This document shows, piece after piece, positions 1 through 64,000 of a stretch of DNA of 64,000 nt. The DNA lies in IMG/VR virus record IMGVR_UViG_3300032272_000005, positions 1-64,000 of that record; one strand, written 5' to 3'. Numbering within the stretch: the stretch's first letter is position 1; every line of letters starts with the position of its first letter. The DNA is from a virus (lineage: Duplodnaviria > Caudoviricetes). The translations under genes were made by a program, and so were the position numbers. The notes under the pieces are model-generated. The model was not told the DNA's origin. It made no database searches and worked only from the letters and a program-made list of their open reading frames with translations.

Positions 1-373
1 TCACTACGGAGATCGGTTTCTTGGTTTTGCGGTGTTCTCTCATCATTAATGAAGGATCATCTTGGAATAGAAAGTCACAATCCACAAACATGCAGGTTCC
101 AGTGATCCCAAGTTCACGGGCCAGATGAAACACCAGAAAGCGCGAATGGCTAAAATCAGTTGAAAACGGTCTGCTGTCTCCATCGTCATACATCTGCCCA
201 CCAGCATGGATGCGAGACGTCCGATAAAACATTTTCAGCTTCCGTAACTGGCGATGTTCAACCATATAAATCTTGGGGCGTTTGGTTGCCCGTGCCAGAA
301 TTGAATAAGCGCATACTCCCGCAGCTTCATGTTCGCGTGCGTCATACCCTATAAAGTAAGTGTCCATGCCCAT
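1..373 (-). CDS. GT8-like glycosyltransferase (runs off the window's left edge)
   Basis: Not in the ORF track. Hand translation from ATG at 373 (RBS TAGGAG) gives MGMDTYFIGYDAREHEAAGVCAYSIL...FSTDFSHSRFLV...CMFVDCDFLF, with the IGYD.RE, ST.FS..RF and DxD motifs of GT-A/GT8-like enzymes. Confidence 0.75.
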   Translation of the reverse strand, partial: MGMDTYFIGYDAREHEAAGVCAYSILARATKRPKIYMVEHRQLRKLKMFYRTSRIHAGGQMYDDGDSRPFSTDFSHSRFLVFHLARELGITGTCMFVDCDFLFQDDPSLMMREHRKTKKPISVV

Positions 374-377
374 TCTC

Positions 378-905
378 CTATTTCTCTATTTTCTTAGATA
401 GTATAACCTCAAAACCGCCTTCGAATTGTCTAACCCTGCTCATTTTGAAGTTCCCCTGAAGAATACTTTTCCACCAGATATAATTCCGTAACAGGACATG
501 AGCATTGCGCCCATCGTCAAGAAACTTGGTGGCAGGTCGGGTTGATATAACTGCAAAAACTTTACCAGCCCCTACACGATCCCGAATATCGTCAAGAACC
601 CTTGCGATTTGTTTTGGTTCAATATGCTCAAGCACATCCAGACAGGCCACAAGGTCAAACGTGCCGCCTGGTTTTTCTGGGAAGGTACTCGGATCATAGT
701 TGGTGCACTTGAGATCACTGTATTTATGCAGGTAATTCCCAAGCGTTCCCTTGCCACAACCATAATCAAGAACCGTTTTAGCTTTGGTCAATTCAGCGAG
801 TTCCAGAACATGCCCAAGCCAATAGTGCCCTGATGATCCGTAGCCCGTTTTCGAATGTAGTTCGTTTTGCTGCTTCAAATATCCCTTGGTAATCATTTCA
901 AGCAA
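378..905 (-). CDS. Class I SAM-dependent methyltransferase
   Basis: VLDYGCGKG motif I; FDLVACLDVLEHI. Confidence 0.85.
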   Translation of the reverse strand: MLEMITKGYLKQQNELHSKTGYGSSGHYWLGHVLELAELTKAKTVLDYGCGKGTLGNYLHKYSDLKCTNYDPSTFPEKPGGTFDLVACLDVLEHIEPKQIARVLDDIRDRVGAGKVFAVISTRPATKFLDDGRNAHVLLRNYIWWKSILQGNFKMSRVRQFEGGFEVILSKKIEK

Positions 906-1615
906 TCCTTGTGCACCATTATGTGATCGCCTGACATGATTTTCAGAGTTTGGTAGCCATGTTCTTTAAGCAGGTTTGCCGCGCCTTCTGGATCAAAACC
1001 GTAGTAATCAGTTCCTTTCTTTTGCTCGACAATGATCAGGGGTTTATATTCATTGATCACCTTCAAACCCCCTTCGATTATCTTTTGCTCAAAACCTTCG
1101 CAGTCGATCTTCAGCACGCCCATTGGTTTCCCGTCTTGGGCCAGTGCCTCTGGTAATATATCGTCAAGCCTACACATCTTCGCTTTGATGGGGTTCGGGG
1201 TTTCTTCCCCCGCTTTCATCGCGTGCGTGTTGCCTGTGTTGTGCGGGTTGAAATGCAGGATCAATTCTTTGGTTTCATCACCAAGGGCGCATTCAACCAT
1301 CTTCACATAATTCGGCTGGACATTCTTCCAGTAAATTTCCCGCATTTGTGGGATGGGTTCAAAGGCCACAACCGAAGCCATGCGTTCCTGCCATTGCATA
1401 GACCACAGGCCAACATGTGCCCCAACATCTACAAAGCATTTGTCTTTGCAGTTTTCAATATACGTCATGGCATATTTCATGGCAGCTTTTTGTTTCTTCC
1501 ACTGATAGGTGATTTTCCCATCTTTTACGTGGCGTCCTTTGCTGGCTACCATCCAGTGCCGCAGGTGGTGTTCTTGGGCTGGAAGATGAACCCCCTCAAC
1601 TAAAACGCTATCCAT
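893..1615 (-). CDS. FkbM-family methyltransferase
   Basis: FVDVGAHVGLWS, AFEP and LKIDCEGFE motifs. Start re-assigned to ATG 1615 (AGAGGA RBS, overlaps the upstream stop). Confidence 0.85.
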   Translation of the reverse strand: MDSVLVEGVHLPAQEHHLRHWMVASKGRHVKDGKITYQWKKQKAAMKYAMTYIENCKDKCFVDVGAHVGLWSMQWQERMASVVAFEPIPQMREIYWKNVQPNYVKMVECALGDETKELILHFNPHNTGNTHAMKAGEETPNPIKAKMCRLDDILPEALAQDGKPMGVLKIDCEGFEQKIIEGGLKVINEYKPLIIVEQKKGTDYYGFDPEGAANLLKEHGYQTLKIMSGDHIMVHKDCLK

Positions 1616-2420
1616 AGAAAAATCCTCTCCGTTTATTAGCTGGCACGTCCAGTATTTTCTGAACCGCCGTTCCATTTTGTAATTCTTCGTAAGTCATATC
1701 ACAGCCGTGTAAAGTGCTGATCAATTCTTCAATCTTTTCTTTACTTGGCATGATCGCTTTACCAATCTCTGGTAGATAAGCAGGTGCACATTCGGACAAG
1801 GCACAGTGTAATGTGCAGAATGCAGGAACACCCGCCGCCAGTGCTTTCAATGTGATCGCGGATGAAAGGCTGATTACCAGCCCCACGCGGCTCAATTGGC
1901 TGTCCAAGGTTTCATGTTCTGGATGCGCTCTCGTAGGCTTGTGTCGCACGGTTACTTTGTACCCAAGATTGCCCAAACGCTGCGAAACACTGGCTACCCA
2001 TTCGGCTTGTGAATATGATAATCCCAAATGATCAAAGAATTCCTTCGACTGAAAACAGACCAAGGCCTCATCCTCTTGGACGTCTGAGCGGCCCACAGGG
2101 GCGATTAAGCTGTTTTGATACATGGCTCGTGGTAAATCTGCGTAATGGGGCTGTACACCGTTCCAGCACCATCTGAGCGTCGGTGTTGCCTTACTTGTCA
2201 CCCAGCCGTTGTCCAGATATATTGCACGGCCCTGACGCCGCTTCTTTTTGAACAGGGCGCGAGTTTTGTCCAGTACACCATAAACTACCAGCACTTCCTC
2301 GTCTCCGACGCCGCCCCCCGTGATTATTCGTGTCGGGTGTCCAAGCGAACGTGCACCTTCTGCAAATGTCTCTGCGATTTGTTCACCTTTGGGTTTGGTG
2401 AATAGAAAGACGAACTTCAT
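1608..2420 (-). CDS. Capsule-synthesis (KpsS/KpsC-like) GT-B glycosyltransferase-like protein
   Basis: YLDNGW, VRHKP and SSAITLKALAAGVP resemble Capsule_synth-family motifs. Start re-assigned to 2420 by ATGA overlap. Confidence 0.5.
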   Translation of the reverse strand: MKFVFLFTKPKGEQIAETFAEGARSLGHPTRIITGGGVGDEEVLVVYGVLDKTRALFKKKRRQGRAIYLDNGWVTSKATPTLRWCWNGVQPHYADLPRAMYQNSLIAPVGRSDVQEDEALVCFQSKEFFDHLGLSYSQAEWVASVSQRLGNLGYKVTVRHKPTRAHPEHETLDSQLSRVGLVISLSSAITLKALAAGVPAFCTLHCALSECAPAYLPEIGKAIMPSKEKIEELISTLHGCDMTYEELQNGTAVQKILDVPANKRRGFFYG

Positions 2421-3226
2421 TGGCTGTCCCTCAATAAGTTCTTGAATGCCGTGCCGTCCTGAATTTCTGCCAAAGACCATTGTGCCCACGCTAGTTTTTT
2501 GAATGCTTCTATTCTGTCAGTATGCGGTGGATCAATCAAATGATCAAGGTTATCTAACACCGCTTCGTTCACATGGTAGGGCGCGATCCTGAATGTGGGT
2601 AATCCGACTTGAACCGCTACGTTAGCTACATTGCTGGCCCATGTCACAACAGCCCGTGCCCCCCTCAAATCCTCTGCCAGAGTGTTCTTGGGTAAATGTC
2701 GGCCAGGATGGGTACGAATTCTAATTTCTGGGATGTTGCGCTTGTCGTGCTTTGCAAAGATGCGTTTGATCTTGTGAACGATATTATCTGCAAAGATCGG
2801 TGGGCATCGCATAATGTCCGAACCGATGCCCCGTTGGTCTGCTATCAGAATATGGCCCTTGGGATTGTCCTGCCATTTATACAGGGGTTGTTCAAGTTTG
2901 GCCCATCTGTCTTCGGCCCCGACATACCAGAACCCAGCCCCGTTGTGCCCATCACGCGCCAGAGCATAATAAGGTTCGAGATCATGGTATTTCTGGATAT
3001 ACCCATTTTCTGCAACTATCAGACGCGCCCCGATATTCTTCGCCGCCATTGCTGGCCCACGGTATCTGGGGTTAAGGTTCCATGTGACAACCACGTCTTC
3101 TTTTTTAACTTCGTTCGGTTGTGGGAACCGTAGCTGGGGTGTGAAACCTGCCGCCTGTAATCCGTCGGCAAAACTTGCTGATCTATATGGTGGTTGGTGG
3201 CGCAAAGTGATCCAAGCATTTGGCAT
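2417..3226 (-). CDS. Second capsule-synthesis-like glycosyltransferase (paralog of 1608-2420)
   Basis: VAENGY, IRTHPG, VTWASNVANVAVQVGLP; the C-terminal W...EIQDGTA parallels the neighbour's EELQNGTA. Confidence 0.5.
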   Translation of the reverse strand: MPNAWITLRHQPPYRSASFADGLQAAGFTPQLRFPQPNEVKKEDVVVTWNLNPRYRGPAMAAKNIGARLIVAENGYIQKYHDLEPYYALARDGHNGAGFWYVGAEDRWAKLEQPLYKWQDNPKGHILIADQRGIGSDIMRCPPIFADNIVHKIKRIFAKHDKRNIPEIRIRTHPGRHLPKNTLAEDLRGARAVVTWASNVANVAVQVGLPTFRIAPYHVNEAVLDNLDHLIDPPHTDRIEAFKKLAWAQWSLAEIQDGTAFKNLLRDSQ

Positions 3227-3882
3227 TAGTATCTTCCCAATTCTTTTACAGCATCTTCAATAGGTGTGGTGGGTATCTTAGCGGTTGTTCTGGTTATCGC
3301 GGATACGCTCACATCTTTCAATTCAAGGTGTTTTACCAGCTTCTCTAAAGCAGGTTTAAACCTCTTTTGATAGTTCTGAATTGACGCAGGTACATTGTGG
3401 CCTTCATGCCAGTGAGATTTGCCGTTTGGAAAATCCAGATCAAAACCAGCCAGATAAATAGTTGTAGCCCCAAGATGTGCGGCTAAATGTATTGCAGCAT
3501 GTCCTGAATTATTACCACAAAGAACCGATGTGTCTTCATTGTATTCACTCTCGCGTTTCTTTTCCAGATGCTTCAAACACGCATATTGCTTCATCTGCCC
3601 ATTAGGTCTGGATGCTGTCACCCCAACGAAGCCACGGGCAGCTACATTGTTTGCGTGCCAGCCCCACCATCTACGATCAAGTGCTACGACAAGTCCTGCG
3701 TCTCTGGCAACCATGAAAGCATTATTTACATATATGGAGGGGGTGCCATGCAGTTGATCCATTACTTGACGGGTGAATGATGGCCCACCCCCCCAGATGC
3801 ATACGGCTTTACCAGTGAGCGGGGCAGATGGGCAGTCCCATGGCCCACGCTCGAACCATTCTAAATCTTTTAACCAAGTCAT
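3226..3882 (-). CDS. Maf/DUF115/GT29-GT42-like sugar transferase
   Basis: CIWGGGPS, VNNA and NSGHAAIHLAAHLGATTIYLAGFD motifs. Confidence 0.6.
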   Translation of the reverse strand: MTWLKDLEWFERGPWDCPSAPLTGKAVCIWGGGPSFTRQVMDQLHGTPSIYVNNAFMVARDAGLVVALDRRWWGWHANNVAARGFVGVTASRPNGQMKQYACLKHLEKKRESEYNEDTSVLCGNNSGHAAIHLAAHLGATTIYLAGFDLDFPNGKSHWHEGHNVPASIQNYQKRFKPALEKLVKHLELKDVSVSAITRTTAKIPTTPIEDAVKELGRY

Positions 3883-4148
3883 GCCCCGTTGTTTTCCGCC
3901 GCTTTAGCCAGTGCATCTACTTGGATGTCAGAAATTGTACCGAGTTTACCAGCATTACAGATCGCGGTGTTTCGGTGTTCGGTTGCGAGTGCGGACAGTT
4001 CCCGAAGGGTCTTCACAGAACGATCACTCAGGGGGCAGGGGTTCAGGGTTTCCGCTGGTATTTCCAGAACAATGTACTCCGTCCGCGTCGGGACGTCGCA
4101 AGCACTCAAAATAGGCAATAAGAGCAGGGTCAAGAATAGCATCCGCAT
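3879..4148 (-). CDS. o-spanin (Rz1-like lipoprotein)
   Basis: Signal peptide with lipobox LSAC; overlaps the i-spanin gene. Confidence 0.75.
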   Translation of the reverse strand: MRMLFLTLLLLPILSACDVPTRTEYIVLEIPAETLNPCPLSDRSVKTLRELSALATEHRNTAICNAGKLGTISDIQVDALAKAAENNGA

Positions 4149-4404
4149 TTGTAAAGTCTCCAGTTAGGATCGCCTCAAGGTTTTCTTGTAGAACTACGAG
4201 ATTGGCTGCGGCCCGTACCGCTCGCTCTTGCTCGAATTCCTGTGCAGCGCGGGCAATGTCACGCTGTAATGTCATAGCTGCAACCGTACTGGTTAATGCC
4301 GATACTTCGACTTGCAACACGGTGTTCTTGTAGGTTTGGTAGGCCAATAAGCCCCCCAAGAATGTGGACACGGCTAACGCGCCTATGAGAATATATTTCA
4401 TCAT
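4024..4404 (-). CDS. i-spanin (Rz-like)
   Basis: N-terminal TM helix then coiled coil; immediately downstream of the endolysin. Confidence 0.75.
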   Translation of the reverse strand: MMKYILIGALAVSTFLGGLLAYQTYKNTVLQVEVSALTSTVAAMTLQRDIARAAQEFEQERAVRAAANLVVLQENLEAILTGDFTNADAILDPALIAYFECLRRPDADGVHCSGNTSGNPEPLPPE

Positions 4405-5438
4405 CGTTTTATATTAGCCCCCGTTTGATGGTCTTCGATACGCGCGTCGGCTATGCGTGTAACTGCGAACCAGATACCGCCCCCGACGAGAATAACAGCC
4501 AGTAACGGCCAATAGTTCAAAGCAATGTGATTTGCGGTTTCCAGAAGTGACTGTGATTGCGTTGCAACCGTTTGAACTGTGCTTGCATTGTCAGCGACAG
4601 TCAATAATGTTGCCCCTACACTTGAAACTCCAATTGTCTTTTTGACATTAGAGACTTCCTTCATAGTACGGGATCGGGCAAGATCACCGTCTTCATAGTC
4701 CCGAAGTGACTGTGGTTCCGCTTTCGATAGCGCGTCCCATGTACCAGACCCTACAACCCCGTCCTCATGCAATCCATTATCATGCTGGAAAGCTATGACA
4801 GATGCTTTAGTACGTGGGCCAAACTTCCCGTCTTTCTTGCCAGCAAAGAAACGCAAGTCCGCCAGTTGATCCTGTAAATCTACCACGAATGCGCCGCGTG
4901 CCCCTACCCGTAAGATCGGGCGGTTGGTGAACTCAGGTTCAATGAAGGGCATGTAGGATTTGACACGCGCACGCATATAATCCCCACAAGGGATTGCGCC
5001 ACGTATTTCAAGTTCGAATGGTAGGCGGGTGAAGTCCCACTTCCCACGCTGCCTAACGCCAAGTGTCGGTTGAACTTCCGCATGTGTCAGACAGGTTTCC
5101 CGTGTCACTGGAATTCCGTAGTTCATGTGGAACTGTGCAAGGCGTTTACAATGTGCTTCAAACTGGATGCGGTTAATTGGGCTGTCACCTGCGTCAAACG
5201 GACTTTCAATTGCCCCTCGCATTCCCGCCACTGCGAAACCTGCCGAGCCTGTATTGAGATTTAGGACATGGGCTGCATAGTCCCCATCACTGGTCACGAT
5301 GTTATCTTTTAATTCTTCGTGCCCTTTGACGTAAGAGCCATCCCATTGGGTAATCCCGTGATAGTGTTTTTTGTCGATTTCTGAGGCCATACCCGCGCCC
5401 GCTGTCCAATGGGTGATACTGCGCTTTAGTCCTGACAT
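4401..5438 (-). CDS. Endolysin: Amidase_2 + peptidoglycan-binding domain + C-terminal TM segment
   Basis: HWTAG, HYH, AAH and THAE amidase motifs; LRVGARGAFVVDLQ...DGKFGPRTKASVIAFQ...DGVVG PG-binding motif; hydrophobic C-terminus. Confidence 0.85.
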   Translation of the reverse strand: MSGLKRSITHWTAGAGMASEIDKKHYHGITQWDGSYVKGHEELKDNIVTSDGDYAAHVLNLNTGSAGFAVAGMRGAIESPFDAGDSPINRIQFEAHCKRLAQFHMNYGIPVTRETCLTHAEVQPTLGVRQRGKWDFTRLPFELEIRGAIPCGDYMRARVKSYMPFIEPEFTNRPILRVGARGAFVVDLQDQLADLRFFAGKKDGKFGPRTKASVIAFQHDNGLHEDGVVGSGTWDALSKAEPQSLRDYEDGDLARSRTMKEVSNVKKTIGVSSVGATLLTVADNASTVQTVATQSQSLLETANHIALNYWPLLAVILVGGGIWFAVTRIADARIEDHQTGANIKR

Positions 5439-5467
5439 GGCTTAAACCTTTATGTGGATTTAGACAA

Positions 5468-5496
5468 ACTATAAACAGGGTAAGACCTTTTGTCCA
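5468..5496 (-). promoter_or_regulatory. Sigma70-like promoter for the lysis/glycan operon
   Basis: TGGACA-N17-TATAGT, 30 nt upstream of the endolysin ATG. Confidence 0.55.
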
Positions 5497-5503
5497 GTCT
5501 GTC

Positions 5504-5677
5504 TTATGATACGATAATTGTCAGGCGTCTTGCGTCAGATGTTTGGACAGAACCATCCCCGAATGCCGCCTCGTTTGGTGACAGGATCGTGACAACTTCA
5601 ATAGCCCGAATTGTTACTGCGTCTTTCGGTGGGCCTACTACCACGCCGCCTGATAATTTGGATACTTCAACTGCCAT
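5504..5677 (-). CDS. Small (57 aa) beta-rich protein, probably tail-tip associated
   Basis: Below the ORF-track cutoff. MAVEVSKLSGGVVVGPPKDAVTIRAIEVVTILSPNEAAFGDGSVQTSDARRLTIIVS; ATG 1 nt after the upstream TAA. Confidence 0.65.
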   Translation of the reverse strand: MAVEVSKLSGGVVVGPPKDAVTIRAIEVVTILSPNEAAFGDGSVQTSDARRLTIIVS

Positions 5678-5678
5678 T

Positions 5679-6665
5679 TTATGATGCCCTAGATTTCACG
5701 CCACATTCCATAGCGTTTAGTGTGGCTTCGAGCCAGTTTTTTGGCCCCGCTGGATCGGCCTCCCATATGGCAGAAACCGATTTGTAACCTTCTGTAAGCA
5801 CAATATCATCTGAAAAATATGTAACCCCGTCGGATCGTAATGCAAGCGCGATAGCATCTGGCCCAGTTGTACCACGTTTAGCCTGTGCATTAACCACCAC
5901 CCCTACTGGAAACAGTGCCGTACTTATTACATCCTCTGGCTCTACAAGCATTACCTGATCTGCCGTGTTAGAGTGGGCTATAGCCGTGTTTTGCGGGAAA
6001 CTGGTAGCACCTGTGGCGATATCCGTGTAACCCCCCGTCCAGTCGGCTGTAACGCCGTCAGCGTCGATTGTATGGGCTACAACTTTACACCCAACGGTAC
6101 TGCTAGTTGCTATGATAAACTGTGAAAAGTTACTATCAGTGTTGACGTCGTTCACAGGGCCTTGAAGTGAAAAGCGGTCAACCGATGTGGCGGCTGTGAA
6201 TACAGTATCGTCTTCCCAAGAAGTGCCTTGAAGAACATCATCTTTATAAACTTCGATAAGTCCCCCGTCAGTTGCGTCACTCATAACTAAATGCACATCT
6301 ATATTCGCAAGGGTACTACCCCCAACGCTAAAAGAAATTGAGGTGTTTAACCATGTACTGCCATTCCAGTATTGCATGGTAAAAGTTGCGTTATTCCCCT
6401 CTAGTCTGAATAAATCCAAGTTAAGGTCTTCATTACCGATATAGCAAAGGGCTAAATCCATGAGGGATGTAAAAGTACCGCCTTCAAAAGAAAAATGAAA
6501 CCATACATCAGTTTGTGGTGTATCTAATATTTTATCTATACGGCTATTCACATAAAATTTTATTGAACTGTTCACATAGGTAGCGTCATGGAAGCTACCA
6601 GCTTCGACCCTACCGACCCAGCGATCAAATCCAGCTAGGTTATTTGAAGCCCATAAAAAAGACAT
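5679..6665 (-). CDS. Tail tip/receptor-binding protein (paralog A)
   Basis: Position after DUF2793; beta-rich and acidic; similar to 6678-7694 (DG.T.DW.G, LRS.G..Y, NA.E.G). Confidence 0.6.
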   Translation of the reverse strand: MSFLWASNNLAGFDRWVGRVEAGSFHDATYVNSSIKFYVNSRIDKILDTPQTDVWFHFSFEGGTFTSLMDLALCYIGNEDLNLDLFRLEGNNATFTMQYWNGSTWLNTSISFSVGGSTLANIDVHLVMSDATDGGLIEVYKDDVLQGTSWEDDTVFTAATSVDRFSLQGPVNDVNTDSNFSQFIIATSSTVGCKVVAHTIDADGVTADWTGGYTDIATGATSFPQNTAIAHSNTADQVMLVEPEDVISTALFPVGVVVNAQAKRGTTGPDAIALALRSDGVTYFSDDIVLTEGYKSVSAIWEADPAGPKNWLEATLNAMECGVKSRAS

Positions 6666-6677
6666 AGTAAACTCCCG

Positions 6678-7694
6678 TTAAGTTACGCACTCGAAACCGA
6701 TTTCAAAAGCGTTTGCGTCGGTTTCTGTGATTGGTGCGGTGTCGTCTGGATCATTCTGCCATTCAAAGTGGCGTCCCTGAAAAGTGCCATTTTCCAGGGC
6801 TTGGGTATCCCCTGTGTAATTGATCCCTCCTGATCGAAGGACGGCTCGTATTTGTTGTGGTGCAGCCCCATCACTCTGAGCGCGGTAGTTGATCCCTACA
6901 CCGTGAATAGCCCAGTTGTTTGCTATTGCGGCGTTCACGTCTGTGGCAGCGAATAAAGCAACCAGACCATTAGTACCAGCACTCAAAAAGGTTGTATCGT
7001 CCTGCCCAAAATTATCCACGGACAAATAGCCCCCGTTGGTGTCTTCCCCATCCCAGTCCATTGTCACCCCATCAGCTTCGGGCAGTAACTCAGCGACATG
7101 ACAACCAATGGTACATTCATCTGAAATAATGAAAGAAGAACAGGTCGCGCCCGTACTTGACAGGAATGGGGACTGCCACCCCACACGATCTACATCTGTT
7201 GAAGTTCTGAATATAGTGTCACCCTCAAAAGACATAACTAACTGGCCCCGCATATAGACACGAATGTATCCATCAGAATTACCTAGTTGCCAGTTCACGT
7301 CAAAGTCCCAAACTGCATTTTGGGAAGCCTGTATTATGTTTGGCAATGGCTCTACCAATGTGGCGAACCCTGACCCATTATGGTACTGGACATACATTGC
7401 GCCATTGAAGAAAGACACGCGAAACAGTTCTTCTGCATTACTTTCATTCCAAAGGGCAAAGACATGCTTATCCGCTACCGAGGGGGATGTTCCCCAGTGG
7501 AATTGCATATGCGCCCATCCCGTTGCCAGTGCTGCCCCTATATCCGTAAAACCGCCGTTCCGTACCGTGCCCCGTAGTGTAACACCGCTCGTAGTCCATG
7601 GTTCATCGTCCCCAAGTGTAGCACTTTCAGCCCCTCCTGTGGAATTCCAATCTACCATGTGCCCAAAGCTTGGGGCTGCTACATAAATTGTCAT
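6678..7694 (-). CDS. Tail tip/receptor-binding protein (paralog B)
   Basis: As for paralog A; LamG-like N-terminal half inferred. Confidence 0.6.
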   Translation of the reverse strand: MTIYVAAPSFGHMVDWNSTGGAESATLGDDEPWTTSGVTLRGTVRNGGFTDIGAALATGWAHMQFHWGTSPSVADKHVFALWNESNAEELFRVSFFNGAMYVQYHNGSGFATLVEPLPNIIQASQNAVWDFDVNWQLGNSDGYIRVYMRGQLVMSFEGDTIFRTSTDVDRVGWQSPFLSSTGATCSSFIISDECTIGCHVAELLPEADGVTMDWDGEDTNGGYLSVDNFGQDDTTFLSAGTNGLVALFAATDVNAAIANNWAIHGVGINYRAQSDGAAPQQIRAVLRSGGINYTGDTQALENGTFQGRHFEWQNDPDDTAPITETDANAFEIGFECVT

Positions 7695-8419
7695 AGGCGA
7701 ATGCCTTTGAATGTTATTGAAATATTAGCAAGAGTATCGGCGTCTCCATACTCATCAGAGAAAATTGAAAATACGTCACCAGCTACGAACGACGTTTCGA
7801 CCAGAACCGTAAATACTCCTGTTGCACTGGCATTGAATAAGATGTTTCCAAACGGGGTGCCGTTCTTCTCCAATGAGAATGCTACCGCGCCTGTGGATGT
7901 CACGGCTGCGTCAGCCAGAGAACCAGTTGCACCTGCTGGGATGCTGAAAGGCGTTACCACTTTGTAACGGAATACCAGTTCTTCGGTTGTTGGTACTCCT
8001 TGGATATACATGCCGATATCAAAGGATGAAGCCGCCGCCCCCACGCTGATTAAGGTGATCTCAGACCCATCCGAATGATAAGATGCAATGGCCCCTGCCG
8101 CCAGTTCGATTGCAAGGGACGTAGCGTCTTCCGTTTCGATGGAAACAACGGCGTCAGTCTGGTTGTAAACTGTGAAGTGCTTGATAATCCCCGCAGGGAT
8201 GAACAGCGGTGTTTCGGTGCCAGTCGTGCCAGTTAATCGGAAAATCGAATAGCTTCTGAACTCAAGATCACTAAGCAGAACGTCTGTGGTCGCGTCGGTC
8301 ACTTTATCCAGTATAGAATTCATGGCATTGTCGAGCGCGTCTACCGCAGCGTTCACTGTGGTTTCTTTGTTATTCTGAGCCGCCCCGACGTGGGCTATTG
8401 CTAGATTTGGACTTACCAT
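7691..8419 (-). CDS. DUF2793-containing tail fibre protein
   Basis: N-terminal L.IAHVGAAQNNKETTVNAAVDALD motif; directly after the large tail protein. Confidence 0.75.
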   Translation of the reverse strand: MVSPNLAIAHVGAAQNNKETTVNAAVDALDNAMNSILDKVTDATTDVLLSDLEFRSYSIFRLTGTTGTETPLFIPAGIIKHFTVYNQTDAVVSIETEDATSLAIELAAGAIASYHSDGSEITLISVGAAASSFDIGMYIQGVPTTEELVFRYKVVTPFSIPAGATGSLADAAVTSTGAVAFSLEKNGTPFGNILFNASATGVFTVLVETSFVAGDVFSIFSDEYGDADTLANISITFKGIRL

Positions 8420-11400
8420 TTATGCCTCCTGTAATGCAGCTTCATAACTGAAACCACGCCCGACTTGGGCACTTATTTGATAAACCCGAACATAAAGCGG
8501 ATTTGGGAAATCTGTTCCGAAGTCTATATCGGCTTGCTCTTGAGAATATAACACGGAAGGGTCGGTTGATGTCAAGGTTCGCAGAACGGTTCCGCCCGTG
8601 CCTGACAATATGTCAATTTCGTAGCTTTCGGTATCCTCTGATACTGGTACAATAGCCTGTGGTTTCCACGAGCCGCCTTGCCGTGTACGCCGTACCCATT
8701 GGATGTTTCTATTCCCTGTAGACGGATCGTCAAGTGTCATAAAGACACCCCAAGGTGCATAAGGCATAAGCGCACGATGCTGGTAGGTTACGGTGTCTGT
8801 GGTGATCGCAGTCAGTTCATGGGTAGGTGGGCGGAATTGATATGAAGCTTCCGACGCCAAACGTGAATTCGCTTCCACAAAGCCCTTAATCTTTTCTTCA
8901 TCTGCAATAATGATGTATGTCGGCCCGACGGCAATAGCGGGGTAGTCCGTCGCCATTTGGTCAGTACCACGCTTGCCACGCATAAAGCCAGTCAAGCGTT
9001 CTGTGGTATTTCCAAAATCATCTATGACAACAGTTTCCACGTCACGGAAGCCAATGACTTCGATCTGATTTGTCATGGGCCTATATAATATCGCGGTATT
9101 ACTATCATTCCCTATCATATCAGCCTCGGTAACACTTGCAAAGTCTGATGCGCCAGCAAAGATCGTGACGTCTATAGATGTCTCTTGTACGGCATTCCAA
9201 TTGGCGTCAGGGATGTCTGCCATAACTGTACTCAGTATACCCCATGACATTTCGGAAGTAATGTTAGAACGGGTCTGAAACACGTCTCCATTAAACGACG
9301 TTTGTAGGGCCGCACCAGCAAACTGTTTGTTTGCCCCTGTTGGGGGTACACCCGCCATAACATACATCAAAGAGCCGCTATCCCGTCCTGTCAGATCACC
9401 ATCCTGCATAAGTGGCATATCCAACAAGAACCCCTTGGCTGTTGGAATATTGTTACCTATAACCGTATCCTTGCGTCGGTAGGAAGGTGAACCCACATTT
9501 GCGGCTGGCAATAGAAGACTGGCGTAGTTAGCCCCGTCGATCAGAGTGCCTTCAATTTCCATATCCAAAGTTGATCCTATTGATAGGCGGTTCACTCTCA
9601 TGTTGTCGATACGGCCCACGGCTGCAATGGTCAGATTATCATTTGGAAGAAGTTCCAGATAACGCTGAGGCAGACGGAACTGGAAACTTTCTCGGCGTAC
9701 CCAACTTTCATACATTACGCGCTCGGCAATCTCGGCGGCTTCGGCGTCGGATAATGTCATTGGTAGTTCAAGATTTACTTCCCCGACTGACCCCATCGCA
9801 GGGGTTGGGTCAGATATGCGGCGAACGATCTGGGTGTTCTTCTCGTCAACCCAGTCACTCGTGTTATACTTGACATAAAGCGCACGAGGCACTTCCAGTT
9901 CTTGCCCCCTACTTTCCTCAAATATGTTTGACCCTTCTTCCATCAAAAGATCATCTTCTGGGATAGTTCTGTGGCTGGTTTTAGTATTGAATTTGAATTC
10001 CATTATACCAGCATTTTCTCTGGCATAAAAATCATAGGCCGTAGCCAATGGTTGCAATGCTGATCGGAATGTCATTTCAGAACCAATGTTGTAGCCCCTC
10101 ACGGTCTTGGTTGATAATTCGGTAACGTCAATATCCGCTGCCGTCAGTTTGGATCGTGTGACTATATCCCTGACAACAGTGTCCAGACTTTCACCATTGC
10201 GGTCTTTTGCGGCTTGCAAATACCACCACCCAAAGAAAGTGCCCCCGTCAGCACCTAACAAGCGATTGTTTTCGTAGTCGTACCATTCAACCGTATTTTG
10301 TACAAAGTCCACCTCCGCCCCAGTCTCGGCGTCTAGGAATTGTGCGCCTGTGGGCCAGTCACCAAACGAAAGGGTTTCAAGCAATTGCCCTGTCAAGGTA
10401 TCATATTTATTGAAGTTCGCGGATAAAGTTTCCACGGCCCCGCCTGGTTTTTTGGTGATGAAATACCCATCTTGCAACTCGCGTTGTTCATGGTCGTACA
10501 TGTTGCTTAGTAGGCCTTCATTTGCGGCCTTCCGCCATATTTCCACAGGTGTGGGTTCTTGTAACTTAGAGTTAGACGTATTCAATTTTAATGCGTGCAT
10601 CAGGGTGTTGTTATAGCACACCATCACGTCCAGTTCTTTGTCATAAGCCATATGCAACGTCATTGAGCCGACAGCCGCAATCTCACTGTCAAAATCCCAA
10701 ATTTTTATTGGCCCTATCATGGGGGAACCATTAAGACCCACCCTAACATACATGAGTTTTGTAGTCCAAGGATGTAACTTTGTTGTACGGGCAAACCAGT
10801 AAATGTCAGTCCAGCCTAGCCCTTGACGACCCATACCCCAACCAGAGATACCATAGCCCCCTCCGTTGCCAGTTGGGTCGCCCCATTCTCTGCCACTTGA
10901 ATTCGTGATTGGTACTATGAGTGGCCCTATGTTTGTATCACCCCCAGCGTTGCGTGTGTACGCGAATGCCAGATCAGGTAAACTCAAAATGGTTTCAGCC
11001 GCGTAGCCATTACCGTCAACAAGTCCGCCATTGCTACCAGTCATGTAATACCAAGGGGCTGTATTGCCTCGTATAACTTGAAATTGGATGCCACCCGCAG
11101 ACGGGTCTAACTTTGGTTCACCAGAGTACCGTCCATCATCAGAGTAAGGAAGAACTAAGCCTCGGTTTCCAGTGGTTTTACCCAACAAACTAAGGGTATC
11201 TTTTTCGATCACATAGACAGGCTCTTGGAAAGCTGTTGAACAAGTCATAATGATCCACGGGCTTGACCCCCCTACCCAAAGCCTTGCCTTGATAAAATCA
11301 CCATTTGTAATATCTTCAATGTCTTTTGTCGCCAGTATCGCGCCCGTGTCAGCGTCCCGTGCTGCAATGAAGTGTGGGGTGAATGGGGATGTAGCGTCTG

Positions 11401-12112
11401 CATATTGGTGCGTGAATATAACATTTCTGGCTTTGTCATACATCACAAGATCACGCTGATTAAACGATATGCTTGTACCATTGTTAAGTTCTGGATTTGG
11501 GAATTGGCGTACAGTTGGTTTGCCGCTGGATGCCTCAGTAGAAACAACAAATTGCATATTTGGAATACGGTTCCCAAAGTTCTCAAGAGGTATATCATCA
11601 AACACGATGTAGCACGTCCCACGATAAGCTGGCATTTCGCCGTCAGGTACATCCGCTGCCATCAGTGGGTCAACCAATTGATCATCGCTGCCATTGTAGA
11701 AACGGAACGAAAGACCAGACATATTCTGGGAACCTTCCCCACCAGCCGCGTCATAGATAACTTTGCCGTCTGCATATATCCGAATGAGTGACCCAATTTC
11801 GCGCTTGGCGATTGCGGTAGCAAAGGTGCCATAGTAGAAATACTGGGTACTTGTACCAGCACTCATTACGCCGCCCTTGCCAATTTCTTCTGAGATTGTT
11901 TCTTCGCGGATTTCTTTACCCCAGATCACATTGCCAGCGACCTTCACGGTTCCATAAGGTATTGAGATTGGTTCACCATACGCCGATGAAGTGATTGTTT
12001 TATCCTCAAGACGTGGGCCTTCTAATCTCTGCTTCGGGGTAAGGGCTGCAATAGCTATTGAGATAGCAACTTGGATTGCAATGTTAATTGCTACGCTTAC
12101 TGGATCAGCCAT
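8420..12112 (-). CDS. Large central tail/baseplate protein (GTA g15/Phage-tail_3-like)
   Basis: SSAYGEPISIPYGTVKVAGNVIW, PAYRGTCYIVF..IPLE.FGNRIPN, WVRRTR.GG, ESYEIDIL. Confidence 0.9.
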   Translation of the reverse strand: MADPVSVAINIAIQVAISIAIAALTPKQRLEGPRLEDKTITSSAYGEPISIPYGTVKVAGNVIWGKEIREETISEEIGKGGVMSAGTSTQYFYYGTFATAIAKREIGSLIRIYADGKVIYDAAGGEGSQNMSGLSFRFYNGSDDQLVDPLMAADVPDGEMPAYRGTCYIVFDDIPLENFGNRIPNMQFVVSTEASSGKPTVRQFPNPELNNGTSISFNQRDLVMYDKARNVIFTHQYADATSPFTPHFIAARDADTGAILATKDIEDITNGDFIKARLWVGGSSPWIIMTCSTAFQEPVYVIEKDTLSLLGKTTGNRGLVLPYSDDGRYSGEPKLDPSAGGIQFQVIRGNTAPWYYMTGSNGGLVDGNGYAAETILSLPDLAFAYTRNAGGDTNIGPLIVPITNSSGREWGDPTGNGGGYGISGWGMGRQGLGWTDIYWFARTTKLHPWTTKLMYVRVGLNGSPMIGPIKIWDFDSEIAAVGSMTLHMAYDKELDVMVCYNNTLMHALKLNTSNSKLQEPTPVEIWRKAANEGLLSNMYDHEQRELQDGYFITKKPGGAVETLSANFNKYDTLTGQLLETLSFGDWPTGAQFLDAETGAEVDFVQNTVEWYDYENNRLLGADGGTFFGWWYLQAAKDRNGESLDTVVRDIVTRSKLTAADIDVTELSTKTVRGYNIGSEMTFRSALQPLATAYDFYARENAGIMEFKFNTKTSHRTIPEDDLLMEEGSNIFEESRGQELEVPRALYVKYNTSDWVDEKNTQIVRRISDPTPAMGSVGEVNLELPMTLSDAEAAEIAERVMYESWVRRESFQFRLPQRYLELLPNDNLTIAAVGRIDNMRVNRLSIGSTLDMEIEGTLIDGANYASLLLPAANVGSPSYRRKDTVIGNNIPTAKGFLLDMPLMQDGDLTGRDSGSLMYVMAGVPPTGANKQFAGAALQTSFNGDVFQTRSNITSEMSWGILSTVMADIPDANWNAVQETSIDVTIFAGASDFASVTEADMIGNDSNTAILYRPMTNQIEVIGFRDVETVVIDDFGNTTERLTGFMRGKRGTDQMATDYPAIAVGPTYIIIADEEKIKGFVEANSRLASEASYQFRPPTHELTAITTDTVTYQHRALMPYAPWGVFMTLDDPSTGNRNIQWVRRTRQGGSWKPQAIVPVSEDTESYEIDILSGTGGTVLRTLTSTDPSVLYSQEQADIDFGTDFPNPLYVRVYQISAQVGRGFSYEAALQEA

Positions 12113-12578
12113 TTTGAACCCCTGTATAGTCGTAAGCCCTTGTGAATTTGCGGGACTTATGGTTGCTATGTAAATAGCCTATCACGACTTTCTTCTCGGT
12201 GCCATAGGCATGAATGATTGCACCCGTGGTAGCGTCCACTACAATCCCAGCATGGTGGGGGGTTCCCCCATATGAGAAAACTACCGCCGTCCCGTTCTTC
12301 ACGTCCTTGGGTAAACAAGGTGTCATTGCCATATCAAAGTACGTCAAAAGTGTGGTGTTTGGAATACGCTTGTAGGGGGGCACTTTCAATCCACGGGGGA
12401 TCATGTCCAATTCATACCCAACGGCTAATATAAGGCCAACACAGTCCACTCCAGCACGGTTTGAACCTTGGTGCCTCCATGTTACCCCAAGATATTCTCT
12501 GGCAACCCGAACTATGTCAGACCGTTTAACTGTTGGGACGTTTCCCGTGATCTTGAGTTCACGACATTTATTTAGCAT
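12105..12578 (-). CDS. NlpC/P60 tail peptidase (GTA g14-like)
   Basis: YLGVTWRHQG...GVDCVGL and HAGI catalytic Cys/His. Confidence 0.9.
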   Translation of the reverse strand: MLNKCRELKITGNVPTVKRSDIVRVAREYLGVTWRHQGSNRAGVDCVGLILAVGYELDMIPRGLKVPPYKRIPNTTLLTYFDMAMTPCLPKDVKNGTAVVFSYGGTPHHAGIVVDATTGAIIHAYGTEKKVVIGYLHSNHKSRKFTRAYDYTGVQNG

Positions 12579-13653
12579 CTGGGAAGTCCCTCATGTACAA
12601 CTCACCTGGCAAATACGGGTATCCTTGATAATTTAGCATATTGGCAAATTTGTTTTTACAGTCAGAAATTGTCTTATGACAGGCGGGGGTTATAATGCCT
12701 ATGTCACCTGCTTGGACATTGAAAGGAAACCGCATGTAAGTGAAGATTTCCCCGTCGTTTGCACTGTTCAAATTAAAGGATTGGATTTCCCGTGATATGC
12801 TTGCATTGTCGCCAGTCGTGAAACGCAACAGCCCACCATTAAACCAGCTTGGATCATCATGGCTATCTCCACTATTCATACGGGGTTCATTCACATTGAT
12901 GTCGAAGGTTTGACGATCCCCGCCAACGGATACTATGAAACTGTTTTCGAATGGATAGGTGGCGACGAATGTAGCGTTCCCATCTACCACAACCGCGCCT
13001 TCTGCCACATCGTATATTGCAGGATCAAATGATGAAGTATCTGCAACCGTACCTGCGACTGAGCAACGGAATATCAGATCGGGGTATTCATAGACAAATA
13101 TCCACTCGTTTTCGATGTAGCGAGTATCGTCTACACGATCCAAGGGTGTCGTTAAGGGTATGCCGCACGCGGTTGATCCCAGATCGACTGGACAGGCTGG
13201 GGTATATGTCTTAACGAGCGTCTCAGAGAAGGCTTCAGCCATACCCCGCAACTCGGTATTGAACTGCCCAAGATTGTTTTGCTTTAAAGCCCCAAACCAC
13301 CCACGACGTCTAACCAATGCGCCTTGGGTTAAATCTTTATAATTGACGATAGAGATCAGAACTTCCGCCCCGTCATACAGCCCCCCTCGGATGTCTTCAC
13401 GATCAATTGCGGTGGTTTCTAAAATCCCTGATACATCCATATTGTCTACAGACAGATCGCCTTTATCCTCTACCGCAGAACGATCATACCCAACACCCAC
13501 AATGTAGTCATTACCATCAAAGGTTATTTGTTCATCGTGATCTGTGAAATAAAGAACGGTTCCGTCAACCCGTGTAACTTTCCAAAGTGATGTCAGGGTT
13601 GTAAGTGTGCCGTCAAGATGTGTTTGAAATGCGGCTGATAATGTGAGGGGCAT
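12568..13653 (-). CDS. Baseplate hub protein DUF2163/BR0599 (GTA g13-like)
   Basis: WKVTRVDG..LYFTDHD, CPVDLGSTACG, C.K...C..KF.N..NYQGYPYLPG. Confidence 0.9.
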   Translation of the reverse strand: MPLTLSAAFQTHLDGTLTTLTSLWKVTRVDGTVLYFTDHDEQITFDGNDYIVGVGYDRSAVEDKGDLSVDNMDVSGILETTAIDREDIRGGLYDGAEVLISIVNYKDLTQGALVRRRGWFGALKQNNLGQFNTELRGMAEAFSETLVKTYTPACPVDLGSTACGIPLTTPLDRVDDTRYIENEWIFVYEYPDLIFRCSVAGTVADTSSFDPAIYDVAEGAVVVDGNATFVATYPFENSFIVSVGGDRQTFDINVNEPRMNSGDSHDDPSWFNGGLLRFTTGDNASISREIQSFNLNSANDGEIFTYMRFPFNVQAGDIGIITPACHKTISDCKNKFANMLNYQGYPYLPGELYMRDFPDAK

Positions 13654-13662
13654 GGTGTACCT

Positions 13663-14274
13663 TTATAGTTTAAGTTCCACAATTGGGACAGACGGAACTG
13701 TTATAACATTCTTTGTTGTTATCGCCAGTTGTAGATTATCCGTATCGAAACGTACAGGGAGATCAAAGGTACCTGTCCATGTCACGTCAGAACCGTAGGC
13801 AGGTGCGGATGTGAAAGTGATAATTCCCGTAGTAGTATCCAAAGAATAATTGCTTGGACTTTCAATCACACCATCCACATAAACTACCAAGTCTTCGGTT
13901 GTCGGTTTGAATATCTGTTTCGTGTAGGTGAAGCCAGCCGCGTCTGAATAATCATAATACATTTGGAAGTCGGTTTCTACATTATCACTCTCAGGCGTTG
14001 TTGGTTGTTCGACCAATGCTTGGTAGTTTGTCCAGTCGCGGAAACGGAAACCACGGGCACGGCCTAAACGAGCATAAAAGAAATCCCGAATGATCAGCGT
14101 GTCTGCACGGTTCTGGATACCGAAGCCAATATCCCACTGACCACGATCAACAGCCCACAAAGAATTGCGTTGCTCTTTACCAGAATTCAGAACGGATATG
14201 TTGGTTAAAAATCCAGGCCCACCACTTGCGCCACGTTCCACTTCGATTGGTAATCTGATTTCATCGAAAGCCAT
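13663..14274 (-). CDS. Distal tail protein DUF2460 (TIGR02217; GTA g12-like)
   Basis: FDEIRLP...GASGGPGF.T, FF.AR.GRARGFRFRDW, FDLPVRFDTD. Confidence 0.92.
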   Translation of the reverse strand: MAFDEIRLPIEVERGASGGPGFLTNISVLNSGKEQRNSLWAVDRGQWDIGFGIQNRADTLIIRDFFYARLGRARGFRFRDWTNYQALVEQPTTPESDNVETDFQMYYDYSDAAGFTYTKQIFKPTTEDLVVYVDGVIESPSNYSLDTTTGIITFTSAPAYGSDVTWTGTFDLPVRFDTDNLQLAITTKNVITVPSVPIVELKL

Positions 14275-17200
14275 TAGTTATTCTTCCTATCTGCGTCTGC
14301 AATGACACGCGCCATGCGTGCCCCGATTTGACCTTCCGAACGACGGAAACTATTCACATCTGCGTTCGGGAAGTTAAACGATACTGAAATTGAACGTCCG
14401 CCCCCACCATTGCCTACTTGTTCAGGACGCTGGATAGACACCCGTTCATTAGGTGATGCCATAAACTGCACCAGTTTGCTGTCCACGCCACCAGAGCCGC
14501 CTACAATAAATGAACCGCCGTCTGCATATTTCGGGAAGGCTTGGTTGCCCTTCTTGATTGAATTGGCTTGACCTACTGCAAATGATGCGCCGTCTGCTGC
14601 ACCAAAGATGCCACCAATACCTTTGACTATACCGCCTAGTAATCCTTTGGTTCCACCCGCTGCACCCCCAGACCCACCTGCCGCGCCTAAGAAGTCTATC
14701 AACAGTTGGTTGGCTAGGAATTGTGAGATTTGTGCCAGCAAGGAAACGATAAGCCCTTTGAAGTCGGCTTTACCTGTGGTCACAAAATCACTCAGTAACC
14801 CAGACATTCCTTTAAATGCTGATCCAGTCAGGTCTTTGGCGAATTCAGAAGATGTCTTGACGTTGTTTACAAAGTCTTCCCAACCCTGCTTGGCCCCGTT
14901 AAAGAATGTGTCTTGGGCCTGTCCCGCCAGTTCATAGGCGTCGCGGGTTGCAAGGATACCATTGATCGCCTCTTGTGAGATCGTGGTTCCAGCTTGTGCG
15001 GCTGCGTTCAACAATTGCTGCGTGATCTTGTAGTCTTCCAACTCTTTCTTGGTCAACCCGACTGCGGCTGCATTATCTCTCCATGTTTGGGTCAGTTGTT
15101 CAATGGTTTTATTCAATGCATCTGCATCACCTTTGGCCCCGCCTTTTTTGGTGCCATCACCTGTGCCAGTCGGTCTTACTTGGGTTACGACGTCGGTAGC
15201 TACCTTGGCGGTTTCGACTTGCAGAGCCGCTTCACGGGCAGACAATGCAATCTCGTTTTTCGCCGCTGTCTTGCCCGCCGCTATGTTATCCAGAACGTCG
15301 CCAATGAGTGTAGGTGATTTGTCGAACACGCCTGACAATTTCTCTGTCAGTGCCCCAGCTTCATCCGTATACTCGATTTTCAATGATTGCAGATCGGCTT
15401 TGGGTATAAGACTTGCCAGATCAGTTTTTTCAATTCCAAGTTTGAGTGCGATCTTGGTATTAGACAAAGCGTCAATTGCTGCCAAAGGTGCTGCCAGTGC
15501 ATTTATGATTATATTGATACCATCCTGAACCACTTGGATAGCTGCATTGATAGCGGCAGTGAATGCAGCGCGGAATACCGTTGGAAGGTTGCTCAGAACG
15601 ATGCCAATACTCTGGACAGCCTTATTAAATATATCAACCATCTGTATCATCAGATCGCCTACGCCTACAACCACGTCAGTCACAGACAACCCGACCAGAT
15701 CAAGCACGGCGAACAATGGTGAGAATGCCGCTGCCCCGACTGTTTTGATAAGTTCGAATGTGGTCTTGATTGTTTCCCAGACACCACTGAATATCTCGGA
15801 CACGACTTCGCCAACAGATATAACTTCGCCACCCCATTCAAAGGTGACTTTCATTAGCTGCTGAATTGCGAATATTGCAATGGCAACCCATCCAACAATA
15901 GGGATCGCAAAGAAGGCCACGCTGACCAGACGTAATGCCGCGACTAATCCGCCTGACAATGAGAATGACAACCCGACTACGGCTGTGCGTGCGGCTACCA
16001 AGAACTTGACCAAACGTCCACCCACTGTAACCAGCAATAATGCCTGTCCAAGTGCTTTGATCGCGTCCACGGCTATTACAGCACCTTTGGCAAAACTATC
16101 CAGTTTGGCTTGCAATTCTTCCACACGTTTATTCAGTTCCGCCATGAAGGTTTCACTATCGCGGGATGTATCAGTAAAGGCTTCCAATGCTTCACGGGCG
16201 GGTGTGACGGCCCTGACAACGGCTGTGATGAATTGCACAAAGGACGTGATCGCCCCCGTGTTCACCAATGAGATATAGAATTCTTCAATCGCGGATCGTA
16301 GACCCTTCAATGCCCCATCCAAGTTATCACCCATGATGAAGGCCAGCGCGTCCAATGCCCCGCCGCTATCGTTGGCTAGTGCAGACAACCGTTTGAATTC
16401 CCCGACGCTGTTACGCAGGATGTTCACCACGCCTTGCGCTTCTGTACCAAACAGGATCGCGCCCTGACGAGCGTTGATCTGCGCGTCCGCTAGCTTCTCG
16501 ATAATCTGGCTTAGTGAGTTGAATTCAGGATTGATGTCGGCAGCGGTCAGGCCAACTTCTTTCATAACCTTGGCGGCTTGCGGTGTGATCCGTACAAGAC
16601 GGGCCATGATCGCACGCAGGGATGAACCCGCTAACGCGCCTTGGATACCGTTGTTACCCAGAATACCTACTGCGGCTGCGGCCTCTCCCATGTCGAAACC
16701 AAACTGTCCAACAGACGGGCCGAAGAATTTGAATGATGCGCCAAGCTGTTCGATGTTCACGTTAGCCGTGGCTGCGATTGTTGCCAGTGTATCACCCACT
16801 CTGGTGAAGTCAGATACCTCTAAACGGGCCGCTGACAGGATGTTGGATGCAATGTCGGCAGAACGTGCCAAATCCAAGTTACCCGCCTGTGCGAGTTTCA
16901 GAGCCGTTGGGATCGCATTCAAAGCTTCACCCGCGTCAAAACCCGCGCGGACTAGAAATTCAATACCACCCGCCGCTTGGCGTGCAGAGAAGACAGTTGT
17001 TTGACCCAGATCACGGGCAACTTCTTCAACCTGTTTCAATTGTTCGGCGGTGAAGTTACCAACAGCGGCAACGTCTGATAACGCCTTTTCAAAACCAATA
17101 GCGGTTTGGATCGCGTCTCGGAATAAAGCCCCCGTCAAAAGGATCGCCACAAAACCACCAACAGCGGCCCCCAATGAAGCGGCTACGGCCTTCATACCGC

Positions 17201-17420
17201 GACTAAGCAACCGTGCTTGGATGTTGGCGGACTTCAATGCTGGTGCGATTTTCTTTGTGTCTGCTGCAAGTTTGCGGGTTTCGGTTGCGGCCTTCCGTGC
17301 TTCTTCCCGAACCTTCTTGGTGTTAGACGCGCCACGACGCAGATCGTCGGCAAATTCCTTGCCAGCTTTCTTTGCGTCGTTCTTTGCGCGGATCACATAA
17401 AGTAATTCTTGCGGCCCCAT
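14274..17420 (-). CDS. Tape measure protein (TP901-type core)
   Basis: 1048 aa, Ala-rich; T.FSARQAAGGIEFL..AG and G.QG..AG.SLR motifs; C-terminal ADGGSF.VGGSGG.DS. Confidence 0.93.
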   Translation of the reverse strand: MGPQELLYVIRAKNDAKKAGKEFADDLRRGASNTKKVREEARKAATETRKLAADTKKIAPALKSANIQARLLSRGMKAVAASLGAAVGGFVAILLTGALFRDAIQTAIGFEKALSDVAAVGNFTAEQLKQVEEVARDLGQTTVFSARQAAGGIEFLVRAGFDAGEALNAIPTALKLAQAGNLDLARSADIASNILSAARLEVSDFTRVGDTLATIAATANVNIEQLGASFKFFGPSVGQFGFDMGEAAAAVGILGNNGIQGALAGSSLRAIMARLVRITPQAAKVMKEVGLTAADINPEFNSLSQIIEKLADAQINARQGAILFGTEAQGVVNILRNSVGEFKRLSALANDSGGALDALAFIMGDNLDGALKGLRSAIEEFYISLVNTGAITSFVQFITAVVRAVTPAREALEAFTDTSRDSETFMAELNKRVEELQAKLDSFAKGAVIAVDAIKALGQALLLVTVGGRLVKFLVAARTAVVGLSFSLSGGLVAALRLVSVAFFAIPIVGWVAIAIFAIQQLMKVTFEWGGEVISVGEVVSEIFSGVWETIKTTFELIKTVGAAAFSPLFAVLDLVGLSVTDVVVGVGDLMIQMVDIFNKAVQSIGIVLSNLPTVFRAAFTAAINAAIQVVQDGINIIINALAAPLAAIDALSNTKIALKLGIEKTDLASLIPKADLQSLKIEYTDEAGALTEKLSGVFDKSPTLIGDVLDNIAAGKTAAKNEIALSAREAALQVETAKVATDVVTQVRPTGTGDGTKKGGAKGDADALNKTIEQLTQTWRDNAAAVGLTKKELEDYKITQQLLNAAAQAGTTISQEAINGILATRDAYELAGQAQDTFFNGAKQGWEDFVNNVKTSSEFAKDLTGSAFKGMSGLLSDFVTTGKADFKGLIVSLLAQISQFLANQLLIDFLGAAGGSGGAAGGTKGLLGGIVKGIGGIFGAADGASFAVGQANSIKKGNQAFPKYADGGSFIVGGSGGVDSKLVQFMASPNERVSIQRPEQVGNGGGGRSISVSFNFPNADVNSFRRSEGQIGARMARVIADADRKNN

Positions 17421-17421
17421 G

Positions 17422-17799
17422 TCAATTCCTTCTAAGTCGGTTTGGCATTTCGGCTTTGGCAGTTGCTAAGTCTTGCTGCGCTTCTTTAGCGGAATTGATA
17501 CCCGCCTCTACCGAAAATACGACTACATTATACAATGCGGGTTGATCGTTCAGACCGCCTTTGTTTGGCAGTATACCCTTAGACCAGTGTTGATGCAAAG
17601 TAAAACTGTCACTCTCCATATGGGGATAGTCTTTGAAGAACCGAAGTGGGCACGTTGATAGTTGTGGAATGTCACTATATGTGCGGTATTGCTGGACTGG
17701 GGCCGTGCAACCCCGCTCTAGTTTTTGTTGGCGGGTGCACGTTGCGCATATTCTTTCTGGATATAATACGCGCCCGAATACAGCGTTGGCTAGTTTTTT
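17422..17799 (-). CDS. Tail assembly chaperone extension (gpT-like), expressed by -1 frameshift
   Basis: The -1 frame is open from heptamer A AAA AAC (17799-17793) through LANAVFGRVLYPERICATC...TCPLRFF into the annotated MESDSF ORF. Confidence 0.8.
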   Translation of the reverse strand, partial: KKLANAVFGRVLYPERICATCTRQQKLERGCTAPVQQYRTYSDIPQLSTCPLRFFKDYPHMESDSFTLHQHWSKGILPNKGGLNDQPALYNVVVFSVEAGINSAKEAQQDLATAKAEMPNRLRRN

Positions 17800-18221
17800 G
17801 CTTCTTCCGCCGTCACTTCATTTGATTTCATAATACGGGCAGACAATTCAGATATGATTGAAAGCGGGATCGTGTCCAGAATACTGTCGGGCAACGTCTT
17901 GCGGTTTTCGCCTGCACGCTTGACCATTTTGATCTCGATAACTTTACCGTCACCATCCTGCCAGTTTTCGATCTTTCGCACGCCCAAGCGTACACTTTCG
18001 AATTCCATCTTGGCGCGTTCGATGGTTGTTTCAATATCGTCTTCCGTGGTGTCAGCCCCGTCCTCAGATGCTTTGATCTTAATGGATGTAACGCTGTCAC
18101 GGATGTGTCCAGCTTCCCGTGAGGATAACGCGCCCAAGTGGAAGATCGTTGGGTCTTTATCATCGTCTTCCTTTGAAATAAATTTGGTAACGGCGTCAAG
18201 GTTCATTGCTTTGATAGCCAT
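17790..18221 (-). CDS. Tail assembly chaperone (gpG-like)
   Basis: Lies between tail tube and tape measure; ends GCA AAA AAC TAG; RBS TAGGAG. Confidence 0.8.
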   Translation of the reverse strand: MAIKAMNLDAVTKFISKEDDDKDPTIFHLGALSSREAGHIRDSVTSIKIKASEDGADTTEDDIETTIERAKMEFESVRLGVRKIENWQDGDGKVIEIKMVKRAGENRKTLPDSILDTIPLSIISELSARIMKSNEVTAEEAKN

Positions 18222-18274
18222 GTTTCTTCTCCTAGTTTGTAGAGTGTGTAAGATGGGGGTTTGTCAACTTGAAG

Positions 18275-18655
18275 TCAAGGTGTTTTGTTTCGTGCTTTAA
18301 CCACGTCGGATATGTAATCCAGAACGGCTACGATTGTCTTATTATGTGTTCGGAATATCAGGCATGTTATCACCGCCGCCAAGCAGATCAGGGTATCAAC
18401 CACTAACAACCCTGTGCCCCCTGAAAAATCATTGAAGTGCTGCGACCATACAATGCGCTGGACGCCGTTCAATGCGATACCGATGCACCCGAAGTAAGCT
18501 ACCCATTGCGTGCCCAGTAACGTGCGGCCCTTGAACCAGTGCAGAATATAATACGCTATGATGAAATATGCACACCCTGCAATGAGATTAACCCAGAGCC
18601 AGATAAACTCGCCCTGAGTGTCTTCAATCACAGTAGGTAGCATTTGTTGTATCAT
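18275..18655 (-). CDS. Three-TM membrane protein, ethylene-receptor-like helix pattern
   Basis: Three hydrophobic helices; NLIAGCAYFII and FGCIGIALNG segments. Confidence 0.6.
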   Translation of the reverse strand: MIQQMLPTVIEDTQGEFIWLWVNLIAGCAYFIIAYYILHWFKGRTLLGTQWVAYFGCIGIALNGVQRIVWSQHFNDFSGGTGLLVVDTLICLAAVITCLIFRTHNKTIVAVLDYISDVVKARNKTP

Positions 18656-19287
18656 TCACCCCGCACCACTTCAAAGAATGGGCTTGGGGCCACACTATAT
18701 TTTGATTGGGTGGGGCATTCAGCGTTGTCAGGGATCAAGTCGGGAACGAATGAATAGCGACCTGCTGGCATATCGGCGGGTAATCTCACATACATGGGTT
18801 GTAGTGAGAACCCGAATGAAGATGCAATCTCATGTGCGGGTATCAGATACGTCAATTCCCCCGCTATTCCGTTTCGTGTGGCTGAGAAGAATTGCACTTT
18901 CATTGTGGTTGTGCATGGCAAGGATCGCCGCACTTTATATAAAAACCCGATACTGCGTCCTGCGGTAAACGGGCCTGGATTTATGATACCTATTCCATCT
19001 TTGACTTCGATGAAGGGTTTTCGTTTCGGTAATCGCGTTTCGAGTGTTCGAAGCGTTTCTGAAACCTCTGCCAATTGCTTGGTAACGGCTGCTAATTTAT
19101 CATCAAAGTAGGCGTCAATACGGGGTTGGACAGCGTACCACGTTGCCCCCCAGATTATGCCCAGTGCTATGATGAATGCAGAGACGTTTTTAGCGGCTGC
19201 GCCCAGTGCGGATGCAAATTGTTGCGAGTTGATTTCTGGAACGTGTGCGGGTGCTGCCGCCTGTGGCGTTGGTGTAATCTTAGTCAT
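18652..19287 (-). CDS. Single-TM protein with coiled coil and a likely periplasmic beta domain
   Basis: TM helix at about aa 36-54; two Cys in the C-terminal domain; ATGA overlap with the next gene. Confidence 0.6.
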   Translation of the reverse strand: MTKITPTPQAAAPAHVPEINSQQFASALGAAAKNVSAFIIALGIIWGATWYAVQPRIDAYFDDKLAAVTKQLAEVSETLRTLETRLPKRKPFIEVKDGIGIINPGPFTAGRSIGFLYKVRRSLPCTTTMKVQFFSATRNGIAGELTYLIPAHEIASSFGFSLQPMYVRLPADMPAGRYSFVPDLIPDNAECPTQSKYSVAPSPFFEVVRGE

Positions 19288-19306
19288 GTTCTAACCCTTC
19301 ATAGAC

Positions 19307-19332
19307 GGCGGGGGTGCGTGCCCCCTACCGCC
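19307..19332 (-). terminator. GC-rich hairpin after the tail tube gene
   Basis: GGCGG-TA-GGGGG-CACGCA-CCCC-CGCC; no strong U tract. Confidence 0.35.
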
Positions 19333-19348
19333 AGTGATCTTGAGATCA

Positions 19349-20668
19349 TTATGTGAACAGGATTTCCAGTTCATCATTACCAGACAGACGAGCAAGTGAG
19401 CCGTCAATACTGAACACTCGGATGTTGTTACGATCCGAATACCCGATACCAGTGATTTGTTGGTTCGGTGCGTGTAGTAAAACGATGTTTCCATCTACCG
19501 TACCGTGGCGAACCCACCATTCTACCGAAGTACCGTTCTCTAAATAAGACCAGAGCGGCTCTACAGACGCAAGGACGGCTTCTGGGTCATAGGACACAGT
19601 TGGTTCCCGTGCGGTAAGGAATGCGCCCTCAGACGCTTCTGAGGCGTTGATGCAATCGCGGATAGCAATGTTGTTAGCCATGTCCACGGCCCATTGTGAA
19701 GCACATAGCGAAACTTCTTTCGCAGCGTACCGCTGTGCAATCGACATTGCAGCGTATTCAACTTGCACAGGATCGGTATCTTCAAACGTACCTTCGAGTG
19801 TAGTTTCGTCAACCTGCGCGTTGTAGGTTCCCGTGAATTCGAAGTCGAATGTTGGGAAGCCGCCAATGGCTGCATTGATAGCAACCGTGCCGCGTGCACC
19901 AATTAAGCGGTGGCGGATCGCCTGACCAGAACTATCAGGATACTGGATGTCCATCGTGACACTTTCGATGTTGTCAGTGATTGGCTTATACAGATACCCG
20001 ATTGGGCGGATATGGACAAAGTAAACGTCGCCTACGGCTGGATTGGTTGTCTGGAAGTCAGGTGTGAAGCGTGCAATCTCTAAACCGTCATTATCATGCA
20101 GTCCGATTTCCACGCCGTCAGTCAGGATCACTTCGTCAGTGTCCGCCATTGCGACTGCGTTCAATCCGCCCACAGTAGTGTCTGCTTCGGCTGGATGGGT
20201 GATTGCAGCCACGGCTACGCCCGTTCCGCCAGTTGTGGTTATTTCCACACGCGCTTTCAAGTAGACGCCGCCTGTATAGGTGGTTGTCGCGCCGTAAAAG
20301 TTCATGTCGCCTGTGTTGTCTGTATGAGGGACGACACGGAAGACGTTTTCAAAGGCTGTATTGATTTGAGTTTCCCCGAAACCGCAAGCCTTCAAAAGTG
20401 AACCGATGCGCGGTGCAACAGAAGCGGCTGTATTACCATTGGATTTGACTTCCAGTGAAAAGCGCATTTTCCCGACTTTACGGGTAACGAGATTTTCAAA
20501 AGGTGATATGTCATTTGAGACAACAGCCCTACGTTGGGTTGTGATGTCTGGTGCAAAATCTGGTGAGATAACTTCGAATGCGTCTGTGGAAGCCGTTAAT
20601 GCTTCCGCCACGTTGAAAACGCTTTCGGTCTTTGCGAGTAGTAATCCGCGTGTGAATTGGATAGTCAT
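19349..20668 (-). CDS. Major tail tube protein
   Basis: LLLAKTES.., LLKACGF, F.F.FTG.Y and R.D.N motifs of siphophage tube proteins; position after the terminator gene; RBS GGAGG. Confidence 0.85.
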   Translation of the reverse strand: MTIQFTRGLLLAKTESVFNVAEALTASTDAFEVISPDFAPDITTQRRAVVSNDISPFENLVTRKVGKMRFSLEVKSNGNTAASVAPRIGSLLKACGFGETQINTAFENVFRVVPHTDNTGDMNFYGATTTYTGGVYLKARVEITTTGGTGVAVAAITHPAEADTTVGGLNAVAMADTDEVILTDGVEIGLHDNDGLEIARFTPDFQTTNPAVGDVYFVHIRPIGYLYKPITDNIESVTMDIQYPDSSGQAIRHRLIGARGTVAINAAIGGFPTFDFEFTGTYNAQVDETTLEGTFEDTDPVQVEYAAMSIAQRYAAKEVSLCASQWAVDMANNIAIRDCINASEASEGAFLTAREPTVSYDPEAVLASVEPLWSYLENGTSVEWWVRHGTVDGNIVLLHAPNQQITGIGYSDRNNIRVFSIDGSLARLSGNDELEILFT

Positions 20669-20744
20669 AAGGAGCCTCCGTCCATAGAATTCTAAGGTGT
20701 TCGGGGCGTCCTGCTACGAACCATTCCCGACATGATACTGCTAG

Positions 20745-20773
20745 TTGTAGTATAAAACAAGAGGGAAACCAAG
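20745..20773 (-). promoter_or_regulatory. CTTG-N17-CTA class promoter upstream of the tail tube gene
   Basis: CTTGGT-N17-CTACAA. Confidence 0.45.
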
Positions 20774-20781
20774 TATAGACT

Positions 20782-21231
20782 TTATGCCCGTGGATTTGAT
20801 CTCAGTGTTCTGTACTGCACATTCATAAATAATGACACGACAACAGTGCGGTCAGTCAAGTCCTCACTGTCGATCACGTTGGACTGAAAGAAGGTTCCCA
20901 TAGCCAAGCCGCCCCATGTTTCATTAGCCACAATGACTTCTTCCATATCGGCAAGGACTTCACGCGCCCCGTCTCTGATCTCAGTGCCTATGGGGATATA
21001 GGCCGAACACGACAGTTCTACATCAAGGTTTCTGTCCCGTGCGTTGTGCGCTATTTTGTCCACATATATCTCGGTTCCTTCAAGCAATTCCAGAGTATTC
21101 TGGCCTTTTTTCCTGAAACCCTCGTTAGATGTGTATGTCACCCGTTTCCAAAGCGTGCCCCCAGTCGGGGTTGCGGCTAGGAAAACTGATTTCATATTCT
21201 GCATAATATCGGTGCGAATGCTATCTGGCAC
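20782..21231 (-). CDS. Tail terminator protein (lambda gpU-like)
   Basis: Size, position, N.TWGGLA..T motif. Confidence 0.7.
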   Translation of the reverse strand: MPDSIRTDIMQNMKSVFLAATPTGGTLWKRVTYTSNEGFRKKGQNTLELLEGTEIYVDKIAHNARDRNLDVELSCSAYIPIGTEIRDGAREVLADMEEVIVANETWGGLAMGTFFQSNVIDSEDLTDRTVVVSLFMNVQYRTLRSNPRA

Positions 21232-21886
21232 GGTTGAACTCCTTTAGTATTTCCTTTGCCAGTACATCTGACAATAATGTCCGACCTGCTTCGAATGCTT
21301 CCGTGAATGCAAGCCGCTTGGGGATCGTCACTGATTTCTTTAAAACGTATAGCGGGATCATATCTTTTTTACCACGCTTTTGCATAATCAACAGATTGCC
21401 TTTTTTGGATTTGATTATGAAGGTGTTGCGCCACGCCCGTGCATTAGGTTTCTTTGGCGTGCCGTTCTTGTTCAATGCGGCTGGCAGGGGAATGGTGAGA
21501 TACTGGGAATTCTTCGGGCGGATCGTTGCCCCGTTCTCATGCACGACTGCGTGCCCAGACAATGTGAAGCTGGTTTTGATTTCGCTTGTGGTCTTGCTGT
21601 CTTTGATTTGCTTGTTATCCAGTGAGCGTGCCAGTTCGCCTGATCGCTTCGATAATGTGCCTGGAAAATTGCCCCGTGCGGATGTGCCAGATGGGTAGGG
21701 TGTTGATACCCGCGCTCGGACAGAACCTACGACGCCCTCCATGTATTTTCTGATCTCCCGTTTAACGACGGGCAACATGTTGTCGAAGTCCTTTTCAATA
21801 TCCTTGGCTACGACATTCAGGCCGCGCGTGACGTCGCGGTAGCGTTTGCCGCGCCAGTCCAATTCAACTGAGAATTCTGGTAGCAT
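21221..21886 (-). CDS. Neck/tail completion protein (HK97 gp10-like)
   Basis: Basic; RSGELARSL, VHENGATIRPK, L.IP, LKKSVTIPKR motifs. Confidence 0.7.
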   Translation of the reverse strand: MLPEFSVELDWRGKRYRDVTRGLNVVAKDIEKDFDNMLPVVKREIRKYMEGVVGSVRARVSTPYPSGTSARGNFPGTLSKRSGELARSLDNKQIKDSKTTSEIKTSFTLSGHAVVHENGATIRPKNSQYLTIPLPAALNKNGTPKKPNARAWRNTFIIKSKKGNLLIMQKRGKKDMIPLYVLKKSVTIPKRLAFTEAFEAGRTLLSDVLAKEILKEFNRAR

Positions 21887-22548
21887 TATGTACCTACTTC
21901 GGAAGCCACTGGTTTGATCGCGTTTAGATGTGTTCGGGCCTGTGTGGAAAAGTGGGTAGATACCGCCATTTTCAACTCATCAAAATCTTCGATAGCGTCT
22001 TCGGAAACGAATGCCCGATTGAACCGTAGATTGAGAGCGGTCTGTGCCATAGCTGCATCAGACAACCATGCTGGCACGCCTTCATATTCTTCACTGGAAT
22101 TGGTGTCGAACCCGCCTGAGTAATCAACCAGCACCCATTGATTTTCCAGTTCCACGCCGTACACGGATAACAGCCCCTTGTCATAGTCGATAATCAAGTG
22201 ATCGCTTTCCCCGTCTTCTTCAGTGTCAGACAGATCAACCATATCGGCCAGATCACCGTTCCGTAAATCCAAGGGGCTAGATGCATAATAGGCCGTGACT
22301 GTTCCAGATGTTACGAAACCACGGGCCAGAGAAAAACTGCGATTAAGTGTCCTGCCCGTTCCGAACATGCGGTCAACTTCAAAAAAGTCGCGGCGTGCCG
22401 TGTAAGGGGCAAAGTCACCAAATCGGAAACGAGAGGCCAATGTAGAGGTTGCAGCTTTTGACGCCTCAGAAACAGCGTTAAAAAAATCGGTGACTGTCAT
22501 GTCAATTCCGAAGCGCGTTCCATATTCGTCTAAGTCAAATAAGTGCAT
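21886..22548 (-). CDS. Head-tail adaptor/connector
   Basis: Position; V.VDYSGGF...VP.WL..AA motif. Confidence 0.65.
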   Translation of the reverse strand: MHLFDLDEYGTRFGIDMTVTDFFNAVSEASKAATSTLASRFRFGDFAPYTARRDFFEVDRMFGTGRTLNRSFSLARGFVTSGTVTAYYASSPLDLRNGDLADMVDLSDTEEDGESDHLIIDYDKGLLSVYGVELENQWVLVDYSGGFDTNSSEEYEGVPAWLSDAAMAQTALNLRFNRAFVSEDAIEDFDELKMAVSTHFSTQARTHLNAIKPVASEVGT

Positions 22549-22572
22549 TGTGTTGGCCTCTCGATATTAGGA

Positions 22573-23238
22573 TTATGCTACTTCAATTGCACCAGCTTTA
22601 ACAGGTGCGGTAGCGGGTTTGGGTTTCCCTGTTACCTTTAAAGTAGTCTTGGCGGTTGCGCCACCTTTGGTTGCTTTATCGGGCAGATCGCCACCCGTCA
22701 GATCACCAGAACCTTCATCACCCGTAGCTGGGGCTGTAACACCGCCCAGTGCAAGGTCAGAAATATCGTCAGAGGTGTCTACAGATAAAGCCGCCACAAT
22801 GTCCGCTTTCTTGGTAATGCCCACCAGTGGCACGCCAGCGTTTGTTGCAATGGAACGTAGTTGTGCAACTGTCATTGCTTCAAGCGCGTCAGCTTCGATA
22901 CCGACTTCCGAGCCTTGGAGTGCTAATGCAGCCGCTTGCTCTTGGCTCAAGGCGGGGTTGTTCTTCCCATCCAGATCAGCCATGTCAACTAAGTCACTCG
23001 GTTGGTCGCCCATCTGTGGGAAAGCCAATTCTTCGACTTCCATAGCAGGTGTGGGGTCATAGTCCACGAATGCGCCGTTAAGGGTTTTTACCAGATAATC
23101 CCGCGTTTTCTTTGCGACGGTAACAGTACCGCCCCGCATTACTTTTAGTCCACCCATGCGGTAGGAACGTGGGCCTACCAATTGAACCATATATTTTTCG
23201 CCATCAGGCGTGTTTACTTTAAACATTTCAGTCTCCAT
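22573..23238 (-). CDS. Acidic head-associated protein with a Rho_N/HeH-like motif
   Basis: LEAMTVAQLRSIA..AGV.L.GITKKADIVAAL. Confidence 0.55.
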   Translation of the reverse strand: METEMFKVNTPDGEKYMVQLVGPRSYRMGGLKVMRGGTVTVAKKTRDYLVKTLNGAFVDYDPTPAMEVEELAFPQMGDQPSDLVDMADLDGKNNPALSQEQAAALALQGSEVGIEADALEAMTVAQLRSIATNAGVPLVGITKKADIVAALSVDTSDDISDLALGGVTAPATGDEGSGDLTGGDLPDKATKGGATAKTTLKVTGKPKPATAPVKAGAIEVA

Positions 23239-23340
23239 TTATCTGGCATTGCCAGTGTCAATAGGGCAGCACAACCATTTGTGGCCTTTCAAGAATATGC
23301 AGTAAAGTGTGGATCATTGCAAGCGACAAGACTGGGCACA

Positions 23341-23366
23341 AAAAAACCCCACTTGCGCAGGGCCTT
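23341..23366 (-). terminator. Rho-independent terminator-like hairpin closing the moron
   Basis: GGCCCTGC-GCAA-GTGGGGTT followed by a T run. Confidence 0.45.
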
Positions 23367-23396
23367 TCTGGGAGGGTCTTTAGTGTGATCTTGAGA

Positions 23397-23774
23397 TCAC
23401 TTGGGTTCGGGGATCGTATCCTCAAATCTTTCATGCTGGGCACCATCAAGTTTTATGCCAGCGGCGTTATCACAATCAAGCATCTTCAACCGAAGTGGGA
23501 TATTATTCCCGTGTCCCAGTTGGTTTACAAGCCACCCTACACAGTGCGTTTCATCTTCTGGGCCATGTTCATGGCAGGACATGGCGTTAACGGCTCTTAG
23601 GGGATGTTCAGGGTCGGTTATGGTACTTTTAAGAGCCTTGTGTTTGTCCACGTCATACCCATTTGGGATGGCATAGGGATCAGTTGATACTTTCCAAGGG
23701 CACTTGTCGCATTGTTTCAGGCGTTTTAGTTTCCAGCCCATCAAGCGTCCACCCCCTCTAACCAGATAACCCAT
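23397..23774 (-). CDS. Cys/His-rich hypothetical protein (DUF6283-like)
   Basis: QCDKCPW, MSCHE and HCVGWL motifs; likely start is MGWK. Confidence 0.55.
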   Translation of the reverse strand: MGYLVRGGGRLMGWKLKRLKQCDKCPWKVSTDPYAIPNGYDVDKHKALKSTITDPEHPLRAVNAMSCHEHGPEDETHCVGWLVNQLGHGNNIPLRLKMLDCDNAAGIKLDGAQHERFEDTIPEPK

Positions 23775-23938
23775 TCTTCGTAGGTGCCCATAAAGCCCAT
23801 ATCCGAAGCGACCTCATTACGGGCCATTTTTTCATTACCAGCTTTGTAGTATTCTCTGGCGTTCATGGCGTGTGCGACGTTGCGATCTTCATCGTCCATA
23901 TCGTCTGTGATTTTGCGGATGTTCATTTTAATCTCCAA
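23741..23938 (-). CDS. Hypothetical protein
   Basis: GGAG RBS and its own promoter at 23964-23992. Confidence 0.6.
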   Translation of the reverse strand: MEIKMNIRKITDDMDDEDRNVAHAMNAREYYKAGNEKMARNEVASDMGFMGTYEEWVIWLEGVDA

Positions 23939-24001
23939 AGTTGTTTAGTGTGGTGTTGTACCCTACGTACACCCCTGTTAATAGTTTGTCAACCATTAAA
24001 T

Positions 24002-24082
24002 AAAAAAATCCCCGCCCTGCGAGAACAGAAAACGGGGAGTTTGGTTTCGAGGCAATTAAGTCAGGCGAACCTGTCTACGAGA
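24002..24082 (-). ncRNA. Candidate ~80-nt small RNA
   Basis: TTGACA-N17-TATACA promoter (24117-24089), no downstream ATG/RBS, CAGG-TTCG-CCTG hairpin, and a TCCCCG...CGGGGA-T7 terminator. Confidence 0.6.
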
Positions 24083-24124
24083 ATTAAATGTATAAAGCAT
24101 TAATCTGGATTTGTCAACTCCACG

Positions 24125-24150
24125 AAAAAAGGCGACCCGTAAGAGCCGCC
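24125..24150 (-). terminator. Rho-independent terminator after the major capsid gene
   Basis: GGCGGCTC-TTAC-GGGTCGCC-TTTTTT. Confidence 0.85.
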
Positions 24151-24180
24151 CTTCTTAGTCAGACCGATGAAAGTCTGGGA

Positions 24181-25155
24181 TTAGGTATCAATACCAGCAA
24201 TGTTGTTTGTAACCACTGAAGCATCTGGTTCTTCGGTCACGACTGCAACACGGGCTGAAAGCACCATCTTGTAGACGCGCGCTGAAATATCTTTTTCATA
24301 TTCCAGCGAGATTTGACGTTGGATACCCATGATGAAATTCAAAGGATTTGACAGAATGCTGTGATCGTTTGGCATCAAGTGTACAGGCTGCAAGGGGACA
24401 CCGAAACCGAACACTGGGTTGAAGCCAGTAATCGTGTTGTCACCAAGACCAGTTGCACGACTTGCCAATGTGTCACGATATTCGATCTCGTTATCAACCG
24501 ACATAAAGTTACGCATTGAAGCGCGGTCACGATGGTACTGAGGCGGCAAGGACTGCATACTGTTTTTGAACATGGCCCGTGCTACCGTCCCACCAAGGTG
24601 GTTCACTACGTTCCCGTTAGATGTCAGATCAGCAATGAAGCCGTTTTCCAATGCAAGGAAATCATCTGTTGAAGTGGTATCACCTTGGATCGCCAATTCT
24701 TCCAGATCGCGTGAGGCCGCTTCGACCATGAGCGTTTGGATCGTATCAACCAGACCACCAGAAGCGGGCGTACCAGACGCACCAGAGCCATCTGAGTTCT
24801 GACCAATGTTACCGCGTTCCACGTTGTCTTCAATAACATCGTAAGGAAGACGAACTTCGGCAACAACTTCATCAGTGTTCAATTGAACTTGACTGGTTGT
24901 TGGCTTGGAACGATCACCAGACGACAGAGCCGTTGCTGATGTACCAGCCCGCAAGATACGTGTACCGAATTGGATTTTGTTAATGTTACGCTGTGAAGCT
25001 GCCATTTCAACAATACGGATAACACCCAACATAGTCGGCTGTAGGATCAGTTTGCGGATGAATGCGTTACCTTGTTCAGCGGTTAAAGCACCACCGTTCG
25101 AAGTAAGGTCACTCAAAGCAATATCTGCTTTTTGAAGTAATTCTCGGTTATTCAT
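24181..25155 (-). CDS. Major capsid protein (HK97 fold)
   Basis: 324 aa; GG.L..EQ...FI, YDVIEDN.ER, G.QR.I..E; follows protease/scaffold and precedes a strong terminator. Confidence 0.9.
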   Translation of the reverse strand: MNNRELLQKADIALSDLTSNGGALTAEQGNAFIRKLILQPTMLGVIRIVEMAASQRNINKIQFGTRILRAGTSATALSSGDRSKPTTSQVQLNTDEVVAEVRLPYDVIEDNVERGNIGQNSDGSGASGTPASGGLVDTIQTLMVEAASRDLEELAIQGDTTSTDDFLALENGFIADLTSNGNVVNHLGGTVARAMFKNSMQSLPPQYHRDRASMRNFMSVDNEIEYRDTLASRATGLGDNTITGFNPVFGFGVPLQPVHLMPNDHSILSNPLNFIMGIQRQISLEYEKDISARVYKMVLSARVAVVTEEPDASVVTNNIAGIDT

Positions 25156-25200
25156 GGCTAGGGTTCCTTTCTATAAAACTAAGCCTTTTAAGATCGGGCC

Positions 25201-26526
25201 TTAGCCCCGTTTGGCACTTGAGTAAGCGGTATCCATCAAAGGAATATCTCCGCTCGGTTCTTCCTTCTGGATGGACACAACATTGTTTGCCACGTCTTCA
25301 TCAGGAATTCCTGCGACACTACCACCAACGTCTTTGGTGAGTGCCTCGACTTTAGCGTCCGACTTGTCCAGTCGATCACTTACTTTTGACACCGCCTCGG
25401 CAATACCAGTAATCTGCCCACTGAGCGTTTTAGTCAGTGCTTCCATTGCCTCTGCAAATGTGTCTTCTTTCGAAGTCTTAGGTGCAGCGTCGAGAGGAAG
25501 TTCCTCTAAGTTGGCAGGTGCGGGTGCCGCTTCCACTTCAGGGGCGGGAGAAGGTGCCCCTTCTTCAGTTACGGGTTCGGCTGCGGCTTCCGCGCTGGCG
25601 GAAGTGTCTGTAGCAACCTCACTTGCCTCGGACGCATCCTCAGACCCTTGGGAAGTCTCGTCTGGGGCACCTGCTGCCACGGGTGCTTCAGCCGCGTCTG
25701 CGTCTTTATTAGGCGGTGTTTCATCAGCCACGGTTGCTGGAGTTGCCTCGGCAGCGGGTGTGGCTTCTGGCGTTGGCGTTTCTGCCACGTCTGCTGGTTT
25801 GAACAGCGCGTCGTATACGTCAGTGTTAAAAGCGTCTTCGGATGGTGAGCGGATGCCCAGTTCATTCGGAGATAATGCGACAAGTGCCTTCTCGAATTTG
25901 AAAGCCGCGACGGGTAGAGACGTGATCATATCGTCTACATATGCGCCGAAGTCAGCTACCGCTTTAGCAACACCAGTTTTGAATGCGGCTGCATCTTCTG
26001 TGGCGTCTGAGAAAGCGACGTTGCGAATGGTTGTATGCAGGGCATCAAGACCGAGCATAATTCCAGGCACAAAGCCTTCCTGTTTCAGTGCATCGTCAAA
26101 ATTCTCACTGTCCAATTCAAACAGAGCAAAACGCTTCTGCAAATCTTCCATGCCAGTTACACCATATGCGACACCAAGATCATAGCCCATATGGACAACA
26201 GTTTCTTTTACGTCAGCGGGTGCGTCTGCGCTGCGGATTACGTGGACTGACCCATCGGACTTTACATCCGTTAGATCGCCTTCAATCAGCATGGCCCCTA
26301 GCACTTCGGCTGCGGCGGCTGATTTGGCAAATACAGAAACGACAGTAGCCGCTTGTTTACCGAACATATTCTTTAAAGACATTTGCATGGTGTTCTCTCC
26401 TTTAGAAGCACTTTCGTTTCGTTTCACAAATTTGAAGGGTGTCATGTTGGCGGGACGATCTACCAAAGAAATGTGGCTCACCTCTACATCGTGAAGTTTT
26501 GCTGTTTTCTTTTTGTTACGATCCAT
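25201..26526 (-). CDS. Capsid scaffolding protein with XkdF-type N-terminus
   Basis: L.DVEVSHISLVDRPAN...F.FVK; Ala/Glu/Pro-rich linker and coiled-coil C-terminus. Confidence 0.75.
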   Translation of the reverse strand: MDRNKKKTAKLHDVEVSHISLVDRPANMTPFKFVKRNESASKGENTMQMSLKNMFGKQAATVVSVFAKSAAAAEVLGAMLIEGDLTDVKSDGSVHVIRSADAPADVKETVVHMGYDLGVAYGVTGMEDLQKRFALFELDSENFDDALKQEGFVPGIMLGLDALHTTIRNVAFSDATEDAAAFKTGVAKAVADFGAYVDDMITSLPVAAFKFEKALVALSPNELGIRSPSEDAFNTDVYDALFKPADVAETPTPEATPAAEATPATVADETPPNKDADAAEAPVAAGAPDETSQGSEDASEASEVATDTSASAEAAAEPVTEEGAPSPAPEVEAAPAPANLEELPLDAAPKTSKEDTFAEAMEALTKTLSGQITGIAEAVSKVSDRLDKSDAKVEALTKDVGGSVAGIPDEDVANNVVSIQKEEPSGDIPLMDTAYSSAKRG

Positions 26527-26604
26527 TTTTAAAGCCTTCCATGCCGTCGCATTTGTTTTATCGCGTTGACGAAAGCTTCATATCCTCGTCGGGTATTGTT
26601 GTTA

Positions 26605-26633
26605 TGTTAGTGCACTTGGGTGCACGGGTCAAG
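26605..26633 (-). promoter_or_regulatory. CTTG-N17-CTA class promoter upstream of the scaffold gene
   Basis: CTTGAC-N17-CTAACA; the spacer contains GTGCAC-CCAA-GTGCAC. Confidence 0.55.
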
Positions 26634-26644
26634 AAGGTTACTGA

Positions 26645-27127
26645 TTAAAGTTTATCATCACTCTCTACCAAGTACCCCATGCCCTCGAATGAGAAGCCCG
26701 TCAGATCGCCATCTTTAATCATTTTCCATATTTTTGGATTTTCTATTTTGACAACACCAACCCATGCACCATCGGCATAATCAGGATCACCTTTGCGTGC
26801 AATGAAGCTTTCGACCAGATAGCAACCGTAGTCAGTGTTGTTATCATGCTGGACGTCGATTTGGGTAGTGTTTGCGGCCTTCATAAAGCCGTGGGCCATT
26901 TTTTCAATGCCCTCTTTGTCCATGTAGTGCCCATGCGCGTCTTCCACGTCGGGCAGATAAACCTCGGCATAAACCAGATGTTTTTCTACATCCATCTTGA
27001 TAATATGCCCGTGTTGCTTGGCAGTCGCGTCTGGGGCGTCACTGGCGCGATGATCAGTACGTTTCTGCAAGTGTGCGTCAATCGTAGCCGTGATCGCCTC
27101 TGTGAGTTCCTTTGGTAATGTCAGCAT
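26645..27127 (-). CDS. XkdF-like prohead serine protease
   Basis: LVYAEVYLPDVEDAHG, AHGFM, DVQH, ESFIA, G.WV and TGFSFEG motifs. Confidence 0.88.
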   Translation of the reverse strand: MLTLPKELTEAITATIDAHLQKRTDHRASDAPDATAKQHGHIIKMDVEKHLVYAEVYLPDVEDAHGHYMDKEGIEKMAHGFMKAANTTQIDVQHDNNTDYGCYLVESFIARKGDPDYADGAWVGVVKIENPKIWKMIKDGDLTGFSFEGMGYLVESDDKL

Positions 27128-27151
27128 GATGCCACTCCTTTGTTGTTTATC

Positions 27152-27180
27152 CTATAGCAGCGTAACACAAGTGCGGCAAG
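27152..27180 (-). promoter_or_regulatory. CTTG-N17-CTA class promoter upstream of the protease gene
   Basis: CTTGCC-N17-CTATAG. Confidence 0.55.
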
Positions 27181-27185
27181 ATACT

Positions 27186-27986
27186 TTAGACCGCAGGTAT
27201 AATGCTGGCGCAATAAGCATCCATTTGTGCTATGTCACCAGCAGACGGATTTTCCAGAACGATAAGAGCAAACAGATCATGGTTCCATGCAAAACCCAAG
27301 TCGTGTATATAGCGGCCTACCCATGGTGAAGCCCAGTCTGCATGTATCATGCTGACAGAAGATGCTGAAAATACCATAGGGGTAGTACCAGCGAAAGTGT
27401 CAAAAAACTCATTCTGGTTTGCTGGTGATACTTCAATAGTATTCTTGTAATACGTGGGCGTTCCCACATTTTCAGAAATGGATAATCCAGGCTCACCATC
27501 ATCACCTGTGCCAAGAAAGGTACTACCACCACTAGAGGGCAATATCATAAATGCGCCAGACCCATCCAAGGCTTCCTTGTTTCTGTAGGCAGACCATACA
27601 TGCATATTGGCGGTAAGGCCAGTAAGGGGTGCACGGGGCTGTAGTCGGTCACTGGCCCCATCAAAGGAAACCCACTGGTAATCTCCATCTGTATGGAAGG
27701 TAGGCCACCATGAGGCAGTGTGCATATAAAAATCCTGACTGTTAGCGGCATCATCCCAACTACCGACAGCCTCACCATCAGCCGTAACAAGCGTTGCTCT
27801 TGAGTTACTTGTGTACATAGCTGATTGGTCACGGGGCAATAATGCATAACCAGCTTTACCAGAGAACGCGGCAATCGGGAAATCCAAAGGGCCAGATGCA
27901 GTGGCAGGGGCACGGCGTCCACTCAGAGTAAGAGCAGGGCTTGCTAAGGCGATGGGTATTACACCCGCTGGTACTCGATAGGTCAT
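27186..27986 (-). CDS. Virion fibre/spike protein with a lectin-like domain
   Basis: LVTADGEAVGSWDD...WPTF..DG...VSFDG..D pattern seen in phage fibre domains. Confidence 0.55.
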   Translation of the reverse strand: MTYRVPAGVIPIALASPALTLSGRRAPATASGPLDFPIAAFSGKAGYALLPRDQSAMYTSNSRATLVTADGEAVGSWDDAANSQDFYMHTASWWPTFHTDGDYQWVSFDGASDRLQPRAPLTGLTANMHVWSAYRNKEALDGSGAFMILPSSGGSTFLGTGDDGEPGLSISENVGTPTYYKNTIEVSPANQNEFFDTFAGTTPMVFSASSVSMIHADWASPWVGRYIHDLGFAWNHDLFALIVLENPSAGDIAQMDAYCASIIPAV

Positions 27987-27994
27987 ATTAGTCC

Positions 27995-28318
27995 TTACGC
28001 CGTGATGAAGCCAATATTGCCGCCGCGTGAAACATCAATGATGTAGCGCGAGTTAGCTGTGATCGGGATGATTGGATCGTTTGCCAGAACTACGGCAGGG
28101 TCGCCAGATGCAGGACGAACACGATAGGCCACGGCTGTATCAGTTTCGATAACTGCAATATTTGCGTTGCCTGGAATTTCGAGATTTGTAGCCGTGCCTG
28201 ATATTGTATGAGCGGTGTATCCTACAGGGGGTTCTGTGACCAAGGGGCTGTCGCCGTTATTACCGATTGCCAACCCTTGATGAAACCAAACTTGTGCTGT
28301 TGCCATAATAGCCTCCAT
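27995..28318 (-). CDS. Small virion/decoration protein
   Basis: Beta-rich; co-transcribed with the fibre gene from promoter CTTGCC-N17-CTACTC (28360-28332). Confidence 0.5.
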   Translation of the reverse strand: MEAIMATAQVWFHQGLAIGNNGDSPLVTEPPVGYTAHTISGTATNLEIPGNANIAVIETDTAVAYRVRPASGDPAVVLANDPIIPITANSRYIIDVSRGGNIGFITA

Positions 28319-36444: not shown

Positions 36445-36999
36445 TTAAATCCCTGCAATGGGTTTGTCAACCCCCATAGGTGTTCCAGTAATGATTGCAA
36501 GTAACGCTTCTGATTTATTGACAAGACCATTACCCGCTCTTGTAGCACCCTTGTCCAGCAAGGCATCATATAGCAAGTCACGTTCCCTTTCGGTAAAATA
36601 GAAGGCGACGCAGCGATCTGCCAAAGCCTCTTTACCCGCTGCGAGACGTCTGAGGTTTTCCAAGGATGTGCTTTGTATCTCCCGTATGGTCATACGTTCA
36701 CGGATGTCGAACCCGCGTTCAGCACTCAGCAAAACTTCACGCGCCTTACGGATACCAAGTTCCAGTATATCCTCTAGGCTAATCAGCTTATCTTTAAGCC
36801 CGTTCCATACGTTAAGTTGAATGTATATCTGGCGTTTAGATACGCCTATGATGTCCGCAATTTCTTGGCTATCCATGCCATAATCTCGCAAGACGCTTAT
36901 GAGAAAACCAATCTCGATACTGTTCTTAGTTGTTTTGCGGTTTAGACTTTTGAGTTTTTGAATGGCTTCTTCTAAATTCAGGGGTCTTGTATAGTTCAT
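36445..36999 (-). CDS. HTH DNA-binding protein (ParB/KorB-like HTH)
   Basis: GMDSQEIADIIGVSKRQIY helix-turn-helix; monocistronic from promoter 37032-37060. Confidence 0.7.
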   Translation of the reverse strand: MNYTRPLNLEEAIQKLKSLNRKTTKNSIEIGFLISVLRDYGMDSQEIADIIGVSKRQIYIQLNVWNGLKDKLISLEDILELGIRKAREVLLSAERGFDIRERMTIREIQSTSLENLRRLAAGKEALADRCVAFYFTERERDLLYDALLDKGATRAGNGLVNKSEALLAIITGTPMGVDKPIAGI

Positions 37000-37295
37000 T
37001 GTTGCTCTCCAAAGCGGTGATAGGTGCCCCTTGTATATTCCCCTGTGATTAGTTTGTCAACCCCTTTGGTCTTAGCCGTGGTTTGGCATACCCTGACGGG
37101 AAGGTGCTTTCGTGACACTGTAAAATCCAGGCGGACTTGGCAAGCCCACTTGGAAAATACTCTTTCTCTTTGGCAGGTATATCATCACCACAAGCCTTGT
37201 AGATTGGGTACATCTTGAGTGGTATGGTCGTGTCATGGCTGGGGTTAAAGGCCACCAGTGTACTCCAGAATGCTGTCTTGAGAACACTTAGCATG

Positions 37296-37499
37296 TCAAA
37301 TCTCCTTGTACAAAGATATGGTGATCTTGTGGTAGTCCACGTTCCCCAGTTCGCCCATACTCTGGGGTCGGATTGTGTCAAGATTGGCGTGAACCGTTAG
37401 GCCCCGTCGTGCGGCCTCAGTAAGCAACCCATTCAGGTGCGTGACATGTTCTTTAATAGACCCTACGATAATCGCTTCTGATGCTTCGGAAAGTTTCAT
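37296..37499 (-). CDS. Hypothetical protein
   Basis: ATGA overlap. Confidence 0.45.
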   Translation of the reverse strand: MKLSEASEAIIVGSIKEHVTHLNGLLTEAARRGLTVHANLDTIRPQSMGELGNVDYHKITISLYKEI

Positions 37500-37840
37500 A
37501 TCGGTTTACCTCCACTTGCATAGATACGGGCCATGCTGATCATACCCTTGATCTGGTTGTCTTGGGCAATGAATTGCGCGTCCCGTGTTGACAGCATAGT
37601 TTGCAGCATATCGTGCTTGCTTTGCAAATCAGCAAGGGCATCATCCGCTGCCTTTAGTTTAGACACATAGTCAAACGAAGCTTTCTGGTAAGCAACATTC
37701 TTTTCCTGCTCTGCAATAAGCATCCCCCGTATATGATCAAGCGATTTATCCTTGCGTTTGATGGCTTTTTCCAGATTATCAATCACGGTCAAATCATTCT
37801 TGGAAGTCATGATCTTTTCCCCTTGCTGGCGAATGCACAT
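37496..37840 (-). CDS. Coiled-coil hypothetical protein
   Basis: Heptad pattern; likely start MTSK. Confidence 0.55.
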   Translation of the reverse strand: MCIRQQGEKIMTSKNDLTVIDNLEKAIKRKDKSLDHIRGMLIAEQEKNVAYQKASFDYVSKLKAADDALADLQSKHDMLQTMLSTRDAQFIAQDNQIKGMISMARIYASGGKPI

Positions 37841-38316
37841 ACCACAGACATTAGCGTCTCTTTACGCGCTATCTCCCCACGATGCTGCACCCGTAAATCG
37901 GCAAGAACCTTCGTGGCACTTTCCAACCCAGCTTGGATTTTATCCAGTTTCTTTTCGAGTGCATCACATTTGTCCACGGCTGCGCCCAAGCGTTTCTGCG
38001 TATTTTCCAGTTCCGCGTTCCGTTGTGACAGCCGTTCAGTCGTGGCAGCGTGGGCCTCTTTCTCGGCTTCATAGTGGGACTTGTAATCCTCTATCTGCGC
38101 TTCAAGTATGCGCTTCTGAGTGGGCGTCATATTGGCTTCACCCGTCACAGGAATTTCCATTGCTAGTTCTGCAACTTCCTGTGCCCGTTCCTTGCTCGGT
38201 TGGGGTGGGTTGCGGCCCGTGTGTATGGTTGGTTCAGGCCCCCTGTTGACCGCCACAACACTTTCAGTTGGGTGCGTCTCGTCAATTGGGTGGTCAGGTG
38301 ATTTATTAGTAGCCAT
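37807..38316 (-). CDS. Coiled-coil hypothetical protein
   Basis: GGAG RBS; heptad pattern. Confidence 0.6.
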   Translation of the reverse strand: MATNKSPDHPIDETHPTESVVAVNRGPEPTIHTGRNPPQPSKERAQEVAELAMEIPVTGEANMTPTQKRILEAQIEDYKSHYEAEKEAHAATTERLSQRNAELENTQKRLGAAVDKCDALEKKLDKIQAGLESATKVLADLRVQHRGEIARKETLMSVVCAFASKGKRS

Positions 38317-38335
38317 GGTTTTCTCCTATGAGGGT

Positions 38336-38608
38336 TTAGTCATTGTTCATGCGGTCTGCGAATGAGCCGCCGATTGGTAATCCAATTATTGCAGCCGCGT
38401 CTGCCAAGTCTAATGGTAGCAGCGGTGGTAATGGGTCTTGGCCTGATCCAATCAGGTAGATGTCAAAGATGGGGCGTGCCAGATAGCGAAAGGCAATGAT
38501 TGCAACCACTACCCATCCAGCCGTGACGCGCCATTTAATTGATCTGAATGCGAGTACCATGTCAGGGTCGCGTGTAGGTATTACCATTCTTGGGTCATTG
38601 TCTTCCAT
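38336..38608 (-). CDS. Holin-like protein (GTA_holin_3TM-like)
   Basis: KWRVTAGWV..AIIAF.Y..RP......LP.L.....AIIGL..GGS..DR pattern. Confidence 0.6.
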   Translation of the reverse strand: MEDNDPRMVIPTRDPDMVLAFRSIKWRVTAGWVVVAIIAFRYLARPIFDIYLIGSGQDPLPPLLPLDLADAAAIIGLPIGGSFADRMNND

Positions 38609-38958
38609 TAGTAATCATCCTCTCTTTGCATCCACTCAGGGACATAATTGGCCCCGTCACCTTCATAGATGTCGGGTCTTTTGTAATCAGACATAGGGTG
38701 CTTGATTTCGATTTCTGTTTCGACGAACACGCGCCCGTGACAATGGTTGCAGCGTTTGGCGTCAAATGCGGCCCATGTAGGGACTTTCATGCAGGATATG
38801 CACACCTTTGCCACGCCAAGCTGGACAGGCTGTAAGGGATCGACTGAGGGCGTCTTGGCTATGGTTTCAGAACACATGGTAGTGTCTCCCTGTGTCAGCA
38901 AATATTTTATGAATGATGTTGATCTTGCCTTCCGCCATTTCTTCCAGCGTTTCCTCAT
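38608..38958 (-). CDS. Zn-ribbon hypothetical protein (likely start MCSE)
   Basis: C..C and C..C pairs. Confidence 0.45.
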   Translation of the reverse strand: MRKRWKKWRKARSTSFIKYLLTQGDTTMCSETIAKTPSVDPLQPVQLGVAKVCISCMKVPTWAAFDAKRCNHCHGRVFVETEIEIKHPMSDYKRPDIYEGDGANYVPEWMQREDDY

Positions 38959-39115
38959 TGACGTAATTGATATTCAGCCATGCATCCACCAGCCGAACGT
39001 GGCGGCAATCCTGATCTTCCTTATTAAGCGGCAAGACCGTGATCGGATATGTCTCCAGTAGAGCAAGGGCATTCCTGCGAACCTTGTCCATAGAGATTTG
39101 GTTTGTGTAGGTCAT
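38867..39115 (-). CDS. Hypothetical protein
   Basis: ATGA overlap. Confidence 0.5.
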   Translation of the reverse strand: MTYTNQISMDKVRRNALALLETYPITVLPLNKEDQDCRHVRLVDAWLNINYVNEETLEEMAEGKINIIHKIFADTGRHYHVF

Positions 39116-39327
39116 ACCGTCTTCCCATAATTAAGTGTGGCGTCGGGTGCAGACATAGTTACCCATCCCTTCACATGGGGGTAGCATCCTTTACCGCACG
39201 ATGGGCAGTAAGACGGGAAGCGGGGGTTCACCCAGCAAAGCAGATGCCCACAACACTCCATATGGAATAGTCGGAAGGGTACACGTTCCTTTGAGTGGTT
39301 TGATTTGGTAGGCATTGTAATCTCCAA
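39112..39327 (-). CDS. Zn-ribbon hypothetical protein
   Basis: CCGHLLCWVNPR.P.YCP.CG; promoter 39339-39367. Confidence 0.6.
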   Translation of the reverse strand: MEITMPTKSNHSKERVPFRLFHMECCGHLLCWVNPRFPSYCPSCGKGCYPHVKGWVTMSAPDATLNYGKTV

Positions 39328-39396
39328 TAGGTGTGTCTTTGGTAATCCCCTATTTTTAGTTTGTCAACCCCCCACGCATGGGAGGCCGACTTTTGT

Positions 39397-39768
39397 TTAG
39401 ATGGCTTTGGCCTTGGTGTATTCAGCCAGTTTATATTTGGGTACTTTGGTTCCGTCTTCAAAGGTGGCAGGGAATTCCCCGTCTTTCGGATAGGCCCAAG
39501 TACGATCCATCAATTCTTCATGGCCCCCTTTGGGTCGGCCCTGTTCACATTCGAATACATCCCGTACCAATACCAGTTCCCAGTGTTCCCCGTCTTCTGC
39601 GTCCCACGGTGGGTTTAGGTTTTCGAGTTTGTCAAAATGGTAATGATCTTGGATGTCGCCAGATGCGGTATCCACCCTTTCCCAGTCCCATTCATACGCG
39701 ACCATATTAACGAACTTGACATCTACGGCGGGGCCTATGCCCCTAACCATCATTTTGTAGCCAGCCAT
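39397..39768 (-). CDS. Hypothetical protein
   Basis: TAATG junction. Confidence 0.55.
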   Translation of the reverse strand: MAGYKMMVRGIGPAVDVKFVNMVAYEWDWERVDTASGDIQDHYHFDKLENLNPPWDAEDGEHWELVLVRDVFECEQGRPKGGHEELMDRTWAYPKDGEFPATFEDGTKVPKYKLAEYTKAKAI

Positions 39769-39971
39769 TAGGAAGGCACCTTCTCGAATTCAGCAAACTC
39801 GCCAGCACGGATGTCAATGCCTTGGATGTTTATATCCCGCAATCTACGGGCGTCTTCATCGCTTCCGCAGGTAAAGGTTAATTCGGTTCCCCCATCAATC
39901 ACCATCTTTATAAAGTAATCGCGGGGTAGGCTTTTACGGCATAGATTATGTAGTGGTTTTAAAGTATTCAT
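39768..39971 (-). CDS. Hypothetical early protein
   Basis: GGAG RBS; promoter 40021-40049. Confidence 0.55.
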   Translation of the reverse strand: MNTLKPLHNLCRKSLPRDYFIKMVIDGGTELTFTCGSDEDARRLRDINIQGIDIRAGEFAEFEKVPS

Positions 39972-40069
39972 TGATAATCTCCAAATGTGGTGTTGTCCTA
40001 CATCGTCGTAGAATACCCTTAGTATACCCCCCTACATTTGGTTTGTCAACCCCCGTGATCTTGAGTTCA

Positions 40070-40753
40070 CTAATAAGGTTTGATCATATCGGGTGTTAGA
40101 ACACCATCCCACTTGGTTTTCTTTGTGAACAACCCAAGCTGTGTATCCATCCTGATATTCTTGGTTCGCTTGCGCCATGTCCATAAGGTCGCCTGTATAT
40201 CACACGGCGGTATATCGGTGCTACGGGTAAGTGCTCTTACGGCCTTCTCTACTTCAGTATAAAGCGGCCCACCCCCACGCAGTTTGAAGTTGGCTTCTTT
40301 CATGTTCATATCTTCACCACAGGCAATAGCAATCATATGCCCGTCAACCGTGACCAGTTTGCTATCCCCCAGATACAGAATATTGTCTCGGAATGCAGTA
40401 ATCTTGCGGCCTTTGACCTTATCCAGAAATGATACCTCGCCTGTCAGATAGCCCCATGCCCGTTGCCCACAACTTCTGTAAGTGCTGATTATGCAATCAT
40501 CGAATGTCTTGCCCGTTGTCAGGGCTTGCAGGATGCTCACCAAGCTGCGCAGGTTGCCGTGGTAATCATTGTTCGGAGACAACGCTACAAACGCCTCCAC
40601 GGTGGGGATGAATGGCACTTTGTAATGCTCGGCAATCCCGCGTAAGGTTTTCTGATATACGGGGTAGGCGGCTCTGCCCATCTGTAAATCAATCGGGTCG
40701 ATCTCATCCCACGCCTTGCTTATGTTCTTTTTATAATCGTAAGCGTATGCCAT
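40070..40753 (-). CDS. DUF7178-like protein, possible HhH DNA-glycosylase-fold member
   Basis: ALSP.N....N, G.KI.AF..NI, VTVDGH and QA.LW...R motifs. Confidence 0.55.
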   Translation of the reverse strand: MAYAYDYKKNISKAWDEIDPIDLQMGRAAYPVYQKTLRGIAEHYKVPFIPTVEAFVALSPNNDYHGNLRSLVSILQALTTGKTFDDCIISTYRSCGQRAWGYLTGEVSFLDKVKGRKITAFRDNILYLGDSKLVTVDGHMIAIACGEDMNMKEANFKLRGGGPLYTEVEKAVRALTRSTDIPPCDIQATLWTWRKRTKNIRMDTQLGLFTKKTKWDGVLTPDMIKPY

Positions 40754-40974
40754 TAGTATTTTCCCTGTATGCCCAAGAATAAATCACGATCCTTGGTTAC
40801 TTGATCCAGTTGCATGTATAGGTCTTCCCACATCAACTCATATGCAGATGTCTTGCACCCGTGGCAGATGGCCTTATCGTCTATTGAATGCCCATCAGTC
40901 GGATCGTTGTAGACGGTGCCTTCATAGCCGCACTCATCACACTCGCCCTGCTTGGCTTTATGTTTCTCAGTCAT
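40753..40974 (-). CDS. Zn-ribbon hypothetical protein
   Basis: CDECG and C.GC. Confidence 0.5.
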   Translation of the reverse strand: MTEKHKAKQGECDECGYEGTVYNDPTDGHSIDDKAICHGCKTSAYELMWEDLYMQLDQVTKDRDLFLGIQGKY

Positions 40975-41436
40975 TGGGTTTTTCTTTCTTGGTTAGATCA
41001 AAGCCCACAGGTTGCTTCTTTTCGGTATATGGGACGCCGTTCTTGTCGAGTACCTTGGACACATGTTTGTCAGGTTCATGCACTGTCATGTTTTTAGGGC
41101 CTGCTTCCCACCAACTCATCCCCTGTACTTCTCTGCTTTTGCCAACAGTTCCAAAAATTGGTCAATAGGAAGACGCACATTTTCCGCGCCTTGTGATCTT
41201 TCATATGCCTGTTCTATTTTTTCTTGTGTCCAAAATTCTTTCTTTGGAAATGGGATAACATTATCACTCATTTTGTTAGCCTTTCTAACAGGTTTGCGGT
41301 GGCTCTCAATTTTCTGATCCACTCACCAATGATCTTCTTGTTTACGGGACGTTTCCCCACGGCAGTCCTGATCATCGCGCCAGTGACGCCCTCATGCTCT
41401 CTGATAGCACTTTCAATGATCTGTCCCGCCCTCATA

Positions 41437-41853
41437 TCAGGTTACTAGACTTTCAGCGTAGGCTTTGGCCTCTTTCATTGTTTCGAAGGGTTTTGGTTTT
41501 CTGGCTTTTACTTCATCTGGCCCCCAGAATTCAATAAGGCACCCGTCACTGTAAACCTCAATAACCAAGGACGTGTGTTCAAGGAAATACCGAGTTCCAT
41601 AGGCTTGCTTGACTTCTACCCAACTTGGGTTCTGTAATTTAAAATCCATTTTAGGTTTCTCTGATTTATGTTCGGATGTGACAGAGAAACCAGACTTGGT
41701 GCGGCGAACAAGGAACTTGAAAAACTCACCAGCCCTCGCGTATTCAACTACCGCATCTTTACTGTCAGTTGGCATTACAGTGATCCCATATCTGATCGCT
41801 TTCACAGCCATGTCTATCTCGTGATCGGCACAGTTCATAATATATCTAGGCAT
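41437..41853 (-). CDS. Hypothetical protein
   Basis: Packed ORF. Confidence 0.5.
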   Translation of the reverse strand: MPRYIMNCADHEIDMAVKAIRYGITVMPTDSKDAVVEYARAGEFFKFLVRRTKSGFSVTSEHKSEKPKMDFKLQNPSWVEVKQAYGTRYFLEHTSLVIEVYSDGCLIEFWGPDEVKARKPKPFETMKEAKAYAESLVT

Positions 41854-41858
41854 TTGGT

Positions 41859-42170
41859 TTACTTTCCCTTTCGTGAGGGGTGGTTTTTGGATAACCTGTC
41901 CAAGATTATCAGAAATGCAGCCATACCAGTGTCCTTGGTTGTGAAGTCCTTATCACCATTGGTATAGTTATTGTGCAGGAATGCAGCCGCGTTTTCCACA
42001 GTCATAGGGTCTGCATTCAAATCTTCTGTCAGGAAAGCCATGGCAGATGTTATATCATCCCATTCAGCGTCGTTTCGGGAGTGCCGTTCTGGGATGCAGG
42101 TTTCACGGTAGCTGTGGATCGCGTTCCAGATCGTGTCTAAATAATTAGTTCGGGTGCATGGTGTAGACAT
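41859..42170 (-). CDS. Hypothetical protein
   Basis: TAATG junction. Confidence 0.55.
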   Translation of the reverse strand: MSTPCTRTNYLDTIWNAIHSYRETCIPERHSRNDAEWDDITSAMAFLTEDLNADPMTVENAAAFLHNNYTNGDKDFTTKDTGMAAFLIILDRLSKNHPSRKGK

Positions 42171-42415
42171 TATCCCGCGCCCCCGTTCTTGGCATACAGC
42201 ATGAACCGTTCTTCCACATGGGGCAGGGTTCCTTCATTGAGTACATGCGCGGCCCGTACTGGGTCAAGGTCGCTTGTGGCGAGTAGGACGGTGGCTATGA
42301 CGTGATCCAGAGTGATCTGCACTTGGGCAAAGTCTTTAACGGGGTGCCTCCCATTCAGAATTATCTTTGCTGCTTGTTCAGCCAGCTTGGTATCAATCTC
42401 GTTTTGTTTGGGCAT
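42170..42415 (-). CDS. Hypothetical protein (start re-assigned to MPKQ)
   Basis: GGAG RBS and promoter 42440-42468. Confidence 0.55.
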   Translation of the reverse strand: MPKQNEIDTKLAEQAAKIILNGRHPVKDFAQVQITLDHVIATVLLATSDLDPVRAAHVLNEGTLPHVEERFMLYAKNGGAG

Positions 42416-42473
42416 TTGTTTCTCCAGTGATAGATTTCTTTTGTAATTCCCTACGATTGATTTGTCAACCGCG

Positions 42474-43796
42474 TTATGCCTCCCACATATAGGTGCCTGT
42501 TGGGACGTTCGTTCCACTGGATTTGAATGATCCCACAGGCAGGTCACGCCAGTTGTAAGACCATTTCTCGTCAGGGTCGCCACAATAGCCGTGATCGTAT
42601 CTCGCCGTGGCAGGTAGGATCGCGTACAGTTGTCCGCCTGGTTTTAAGAATTTCTTGGCGTGATCAACATGCTTCTGATAGTGCTTCCCCGCGAATGGAG
42701 GGTTCATCACCACAAGATCAAAGACGGGTTCTGGTGGCATGTCCAGAAAGTTGGCCCGTGTTACCGCCAGTCCACTGTTGATGCACTGTAGATGCCGTTC
42801 AGCGTGCACCTCGACGCCTTGTATGCTGATATGTGGGTGGGCTTCCAGCATTTGCTTCATCATGTTGCCCGTACCGCACGACGGTTCCAGCACTTTGGCC
42901 CCCTGTGAGACGTGCATATCATTCAGCATGAACTGCATAGCGGCTGGTGGCGTAGGGTAATATGCCAAGTCCTTGGATAAGGCCGTGCCAGTCTTCTTGT
43001 ACCGCTCTGCCGCCGCTTCAGGGCTATCGGGTAATACCTCACCATAAAACTCCGCAAGACCCTTGTTGATCGTCTTTAATGCCTTGGGATCGAATATCAG
43101 GTGGCAGTTATTGTTCTTGAACCATTTGACCTTGACGCCGTTGTATACGGGCAGTTCCATACGGCGTGCTGACTTCATCAGATCATCGAACTCGCCATAG
43201 TCAATCCGTGGTTCCCCATCCAGTGTATTCAAACAGTTCAGCACGTCTTTGACTTGATCACGCCCCCATCCATGATACTCTCCGCAACTTTCGACAATGA
43301 TCCGCTTGGGCAATCCTTTGACGCCTATCCGTACCTTGTCATGTGACTTGTATGCGGGGTCAAGTTGGGTGAAGCATTCAGCCAACCCCTTCAATACGTG
43401 GTGACGTGGATCAATCAGATAATCAGCGAATAGTTCGCGGATGTTATCCATAGTGAATTCATCAGGCTTGGTGAACTTGAGTTCAAATGACTTACGATCT
43501 TTGGTAGATGCAATCGCGTCGATCTGCAACCCGTTATACAGATACTTCCATGCGGATTGCAGCAAGGATGCCTCCATATCGTTCTGGGTGAGGTGTAGCC
43601 GCTCTCGTGTCATTGGTTGCCCAAATGTGCCCTGAATGCAGACAATCGCCTCACACGCCTTCACAGCCGCGTCGAAGGCCATGATCCGCTCTGGGATCGC
43701 AGCACGCTGTTCATTGTAGGTTTCAATGGCGTCGGATAAACGGGGCCTGATTGCAACTTCGGTGCTTGGTGAGGGTTTCCCTTTGATGTGTATCAT
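42474..43796 (-). CDS. DUF4942 domain + N6-adenine methyltransferase
   Basis: AWKYL, KWFKNNNCHL.F and YYPTP; VLEPSCGTG motif I; MNPPF motif IV. Confidence 0.8.
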   Translation of the reverse strand: MIHIKGKPSPSTEVAIRPRLSDAIETYNEQRAAIPERIMAFDAAVKACEAIVCIQGTFGQPMTRERLHLTQNDMEASLLQSAWKYLYNGLQIDAIASTKDRKSFELKFTKPDEFTMDNIRELFADYLIDPRHHVLKGLAECFTQLDPAYKSHDKVRIGVKGLPKRIIVESCGEYHGWGRDQVKDVLNCLNTLDGEPRIDYGEFDDLMKSARRMELPVYNGVKVKWFKNNNCHLIFDPKALKTINKGLAEFYGEVLPDSPEAAAERYKKTGTALSKDLAYYPTPPAAMQFMLNDMHVSQGAKVLEPSCGTGNMMKQMLEAHPHISIQGVEVHAERHLQCINSGLAVTRANFLDMPPEPVFDLVVMNPPFAGKHYQKHVDHAKKFLKPGGQLYAILPATARYDHGYCGDPDEKWSYNWRDLPVGSFKSSGTNVPTGTYMWEA

Positions 43797-44131
43797 CTTT
43801 TAAATTCCTCAGTTTTTCCATTTTTTGTTTTGCTCATGGTAGTCGGCCCCGTTTTGTAGCCATCCCATATCTTAACCAGTAAATCACGACGGGCAAGGAA
43901 CGCTATATGCTGATCCCCTGATATGTTCATATCCCCAGTCACGTCACGAGACAGCTTTGTAAGTGCTACACGCTGGTTGGCAAGAGTGATCCCGTGACCT
44001 TTGGCCCTGAACAGTCGATCCCCGACTTCTTTCAGTACCGCCATCCGTGCGTTATAGTGTGCTAGTTTCATCATCCCCTCACAGTATGCACTAGAATAGC
44101 AATAAGAATTAATAATGAAAGTGCTGCGCAT
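43793..44131 (-). CDS. Hypothetical protein
   Basis: Packed ORF; start probably MMKL. Confidence 0.45.
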   Translation of the reverse strand: MRSTFIINSYCYSSAYCEGMMKLAHYNARMAVLKEVGDRLFRAKGHGITLANQRVALTKLSRDVTGDMNISGDQHIAFLARRDLLVKIWDGYKTGPTTMSKTKNGKTEEFKR

Positions 44132-44221
44132 ATCATTGCTGGTCTGTACTTCTTTGATTTATCGAATAGCGTTGAAATGTTAAACAACAACACGGATACA
44201 AGCATGAAAAAAGTAGTGGTA

Positions 44222-44716
44222 CTAAGCATTTTCATCAAACCCGCAGCGGATGGGTTTGGTTTTAGCACGCCACCCCTCCTGTTTAAGGGCGTTCTTGGCT
44301 GTTGATTGTCTCCATCCAAGATCATCCCGTCCATTTTCTGCTATTTCAGTCAAAGCCGCTTCCAACTCCGCAATGCGCTTGCCGTCATTCAGTGCTAGGC
44401 GGTTCTGAATAGTTTCGATTATATGCTTAACCAAAACGACAGGATCAACGGCGCAGCATTCCATATGTTCTTGTGCAGGTATAGGCCCGACATTCGCACC
44501 AACATACTCATACAGAATGTTTAGGGCCACTGCGTTTGCTTGTGCAGCAACCTTCCAGTCTTTGTTTATATCGGGTTTGGTTTCATCAACCACAGGTGCG
44601 CTGTCACAGTGGTTCATCACATTTAAAGCAGAGGCTTCTCGATCCGTTATTTTACAGTAGGTACACATAGTTCTTCCATGCCCTAGTGTTGAAGGTATCC
44701 AATTATGATTAGTCAT
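44222..44716 (-). CDS. Hypothetical protein
   Basis: H.W..STLGHG.TMC.YC N-terminus; ATGA overlap. Confidence 0.55.
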   Translation of the reverse strand: MTNHNWIPSTLGHGRTMCTYCKITDREASALNVMNHCDSAPVVDETKPDINKDWKVAAQANAVALNILYEYVGANVGPIPAQEHMECCAVDPVVLVKHIIETIQNRLALNDGKRIAELEAALTEIAENGRDDLGWRQSTAKNALKQEGWRAKTKPIRCGFDENA

Positions 44717-44925
44717 GTGTCCAAGTCCTCATGCGTTTTTGCGATTACATATTCACGGGTGATCACCTCTTTGACCAAAAAGTCTTTCTCGCAATGGGAA
44801 CAAGAAAAGTCGTGTGCTTCCTCTCCCCAGTGCGTTGTGACTTGGTAATAGTTATCACCCTCATCAAGCGGATGTTCGCCCCCACAGAATGGGCATGTTA
44901 TGCTGTCTACCATGATAATCTCCAA
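44713..44925 (-). CDS. Zn-ribbon hypothetical protein
   Basis: TCPFCG and CSHCEK; promoter 44938-44966. Confidence 0.6.
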   Translation of the reverse strand: MEIIMVDSITCPFCGGEHPLDEGDNYYQVTTHWGEEAHDFSCSHCEKDFLVKEVITREYVIAKTHEDLDT

Positions 44926-44951
44926 ATAGGTGTTCTTGGTATAACCCCCTG

Positions 44952-45224
44952 TTACGGGTTTGTCAACCGTAGCCGCTCACAAGTGTCTGCCCATTCATAT
45001 ATCCCAATCTTTGCCAAGTCTGCTATGACGCGGCTATCCACCTTTACACTGCATTCAGGGTGGTCTGGGTTCCCAACTGTGATAAGCCGTGACTGTGGTT
45101 GTGGGGGGCTGTAAACCACTATCATAGCAGATACGAATAACGCCGCCATGATAGTAAGGATCAGTAATCCTGCAAGGGTTGGGGTGCTATACCCCGTTGT
45201 AGTTGGTTCTGGTTCCCGTACCAT
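44952..45224 (-). CDS. Single-TM hypothetical protein
   Basis: TM helix at about aa 16-38. Confidence 0.5.
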   Translation of the reverse strand: MVREPEPTTTGYSTPTLAGLLILTIMAALFVSAMIVVYSPPQPQSRLITVGNPDHPECSVKVDSRVIADLAKIGIYEWADTCERLRLTNP

Positions 45225-45228
45225 CAGT

Positions 45229-46770
45229 TTAATCCAAATCCGTTAGTTCTATACCCGCACGCTTAGTGTACGATACATGCTCCATTGGGACGCAGCGGAA
45301 TACCCGTACCGAACCGCCACTATCTTCAATTTCCAGTACCGCGTCGGCAAGTGCCTGTTTGTCCTCATGGACAGCAAGGCCGTTATCGGCATTCTTTTCA
45401 TAAAGAGCCTTAGTCACATAAATATCTTTCATCAGTTTAATCCTTTCAATACGATGTCGATTTCAGCCAATGTCCCTTGAACCTCGGCCCAGTTGTGTAC
45501 CAGTATACTCGCGCATAGTGCATACATGAATGCTTTAAAGATGAAGTACATGGTGATCCCCCTTATAGGTCAATTGCTTCACTACCATCTGTACGATGCA
45601 CCCTGATAATGACAGGCACGATTTCAGCCTGTGGGTTCTTCAGATAATCGGGGTGGACTACCCATTGTTTATTAGCCATTGCCTTGGTGGTTCCCACGGC
45701 CCTGACAAAGTAGGTTCGGTTAGTCGGGCAATACGCCATAAAGCCTTCTGTTACACAAGCCACTATCTTTTCCTTTTCGGAGTTACAATTACACGGTAGG
45801 GGCAGCGGGTTCTGTGAAGGACACCGACACCTTGATATTTTTCCCGCTTCCCAATGAATACGGTTTGGGCATACATCATGCGCTGCACATCTGGGGCATA
45901 GTTCTTGGGTTTGACGGGATAAGCCCCCACGACGAAACTCTTGCGTTCTTTCTGTGCTATCACGAATGCACGTTCATTAGCACGGACGCCGCAGATATGT
46001 TCGCTGCGTTTCATAGTTCCACCTGTCGGACAACCACGCCTTGCAGTTCGAAGATACGCATAGTCAGAAGTTCATCTACGATATAATGGGGGCATTCCAG
46101 TAGGCTCTTGGTGAGTGCCAGAATGAATATCCCTTGGTGTTTGAATAGCGCGTGCCCCTTGCCCATGAAATAGAGCAACTCATGCACGCTGGTGACGGGT
46201 ACGGGTTGGAGTTGTCGCTTCATTTACAATATACCTCATAGTGCAGTTCTTGTCCCAAGTGTAGGATTTCACTGGCGGGGCATGTGATAAACAGCATCCA
46301 CTTACCATGTTTTAAGCCTACCCGATGATCGCCATTCATCAATGTATTTGTCAGCCGTTCAGCTTCTTCTTGTGTTCCTGTTTCCAGTTCCATTTCAATA
46401 TCAGGATTGTTCATCCGTCTGTCTCCAATTCAGGTGTGTAAGGGCCAAGGTCGGTAGCCCCACGGTTTTTAACACTGTGCCAAGCGCACATATCGCAAGC
46501 GACATAGGGGCCTTCTCTAAGTTTGGTTTTATCAGAGAAATGAAACCACGCTATGATCTTGGTAGCTGGACTGCAACAATCAATACAGGTGCCGTGCGAG
46601 AAACTGGCTTTATCACAATCGGGGCAATGGGTTGGCCCTCCATTATCATCAAGGATCAGATAGGTATCTTGGCAGGTTGAACATTCACGGATCATATCAA
46701 TCCTCCCATATACGCAGGTTGCAGCGTGAGCATCGTGTCGAGTAGATACGCCCAAACCGTCCACACTCAT
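45229..46770 (-). other. Run of about 7 small packed hypothetical ORFs (45229-45432, 45563-45763, 45763-46014, 46011-46223, 46220-46414, 46411-46770)
   Basis: Overlapping stop/start junctions, same strand. Confidence 0.5.
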
Positions 46771-46857
46771 TGTTAGGGGACAGGTAATCCATCCTCATCC
46801 CGCCTTGTGGGTCGTGTCCGTGGCGGCAGGGCCATAGCCAATCTAGTAATTTAGTAA

Positions 46858-47058
46858 TCATCGTTTACTCCATTCGTCCCAAGTCAATCCTTGGTGAGTT
46901 CGTTCGGCGTCTTCAATCGCCATTGTCTTGCCACAGGATGCACATTTGCATTCGTCGGGCACGGCTTCACCACTTTCACGGTAATATACATCAAGAAAGT
47001 CGTGCTTCCCGCATTTGATACAATCCATATCAGGGGCGTTATATGGTATCTCACCCAT
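46858..47058 (-). CDS. Zn-ribbon hypothetical protein
   Basis: CIKCG and CASCG; GGAG RBS. Confidence 0.55.
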   Translation of the reverse strand: MGEIPYNAPDMDCIKCGKHDFLDVYYRESGEAVPDECKCASCGKTMAIEDAERTHQGLTWDEWSKR

Positions 47059-47068
47059 TACTTTTCTC

Positions 47069-47464
47069 CTATAATCTATCGTTAGAAGCCCAGCCGATTT
47101 TAAACATCTGATCCATGTTTATCCTGCTTATATCCATAGTCGTGGCTTTGACTTGTTTTTCAAGTTCATCCAATCTCGCCCCGTGCATGTGGGATGGTCT
47201 ATTTTGTGTCTTTTGGTATTCGGCCTCGCATTGGCGTCTGAATGCTATGTATTCTTCCAAGATACTATAAACGTGGTTCACATTATCAGCCATGATTAAC
47301 ACATTGAAGCGGATACAGCCCTTTTCAGGTAGGCGGCAATGGTAAGGGTATTTCCCCGCTGTAAACGTGTAGGCACGTTCCTTGTTACCTGTCACCCATG
47401 CCCTACATGGATTGGCTACATAATCTTTCTGTGAAATGTCGTATGCTGGTTCACTAATCATCAT
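47069..47464 (-). CDS. Hypothetical protein
   Basis: ATGA overlap. Confidence 0.55.
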   Translation of the reverse strand: MMISEPAYDISQKDYVANPCRAWVTGNKERAYTFTAGKYPYHCRLPEKGCIRFNVLIMADNVNHVYSILEEYIAFRRQCEAEYQKTQNRPSHMHGARLDELEKQVKATTMDISRINMDQMFKIGWASNDRL

Positions 47465-47667
47465 TCACCCCCTTCAGGTGTAAAGTCTACTTCTGTCTGC
47501 AAGATCGCCACAGGCTCACCATGCATCTGCCTGTCATGCAGCCATTGCAGGGCCTCAATGTTTTTGCGCCAGTGGTTTATAAATCGTTTAAGCATTTGAT
47601 TTCTCCAAGTGATTGGTGGTGTAGGTCTAACATAATCCCCTGCAATTAGTTTGTCAACCCCCCCAAT

Positions 47668-47700
47668 AAAAAAACCCGTGGGGTTTGAGGCCACAGGTTT
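47668..47700 (-). terminator. Rho-independent terminator
   Basis: AAACCTGTGG-loop-CCACGGGTTT-TTT. Confidence 0.65.
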
Positions 47701-47722
47701 AATATTACAGTCAATTACGTTT

Positions 47723-48049
47723 TTAGCTGCCTGTAATATCAGGCAAGTATACAGGAAGATCAGAGACGTCGCTGGTTTTGATAGATGCCCCTGAAATACC
47801 TATACCAGTATTCAGTCGATGGATTGGGGCTTGGTCAGCACTTTGATAATTGTATGTGAGGTAAAACTTCACAAGTGCTGGGATTTGCAGGGCCACGACA
47901 TCAAAGTCAGGCAGTTCCGAATTCACGAGAACCACGGGGTCACTGATAAGGTGTAGATTGGGGTGATCAATTGCCATTGCCACTGCCGATAGGGGGGCAA
48001 GGGCCATGCCTACCGAAAGTGCTATAACTGTCATAAAGGTTTTACGCAT
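47723..48049 (-). CDS. Secreted/periplasmic hypothetical protein
   Basis: Signal peptide MRKTFMTVIALSVGMALAPLSAVA; own promoter (-35 at 48118-48123) and terminator. Confidence 0.6.
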   Translation of the reverse strand: MRKTFMTVIALSVGMALAPLSAVAMAIDHPNLHLISDPVVLVNSELPDFDVVALQIPALVKFYLTYNYQSADQAPIHRLNTGIGISGASIKTSDVSDLPVYLPDITGS

Positions 48050-48232
48050 TATATCTTCCTTTTGTATTTGTTATCTCAACTCATGTTGATCCCCTTTAAT
48101 AACACTTACAAATGATTTGTCAACCAAACTACTTGACATTAGATTTAAAATATCCCTATGATCTGATTGTCCAGAGGTGGACACCCCGAAAGGGTTTAGA
48201 TAGAAACTTAGATAACGAAAGAGAGGTCTGCA

Positions 48233-48556
48233 ATGCAGCCTACAGTAAACTTCAACTTAAAACATATGGCGAATGATGGGCGGGTTCATTACTGGACAGC
48301 CAAGAGTGTCACGATACACCCCCAATCTGGTTTTGATATGCGGGAAGTGCCACAAGGTGTACAGGTGCCTTCTGAGTGCGTCTCATTCGTGACTGGGGAT
48401 AATATTGAGTGTACCATCGACACAGGTATAGTTTATATCCTGAATATGGATGGTAAAAATATCGACAAGGTGAACCTGCCAGTTGATGCTCATGGCAACA
48501 ATGAGAGTGACTGGATCACCAAGGGCAAACTAGACGGTGCCTATAAACCTACCTAA
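48233..48556 (+). CDS. Hypothetical protein; the only convincing plus-strand gene
   Basis: TTGACA-N18-TATGAT promoter (48133-48162), GAGAGG RBS, followed by a bidirectional hairpin. Confidence 0.7.
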   Translation: MQPTVNFNLKHMANDGRVHYWTAKSVTIHPQSGFDMREVPQGVQVPSECVSFVTGDNIECTIDTGIVYILNMDGKNIDKVNLPVDAHGNNESDWITKGKLDGAYKPT

Positions 48557-48560
48557 CTAA

Positions 48561-48593
48561 TTAGGGGAAGCGGTTATGGATTGCTTCCCCTAA
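48561..48593. terminator. Bidirectional terminator hairpin between converging genes
   Basis: TTAGGGGAAGC-N11-GCTTCCCCTAA. Confidence 0.75.
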
Positions 48594-48605
48594 ATGATCT
48601 TGAGA

Positions 48606-49037
48606 TCACTCGGCTATCTGTAATGAAACCCACTTGAACATTTCGGCACGCAGTTCTGCCATTGTATGCATCCCTGTGAAATGGTTTGTGCTTTCCCAAT
48701 CTCCAGCATAGGTGTGCATTTCACAACTTCCATCAGCCTCGAAATGTATCAGGATAATCAATCCGTCGATCCGCCACAGTTCTTCAGGGCAACCACATTC
48801 ATCACTGGGCAAGCGTGCAAGTAATTCTATAGGGGCTGCACCGCCTGTCGGGGTGGCTTTGTAATTAACCCGTATGCATTCCAGTTCAGACACACCAGCG
48901 GGGCTTATATACGCCCTCTGTTTATTTGCGGGGTATGGGGTGGCTGGGCAAGGAAGTGTCGGAGAGCATTTCTCACAGTGCTGTTTTATGTGGATACCAT
49001 GTTTACATTTTAGCATCAGCGTCTCCCCCATAACCAT
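48606..49037 (-). CDS. Hypothetical protein
   Basis: CKHG.H...HC.KC N-terminus. Confidence 0.5.
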   Translation of the reverse strand: MVMGETLMLKCKHGIHIKQHCEKCSPTLPCPATPYPANKQRAYISPAGVSELECIRVNYKATPTGGAAPIELLARLPSDECGCPEELWRIDGLIILIHFEADGSCEMHTYAGDWESTNHFTGMHTMAELRAEMFKWVSLQIAE

Positions 49038-49300
49038 GGGCGGAAGGTGACGTGGTTGTTTGCCGCCCCGCGCCCCAGTGCCTTACGAATGCGGGTCAGG
49101 GTGTGTGCTGCCCATCTGTGTAACGGGTTATGAATGTTTTTCATCGGTCTTTCCTTTTTTCGTTTCGGGCCTCGCCCCCCACATACCCCATATAACTATG
49201 GTGCAAGGGCCTTACGAGATACTTTCGATTTGTATTGTGGGCAATTATTCAGTTACTCTATTATTCCCTATTACTCCTTTATATTATCTCTCTGAGTTTA

Positions 49301-50317
49301 TTATGTATTTTCATCCGCCGATTTCAAAAATTTGCCCCAGAAAAATACGGTAGGTCGCTTGGGTTCACTGACCATATTGTACCCCCCTGTGATCTTGAGA
49401 TCACTGATCACGTTTTGCATATTCTTTAGGGCCATACGGGGATGCCTGGTTTTTTCTGCCAAGGTCTGAAGCCGTATTGCTTCCTTGTTTAGTTCCCGCA
49501 CCAGTCGATCCGTGATGTCTGGGAATAGATCATACATCTTAGTTTTCCTTTAGGTATACCGCCAGTGCAGCTTTACCTTCCTCGGATACCGCGAACCCAG
49601 CCGTTCCTAAGAAATCTCGCAGATGGTGCCAGTGTGGATTGGCTTTCATAGCTTTGGCAGTTTCACAATCTTCTTCGATCCCAAAGAAATTGCGGGTTAC
49701 TTCACCGCATGGATCGTTAGGACGCCCTAGAGCATGATCCATATCATCCATGTGACTGTCTTTTAAACTTCGGTTATTCATGAGAAGTGTCCTTTGGTTC
49801 GGGTGTGTCGGATATAATCCTGTTGAGTTCTGGGTACTCCCTGCACACCAATAATTTTGAAAATCGTAAGGCTCGGAACTGTGTTGAAGATGTTACCTTA
49901 TCTTCCAGTTCTTTTAGACCCGCCAAAATTTCCCGCGCTGTTGTATCATCATGTGCCATTGGGTTTTCCTCTCAAGGCGTTTCTAGCAGCAGCATAATCT
50001 TCCATGAGAATATACGGCGTGCTTACCATATTGCAGGTTTTATGGGTCTTGGTAATATCGAAGCCATATGCGGCTATGGTTTTCTCCAGTGCCCTGACGA
50101 ATGGTTCTAACGCCGCTTCCAGTTGTTCAACATGGGTGGCAACCTCTTTCAGATACTCGGCGGATAGTGGATCACCTGCGTAATCAATAGCGTCTGCCAT
50201 TTCTCTTATTTTGTCAGGTGAGGTGTTCATCGTGTAGCCCCCGCATAATAGTACCAGATACCGTTTACTTGACGACGGTATAGATCGGAGTTCTTGAACC
50301 CACCCCGTTCTTCCCAT
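49301..50317 (-). other. Run of 4 small hypothetical ORFs (49301-49537, 49539-49781, 49774-49959, 49949-~50230)
   Basis: Tight packing. Confidence 0.5.
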
Positions 50318-50351
50318 TGTCGCTTGGTTATTTTGTAGCGTCTCGGTGTAT

Positions 50352-51596
50352 TCATTTTTTCCTGTCTTTCTTTTTCTTTTTCGATTGTAGATTGTTGCCT
50401 TTTATTGCGGCGGCTATGTTATGCGCTATGGACTTCTTCACAACTTTGGTTTGTTCTTGGGTCAGTTCCCCAAAGAAGTGGGCTTTGCCTTTTTTAGATG
50501 GTACAGTGTGGTGAGTGATTACAGGATTTGTGGCTGTGGGTGCATCTAAGATAGATACTTCTTTTACTTCTTGTTTCTTGAGTTTTTTGGCAGCGGCTTC
50601 CTCAACCATCTTCAGATAGGATGCTGATACAAGCTTCAGGGGCTTCTTTATCGGTGCGGTTTTGGCCTCGAATGTGCCATTACTATTTTGCTCTTGTTTA
50701 ATCAGCAGATCAGCATGGAATGCCTCGGCTTCATGTTGCTTCTGGAACGTGGTCAATACCCCACCATGCGAGACTTGGTAAACAGTCTTCCCACTAACAT
50801 TTTCCACATGAGAAATACCTATACGGGGTATAGGTTTCTTCTTAAACTTTTTCGTCACCCAACTTGTAATTAGTTGCCCATCAGATGCGTAGGTTTCGAC
50901 TGGGTATTTTCCTTCAAATTCATTAGCCCATTCTTTGATAGTATATGGTGCTTCGGGTTTCCCGATCCAATAACCCAGATCATTGTATCCTTGGGGCGGT
51001 GCTTGGTTGTCGGGTGTTGGTGCTATCTTGGTATGCTTCTCATAGTTACTACCTGTGATAGTGCCCCCCGAATAAACCTTTTTACCAGTGACTTTCACCC
51101 CCGCCTTTTTATCCCATATGAATTTCTTCAAAGCCACGCCTTCGCCCTTGGGTATTTCTTGAATGTTAGGCTTGGATTGTTTGTGGGTGTTGATCGGCCC
51201 CAGATCACTATCGGGTAATTCAAATGCCCCATGTATCATTTTATTTTCTATATTAGCCAAGACTTTGTTCGTGATCTTAGTGGTGTCAATGTTTATGGAA
51301 AAGGGCTTTGGTTTACCCCCATACTTCTCGTGGAAGGAGATGTCTTTATAGCTTTTCTTAGCATTTTCTACATCTTTGGATGAGATTACATCCCCTTCAA
51401 CATCCAAGAAATAACCAAGAGTGTCGTGGTACTCTGTAACCCGCATTTCTACGGTTACTATTTCACACATGGCTAAACATGTAGGGCAAGGGTGGTAATC
51501 TGAACAATTATCCGCGTCAATATCACAATGTGATCTGAGCAGTAGTACATTTTCGGTTTTCAGAAACCCGTCTAAGTGTTTGGGTATTTTAATCAT
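50352..51596 (-). CDS. Lys-rich hypothetical protein with an N-terminal Cys cluster
   Basis: HC....C.DYHPC.TCLAMC; promoter 51648-51676 with a palindrome in the 5' UTR. Confidence 0.65.
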   Translation of the reverse strand: MIKIPKHLDGFLKTENVLLLRSHCDIDADNCSDYHPCPTCLAMCEIVTVEMRVTEYHDTLGYFLDVEGDVISSKDVENAKKSYKDISFHEKYGGKPKPFSINIDTTKITNKVLANIENKMIHGAFELPDSDLGPINTHKQSKPNIQEIPKGEGVALKKFIWDKKAGVKVTGKKVYSGGTITGSNYEKHTKIAPTPDNQAPPQGYNDLGYWIGKPEAPYTIKEWANEFEGKYPVETYASDGQLITSWVTKKFKKKPIPRIGISHVENVSGKTVYQVSHGGVLTTFQKQHEAEAFHADLLIKQEQNSNGTFEAKTAPIKKPLKLVSASYLKMVEEAAAKKLKKQEVKEVSILDAPTATNPVITHHTVPSKKGKAHFFGELTQEQTKVVKKSIAHNIAAAIKGNNLQSKKKKKDRKK

Positions 51597-51679
51597 GCTA
51601 TTCCAAGTGATCTCAAGATCATCGCCTTGTATTTGGTGTATAGCTTTATGGTATTACCCTAACAATGGTTTGTCAACCC

Positions 51680-53293
51680 CTAGAATGTGGCTTCCCGTAA
51701 GTGATTGACTTCATACATAAACTTGGCTTGTGTTGGGTTGTCGGCTTTCACAATAGAGGACACTTCTGGCAAATCATCAATACCAATTCTATCCAGTTTC
51801 AGGACGTCCCCTTGGCCTTGCAACACGGCGCGGTAAACTGGAATATCTCCCGTTGTATCTACTCCGATAATACGCAGTTGTGATCCGCGCGGCAGTATCA
51901 ATTCTAACTCGGCGTGAAGTTGGGATGCTGGGAATGCTGGTAGGACTTTCTGTCCCGTGCCAATTTGTATCTGTAACAAAGCCCCTCCAGCCGTGAAGTC
52001 AGATGCAACCTCGGCTGATAAGGACGTGGACATGAAGGCATCGTCTTGGAAGATTTTACCAACTTTAAATTTCTCCGCCACATTCGCGGTCACGCCCCGA
52101 TAGGCGTAGGTCACGTTTGGCGCAGTTGATGCCCCCCGTTCCAGCATTTCCTCTATGGTCTTTGCTGTGGCTAATCCATCGGGTTTCAGAACAGCATTGG
52201 TTCTCATAGCATCATTGATCTGATTGAATGAAAAGCCCGTGTAGTTTTGTAAGTTGCCAAGGTCAGGGTGGAAATCGTCGCCTGATCGTAATGCTGTTTC
52301 GAACAGTTTATCCAGATCGGGTTCATTAAATACCTTACGCGCCTGTCTTTCATATCGCGGCTGCATCACCCGAACAGCCGCAGCCGTTTGGTCGAGCGTC
52401 GGGAAGTCAGACCATGCTACTGGATCATAACTGGCGTCTTTGGATATGAGTGTCACAACCGTTCTGCAAAGGAAGTGGAAGGGTGGTGTATCGAACCCGC
52501 GCGCTTGCAATTCTTCATCACTCAGTTCCATCAACTTTTCGATCTCATGGGACAGTTGCGGTGGGAATGGTGCTTCTCGTTTCTGTGTATCTGGATCAGT
52601 GATTGCCAACACTTTGCCGCTTCGGTTGAATGCGGTTTCTACATCGAATATTTTACCGTCAAGGTTCTTGCAGATTTCCGTTGTATTGGTGTCGTGAACC
52701 GCGTCCAGTCGATACTGGGATATGCCCCTGACACGGGCTTCATAATACATGCCATGCGCTGCCACACGGGTGCCTGTCACATTAGCTGAAACATTCACCA
52801 CCCGACGTATCTCGCCCCGTAGGAATTTGTTTATGTCGGTTGCCAGTTTTGCAGGATCAATGCCCTCGGCCTTCTGGAAGGTGCTGGACGCCACTATGCG
52901 CCGTTCCAATGTCCTGCGCGTATTCTTCTCCAAGCCCTTCAGTACCCCGTTTAAAATCACTGTCACGGCTGATTTGTCCACTTCGGCGGGGAATGGTGCA
53001 CCAGATGCGAAGATTGTGTTCTTTGGTTTGTCGATTGCACCCGCGCCAGTCAGGGCTGTTGCCCGTGTAAAAGCTAACACCCGTGATCTCGATAAAGAGA
53101 TTGCGTCTTTGAATATCAGTTCACGGGTGAGTTGTTGGGCTTCCTGAAAATCCCCATCAGACAAGGCTTTAGAGATTGCATCCGTTTGAGACTTCATTGC
53201 CTTGCTCATAACGGTCTGCATTTCAGACGAAAGTTGGTCAGCCAGTGCCGTTAGCGTTTGACTGATATCTTTGGCTTTCAGGGGGGTATTCAT
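51680..53293 (-). CDS. MuF (SPP1 gp7/Mu gpF) head protein fused to a VIP2-like ADP-ribosyltransferase
   Basis: MuF: AV.D..TT.IC..LDG and PPFHFLCRT. ART: Y.....IN..., YRG, FMSTS and E-L-E.ILPRG (R-S-E triad). Confidence 0.88.
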   Translation of the reverse strand: MNTPLKAKDISQTLTALADQLSSEMQTVMSKAMKSQTDAISKALSDGDFQEAQQLTRELIFKDAISLSRSRVLAFTRATALTGAGAIDKPKNTIFASGAPFPAEVDKSAVTVILNGVLKGLEKNTRRTLERRIVASSTFQKAEGIDPAKLATDINKFLRGEIRRVVNVSANVTGTRVAAHGMYYEARVRGISQYRLDAVHDTNTTEICKNLDGKIFDVETAFNRSGKVLAITDPDTQKREAPFPPQLSHEIEKLMELSDEELQARGFDTPPFHFLCRTVVTLISKDASYDPVAWSDFPTLDQTAAAVRVMQPRYERQARKVFNEPDLDKLFETALRSGDDFHPDLGNLQNYTGFSFNQINDAMRTNAVLKPDGLATAKTIEEMLERGASTAPNVTYAYRGVTANVAEKFKVGKIFQDDAFMSTSLSAEVASDFTAGGALLQIQIGTGQKVLPAFPASQLHAELELILPRGSQLRIIGVDTTGDIPVYRAVLQGQGDVLKLDRIGIDDLPEVSSIVKADNPTQAKFMYEVNHLREATF

Positions 53294-53298
53294 AGGGA

Positions 53299-53559
53299 TT
53301 ACCCTTGGATTGCCCTGATACCTGCAATAAAGCGGCGGGTATCACATAGAGTTACACCATCTTCTTTTAACAGCTTATTCATGTTGGTTGTTGACAGGAT
53401 CGCTTTGTAGATTTTTCCATCCCGTGAAACATACTGTGTAGGGCGAATGATCCGCGCGTCTTTCATGGAGGCGACAAGTTCACTTTGATCTGCACAGATT
53501 GCCATTTGTTGCGTGCCGTGGTTCCCCGCTGGAACCTTCTCTTGGTTTACATAAATCAT
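53299..53559 (-). CDS. Hypothetical protein between portal and MuF
   Basis: ATGA overlap with the portal gene. Confidence 0.6.
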   Translation of the reverse strand: MIYVNQEKVPAGNHGTQQMAICADQSELVASMKDARIIRPTQYVSRDGKIYKAILSTTNMNKLLKEDGVTLCDTRRFIAGIRAIQG

Positions 53560-55502
53560 AGGGAATAATCCTTCATTTCAGTACGCCGCTTGGCGTCGTT
53601 AAAGGCAGCTTTCGCATAGCCAGCAGATACCTCATTGGAAGCCGCTTCGACTAGGAACGGTGACGTATACATCAAGCGGGAAAGAATTTGCTCTACCCCG
53701 TCCTGATCGTCTGGAACCATTTCATCAAACTCTTTTTCAAGGGTCAGTAATTGTGTCAGACATGCCTCGGATGGGTTGTCTTCATAATCGCGTATGCATC
53801 TTTGCATTTTGGACGCCAGAACTTTAATGGCTTTTTGGGTTGCCCCTGCCGCGCCTTGCTCACCTTCATTGATCGGGGGTCGTGGGGTTATGCCTTGCCC
53901 CGTGCCTTCACCTGCTGGTGCTTCAGCTTGTGGTGTGATCAAGGTTTCTTTGAATTCCTCTGCCACTTTGATGTCAAGACTTGCAATCGTTGCCAGTTGG
54001 TCAACCCACTCTGACAAAGAAATACCTTCAGTTCTTTGCAACATTGAAAGTGCACGCAATTGTAGGTTCACGTCGTTCACTGTAAGCGGATTAGATACGA
54101 ATTTGAAAATACCTTTGGGATCAATTTCTCGCATGAAACTCATGTTGTAGCGTTCGTCTTCCTCAGTCCGTTCGGGTGCGAATACCTGTGCCTCGGCAAC
54201 CACGTAGGATGCGTGTGCTGTGGCGAAGTTATAACTATCAGATGCGCCCAAGAATATCGAAGGCATACGGAAAGAACGGCGTATCCGCAATTCATTACGC
54301 TCATCATATTTTTCGAAGGTACTGTCAGCGTCATTGGCCCCGAACTTTTCGACTTTCACTGTCGCGGCTTTCTCGCTGTCGAGATTACCAGACGCAGGAA
54401 CTTCAACAGCCACCCCACGTTGCTTCTTAGAAGATTGCCCACCCAGATATGAGTTCAGTGTCTTGGCTACTTCCTCAGATACAATACCGCCTGAGATAAA
54501 TACGATAACGGGTGGTACACCCCCACTGTGGAAGAATGCCAGATTGTGTTCTTCCGCCATACGTGATCCCAGAACCGACGGTAGCTGCGTGATCCAACGT
54601 GGCATACCATAAGGTGAGCGCACGTCTTCAATGTCTTTGTCGTGTACTATGGAATGTGCCCGACGCGCGGCTGGTAACTTCTCACCCTCTTTGGCCCATT
54701 CACCAGTTACGCGGTCAAGATCACGACTTGCACCATACTCTTTGTAGTAAATCAGCTTAGTGCCAATCTTCTGCACAAAACGGCGTTCTGCCCTCATAGT
54801 TTTTAGTTCAACTTCTTTACCACCCCGCATTACTTTCACAGTGACAGGTACGGCTGCATCCAGTTTCACCAGACGCATTGATTTGGACGGGGCACGACGC
54901 AAGAACGCCAAATCACCCGTCATAGTATGTTCAAAGACTTTGTAACTGTTGCCCGTGTGGTGTAGATCGCGGCGTAATTCTTTACGGGTTTTCATAAAGG
55001 ACTTGCGCGGAAATACCTCGGCCAAAAATTCTTCGATGTTTTCTTGTATAATTTTTTCTTCATCAGACAGATCAATGTTGTTGCTGTCTTTGGGTAAGAT
55101 TTTATACCCTGTCCCTGAGATATTTGTGATCATGGCTGCAATACAGGGTTCAAGTGTGTTGTTCTCAGACACCAAGCGTTCCAGCCGTTCAGGGGCTATT
55201 GGGGGTGCCAGCAAAGATGGCCCCGCGCTTATCCGAATGTAGTCATGGAAAAATTGGTCTTCCTGATCCAACAGTGTGGCGGATATATCCCCCCCAGTTG
55301 CGAGTTCTTTCCTGAACTTAGCGGCCTGTTTTGGGTCAAGATGGCTTTCGGCTTCTTTGGCCAATTCTTCACGGGTAAGCCCCGTCAATGCTGTCATGGC
55401 TAGGACACCATAATTGTGTCGGCCCCCATCTTCGGCTTTGAATACGTTTTGATTATCGCCTGTCAAGACGCGGCCTTTCGGGGGTTCTGTTTTCTTTGCC
55501 AT
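53556..55502 (-). CDS. Portal protein (PBSX/XkdE-like)
   Basis: YGMPRWI, N..FF..GGVP...I.ISGG, I.R.FR.P...LG....YN.ATA. Confidence 0.9.
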   Translation of the reverse strand: MAKKTEPPKGRVLTGDNQNVFKAEDGGRHNYGVLAMTALTGLTREELAKEAESHLDPKQAAKFRKELATGGDISATLLDQEDQFFHDYIRISAGPSLLAPPIAPERLERLVSENNTLEPCIAAMITNISGTGYKILPKDSNNIDLSDEEKIIQENIEEFLAEVFPRKSFMKTRKELRRDLHHTGNSYKVFEHTMTGDLAFLRRAPSKSMRLVKLDAAVPVTVKVMRGGKEVELKTMRAERRFVQKIGTKLIYYKEYGASRDLDRVTGEWAKEGEKLPAARRAHSIVHDKDIEDVRSPYGMPRWITQLPSVLGSRMAEEHNLAFFHSGGVPPVIVFISGGIVSEEVAKTLNSYLGGQSSKKQRGVAVEVPASGNLDSEKAATVKVEKFGANDADSTFEKYDERNELRIRRSFRMPSIFLGASDSYNFATAHASYVVAEAQVFAPERTEEDERYNMSFMREIDPKGIFKFVSNPLTVNDVNLQLRALSMLQRTEGISLSEWVDQLATIASLDIKVAEEFKETLITPQAEAPAGEGTGQGITPRPPINEGEQGAAGATQKAIKVLASKMQRCIRDYEDNPSEACLTQLLTLEKEFDEMVPDDQDGVEQILSRLMYTSPFLVEAASNEVSAGYAKAAFNDAKRRTEMKDYSL

Positions 55503-58500
55503 TAGTTCATACTCACCTTTTCAAGTCCCGCCAAATTCAAACCTAATTCACCGTCCACAGTAAATTGTAGTTCTGGCTCCCAGTCAAATTTTTCCTTAAA
55601 CGGTAAATTCTCCATTGTTTCTACAGCAAATCCCAAGGCTTTCATAGGGTCATTTTCATCCACGTACCATAACCCCTGATCGTGTATCTGTGCAAAAGGT
55701 ACTAACAGATCAGGTTGTTGTTCTTCGATTAGTCCCATACTCCACCACATCATGTCAACCAGTGTCCCTTGTATTGGTGAATTGATCGCCTGACGCTCGG
55801 AGGTTGAACGGGTCTTTTTGATGGGTGAGTATATGTTGTGTAAGCGTCTGGTTCTGCCAAGTGGTGATCTCACCATTCCAGTTTGTTGCGCTTCCATTAT
55901 CTGCCGTGAGTGCCACGCTTTCAGGCCAGGATATAGATCAAAGAATGCGTCACGCATGGCCTCGGCTTCTTCGATTTCCACCTTCACCCCGTATACGGCG
56001 TCGGCATACATCATAAAGCCATATGCCCCCATGCCATACAGCAACCCAAAATTACCAGCCTTGCCCCGTTGTCGAAGTTGCTCGTAAGCGGGTCGATCCA
56101 TTTTCTTTAGGTTCATGGCTTCTTCATATGTCATGGCGTTTGTTGTCGCGGCTGTCAGCGCGTGCAGATCAACCCCGTTCTTGTACGCCGTGATCATCTG
56201 TTGTTCTTGGCCCCAACATGCAGCGACTTTCAATTCGCCTTGGGAATAGTCAACCGCGCATATCAGTTTGCCCTTTGGTGCTATGATGCATTCGCGTAAT
56301 CGCTTGCCCCAGTATGAGTGCTTGGGCACTGTGTTGTGGACATACAACCCATTAGCCGTGAAGTCGTGCGTGTCTGGTACTGTGAAGTCATAGACATATT
56401 CCCCTACATTGGTGGGCAGAACTGTATCCACTTGCAACCCAGACCGCTTGCGATACTTGTAATCATCGGTCACGCGGTCTTCGGGCCAATCATCAGGAAG
56501 GCACCCCGCCCATGTAGCTGCACGTATCGCAGCCACCCCACTCCACGTAATTGTGCTGGTGAACTCAAGATCACGCAGATGAGGGGCATCAATTCCTTTG
56601 AGCAGACTTTCTTGTTGAACCACTCGTGCCAGTTCGAATGGCAGTTCTATCCTCAGTCCGACTTTGCCGCCCTTCATACGTGGGTAAGTTGCCATTGCCC
56701 CTACCATTCCACAGAGTACCCAGCCCATTGCTTTGGTTGCCCGTAGATGTCTTGGGATTTCTGGGGTCTTGCCATGCTCGAAAGCGGCTCTGAATTCTTC
56801 GGCCCCGTCTGACCAATAACCCCGTTCGCAATACAGCGTGAAGATCGCCACCCCGTCCACAGTATCCACCGTATATTTCTCTTGAAGTGTCGCAGCCCAC
56901 ACTCGGACTGGCCCCGCTACCCGTTCTGGAACCTCAATGTGCAAACGTGCCAATGTATGTGAAACCCGCCCAGACGCTAAACAGACGCCCATAGCACGGC
57001 ACATTTCCTTGGATACCCAGTCGGGTGCGTCCAGTAGGTCAATTCCATGATGTTGTATCAGGTGATCAGATGCGAGTAGGTTCTTGGCCTTGCACCAGCC
57101 CCTCTGGGTCTTCACTGGATGTTCTGGTGTACACTTTAGTTTCAGACCGTTCTTCAGTGTCAGTTCAACTATGTCACGCCGCCACGACTTGAACACGTTA
57201 GTGGTTTGTTGCCACCCTTCTAAGCCCCAGACTATTATTTCAGCTTTATGAATAGGAATGCGGCTGTCACCCACGATAGGGTCAATAATGCTTGCAGCCG
57301 TTTTAAGCCCCTCTGAGGTGATTATCTCGGTTTCCCCCGTAACACATTGGAAAGCGGGGTTAGTCGCCGTACCGCGCCCTGTAACGGTGCCACCACCCCC
57401 TTCTCCGCCTTTCGTTCCTTCCCCAACCTTGTGAATGATGTATGATGCGTGCCAGCGATCATCATAGCGCAGGTGTTTCAGGAAGCCCTCGTAATATGTG
57501 CCATACATCTTGGCTACAGATTTGTAATCCAGATATTGTTCGATCAATGGTCCAGCTATAGGGTGGTCTTTAAACTGTTCTAAGTGGAATTGTGATGTGG
57601 AAGGCTTTTGTGTTTTCTCAGTTACCTCAATAGGCTTGATACCACACCCCAATTGATTAGTCGGGCTGAACAAGAACTCGGCAATCATATTTGGCTTGGA
57701 TAGCGGGGCGCGTCCATGTTCGTCTATGCCCCCATATTTGTCCATGAGTTTGGTTGGCATCATATCCGCAGCTTTGCGCATACTTTCGGTTTGCCTTCCT
57801 TCCAGATCGGCCCCGTATTCGTGGAACTTTTCACGATCTACGCAGACGCCATGATGCTCCATTTTGTGCAGGGCAATCAAAGCAGGGTGAACCACATTCA
57901 TGTAGAGCGACGTTAGGGACTGTTTAGACGGGCCTCCATTCTGTGTTGGGTTGTCCTTGATCAACTCCCCCCGAATGGCCTTGTATACCTTTAGCCCCGC
58001 GTCTGTGTCACCACCTGCATAGGGCAGCAAATCGGGCTTCGGGACTTCATTCATTTTGGCTTTGTTGTAGGTACGGTTAAAGTGATCATCGTACCCCCCA
58101 AGTAATGGTGCATAAATCTTAGTGTGGACATTAAGCGTGTTAGCCCGATTTTCTTCAAGTAATGATCCGCCATTGCAGCTATCGAAGGTGAAGTTCGTGA
58201 ATACCACTTGCCACTTTACCCTCATCCAGCCCATGTCAAATTTGAAGTTAGCCCCAACAACCTTGACGCGCGGGTCTTTGGCAAGCTTCCGCATGTCGAT
58301 TATGAATTTCTTCATCTGCCATTCAGTTAAATCTGGCATGTAGATCACGTCGGATACCCCATCCGCTGCCGTGAATGATGCGCTCAGAATATTCTTATCC
58401 TTGAACCATGGGAATAGCCCTTCGGTTTCCAGATCACAGCACAGATCAACGGGTTTACCCGTCTGTTTGAATTTAGCGTTAATATAGGCGTTCACCCCAT

Positions 58501-58903
58501 CAAGATTGGTGACATAGGCGTAATCACCAAGTTCTGGTTCCATATTGCCAGTCTGCTCAAAGCGTTGGTACTGGCGAATGTCGCACATAAAATCTACGAA
58601 GTTGGTGAAGTCCATGTGTTTGATCTGTGGGGCATATGTCACCCCAAGATGTATAGGGTGCACCCATCCGTCAGGGTGTGCGGAAAACAACTTCCCACGG
58701 TTCGAGACAATGCCACCTTTGTTCGGTATCCACCCCGCCGCTTGGATCATATCCACGGCTGGCTTGCCACATGCAATCAAGAGCGTTTCTTCTGAGGGTT
58801 GTAGATACTGTGGATTTAGTTGGACTGTTGCGTTAGGAATACTTACGTCGGCAAGAGCCGACTTCACCAAGTCTGGATCGCATTTCTGTACTATTAATCT
58901 CAT
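55502..58903 (-). CDS. polA: Family A DNA polymerase with N-terminal UDG-like remnant, 3'-5' exonuclease and an intein
   Basis: DLETEG (ExoI), ANFKFD (ExoII), YAGGD (ExoIII); motif A DYSQGEL, motif B R..GKAGNFGLLYG, motif C IHD; AINSPIQG. Confidence 0.95.
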   Translation of the reverse strand: MRLIVQKCDPDLVKSALADVSIPNATVQLNPQYLQPSEETLLIACGKPAVDMIQAAGWIPNKGGIVSNRGKLFSAHPDGWVHPIHLGVTYAPQIKHMDFTNFVDFMCDIRQYQRFEQTGNMEPELGDYAYVTNLDGVNAYINAKFKQTGKPVDLCCDLETEGLFPWFKDKNILSASFTAADGVSDVIYMPDLTEWQMKKFIIDMRKLAKDPRVKVVGANFKFDMGWMRVKWQVVFTNFTFDSCNGGSLLEENRANTLNVHTKIYAPLLGGYDDHFNRTYNKAKMNEVPKPDLLPYAGGDTDAGLKVYKAIRGELIKDNPTQNGGPSKQSLTSLYMNVVHPALIALHKMEHHGVCVDREKFHEYGADLEGRQTESMRKAADMMPTKLMDKYGGIDEHGRAPLSKPNMIAEFLFSPTNQLGCGIKPIEVTEKTQKPSTSQFHLEQFKDHPIAGPLIEQYLDYKSVAKMYGTYYEGFLKHLRYDDRWHASYIIHKVGEGTKGGEGGGGTVTGRGTATNPAFQCVTGETEIITSEGLKTAASIIDPIVGDSRIPIHKAEIIVWGLEGWQQTTNVFKSWRRDIVELTLKNGLKLKCTPEHPVKTQRGWCKAKNLLASDHLIQHHGIDLLDAPDWVSKEMCRAMGVCLASGRVSHTLARLHIEVPERVAGPVRVWAATLQEKYTVDTVDGVAIFTLYCERGYWSDGAEEFRAAFEHGKTPEIPRHLRATKAMGWVLCGMVGAMATYPRMKGGKVGLRIELPFELARVVQQESLLKGIDAPHLRDLEFTSTITWSGVAAIRAATWAGCLPDDWPEDRVTDDYKYRKRSGLQVDTVLPTNVGEYVYDFTVPDTHDFTANGLYVHNTVPKHSYWGKRLRECIIAPKGKLICAVDYSQGELKVAACWGQEQQMITAYKNGVDLHALTAATTNAMTYEEAMNLKKMDRPAYEQLRQRGKAGNFGLLYGMGAYGFMMYADAVYGVKVEIEEAEAMRDAFFDLYPGLKAWHSRQIMEAQQTGMVRSPLGRTRRLHNIYSPIKKTRSTSERQAINSPIQGTLVDMMWWSMGLIEEQQPDLLVPFAQIHDQGLWYVDENDPMKALGFAVETMENLPFKEKFDWEPELQFTVDGELGLNLAGLEKVSMN
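56333..57346 (-). mobile_element. Intein (338 aa) in the DNA polymerase, with a probably degenerate homing endonuclease
   Basis: Starts CVTGET after NPAFQ; block B L.CTPEHP; ends VYDFTV...F.ANGLYVHN followed by Thr. Confidence 0.92.
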
Positions 58904-59637
58904 TTAGTGCCTTCTGTTAATTTTACCAGCGCGGGGAAAGGTGACGTTAGAAAGGGCCTTAAGGCCCCGTAAAACGCCCCGAACACCATGCGGAATTCTT
59001 CGGGGTTTTCTTGATAGGTGCCAGCACATTCAGCGTGGCAGGTGATGCGGTCTACATATTTGGTAGTGCCCCCCAGACGTGACAGGCACATAGCCACGTC
59101 GCCTTCTGGCTTCATATTGTCTTCTGTGGTGAACCGTAGTGAGATTGTTTTGTCTCTGATCCGTGCCGCGCCTCGGAAGTTAGGGCCAAGGAATACCGCG
59201 CGGTAAACTGAATTGTTGGAAGTTCCGTCAATTAACTGGTACATCTTTGAAGCGTTACAAAGAGAAACTGTGTTCGGGAAATACTCCGCAGCCACTTGTT
59301 CAATCCATTGTTCTTCATCCAGATTTGTACCATTTGAAAGCATTGTCTTTTTGGTTTGGTACACGGAAGGTGCAGTTGTGTACCCCGACTGGAAAATGTT
59401 TCTGACAGATGCAGCCGCAGCCACAATTTTCGACGTGTTCTTCTGCAAGTCGGCAACCCCAATTTTCAGGGTTGTGCTTCCATGCTCATGTAGAATTTTA
59501 GTCTCATTGAACCCTATGTGGACAGTGGTATCAATTGGGATGCCAGCTTCTTTGCAAAAGATACGGGCATTTTTCTTAATATAGTCTTGGGCACTATCGC
59601 CAAGATGTGAGGGGGCGTTTTTAAAGATGATAGCCAT
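58900..59637 (-). CDS. Hypothetical protein
   Basis: GGAG RBS; promoter 59671-59699. Confidence 0.7.
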   Translation of the reverse strand: MAIIFKNAPSHLGDSAQDYIKKNARIFCKEAGIPIDTTVHIGFNETKILHEHGSTTLKIGVADLQKNTSKIVAAAASVRNIFQSGYTTAPSVYQTKKTMLSNGTNLDEEQWIEQVAAEYFPNTVSLCNASKMYQLIDGTSNNSVYRAVFLGPNFRGAARIRDKTISLRFTTEDNMKPEGDVAMCLSRLGGTTKYVDRITCHAECAGTYQENPEEFRMVFGAFYGALRPFLTSPFPALVKLTEGTK

Positions 59638-59699
59638 TTGAATTAATCTCCAAAATTAGTGGTGTATACCTACATACGCCCCTACGAATAATTTGTCAA

Positions 59700-60275
59700 C
59701 TAATAACGGTAGCTGATTTCAACTTTCTCAGCGTCATAGTATTTGACCAGAAAATCGACTTGCTGCGAACTCTCGACAGCTTTGTGACAATATATCTTTT
59801 TGACGTAGTTCACAACGTCCTTGGGGGCCAGCCCCATATGCGCCAATACAGCGGCTATCACCAGCCCCGTCCGCCCATGTCCACCAATGCACCCGACATG
59901 AACTGTCAGGCCCGTGTCCAGTGCGTCTGCAATCTCTTGCACAAGCGAATGGAACTTACTCGGATTAGTCGGAACGCTCATGTTAGTTATCGGATAATAC
60001 GAGCAGCGGACAGGTTTGCTATCCTCTTTATAATGCGGGTGCTGTTGCATCCCGTCCAATGCTATGAACCAGTCCACATCTTTATGTCTGTCATGGTCGC
60101 GGCAGTTGCCCCCGATAAGAAAGCCTTTTGAGACGGGCAAGGGTTCATGCGTGTTATGGCAGCGTGGTCTAGCCGTGTATACTGTTTTTGCTTTAGATTT
60201 AGAGTTGTTCCCCCACAGATCACTGGTTGGATCACCCGTCGGGTCGAAATTGTCTAGGTCTATTTTGTTAGTCAT
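59700..60275 (-). CDS. CX5R (protein-tyrosine/dual-specificity) phosphatase
   Basis: HVGCIGGHGRTG; AVES..Q. Confidence 0.9.
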   Translation of the reverse strand: MTNKIDLDNFDPTGDPTSDLWGNNSKSKAKTVYTARPRCHNTHEPLPVSKGFLIGGNCRDHDRHKDVDWFIALDGMQQHPHYKEDSKPVRCSYYPITNMSVPTNPSKFHSLVQEIADALDTGLTVHVGCIGGHGRTGLVIAAVLAHMGLAPKDVVNYVKKIYCHKAVESSQQVDFLVKYYDAEKVEISYRY

Positions 60276-60276
60276 T

Positions 60277-61191
60277 TTAGGCTTCCTTCAAATGTGTAAA
60301 TCGTATTGGCCCTATCGCAGTGGTATTGCGCTCAAGGCGTGTGGCTGTTGATTTCTTCGGTTTCTTTTCCACGACTTCGGTAGGGTTAAGGTGCGCTTCT
60401 GCAATTGTTTTAAACAGCATGAATTGCTCATATACCTCATAAGACGTGTAGGCCTTAGTCGCCGCGATTTGCTCAGACATATCGAATACAGACGATTTCG
60501 CTTGTGCATTCAAAACTTCTTCAAGGTTATCGTCATGTATTTTGAAATAGAAACCTTTGTTAAATATTGGCCCCGTGTTGTGAACCAGTGTCCAACACCT
60601 ATCACATGCCAGCATGGCAGACATATTCCCGTCTAAATATTCCCTGAATTGATCAGCTATAATGCCCCATGCCTCACCCCCGAATGATCCTAGCCAGCCA
60701 CCCTCATGATAGTGCTTGCATACCGCGTCAAACAGCGGCCCGATTGCCAGTATACCATTTTTAGATATGCTTTTCATGTAATCTGATCCAGTCCCCACTT
60801 TGTAAATAGCGACTGCATGTGGATTGCCCTGCCAGTTATCCCCGAAAGCGGTTTCAATCATGTGATGCTTTGCATGGCGCAATTCTTTGATGCAAATTCT
60901 CCACAGGTAGAAAAGTAATGAACGTGCAACCGTCCCACAGGACTTGTTCCAAGCCGAGCATAATTTGTTGTAATCATCTTGAGACATATCTGGCTGTTGC
61001 AGAACCAGTTTGTCTGCCAACTCGACACCACCATAATGAATATATGCACCAACAGTCGGGCGCAGCATTTTTAACCCCTCTTGGTGATAATTATCAGCTT
61101 TGATAAGTTCCCCAATTGATACGTGTCGCTGTGGTTTAGCAACTCGCAAAGGGTGTTTTGTGAAATAGGTGTAGTCCATATTGATCTCCAA
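60277..61191 (-). CDS. Conserved-looking alpha-helical protein of unknown function
   Basis: FGGEAWG.IA, D..W.L.HNTG.IFNKG; promoter 61210-61238. Confidence 0.7.
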   Translation of the reverse strand: MEINMDYTYFTKHPLRVAKPQRHVSIGELIKADNYHQEGLKMLRPTVGAYIHYGGVELADKLVLQQPDMSQDDYNKLCSAWNKSCGTVARSLLFYLWRICIKELRHAKHHMIETAFGDNWQGNPHAVAIYKVGTGSDYMKSISKNGILAIGPLFDAVCKHYHEGGWLGSFGGEAWGIIADQFREYLDGNMSAMLACDRCWTLVHNTGPIFNKGFYFKIHDDNLEEVLNAQAKSSVFDMSEQIAATKAYTSYEVYEQFMLFKTIAEAHLNPTEVVEKKPKKSTATRLERNTTAIGPIRFTHLKEA

Positions 61192-61240
61192 AGTGGGTGG
61201 TGTTGGGCTAGCCTATTCCCCCATTAATGGTTTGTCAACC

Positions 61241-61858
61241 CTATGTTTTAAAACCAGTTAGCAAAGACCATAGACGGGCGCGTCTTGTCAGGATGGGTAG
61301 TGGTTCATCAAAGTGTATACGCCCCATTGCTTCCCAATCCACTGTAGGTGCACGTTCAATTGTAGACACATGCGTGAAAGGTGCGGATGCTTCAAACAAT
61401 CCCGCCAAATCCAGAACTTGATTATATTGGTCTTGGGTTTCTACAGCGTGGGCTTTGTAGTTGGCCCTCACATACGCCACAGCCGCCTCACCTGTGAATT
61501 GTGGGTGTTGTGCCACAAGAAGGGCTAACAGCGTCCCAGTGCGGCCTGTGCCGCCCATGCAACCGACATACAGCTTTCTTTTCCCGTCTTCCAGATCGCG
61601 CAATATGTCAGGAAGATTATACTCTATTGCATCAGTGTCGAATGTTTGGAAGTCGTTACACCCAAGGTCATAGGCAGGGACATAATCAATAGGGATTTCT
61701 ATTGCGCATTTCACCAAGCCATAATCGACTGGCTTTTCGCGTGTCGGGCCAGCGTGGACATAAGCCACTTTGCCAGATGCTAAAGGGATTGCTAAACATT
61801 TTAGGGTGGGCTGTTGATAATGGTTCATCGGTTTACTTTCTTCACTAGGGTATCGCAC
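61241..61858 (-). CDS. Second CX5R phosphatase
   Basis: YVGCMGGTGRTG; AVET..Q. Confidence 0.9.
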   Translation of the reverse strand: MRYPSEESKPMNHYQQPTLKCLAIPLASGKVAYVHAGPTREKPVDYGLVKCAIEIPIDYVPAYDLGCNDFQTFDTDAIEYNLPDILRDLEDGKRKLYVGCMGGTGRTGTLLALLVAQHPQFTGEAAVAYVRANYKAHAVETQDQYNQVLDLAGLFEASAPFTHVSTIERAPTVDWEAMGRIHFDEPLPILTRRARLWSLLTGFKT

Positions 61859-62205
61859 AAAGGTGCTTCTCGATTAAAGGCGCGGGGGCAGGGTCGGGTT
61901 GCTGTTCCGTACTTGCCATTCATATCTCGTTTCACAGTTTGCAGCATTAGTCCCTTACAGATTTTGCATTCCTGAACGGGTCTTTCATCTACGACAATCG
62001 GGCCAATCATGGAGAATGACAGAACTGTGTCTGCTGGCATGTGCAGCACGTATGATCCGAAGACTTTATTGCCCATAGAATGAAACGTATTTGTTGCCGC
62101 TGCCGCAATACCTCGAACACGGTTTTCAGTGTCATTACTAAACCCACAGTGACGGGCTTGGGATATTGCAATGGGGGATACTTTTATCTCATGTAATTTC
62201 AGCAT
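61825..62205 (-). CDS. Hypothetical protein with C-terminal CxxC...C
   Basis: Packed ORF. Confidence 0.55.
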   Translation of the reverse strand: MLKLHEIKVSPIAISQARHCGFSNDTENRVRGIAAAATNTFHSMGNKVFGSYVLHMPADTVLSFSMIGPIVVDERPVQECKICKGLMLQTVKRDMNGKYGTATRPCPRAFNREAPLCDTLVKKVNR

Positions 62206-62461
62206 CGTCTTGCCACCAGATGTTGACTGATTTTGGTGCAGCTATAACAACTTTGATCCGCTTGCCCTGTGAAGATCGCCTGTCCACCCCGACAAACACT
62301 TCGGGCCATATCTCGAAAGTACGATCCCATGACAACCCGAAGCGATCCCCATTGTCCAGTTCCACTAAGCAAAATCCAGGCCGCTGAATGGAAAGAACAG
62401 TCAGATTGTGATCCCCTACGAAGATCGTTTGCTTTTCCAAGACTGAACATATTTTCGACAT
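62189..62461 (-). CDS. CsrA/RsmA-like protein
   Basis: IKVVIAAPKSVNI resembles CsrA VRIGVNAPKEVSV; QTIFVGDHNLTVLSI resembles ETLMIGDEVTVTVLGV. Confidence 0.5.
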   Translation of the reverse strand: MSKICSVLEKQTIFVGDHNLTVLSIQRPGFCLVELDNGDRFGLSWDRTFEIWPEVFVGVDRRSSQGKRIKVVIAAPKSVNIWWQDDAEIT

Positions 62462-62473
62462 TTCGGCACATTC

Positions 62474-64000
62474 TCAGGTTACATCCAGTAGGTCAAGTAA
62501 ATCTATTGATTTGGTAAACTTGGAGGGTGTGAGCGTTCCTGTTGCGCTACGGAATTCTGTTAGGGCATTTCCTTCGGTTCCGAAGACGATATGCCCCGCC
62601 AAACTATCTCTGAAGTATTTGATAAACCCTTGATGAATAACCCCCACTTTGTTGGAGATCAAATCCTCACCATGACCAGTAAAATCCACTTCAAATGCAG
62701 CATGGTTTTTGCTGTCGGCTTTCTTGTGTTTTTCAGCCGCGATTATTTTTTCTTCCGTATCTGCCATGTTGCCAAGGTCAAGCACATAGGTGCGGTGCGT
62801 TCCCGCGTCTGAGTTTTTAAGGAAGAACACGTTATCAGATATGTCGCCGCCATGCTTATCGAATTCAGCTTTTAAAATGTCGTACAGTTCGGTAACGTCT
62901 CCACCAACGGATATATCCATTTTGCCAACCCAGACGCCGCCAGTGCCCCCGTCAATCGTTATAGTCTCACCCCTAACCATTGTGTTACCACCGATCTTTA
63001 CAAAGTCTACACCGTCGTTATGGGTGAACTCAAGATCATCAGCCCCGACAACTGCCGAAACTCCAATGCCCCTTGCGACAACCGCAGAGTGACATGTGAA
63101 GCCACCCGTCTTGGTCAGGATTGCACCCGCCGCAGCCATTTGTGGGAAGTCTTCGGGTTGGGTATCTTCCGCAACCAGAATACAGGTTTTGTCGATGTCG
63201 CCTAACGGGGTGTCTCTCCAAACGATCCGACCAGAAAATGCAGATGGTGAAGCGGCAAGCCCAACAACACAGGGTTCATCTTTGGAAGATACGAATGAGA
63301 CTTTGGAACTTTCAACCATTCTGCGTGTCAGGCGTTTCTTCAAATAGTTCAAAGGGATTTTTTCCTCTTTGGCAAATTGGACAGCCGTGTCGATCCGTGC
63401 CTTGGCAGACATTTTAGCTGTCCGCGTTTGCAGCACATAAAGCGTTCCGCTCTCGACAGTGAACTCAATATCTTGGACGTCTTTGTAGCGGGTTTCCAGT
63501 TTCCCGCACAGGTCACGTAACTTCACATAAAGCGCGTGTTTCTCGCCGCCCTCATCCCACAGTTCATTGATATTCTGCGGTGTGATTTCGCCTGACACAA
63601 TTTCTTCACCTTGGCAGTTGAACCCGATTTCACCAGTGATTTTATTTTCGCCAGTGGCAGGGTCGCGGGTGAACATTACGCCACTTCCAGAAAGCCCATC
63701 TGCGGTTCCCATTACCATGCGCTGGACTATACAGGCCGTTCCCATGTTATCGTCAATATCGTGCATCTTGCGGTAGGCTTTGGCGCGTGGTGTATTCCAG
63801 CTTTCGAATACTGCGGTGACGCATGAGGTCACTTGGTCAATTCTTTCAGATGGGATTGTCACGCCAGCCGCGTGTCCAAGTAAACGATCCAGCAATACAT
63901 TTTTGAAAGTGCCAAATGTTTCTGAGCGTTTCTTGATTTCATCCATCAGGTATTTCACCCGCTCTTTGGATATGTCTTTTACAATGGTCAACCAGCCCGT
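62474..64000 (-). CDS. PPDK-like ATP-grasp + phospho-His swivel protein lacking the PEP/pyruvate barrel (5' end outside the window)
   Basis: AVF.SWN..RA..YR, GTA..VQ.MV, SG.GV.FTRDP.TGE, QGEE.VSG, QD.EFT.E...LQTR and GG.T.H.AVVARG; the frame stays open to nt 64000. Confidence 0.9.
   Translation of the reverse strand, partial: TGWLTIVKDISKERVKYLMDEIKKRSETFGTFKNVLLDRLLGHAAGVTIPSERIDQVTSCVTAVFESWNTPRAKAYRKMHDIDDNMGTACIVQRMVMGTADGLSGSGVMFTRDPATGENKITGEIGFNCQGEEIVSGEITPQNINELWDEGGEKHALYVKLRDLCGKLETRYKDVQDIEFTVESGTLYVLQTRTAKMSAKARIDTAVQFAKEEKIPLNYLKKRLTRRMVESSKVSFVSSKDEPCVVGLAASPSAFSGRIVWRDTPLGDIDKTCILVAEDTQPEDFPQMAAAGAILTKTGGFTCHSAVVARGIGVSAVVGADDLEFTHNDGVDFVKIGGNTMVRGETITIDGGTGGVWVGKMDISVGGDVTELYDILKAEFDKHGGDISDNVFFLKNSDAGTHRTYVLDLGNMADTEEKIIAAEKHKKADSKNHAAFEVDFTGHGEDLISNKVGVIHQGFIKYFRDSLAGHIVFGTEGNALTEFRSATGTLTPSKFTKSIDLLDLLDVT

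Follow-up and report, generated by a model that had tools for sequence, protein, structure and literature searches.

The window analysed here is a stretch of 64,000 nucleotides from a phage record with a total length of 87,332 bp. It carries, among others, genes for a tail tube, a block of head genes, a DUF4942-methyltransferase, a family-A DNA polymerase with an intein and a PPDK-like protein, and every gene is encoded on one strand. A 16-bp near-palindrome, gTGAWC-TTGR-GWTCAc, recurs across the whole chromosome with a mean density of one site per ~3.8 kb.

Repeated sites in the phage genome

The exact 14-mer TGATCTTGAGWTCA is present in 14 copies in the window, compared with none in 100 dinucleotide shuffles, so that the repeated palindrome recognized by an earlier sequence-only reading is real. 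In the whole record 16 copies were counted where 0 are expected, the two copies beyond the window being located at positions 68192 and 85619. A search allowing up to three mismatches to the 16-mer added the variants at 102, 703, 30144, and 43471. Finally, a position-weight matrix scan, for which the cut-off was set above the highest score among 10 Markov simulations, identified 23 sites of the form gTGAWCTTGRGWTCAc in the genome, 18 of them within the window (Table 1).

All 14 to 16 positions are invariant, including those of the centre. The sites occur in mixed orientation (7 versus 16 in this genome, 12 versus 13 in the uncultured relative G001), and they are spaced more evenly than random (CV 0.54, P about 0.001), to which the layout of the genes could contribute in part.

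Table 1. Near-palindromic sites and associated features in the window
Feature	Coordinates	Strand	Context
Variant site GTGAACTTGGGATCAC	102..117	-	Within 127-bp terminal repeat; mismatch and matrix scans
Variant site GTGCACTTGAGATCAC	703..718	+	Coding sequence; mismatch and matrix scans
Site	8256..8271	-	Within gene 7691-8419; exact match
Site	12547..12562	+	Junction of genes 12568-13653 / 12105-12578, upstream stop codon 6 nt before
Site	19334..19349	+	Abuts stop of tail-tube gene 19349-20668; then G+C-rich hairpin
Site	23385..23400	+	Overlaps TGA stop of gene 23397-23774; then intrinsic terminator
Site	28374..28389	+	Overlaps stop of gene 28386-28685; immediately before head-gene block
Variant site, TTGG centre	30144..30159	+	Intergenic, 28 nt ahead of ATG of gene 29733-30116
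Site	32459..32474	+	-35 box of TTGACAAAC-family promoter 19 nt downstream
Site	34374..34389	+	5 nt past stop of gene 34394-34993; 8 nt upstream of -35 box
Site	36141..36156	+	Among short, weak ORFs (36059-36211)
Site	40055..40070	+	Abuts stop of DUF7178 gene 40070-40753; 5 nt upstream of -35 box
Variant site	43471..43486	+	Within DUF4942-methyltransferase gene 42474-43796
Site	48594..48609	+	Overlaps stop of gene 48606-49037; then hairpin
Perfect-arm site	49389..49404	+	Poorly coding stretch
Site	51607..51622	-	Between promoter (-35 box 54 nt upstream) and ATG of gene 50352-51596
Site	56559..56574	-	Family-A DNA polymerase gene 55502-58903, inside intein; encodes RDLEFT
Site	63024..63039	-	Inside PPDK-like gene, encodes DDLEFT; G001 and G002 have site at same alignment column
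Promoter core TTGACAAAC, -35 box example	40041..40049	-	Repeated promoter family
Earlier candidate binder	36445..36999	-	Without detectable homology; missing from site-keeping relatives

Placement at stop codons, promoters and within genes

Non-coding DNA makes up 10% of the genome and is touched by about half of the sites, most of which abut the upstream stop codon. When this genome and G001 are taken together, 14 of the 24 sites touching non-coding DNA lie -3 to +7 nt from a stop codon, where ~2 would be expected. The copies which had already been read as stop-codon sites (19334, 23385, 28374, 40055, and 48594) are all located 0 to -3 nt from the upstream stop. The sites fill the intergenic DNA right behind stop codons, and coding sequence is used where a spacer is lacking.

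A second group of sites is associated with a repeated phage promoter, the core of which, TTGACAAAC, is found in about 22 copies genome-wide, in all cases on the gene strand. Four sites in this genome lie 5-19 bp upstream of the -35 box of this promoter. Those at 32459, 34374, and 40055 precede the TTGACA box by 19, 8, and 5 nt, as the sequence-only reading had proposed, and its placement of 51607 between promoter and start codon also holds, this site being located 54 nt past the -35 box and 11 nt before the ATG. In the two complete genomes, those of this phage and of G001, a -35 box follows about one quarter of the sites at a distance of 5-8 bp, and two further sites at 18-19 bp. In three genomes, a gap of 5-8 bp separates the end of 11 sites, in both orientations, from the -35 box downstream, and the remaining sites are far from any promoter. 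Copies distributed genome-wide, with a subset at a fixed promoter distance, bear out the earlier view of a network rather than a single operator.

Furthermore, with the ORF set used here, 12 of the 23 sites fall wholly within ORFs, 9 of these in ORFs longer than 300 nt. The two coding copies previously assigned to the intein and the PPDK-like gene were recovered there: site 56559 corresponds to residue ~777 of the polymerase, in which the Pfam domain Intein_splicing spans residues 569-857, and site 63024 lies inside the PPDK-like gene. Coding copies use the same reading frame in 22 of 28 cases and turn over between orthologues within the same gene. In the PPDK-like gene, for example, three genomes have the site at alignment column 464, whereas in two others it occupies column 159. 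The use of one frame and the turnover among orthologues argue for selection on the DNA itself.

An element acting at the RNA level, i.e., a terminator, a processing signal or an antitermination hairpin, or a promoter for a phage RNA polymerase would be in line with the many copies abutting stop codons and with the three copies which precede terminator-like hairpins. However, both site orientations occur although the genes occupy a single strand, about half of the sites are intragenic, and the W position disrupts the RNA hairpin, as W = T, found in 9 of the 16 exact copies, reduces its stability from -5.6 to between -1.5 and -2.4 kcal/mol. Mixed orientation and the broken hairpin argue for recognition of duplex DNA, and the RNA-level or promoter reading is the least probable of those considered, with hardly any weight left.

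Related phages and candidate binding proteins

The scan for the motif, which had been suggested as a check, was extended from the 23 sites of this genome to its relatives, in which the site family is kept. Five uncultured relatives (G001-G005) carry it with lineage-specific centres, with 25 sites in G001 and 11 in the G003 fragment. Distant cultured relatives bear sites of the form TGCAA-N4-TTGCA with the same architecture, namely DLP5 from Stenotrophomonas (31 sites), V-YDF132 from Vibrio (25 identical sites), RHph_TM16 and RHph_Y1_11 from Rhizobium (17 and 15) and RcZahn from Rhodobacter (9). According to tblastn, this clade of siphophages has core genes in common with the phage studied here, which comprise portal (40-42%), capsid (48%), a TerL-like protein, DNA polymerase, the PPDK-like protein, helicases, and a family of 422-aa proteins. 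The likeness includes arms of 5-6 bp around a 4-bp centre, often TTGA or TTAA, a density of one site every 3-4 kb, intragenic copies, a site ahead of the 422-aa-family gene and even spacing (DLP5 CV 0.48, P < 0.0002; V-YDF132 CV 0.57, P 0.0016; the closer relative G001 CV 0.68, P 0.03). The arms differ, being TGAWC here and TGCAC in G001 versus TGCAA in the DLP5-type clade; judged from sequence comparison, the TGAWC arms appear to be an altered specificity inside the same system. As far as they could be searched, the papers on the DLP5, DLP3, V-YDF132, RcZahn, and RHph isolates do not mention the lattice.

The comparison also bears on a host regulator, CRP/FNR-like or another global one, recruited by the phage. 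The half-sites do show a GTGA...TCAC outline, and the earlier description of it as CRP-like with the wrong spacing was accurate, as the gap between both blocks is 8 bp in every copy. The canonical CRP/FNR half-site spacing is shorter than this, by 2 bp for the CRP type. Moreover, one lattice type is common to phages of Vibrio, Stenotrophomonas, Rhizobium, and Rhodobacter, whereas the site centre differs among close relatives of this phage; specificity thus follows the phage lineage and not the host class. Binding by a host regulator is therefore highly improbable.

Among phage proteins, the gene at 36445-36999 had been proposed as a ParB/KorB-like helix-turn-helix binder. This label is unfounded, as no Pfam, PHROG or PDB match was obtained, and the gene is not supported as a candidate; an orthologue is also absent from G001-G005, which retain the site family.

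Three ORFs encoding ParB_N proteins are located outside the window at 68.2-72.7 kb. By eye, the C-terminal stretch of the IbrB-like one resembles a helix-turn-helix. Searches of the genome with the HMMs HTH_ParB, KorB (PF08535), and DUF3102 gave no match even at E = 10. Of the earlier parS-like or KorB-like idea, the mode of action is plausible, but the corresponding HTH_ParB or KorB DNA-binding match is absent. The ParB candidates are weakened by RcZahn, where the lattice is present but no ParB_N match was obtained.

That the sites are true parS centromeres of a plasmid-type partition system, bound by a ParB_N protein, is very unlikely. The three ParB_N ORFs, the helix-turn-helix-like stretch and the capacity of relatives to persist as phagemids would fit such a system. 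Against it, the sites are spread evenly and do not cluster next to a par operon, searches for HTH_ParB and KorB were negative, RcZahn combines sites with the lack of ParB_N, and the possibility of a ParA, raised in the sequence-only reading, was not borne out by AAA_31, the sole ParA model run, for which a six-frame search at E up to 1 was negative.

The leading binder candidate is a 422-aa core protein without a Pfam domain, encoded just outside the window at genome positions 73564-74832, a choice which we infer from the context of its gene. The gene is preceded by a conserved site and a promoter, and a site between the RuvC-like and the 422-aa-family genes is found in this genome, G001, L176, DLP5, RcZahn, and V-YDF132; in three Vibrio phages with a homologue no clear site was seen upstream of that gene. 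In public data, clustering of the family at 50% identity gives more than 1,200 clusters. Its central domain is predicted with confidence to adopt an all-helical fold. Foldseek searches of two models against the PDB gave no match better than E = 1, profile searches against PDB sequences, KorB entries included, returned nothing, and no Pfam domain is shared among 101 members. As regards a DNA-binding fold, the only hints came from the Atlas, with weak leads to DUF3102 and Plasmid_parti_N. Alternative candidates are the ParB_N proteins (68-72.7 kb) and an HTH_36 replication initiator (84957-85994).

The sites may also be targets of a DNA enzyme, through T5-type nicking, base or backbone modification, or as a recombination hot spot, which is unlikely on the evidence at hand. 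For modification, the putative enzyme would be a conserved cassette of IbrA-like (PAPS-reductase fold), IbrB-like, and methyltransferase proteins. Close relatives keep the ParB_N proteins, two methyltransferases and the IbrA/IbrB-like pair, the even spacing and the indifference to coding context suit a genome-wide mark, and the invariance extends to the centre of the site. However, the fixed distance of 5-8 bp to -35 boxes and the conserved site before one particular gene look regulatory, the cassette was not found by tblastn in DLP5, RHph, and RcZahn, and RcZahn keeps its lattice without a ParB_N match.

Proposed function and comparison with known systems

We predict, with moderate confidence, that the sites of the lattice serve for the docking of a sequence-specific DNA-binding protein which the phage itself encodes and which is probably a dimer. 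Near promoters, this protein would contact or occlude RNA polymerase and thereby time early and middle genes. Distal and intragenic sites may serve as loading or nucleation points for the same protein, from which it could reach, mark or compact the whole phage chromosome, as is the case for KorB operators on RK2. The phage alters its own protein sequences, keeping a site every few kb, and this implies strong selection for a function which reaches the whole chromosome.

More tentatively, the 422-aa family may read the lattice. It would then be a new class of chromosome-organising or chromosome-marking phage protein not detectably related to ParB, to KorB or to any solved structure, which could autoregulate from its conserved operator, coat or bridge the genome from evenly spaced sites and have its specificity retuned between lineages (TGCAA to TGAWC).

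Documented operator lattices across genomes comprise the KorB operators on one plasmid, RK2, as well as the stoperators and Cluster O repeats of mycobacteriophages, and among these the mechanism is known solely for the RK2 system and the stoperators. The same design is now seen in phages of Proteobacteria which form a large clade with genomes of 80-100 kb and include several cultured members (DLP5, DLP3, V-YDF132, RcZahn, and RHph). The function of the lattice is directly testable, as two natural specificities exist, with TGCAA arms and with TGAWC arms, and as 25-31 near-identical sites are available in cultured members.

Stoperators of Cluster A mycobacteriophages (L5, TipsytheTRex) likewise occur in tens of copies genome-wide, often at gene ends (PMC9283540, PMC4351075). 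A corresponding immunity network, in which a prophage repressor on all sites silences lytic genes in a plasmid prophage, would agree with the many sites at gene ends and near promoters and with the temperate nature of the distant relatives DLP5 and DLP3, of which DLP5 was recovered as a phagemid (PMC5834331, PMC7326821). However, stoperators are asymmetric sites which point in the direction of transcription and to which an immunity repressor binds as a monomer (PMC4351075, PMC9283540), whereas a near-palindrome in mixed orientation is found here. Cluster A phages are temperate; for this genome, which has a full replication and recombination set and genes on one strand, a six-frame search at E up to 1 with the HMMs Phage_integrase, AAA_31 (ParA), and HTH_3 (Cro/CI-type), the only ones applied to this question, was negative. 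The likeness to L5-type stoperators seen in the sequence-only reading thus does not hold, and such a network is distinctly unlikely.

The KorB/OB system of the IncP plasmid RK2 resembles the predicted docking sites in its scattered 16-bp palindromes, both promoter-proximal and distal, through which one protein reaches many promoters; the proximal operators lie 4-10 bp upstream of promoters and the distal ones 45 to >1,000 bp away (PMC11790492). In contrast, the phage has a larger number of sites, many of them intragenic, and KorB is a ParB-family CTP clamp with a DNA-binding domain and the partner KorA, whereas the phage gives no KorB or HTH_ParB match.

Finally, Cluster O mycobacteriophages such as Corndog carry a 17-bp dyad repeat, TGTTCGG-N3-CCGAACA, for which a dimeric DNA-binding protein was predicted by the authors, to whom its function was not known (PMC4351075). 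Both systems have dozens of copies of a short dyad-symmetric site in a genome without sign of lysogeny, with copies in intergenic DNA, close to gene ends and inside genes, the intragenic share being about one third in Corndog. In both, the centre is asymmetric without fixed orientation and few copies are near promoters. Cluster O phages belong to an unrelated lineage with a host of another phylum, and their repeat has another sequence and a spacer of N3 instead of N4. The Corndog sites become denser toward one genome end, whereas the sites described here are evenly spaced, and a subset at a fixed 5-8 bp from the -35 box is a feature of the present phage.

Sequence, spacing and placement of the repeated site

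The window contains 14 copies of the core TGATCTTGAGWTCA and 100 shuffles contain none, which confirms the repeat noticed in the sequence-only reading; the whole genome has 16. This genome, an IMG/VR record of 87,332 bp that begins with the 64-kb window, carries a 127-bp terminal repeat and holds essentially all of its genes on the minus strand. The copies of the core differ at position 11 only (A or T), and their flanks are conserved for one G on the 5′ side and one C on the 3′ side and nothing beyond. Using a weight matrix with the cut-off set higher than any simulated score, 23 sites of the form gTGAWCTTGRGWTCAc were found in the genome, 18 of them in the window. The architecture is a 7+7 palindrome with a non-palindromic TG/CA centre, and the orientation is mixed (7 vs. 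16 in this genome, 12 vs. 13 in the uncultured relative G001). The 23 sites are spaced more evenly than random, with a coefficient of variation (CV) of 0.54 and a largest gap of 7.6 kb (both P about 0.001); the same test on the 16 exact copies alone was not significant.

The placement of the sites at stop codons, next to promoters and within genes, as described from the sequence, was borne out on checking. Non-coding DNA, which makes up roughly 10% of the genome, is touched by 11 of the 23 sites. When this genome and G001 are pooled, 14 of the 24 sites touching non-coding DNA lie at -3 to +7 nt of the upstream stop codon, where about 2 are expected, and the TGA of the motif often doubles as the stop of the upstream gene. 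Intergenic sites are followed downstream either by a promoter of a uniform family or by a terminator-like hairpin. The promoter family consists of TTGACAAAC, 7 nt, AGGGG, 2 nt and a weak -10 box, which precedes a conserved leader ending in TTGGAGA and the ATG. All of its roughly 22 copies read along the gene strand, and the family does not occur in the blocks for head, tail and lysis that lie downstream of window position about 23990. Equivalent promoters (TTGACGAAC or TTGACAAAC with a GGGG block) are present in the relatives G001 and G003.

A subclass of the sites holds a fixed position close to promoters. Sites 40055, 34374, and 74894 (named by their start coordinates) end 5-8 bp before a -35 box, and eight further sites in G001 and G003 lie 6-8 bp before one, in both orientations. 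For site 32459 the distance to the -35 box is 19 bp, and site 51607 is located downstream of a promoter. Of 28 coding copies in three genomes, 22 share the frame that encodes x-[D/E]-[L/P]-x-[F/I/C]-T, and none uses the frame that reads TGA.

A block of 22 kb between the MuF gene and the protease and capsid genes consists of small genes, most of them orphans and many with their own promoter, for which no counterpart was found in the compared relatives. The site density is raised in this block, which holds 10 of the 23 sites.

Features of the genome, with positions in genome coordinates
Feature	Position	Strand	Remark
Block of small genes	28000-50300		in window
tRNA with CUA (amber-reading) anticodon	30560-30634	minus	called by ARAGORN
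Promoter-family example	32431-32439	minus	
Promoter-family example	34357-34365	minus	
Binder proposed from the sequence alone	36445-36999		
Promoter-family example	40041-40049	minus	
Promoter-family example	51668-51676	minus	
MuF-like head protein fused to ADP-ribosyltransferase domain	51680-53293	minus	Pfam ADPrib_exo_Tox, E = 8e-14
Family-A DNA polymerase	55502-58903	minus	
Cassette with ParB N-domain ORFs (L123/L124)	68208-72675		outside window
IbrB-like protein, ParB N-domain	68208-68849		outside window
Methyltransferase	70594-71433		outside window
ParB N-domain open frame	about 71.4-72.0 kb		outside window
ParB N-domain protein	72010-72675		outside window
422-aa protein	73564-74832		phrog_17202; outside window
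HNH endonuclease	82632-83069		outside window
HTH_36 replication-initiator-like protein	84957-85994		one site inside its gene

Variants of the site in close and distant relatives

Megablast, queried with 12 kb of the window, detected no closely related phage record, and a portal scan based on one protein turned up no relatives. An alignment-based scan identified 14 IMG/VR loci with portals 57-73% identical, five of which (G001 to G005) were compared. The nearest isolates by portal protein (35-42% identity) are siphophages of 80-100 kb infecting Rhizobium, Rhodobacter, Stenotrophomonas, and Vibrio.

All five relatives carry the same site family, with centres and arms specific to the lineage, like GTGATC-TTA[C/G]-G[T/A][T/G]CAC in G001 (25 sites in 85 kb) and GTGAAC-TTGC-GTTCAC in G003 (11 sites in a 37-kb fragment). 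Searching IMG/VR for the exact 15-mer gave single chance matches only. An assembly artefact is excluded, because the site family is also found in independent assemblies and GenBank isolates. The GAAC-N4-GTTC outline of the sites in G002 to G005 resembles Gram-positive SOS boxes; the arms are different in this genome and G001, and the hosts of the clade are Proteobacteria.

In the alignment of the PPDK-like gene, one site column is common to this genome, G001 and G002, and a different column is occupied in G003 and G005, each site being made by synonymous and conservative codon choices. The same turnover was found in the genes for the DNA polymerase, the portal, the MuF protein, the TerL-like protein, and the ParB_N protein. 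The coding copies are under selection at the DNA level.

The design of the site is conserved throughout the wider clade, for which sites were counted on full GenBank genomes. TGCAA-N4-TTGCA occurs 31 times in the Stenotrophomonas phage DLP5 (CV 0.48, P < 0.0002) and in 25 identical copies in the Vibrio phage V-YDF132 (CV 0.57, P 0.0016). It was also found in the Rhizobium phages RHph_TM16 (17 sites, CV 0.77, P 0.22) and RHph_Y1_11 (15 sites, CV 0.69, P 0.11) and in the Rhodobacter phage RcZahn (9 sites, CV 0.76, P 0.36), with evenness not significant in these three. In VHS1, SIO-2, and KarBoss the half-site plus centre is over-represented. No enrichment of the TGAWC version was seen in RcZahn, DLP5 or RHph_Y1_11, the three isolates scanned for it. 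The centre reads TTGA/TCAA in DLP5 as in this phage; in V-YDF132 and RcZahn it is TTAA. Therefore, the system is clade-wide, and the form found in this phage and its close relatives is a variant of it in specificity. The papers on DLP3 and RcZahn nowhere mention palindromes or repeated motifs; the present genome adds a changed arm specificity as well as close relatives showing site turnover inside orthologous genes.

The identified genes code for a family-A DNA polymerase with an intein, a portal, a MuF-ADP-ribosyltransferase fusion, a tail tube, DnaB-like and SF2 helicases, a primase, a RecA-like protein, an exonuclease, a RuvC-like resolvase, a PPDK-like protein, and two phosphatases. In G001 and G003 the polymerase exceeds that of this phage by about 300 residues, which suggests additional or larger inteins. 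At the position of the MuF fusion, the DLP5 protein is annotated with a ParB-like nuclease domain instead of an ADP-ribosyltransferase. The tRNA with a CUA anticodon called in the window has a parallel in this distant relative too, as the DLP5 annotation lists a tRNA-Sup-CTA. The HNH endonuclease gene, which separates the helicase gene from the replication gene that follows, has no counterpart in the compared relatives.

Candidate binding proteins

The protein proposed as an HTH-type binder in the sequence-only reading shows no similarity in Pfam, PHROG or PDB and has no orthologue in G001 to G005, so it cannot be the conserved binder. Three ParB N-domain ORFs are encoded outside the window, one of which, at about 71.4-72.0 kb, was missed by simple longest-ORF calling and another of which, the IbrB-like protein, adjoins an IbrA-like protein of the PAPS-reductase fold. 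HTH_ParB, KorB, and DUF3102 have no match in the genome, and RcZahn has no ParB_N match, although it has the lattice. The cassette holding these ORFs is located ahead of the small terminase gene and also comprises a methyltransferase gene and the IbrA-like protein (PAPS-reductase/DUF3440).

The sole positional constant found is a site between the RuvC-like gene and the gene of a 422-aa protein, usually with a -35 box 6-8 bp on. It is present in this genome and, as a perfectly symmetric, TTAA-centred copy, in G001, the locus L176, DLP5, RcZahn, and V-YDF132; three Vibrio phages with a 422-aa homologue lack a clear site in this spacer. The 422-aa family is a core gene of the clade and occurs in 41 phage records and, at E up to 0.001, in 1,244 clusters (50% identity) among 1.84 billion representatives. 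No Pfam domain is shared by its members (0 of 101), and the family has no Pfam model. The protein consists of an N-terminal helical domain, an acidic disordered linker and two helical domains, the central domain being predicted confidently as an all-helical unit (pLDDT mostly 83-93). Foldseek and PDB profile searches found no relatives, and the Atlas gave weak leads to DUF3102 and Plasmid_parti_N and nothing else. The family is the first-ranked candidate for the binder, though at less than even odds. A further candidate is the HTH_36 replication-initiator-like protein, and a host factor as the binder has a minor share of the probability.

Proposed role and known systems

We consider it fairly probable that the sites form a docking lattice of a phage-encoded dimeric DNA-binding protein. 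A dimeric phage protein would bind the sites and control the promoters next to them from around position -50, and copies far from promoters or inside genes may be loading or nucleation points giving the protein reach over the whole chromosome.

A phage-specific promoter was rejected, as the sites face both ways though the genes are on one strand, and many copies are intragenic; a MITE or other repeat element was rejected since flank conservation ends at 16-17 bp. Dam/SeqA or restriction avoidance does not fit either, as GATC is not depleted and the arms of the relatives are GAAC or GTGC; an enzyme target, nicked or modified, is a less probable alternative to docking. The common form with W = T folds at only -1.5 to -2.4 kcal/mol and the orientation is mixed, which speaks against an RNA hairpin or terminator; some role of the site in RNA keeps a small probability. 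ParA, integrase, and Cro/CI-type HTH proteins were not detectable in the genome. Classical parABS was rejected because no ParA was detected and the sites are dispersed, and true partition sites, like a prophage immunity network, account for a lesser part of the probability than the docking lattice.

The sequence-only interpretation is right in part, as to the kind of system (a genome-wide network of binding sites), and wrong as to its binder and its analogy to L5-type stoperators, which are asymmetric, oriented with transcription and bound by a repressor (PMC4351075, PMC9283540), whereas the sites here face both ways. The nearest mechanistic model for the docking lattice is KorB on RK2, whose 16-bp operators lie 4-10 bp or 45 to >1,000 bp upstream of promoters (PMC11790492). 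Among published phenomena, the 17-bp dyad repeat of Cluster O mycobacteriophages comes closest (PMC4351075).

Follow-up and report, generated by a model that had tools for sequence, protein, structure and literature searches.

The minus-strand genes at the end of the analyzed window (the whole 64,000-nucleotide stretch of phage DNA) may constitute a core module for phosphoryl transfer that is restricted to a single phage lineage and centers on a PPDK-derived dikinase; we give this reading a probability of about 0.45. All genes of the module are located on the minus strand, as had been described, and the locus has a conserved arrangement: TerL, dikinase, CsrA-like protein, p126, PTP1, X, PTP2, p245, DNA polymerase, portal.

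The dikinase ORF (P0001) crosses the edge of the window. The earlier note had called for the upstream sequence; when this was added, the complete gene was found to extend from window position 62474 through 64000 to genome coordinate 64339 (L002:4475-6340; minus strand) and to encode a PPDK-derived, His-swivel type protein of 621 aa. This protein is composed of an ATP-grasp region (residues 1-345), a phospho-His domain (~350-475, with His417), a linker helix (483-496) and a probably vestigial beta/alpha tail (500-621). Pfam analysis revealed matches to PPDK_N (PF01326; 1e-40) and to the PEP-utilizers mobile domain (PF00391; 6e-20), which bears out the proposal that the ATP-grasp and swivelling phospho-His domains have been retained. 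The hhalign comparison with cellular PPDK gave a probability of 100% over residues 12-495, at which point the alignment ends. The invariant motifs GGKG, SVRSGA..SMPGMMDT, DIEFT, LQTR and GGFTCHSAVVARG are all conserved relative to cellular PPDK, and the catalytic His417 together with Thr415 is invariant among 39 relatives. Thus, the features diagnostic for the first half of the catalytic cycle of PPDK, i.e. the nucleotide site of the ATP-grasp and the swivelling domain with its catalytic His, are all kept, and the nearest cellular kin of the dikinase are genuine PPDKs (~38% identity across the first 75%).

The remaining part of the protein is different. Beyond approximately residue 470 no Pfam matches were obtained and the barrel domain PF02896 is absent from the protein, a tail of ~125 aa standing where PPDK has a barrel of ~340 aa. 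Comparison of this tail with the PPDK barrel profile yielded a match probability of 0.4%, and none of the cellular barrel motifs (RTEHMF, IRLLDPPLHEF, GTMIE, FGTNDLTQ, CGEHGG) has a counterpart in it. With model TIGR01828, for which the cut-off is 843.45, the protein scored 349.6 bits and matched only profile positions 18-510 of 865, so the view that the gene does not encode an ordinary PPDK holds. A separate gene for the PEP barrel, named beforehand as the finding that would speak against this view, was sought across the 87-kb phage genome, and no PF02896 match was detected at E<=10. Column conservation is lower in the tail (0.51) than in the catalytic domains (0.67), BLAST cannot align tails from different dikinase lineages, and no conserved polar residue was found in it in the alignment of dikinase relatives. 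In the AlphaFold model (VIA-align on 1kbl: Z 33.6, 561 residues aligned, model residues 2-621 on chain residues 2-873), the tail is predicted to form a beta/alpha unit that overlays part of the PPDK barrel. Since this overlay continues to the last residue, the tail is probably a decayed, fast-evolving vestige of a half-barrel and not an unrelated fold. Hence, of the original description, the loss of the barrel stands, but the designation of the C-terminus as unrelated residues does not. A vestigial tail of this kind could still bind a ligand.

Rifampicin phosphotransferase (5HV1), PigC/RedH and glucan water dikinase re-employ the same two catalytic domains, ATP-grasp and His, on new, non-pyruvate substrates. 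The first of these had been offered as a precedent for the phage protein, but the analogy fails on domain order: rifampicin phosphotransferase is arranged as ATP-grasp, substrate domain and His domain, whereas the phage dikinase has the order of PPDK (EC 2.7.9.1; C. symbiosum 1KBL/1DIK; TIGR01828), with ATP-grasp, a central His domain and the linker helix, followed by the tail. In line with this, the rifampicin phosphotransferase-type model NF041857 scored 77 bits against a cut-off of 999, and the rifampicin phosphotransferase and PigC/RedH families are weaker profile matches to the dikinase. Moreover, the repurposed dikinases carry their substrate domain as a fusion and depart from the domain order of PPDK, while in the phage the putative acceptor, X, is encoded as a protein of its own. 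The phage enzyme in turn differs from PPDK in its shrunken barrel, devoid of catalytic residues, and in being encoded together with two Cys phosphatases and X.

Analysis of gene neighborhoods revealed that this association is near-absolute in both directions and that the genes form one conserved block; the second finding named beforehand as contrary evidence, a lack of co-occurrence in related phages, was thus not obtained. The PTP-X-PTP set accompanies 38 of the 41 short dikinases with enough flanking sequence (the other 3 carry part of it) and none of 13 full-length PPDKs. Conversely, a short dikinase lies upstream of X in 52/52 testable cases and a PTP lies downstream in 67/67. A search of 185,579 bacterial genomes produced 9 hits, all of which represent the same phage block. 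The block is located between the terminase and the portal and always adjoins DNA polymerase A; here, its conserved downstream neighbor is a family A enzyme (55502..58903, minus strand) with a 3'-5' exonuclease domain and an intein, directly followed by the portal gene, so the block was correctly placed directly upstream of the polymerase. In at least 8 of the 52 lineages, a variable slot immediately upstream of the block contains a gene for dCTP deaminase, dNMP kinase or MazG; HNH, DnaJ, ART-like and uncharacterized genes are also found in this slot. Ligase-like genes are found near the block in some lineages.

The presence of two intact CX5R phosphatases was confirmed. PTP1 (61241..61858, minus strand), of the dual-specificity type, carries the loop CMGGTGRTG; translation probably begins at the ATG at 61828, whose overlap with the p126 stop codon reads ATGA. 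PTP2 (59700..60275, minus strand) carries the loop GCIGGHGRTG, present in 42 of 45 orthologues, and an invariant Cys/His cluster (C38, H42, C57, C162). Both proteins exceed the PF22784 (PTP-SAK) gathering score of 27 (31.5 and 32.4 bits), and the Cys and Arg of the CX5R loop are kept in all full-length orthologues of each. At the general-acid position, ~30 residues upstream of the Cys, Asp is invariant in PTP1; in PTP2 it occurs in 21 of 27 orthologues and is replaced by Asn in 6 (the present clade and V-YDF132). The closest PDB profile matches of both are small protein-tyrosine/dual-specificity phosphatases, i.e. Tk-PTP (5Z59), SsoPTP (2I6I) and DUSP23 (4ERC), with which they have in common the CX5R(T) P-loop, size and fold family. 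Unlike these enzymes, the phage phosphatases occur as two fixed paralogues on either side of X, and PTP2 has the additional Cys/His cluster and a variable general acid.

Protein X (60277..61191, minus strand) has 304 aa, or 300 aa if translation is initiated from the ATG at 61179. The GGEAW and HNTGPIFNKG motifs highlighted previously are present and conserved, and the invariant residues comprise Y49, Y91, E99, R101, H102, GG167-168, W171, D193, H200, N201, K208 and Q226. This invariant E/R/H/D/H/N/K/Q polar set and a Gly-rich loop give the family an enzyme-like appearance. The family is confined to phages and contains 1451 cluster representatives at 50% identity. The confident structural model (pLDDT 88) is all-alpha and has no match in the PDB (Foldseek E>0.2; VIA Z<=4.3). 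An AcrVA2-like (PF26125) lead consisted only of a protein-atlas feature score of 0.93, and no chain named AcrVA2 appeared when X was used in a profile search against PDB sequences. Assignment of X as an aGPT-Pplase/amino-acid:DNA transferase was rejected, as no such Pfam match was obtained with 34 members, even at E<=10. As a protein linked solely to the dikinase and bearing invariant residues of an enzyme-like kind, X is a candidate for a trans-acting acceptor or a specificity/catalytic subunit.

Three smaller proteins complete the block. The CsrA-like protein p90 (62189..62461, minus strand) did not reach the Pfam gathering score as a single sequence (PF02599: E 0.042, 14.3 bits vs 27), but with the profile of its 14-member family the top 8 matches are CsrA/RsmE structures (E 1.4e-4 to 4.6e-3), aligned across both the N-terminal strand motif MxLIL..G..xxxGD and the C-terminal APxxVxIxRxE. 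It differs from CsrA/RsmE in a ~35-aa insertion between these two parts. The profile detects the protein in 59 related loci, in each case immediately behind the dikinase. Protein p126 (61825..62205, minus strand; profile present in 42 related loci) has no PDB or Pfam match and consists of a conserved ~70-aa N-terminal domain and a CxxC...C...C zinc-ribbon-like tail that is confined to the close clade. The conserved p245 (58900..59637, minus strand; 50 related loci), the last gene of the block, overlaps the start of the DNA polymerase gene and has no PDB, Pfam or Atlas match.

These features suggest a split dikinase, an architecture that we consider fairly probable. ATP would charge His417 with release of AMP plus PPi or Pi, and the swivel domain would pass the phosphoryl group to a substrate held by X instead of pyruvate, X being a protein of new fold and enzyme-like character that would have taken over the acceptor role in trans. 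PTP2, presumably translationally coupled to X (its start is separated from the X stop by 1 nt here, also the median across orthologues), and PTP1 would hydrolyze the phosphate from the product or from intermediates, so that this phosphate may serve either to activate a molecule transiently or to mark it in a controlled manner. Translation of the block is probably adjusted by the CsrA-like protein. Glucan water dikinase works against dual-specificity phosphatases (SEX4, laforin-type). The "writer/eraser" system proposed earlier is only one reading, as the kinase and the two phosphatases might just as well catalyze successive steps of a single pathway. The most likely substrate class would be a nucleotide, or a nucleic-acid-linked group, needed for phage DNA replication; we see this as possible, at rather less than even odds overall, and the link to nucleotide metabolism comes from the gene neighborhood only. 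The complete proposal, that a split His-swivel dikinase with X in trans and two phosphatases forms an undescribed nucleotide/nucleic-acid phospho-cycling pathway needed for replication of this siphophage lineage, is tentative and somewhat doubtful. Such a pathway might, for example, charge (d)NDP or (d)NMP by way of phospho-His, or activate a DNA precursor transiently with phosphate. Against it, a location between terminase and portal is unusual for a replication module, and phosphatases nearest to small protein-tyrosine/dual-specificity types would suit a protein target equally well.

That target could be a host or phage protein phosphorylated by the phospho-His domain much as Enzyme I phosphorylates HPr, with the PTPs stripping phosphates from host proteins (PTS components, BY-kinase targets, RNA polymerase) and the CsrA-like protein reprogramming carbon-metabolism mRNAs. 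The profile affinities of the phosphatases, the invariant general-acid Asp of PTP1 (typical of phosphomonoester/protein substrates), the fixed presence of a CsrA-like regulator and the swivel domain common to PTS Enzyme I and the dikinase are consistent with such a host take-over. Nevertheless, we regard it as unlikely: PPDK-type swivel domains do not have the HPr-binding helical subdomain of Enzyme I, no phospho-carrier-like protein was recognized, and the enzymatic-looking X would be left without a role and the strict linkage to DNA polymerase without explanation. PTS components and defence signals had been suggested as targets, but no evidence points to them. Central carbon metabolism is likewise an unlikely target, and the published auxiliary-metabolic-gene label "PPDK" is not supported. 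A phage "PPDK" has been described as containing a four-strand barrel-like domain into which PEP was docked (PMC12038007), and this, the kinship to genuine PPDKs and the modeled overlay of the tail on part of the barrel would fit a true metabolic enzyme, its short tail perhaps dimerizing as half-barrels and still binding PEP/pyruvate. This is hardly credible given the lack of counterparts for the invariant barrel motifs, the tail devoid of invariant polar residues, the 0.4% barrel match, the TIGR01828 cut-off missed by ~500 bits, and the obligate linkage to two phosphatases and X, which has no place in glycolysis.

Two further readings place the substrate on nucleic acid. In post-replicative DNA hypermodification, comparable to the route formed by 5-hmdU DNA kinase and amino-acid:DNA transferase, the dikinase would (pyro)phosphorylate a DNA group, X would substitute the activated position and the phosphatases would remove the phosphates left behind. 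A kinase and a helical transferase-like enzyme beside a DNA polymerase resemble thymidine hypermodification clusters (PMC8989533), and DNA of the related phage DLP3 was reported to be uncut by 15 restriction enzymes (PMC7326821), although the first 50 kb of DLP3 do contain sites for 4 of them (SmaI 40, ClaI 9, EcoRI 6, NdeI 1). However, since the other 11 have no site in this region, most of the "resistance" reflects absence of sites. The genome studied here shows extreme site avoidance (CCGG: 1 vs 263 expected; 6-mer palindromes: median O/E 0.27), as do its relatives, a pattern that speaks for cleavable DNA and so against global hypermodification. Together with the absence from the genome of any homologue of thymidylate synthase, ThyX or TET/JBP that could supply a hydroxymethyl base, and with the failure of X to match aGPT-Pplase/AADT families, this makes the reading quite improbable. 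Very improbable, too, is RNA/DNA end healing, in which the dikinase would phosphorylate 5'-OH ends and the Cys phosphatases would remove 3', 2' or 5'-tri-phosphates, countering host nucleases that cut tRNA or DNA. Cysteine-phosphatase-type RNA triphosphatases exist (baculovirus BVP, DUSP11), and Cys phosphatases acting on phosphoanhydrides need no fixed general acid, as the leaving group requires no protonation. The Asn found in some PTP2 orthologues, the putative RNA-binding-type CsrA-like protein, the zinc-ribbon-like protein and the ligase-like genes of some lineages are in keeping with this, but no ligase is fixed in the block, the Asp is kept in most PTP2 lineages, the PDB matches of PTP2 are not RNA triphosphatases and no end-binding domain was recognized.

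In dozens of published phage genomes, and in at least one paper devoted to it, the dikinase gene is presented as a glycolytic auxiliary metabolic gene. The evidence indicates that this label is wrong and that the actual unit is a conserved block of seven genes, which includes the X family (>1,400 clusters at 50% identity) with no solved-fold match. Correct annotation matters for several of the phages that carry this block, which are candidates for use in aquaculture and in Stenotrophomonas phage therapy. Once worked out, the substrate of the dikinase would enlarge the small set of repurposed His-swivel dikinases by one and could reveal a new step in phage nucleotide/nucleic-acid metabolism.

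The phage record is 87,332 bp long and has direct terminal repeats; the window covers its bases 1–64000. Retrieval of the upstream sequence, as suggested in the earlier note, yielded the complete ORF of the PPDK-like protein (P0001, hereafter the dikinase), which extends past the window on the minus strand (window position 62474 to genome position 64339) and encodes 621 aa. The minus strand carries every gene between 53.5 and 64 kb. Downstream of the dikinase are located genes for (i) a 90-aa CsrA-like protein (62189–62461), (ii) the 126-aa protein p126 (61825–62205), (iii) the Cys-dependent CX5R phosphatase PTP1 (61241–61858), (iv) the helical protein X (60277–61191), (v) a second CX5R phosphatase, PTP2 (59700–60275), (vi) the 245-aa protein p245 (58900–59637), (vii) an intein-containing family-A DNA polymerase (55502–58903) and (viii) the portal protein (53556–55502), all on the minus strand. 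On the upstream side of the dikinase there are two unknown genes, followed by the large terminase gene. The p126 and PTP1 ORFs share an ATGA overlap, the gap between X and PTP2 is 1 nt, and p245 overlaps the polymerase. Scanning the block for promoters and terminators gave no signal above the shuffled control. In combination with the tight junctions, this suggests that the block reads as part of a single long transcription unit.

The intein of the DNA polymerase (PF14890, 4.8e-12, approximately residues 568–856) brings this protein to 1133 aa; its relatives mostly have lengths of approximately 780–800 aa, with some at 1435–1445 aa. Upstream of the terminase and beyond the window, at 67.7–72.7 kb of the genome (positions 9679–14676 of locus L002, which represents this phage), lies a PAPS-reductase and DUF3440 (IbrA-like) cluster, which also holds a class-I methyltransferase and two ParB_N proteins.

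The Pfam domains identified in the dikinase are PPDK_N (1e-40) and the mobile phospho-His domain (6e-20), with none past approximately residue 470. The proteins closest to it, about 33 in number, are metagenomic, 575–650 aa long (43–53% identity) and likewise lack the PF02896 barrel; cellular PPDKs of approximately 880 aa come second (about 38% identity across the first three quarters). Profile-profile comparison aligned the short forms with cellular PPDK at a probability of 100%, but only over residues 12–495 (PPDK 14–534). In this stretch the nucleotide-site and catalytic motifs GGKG, SVRSGA..SMPGMMDT, DIEFT, LQTR and GGFTCHSAVVARG, the last with His417, are invariant. The NCBIfam PPDK equivalog model has a cut-off of 843 bits; the dikinase scored 349.6 bits, matching only model positions 18–510 (of 865). 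A search of the whole phage genome at E≤10 detected no PF02896 barrel, which speaks against a separate gene supplying this domain. Among the dikinase matches named “Bacteriophage sp.” or “Enterococcus phage”, the two examined were rejected as ordinary 881-aa PPDKs in unverified records, with no partner genes.

The C-terminal tail of the dikinase (residues ~500–621) had been described in the earlier note as unrelated to the barrel. This stands at the level of sequence, since the hhalign probability of tail against barrel is 0.4%, but not in the AlphaFold model (pLDDT 87), in which the tail forms β/α units and overlays part of the PPDK barrel. In total, 561 model residues were superimposed by VIA-align on the C. 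symbiosum enzyme (model 2–621 on chain 2–873, Z 33.6). No polar residue of the tail is invariant, and conservation in this segment (0.51) falls below that of the catalytic domains (0.67); tails of different phage lineages are not alignable to one another, and a word-index search found no tail relatives. On the strength of the predicted structure, we read the tail as a probable decayed remnant of the barrel, which would explain the “four-strand TIM-like” domain described, with PEP docked into it, in PMC12038007. Nothing supports a working PEP/pyruvate site in the tail.

A scan of IMG/VR revealed 54 distinct short dikinases, 41 of them followed by 4.5 kb of sequence or more. The PTP-X-PTP arrangement follows in 38 of these 41 and part of the set in the other three, compared with no partner gene of any kind beside the full-length PPDKs of the same scan (0/13). 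Conversely, a short dikinase lies upstream of X in all 52 cases having enough upstream sequence, and a PTP lies downstream in 67/67. A set of bacterial genomes covering 185,579 species, with one genome each, contains nine occurrences of X, all of them within this same phage block and none in another genomic context. Family profiles of the CsrA-like protein, p245 and p126 matched 59, 50 and 42 of 82 related loci, respectively. The dikinase, X and the PTPs also occur in common records of isolated Vibrio, Stenotrophomonas, Rhizobium and Rhodobacter phages. Among the matches listed, the phages with the block are those that share at least 37% TerL identity with this phage; more distant TerL relatives belong to host groups (Gordonia, Pseudomonas and others) without a dikinase match. 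The two observations that the earlier note held capable of overturning its proposal, a barrel gene elsewhere and a lack of co-occurrence, were thus both looked for, and the absence of PF02896 from the genome and the consistent co-occurrence of the block genes leave the proposal in place.

The family of X comprises 1451 cluster representatives (E≤1e-3), and in 60 diverse members residues Y49, Y91, E99, R101, H102, G167, G168, W171, D193, H200, N201, K208 and Q226 are invariant. Its confidently predicted model (pLDDT 88) has no fold match in the PDB (Foldseek E>0.2; VIA-align Z≤4.3, 48,161 chains), and the sole matches in BFVD are four unnamed phage proteins. No informative Pfam domain was found fused to X in ten of the longest matches listed, and no dikinase-X fusion across 69 IMG/VR loci.

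Both PTP1 and PTP2 score above the PF22784 gathering threshold, all their full-length orthologues keep the CX5R loop, and their profiles are nearest to small archaeal-type and atypical PTPs. The two enzymes differ in detail. The general-acid Asp of PTP1 is invariant, and the equivalent position of PTP2 is Asp in 21/27 lineages and Asn in the clade of this phage. The PTP2 loop, GCIGGHGRT, is nearly fixed (42/45 orthologues), and four further residues outside it, Cys38, His42, Cys57 and Cys162, are invariant in PTP2 and may form a structural zinc site.

The naming of the 90-aa protein as CsrA-like was borne out for the family: the eight best matches to its profile are all CsrA/RsmE structures, aligned through both N-terminal and C-terminal motifs. 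This protein (62189–62461, minus strand), which has an insertion of approximately 35 aa, is consistently found beside the dikinase, in 59 related loci. There is no functional lead for p126, and none for p245 in PDB, Pfam, NCBIfam or Atlas.

The reading that we favour is a substrate that is a nucleotide or linked to nucleic acid, for which X would serve as acceptor in trans. The block always adjoins the DNA polymerase, and in no fewer than 8 of 52 lineages the variable slot directly upstream of the dikinase is occupied by a gene for dCTP deaminase, dNMP kinase or MazG (examples of this slot are L004:7312–7860, L031:9263–9868, L066:9220–9849 and L023:9020–9616). Since elsewhere the same slot holds HNH endonuclease, DnaJ, ART-like, ligase-like or unknown genes, support for this interpretation is modest. 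Phosphorylation and dephosphorylation of host proteins by the block was also considered; it agrees with the affinities of PTP1 and PTP2, but accounts neither for X nor for the linkage to the polymerase. End healing of RNA or DNA would fit the dispensable general acid of PTP2 and the predicted RNA-binding neighbour, although the fixed block members include no ligase.

A role in DNA hypermodification was initially the leading idea, because DNA of Stenotrophomonas phage DLP3 is reported to be uncut by 15 restriction enzymes (PMC7326821), but the evidence turned against it. TS, ThyX and TET/JBP homologues (PF00303, PF02511, PF12851) are all missing from the genome, which speaks against the hydroxymethyl-pyrimidine route, and X matched no aGPT-Pplase model. 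Moreover, restriction-site avoidance is extreme: the whole genome has one CCGG (263 expected), and its 6-bp palindromes have a median observed/expected ratio of 0.27, many being absent (e.g. AGATCT 0/20, CACGTG 0/16.5, ACGCGT 0/15). This ratio is below 0.6 for 62% of palindromic 6-mers, compared to 6% of non-palindromes. Relatives likewise avoid sites, in their case other 4-mers (GGCC 0/47 in V-YDF132, GATC 0/46 in locus L079). The first 50 kb of DLP3 contain no site for 11 of the 15 enzymes, the others being SmaI (40 sites), ClaI (9), EcoRI (6) and NdeI (1). The reported resistance is therefore explained mostly by missing sites, with ordinary methylation a possible cause of the rest.

In the literature examined, the dikinase gene is treated solely as a PPDK auxiliary metabolic gene, and no link beyond glycolysis was found. 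Orthologues of PTP2 (e.g. DLP5_143) carry the name “thymidylate synthase” in PHROG 17568 and in several records of GenBank, although the domain search of the DLP3 authors identified the orthologue as a PTP (PMC7326821). This label, “transporter” for p245 orthologues and “pyruvate decarboxylase” for a nearby ORF all look spurious. Repurposed His-swivel dikinases are already known, namely rifampicin phosphotransferase, PigC/RedH and glucan water dikinase. Unlike these, the phage system appears to combine a decayed barrel with two obligate phosphatases and a separate candidate acceptor whose fold is unmatched. What is new here is the reading of the tail as a vestigial barrel, the support that profiles give to the CsrA-like assignment, the ways in which PTP1 and PTP2 differ, the tight coupling of X with PTP2, and the case against hypermodification made by the restriction sites.
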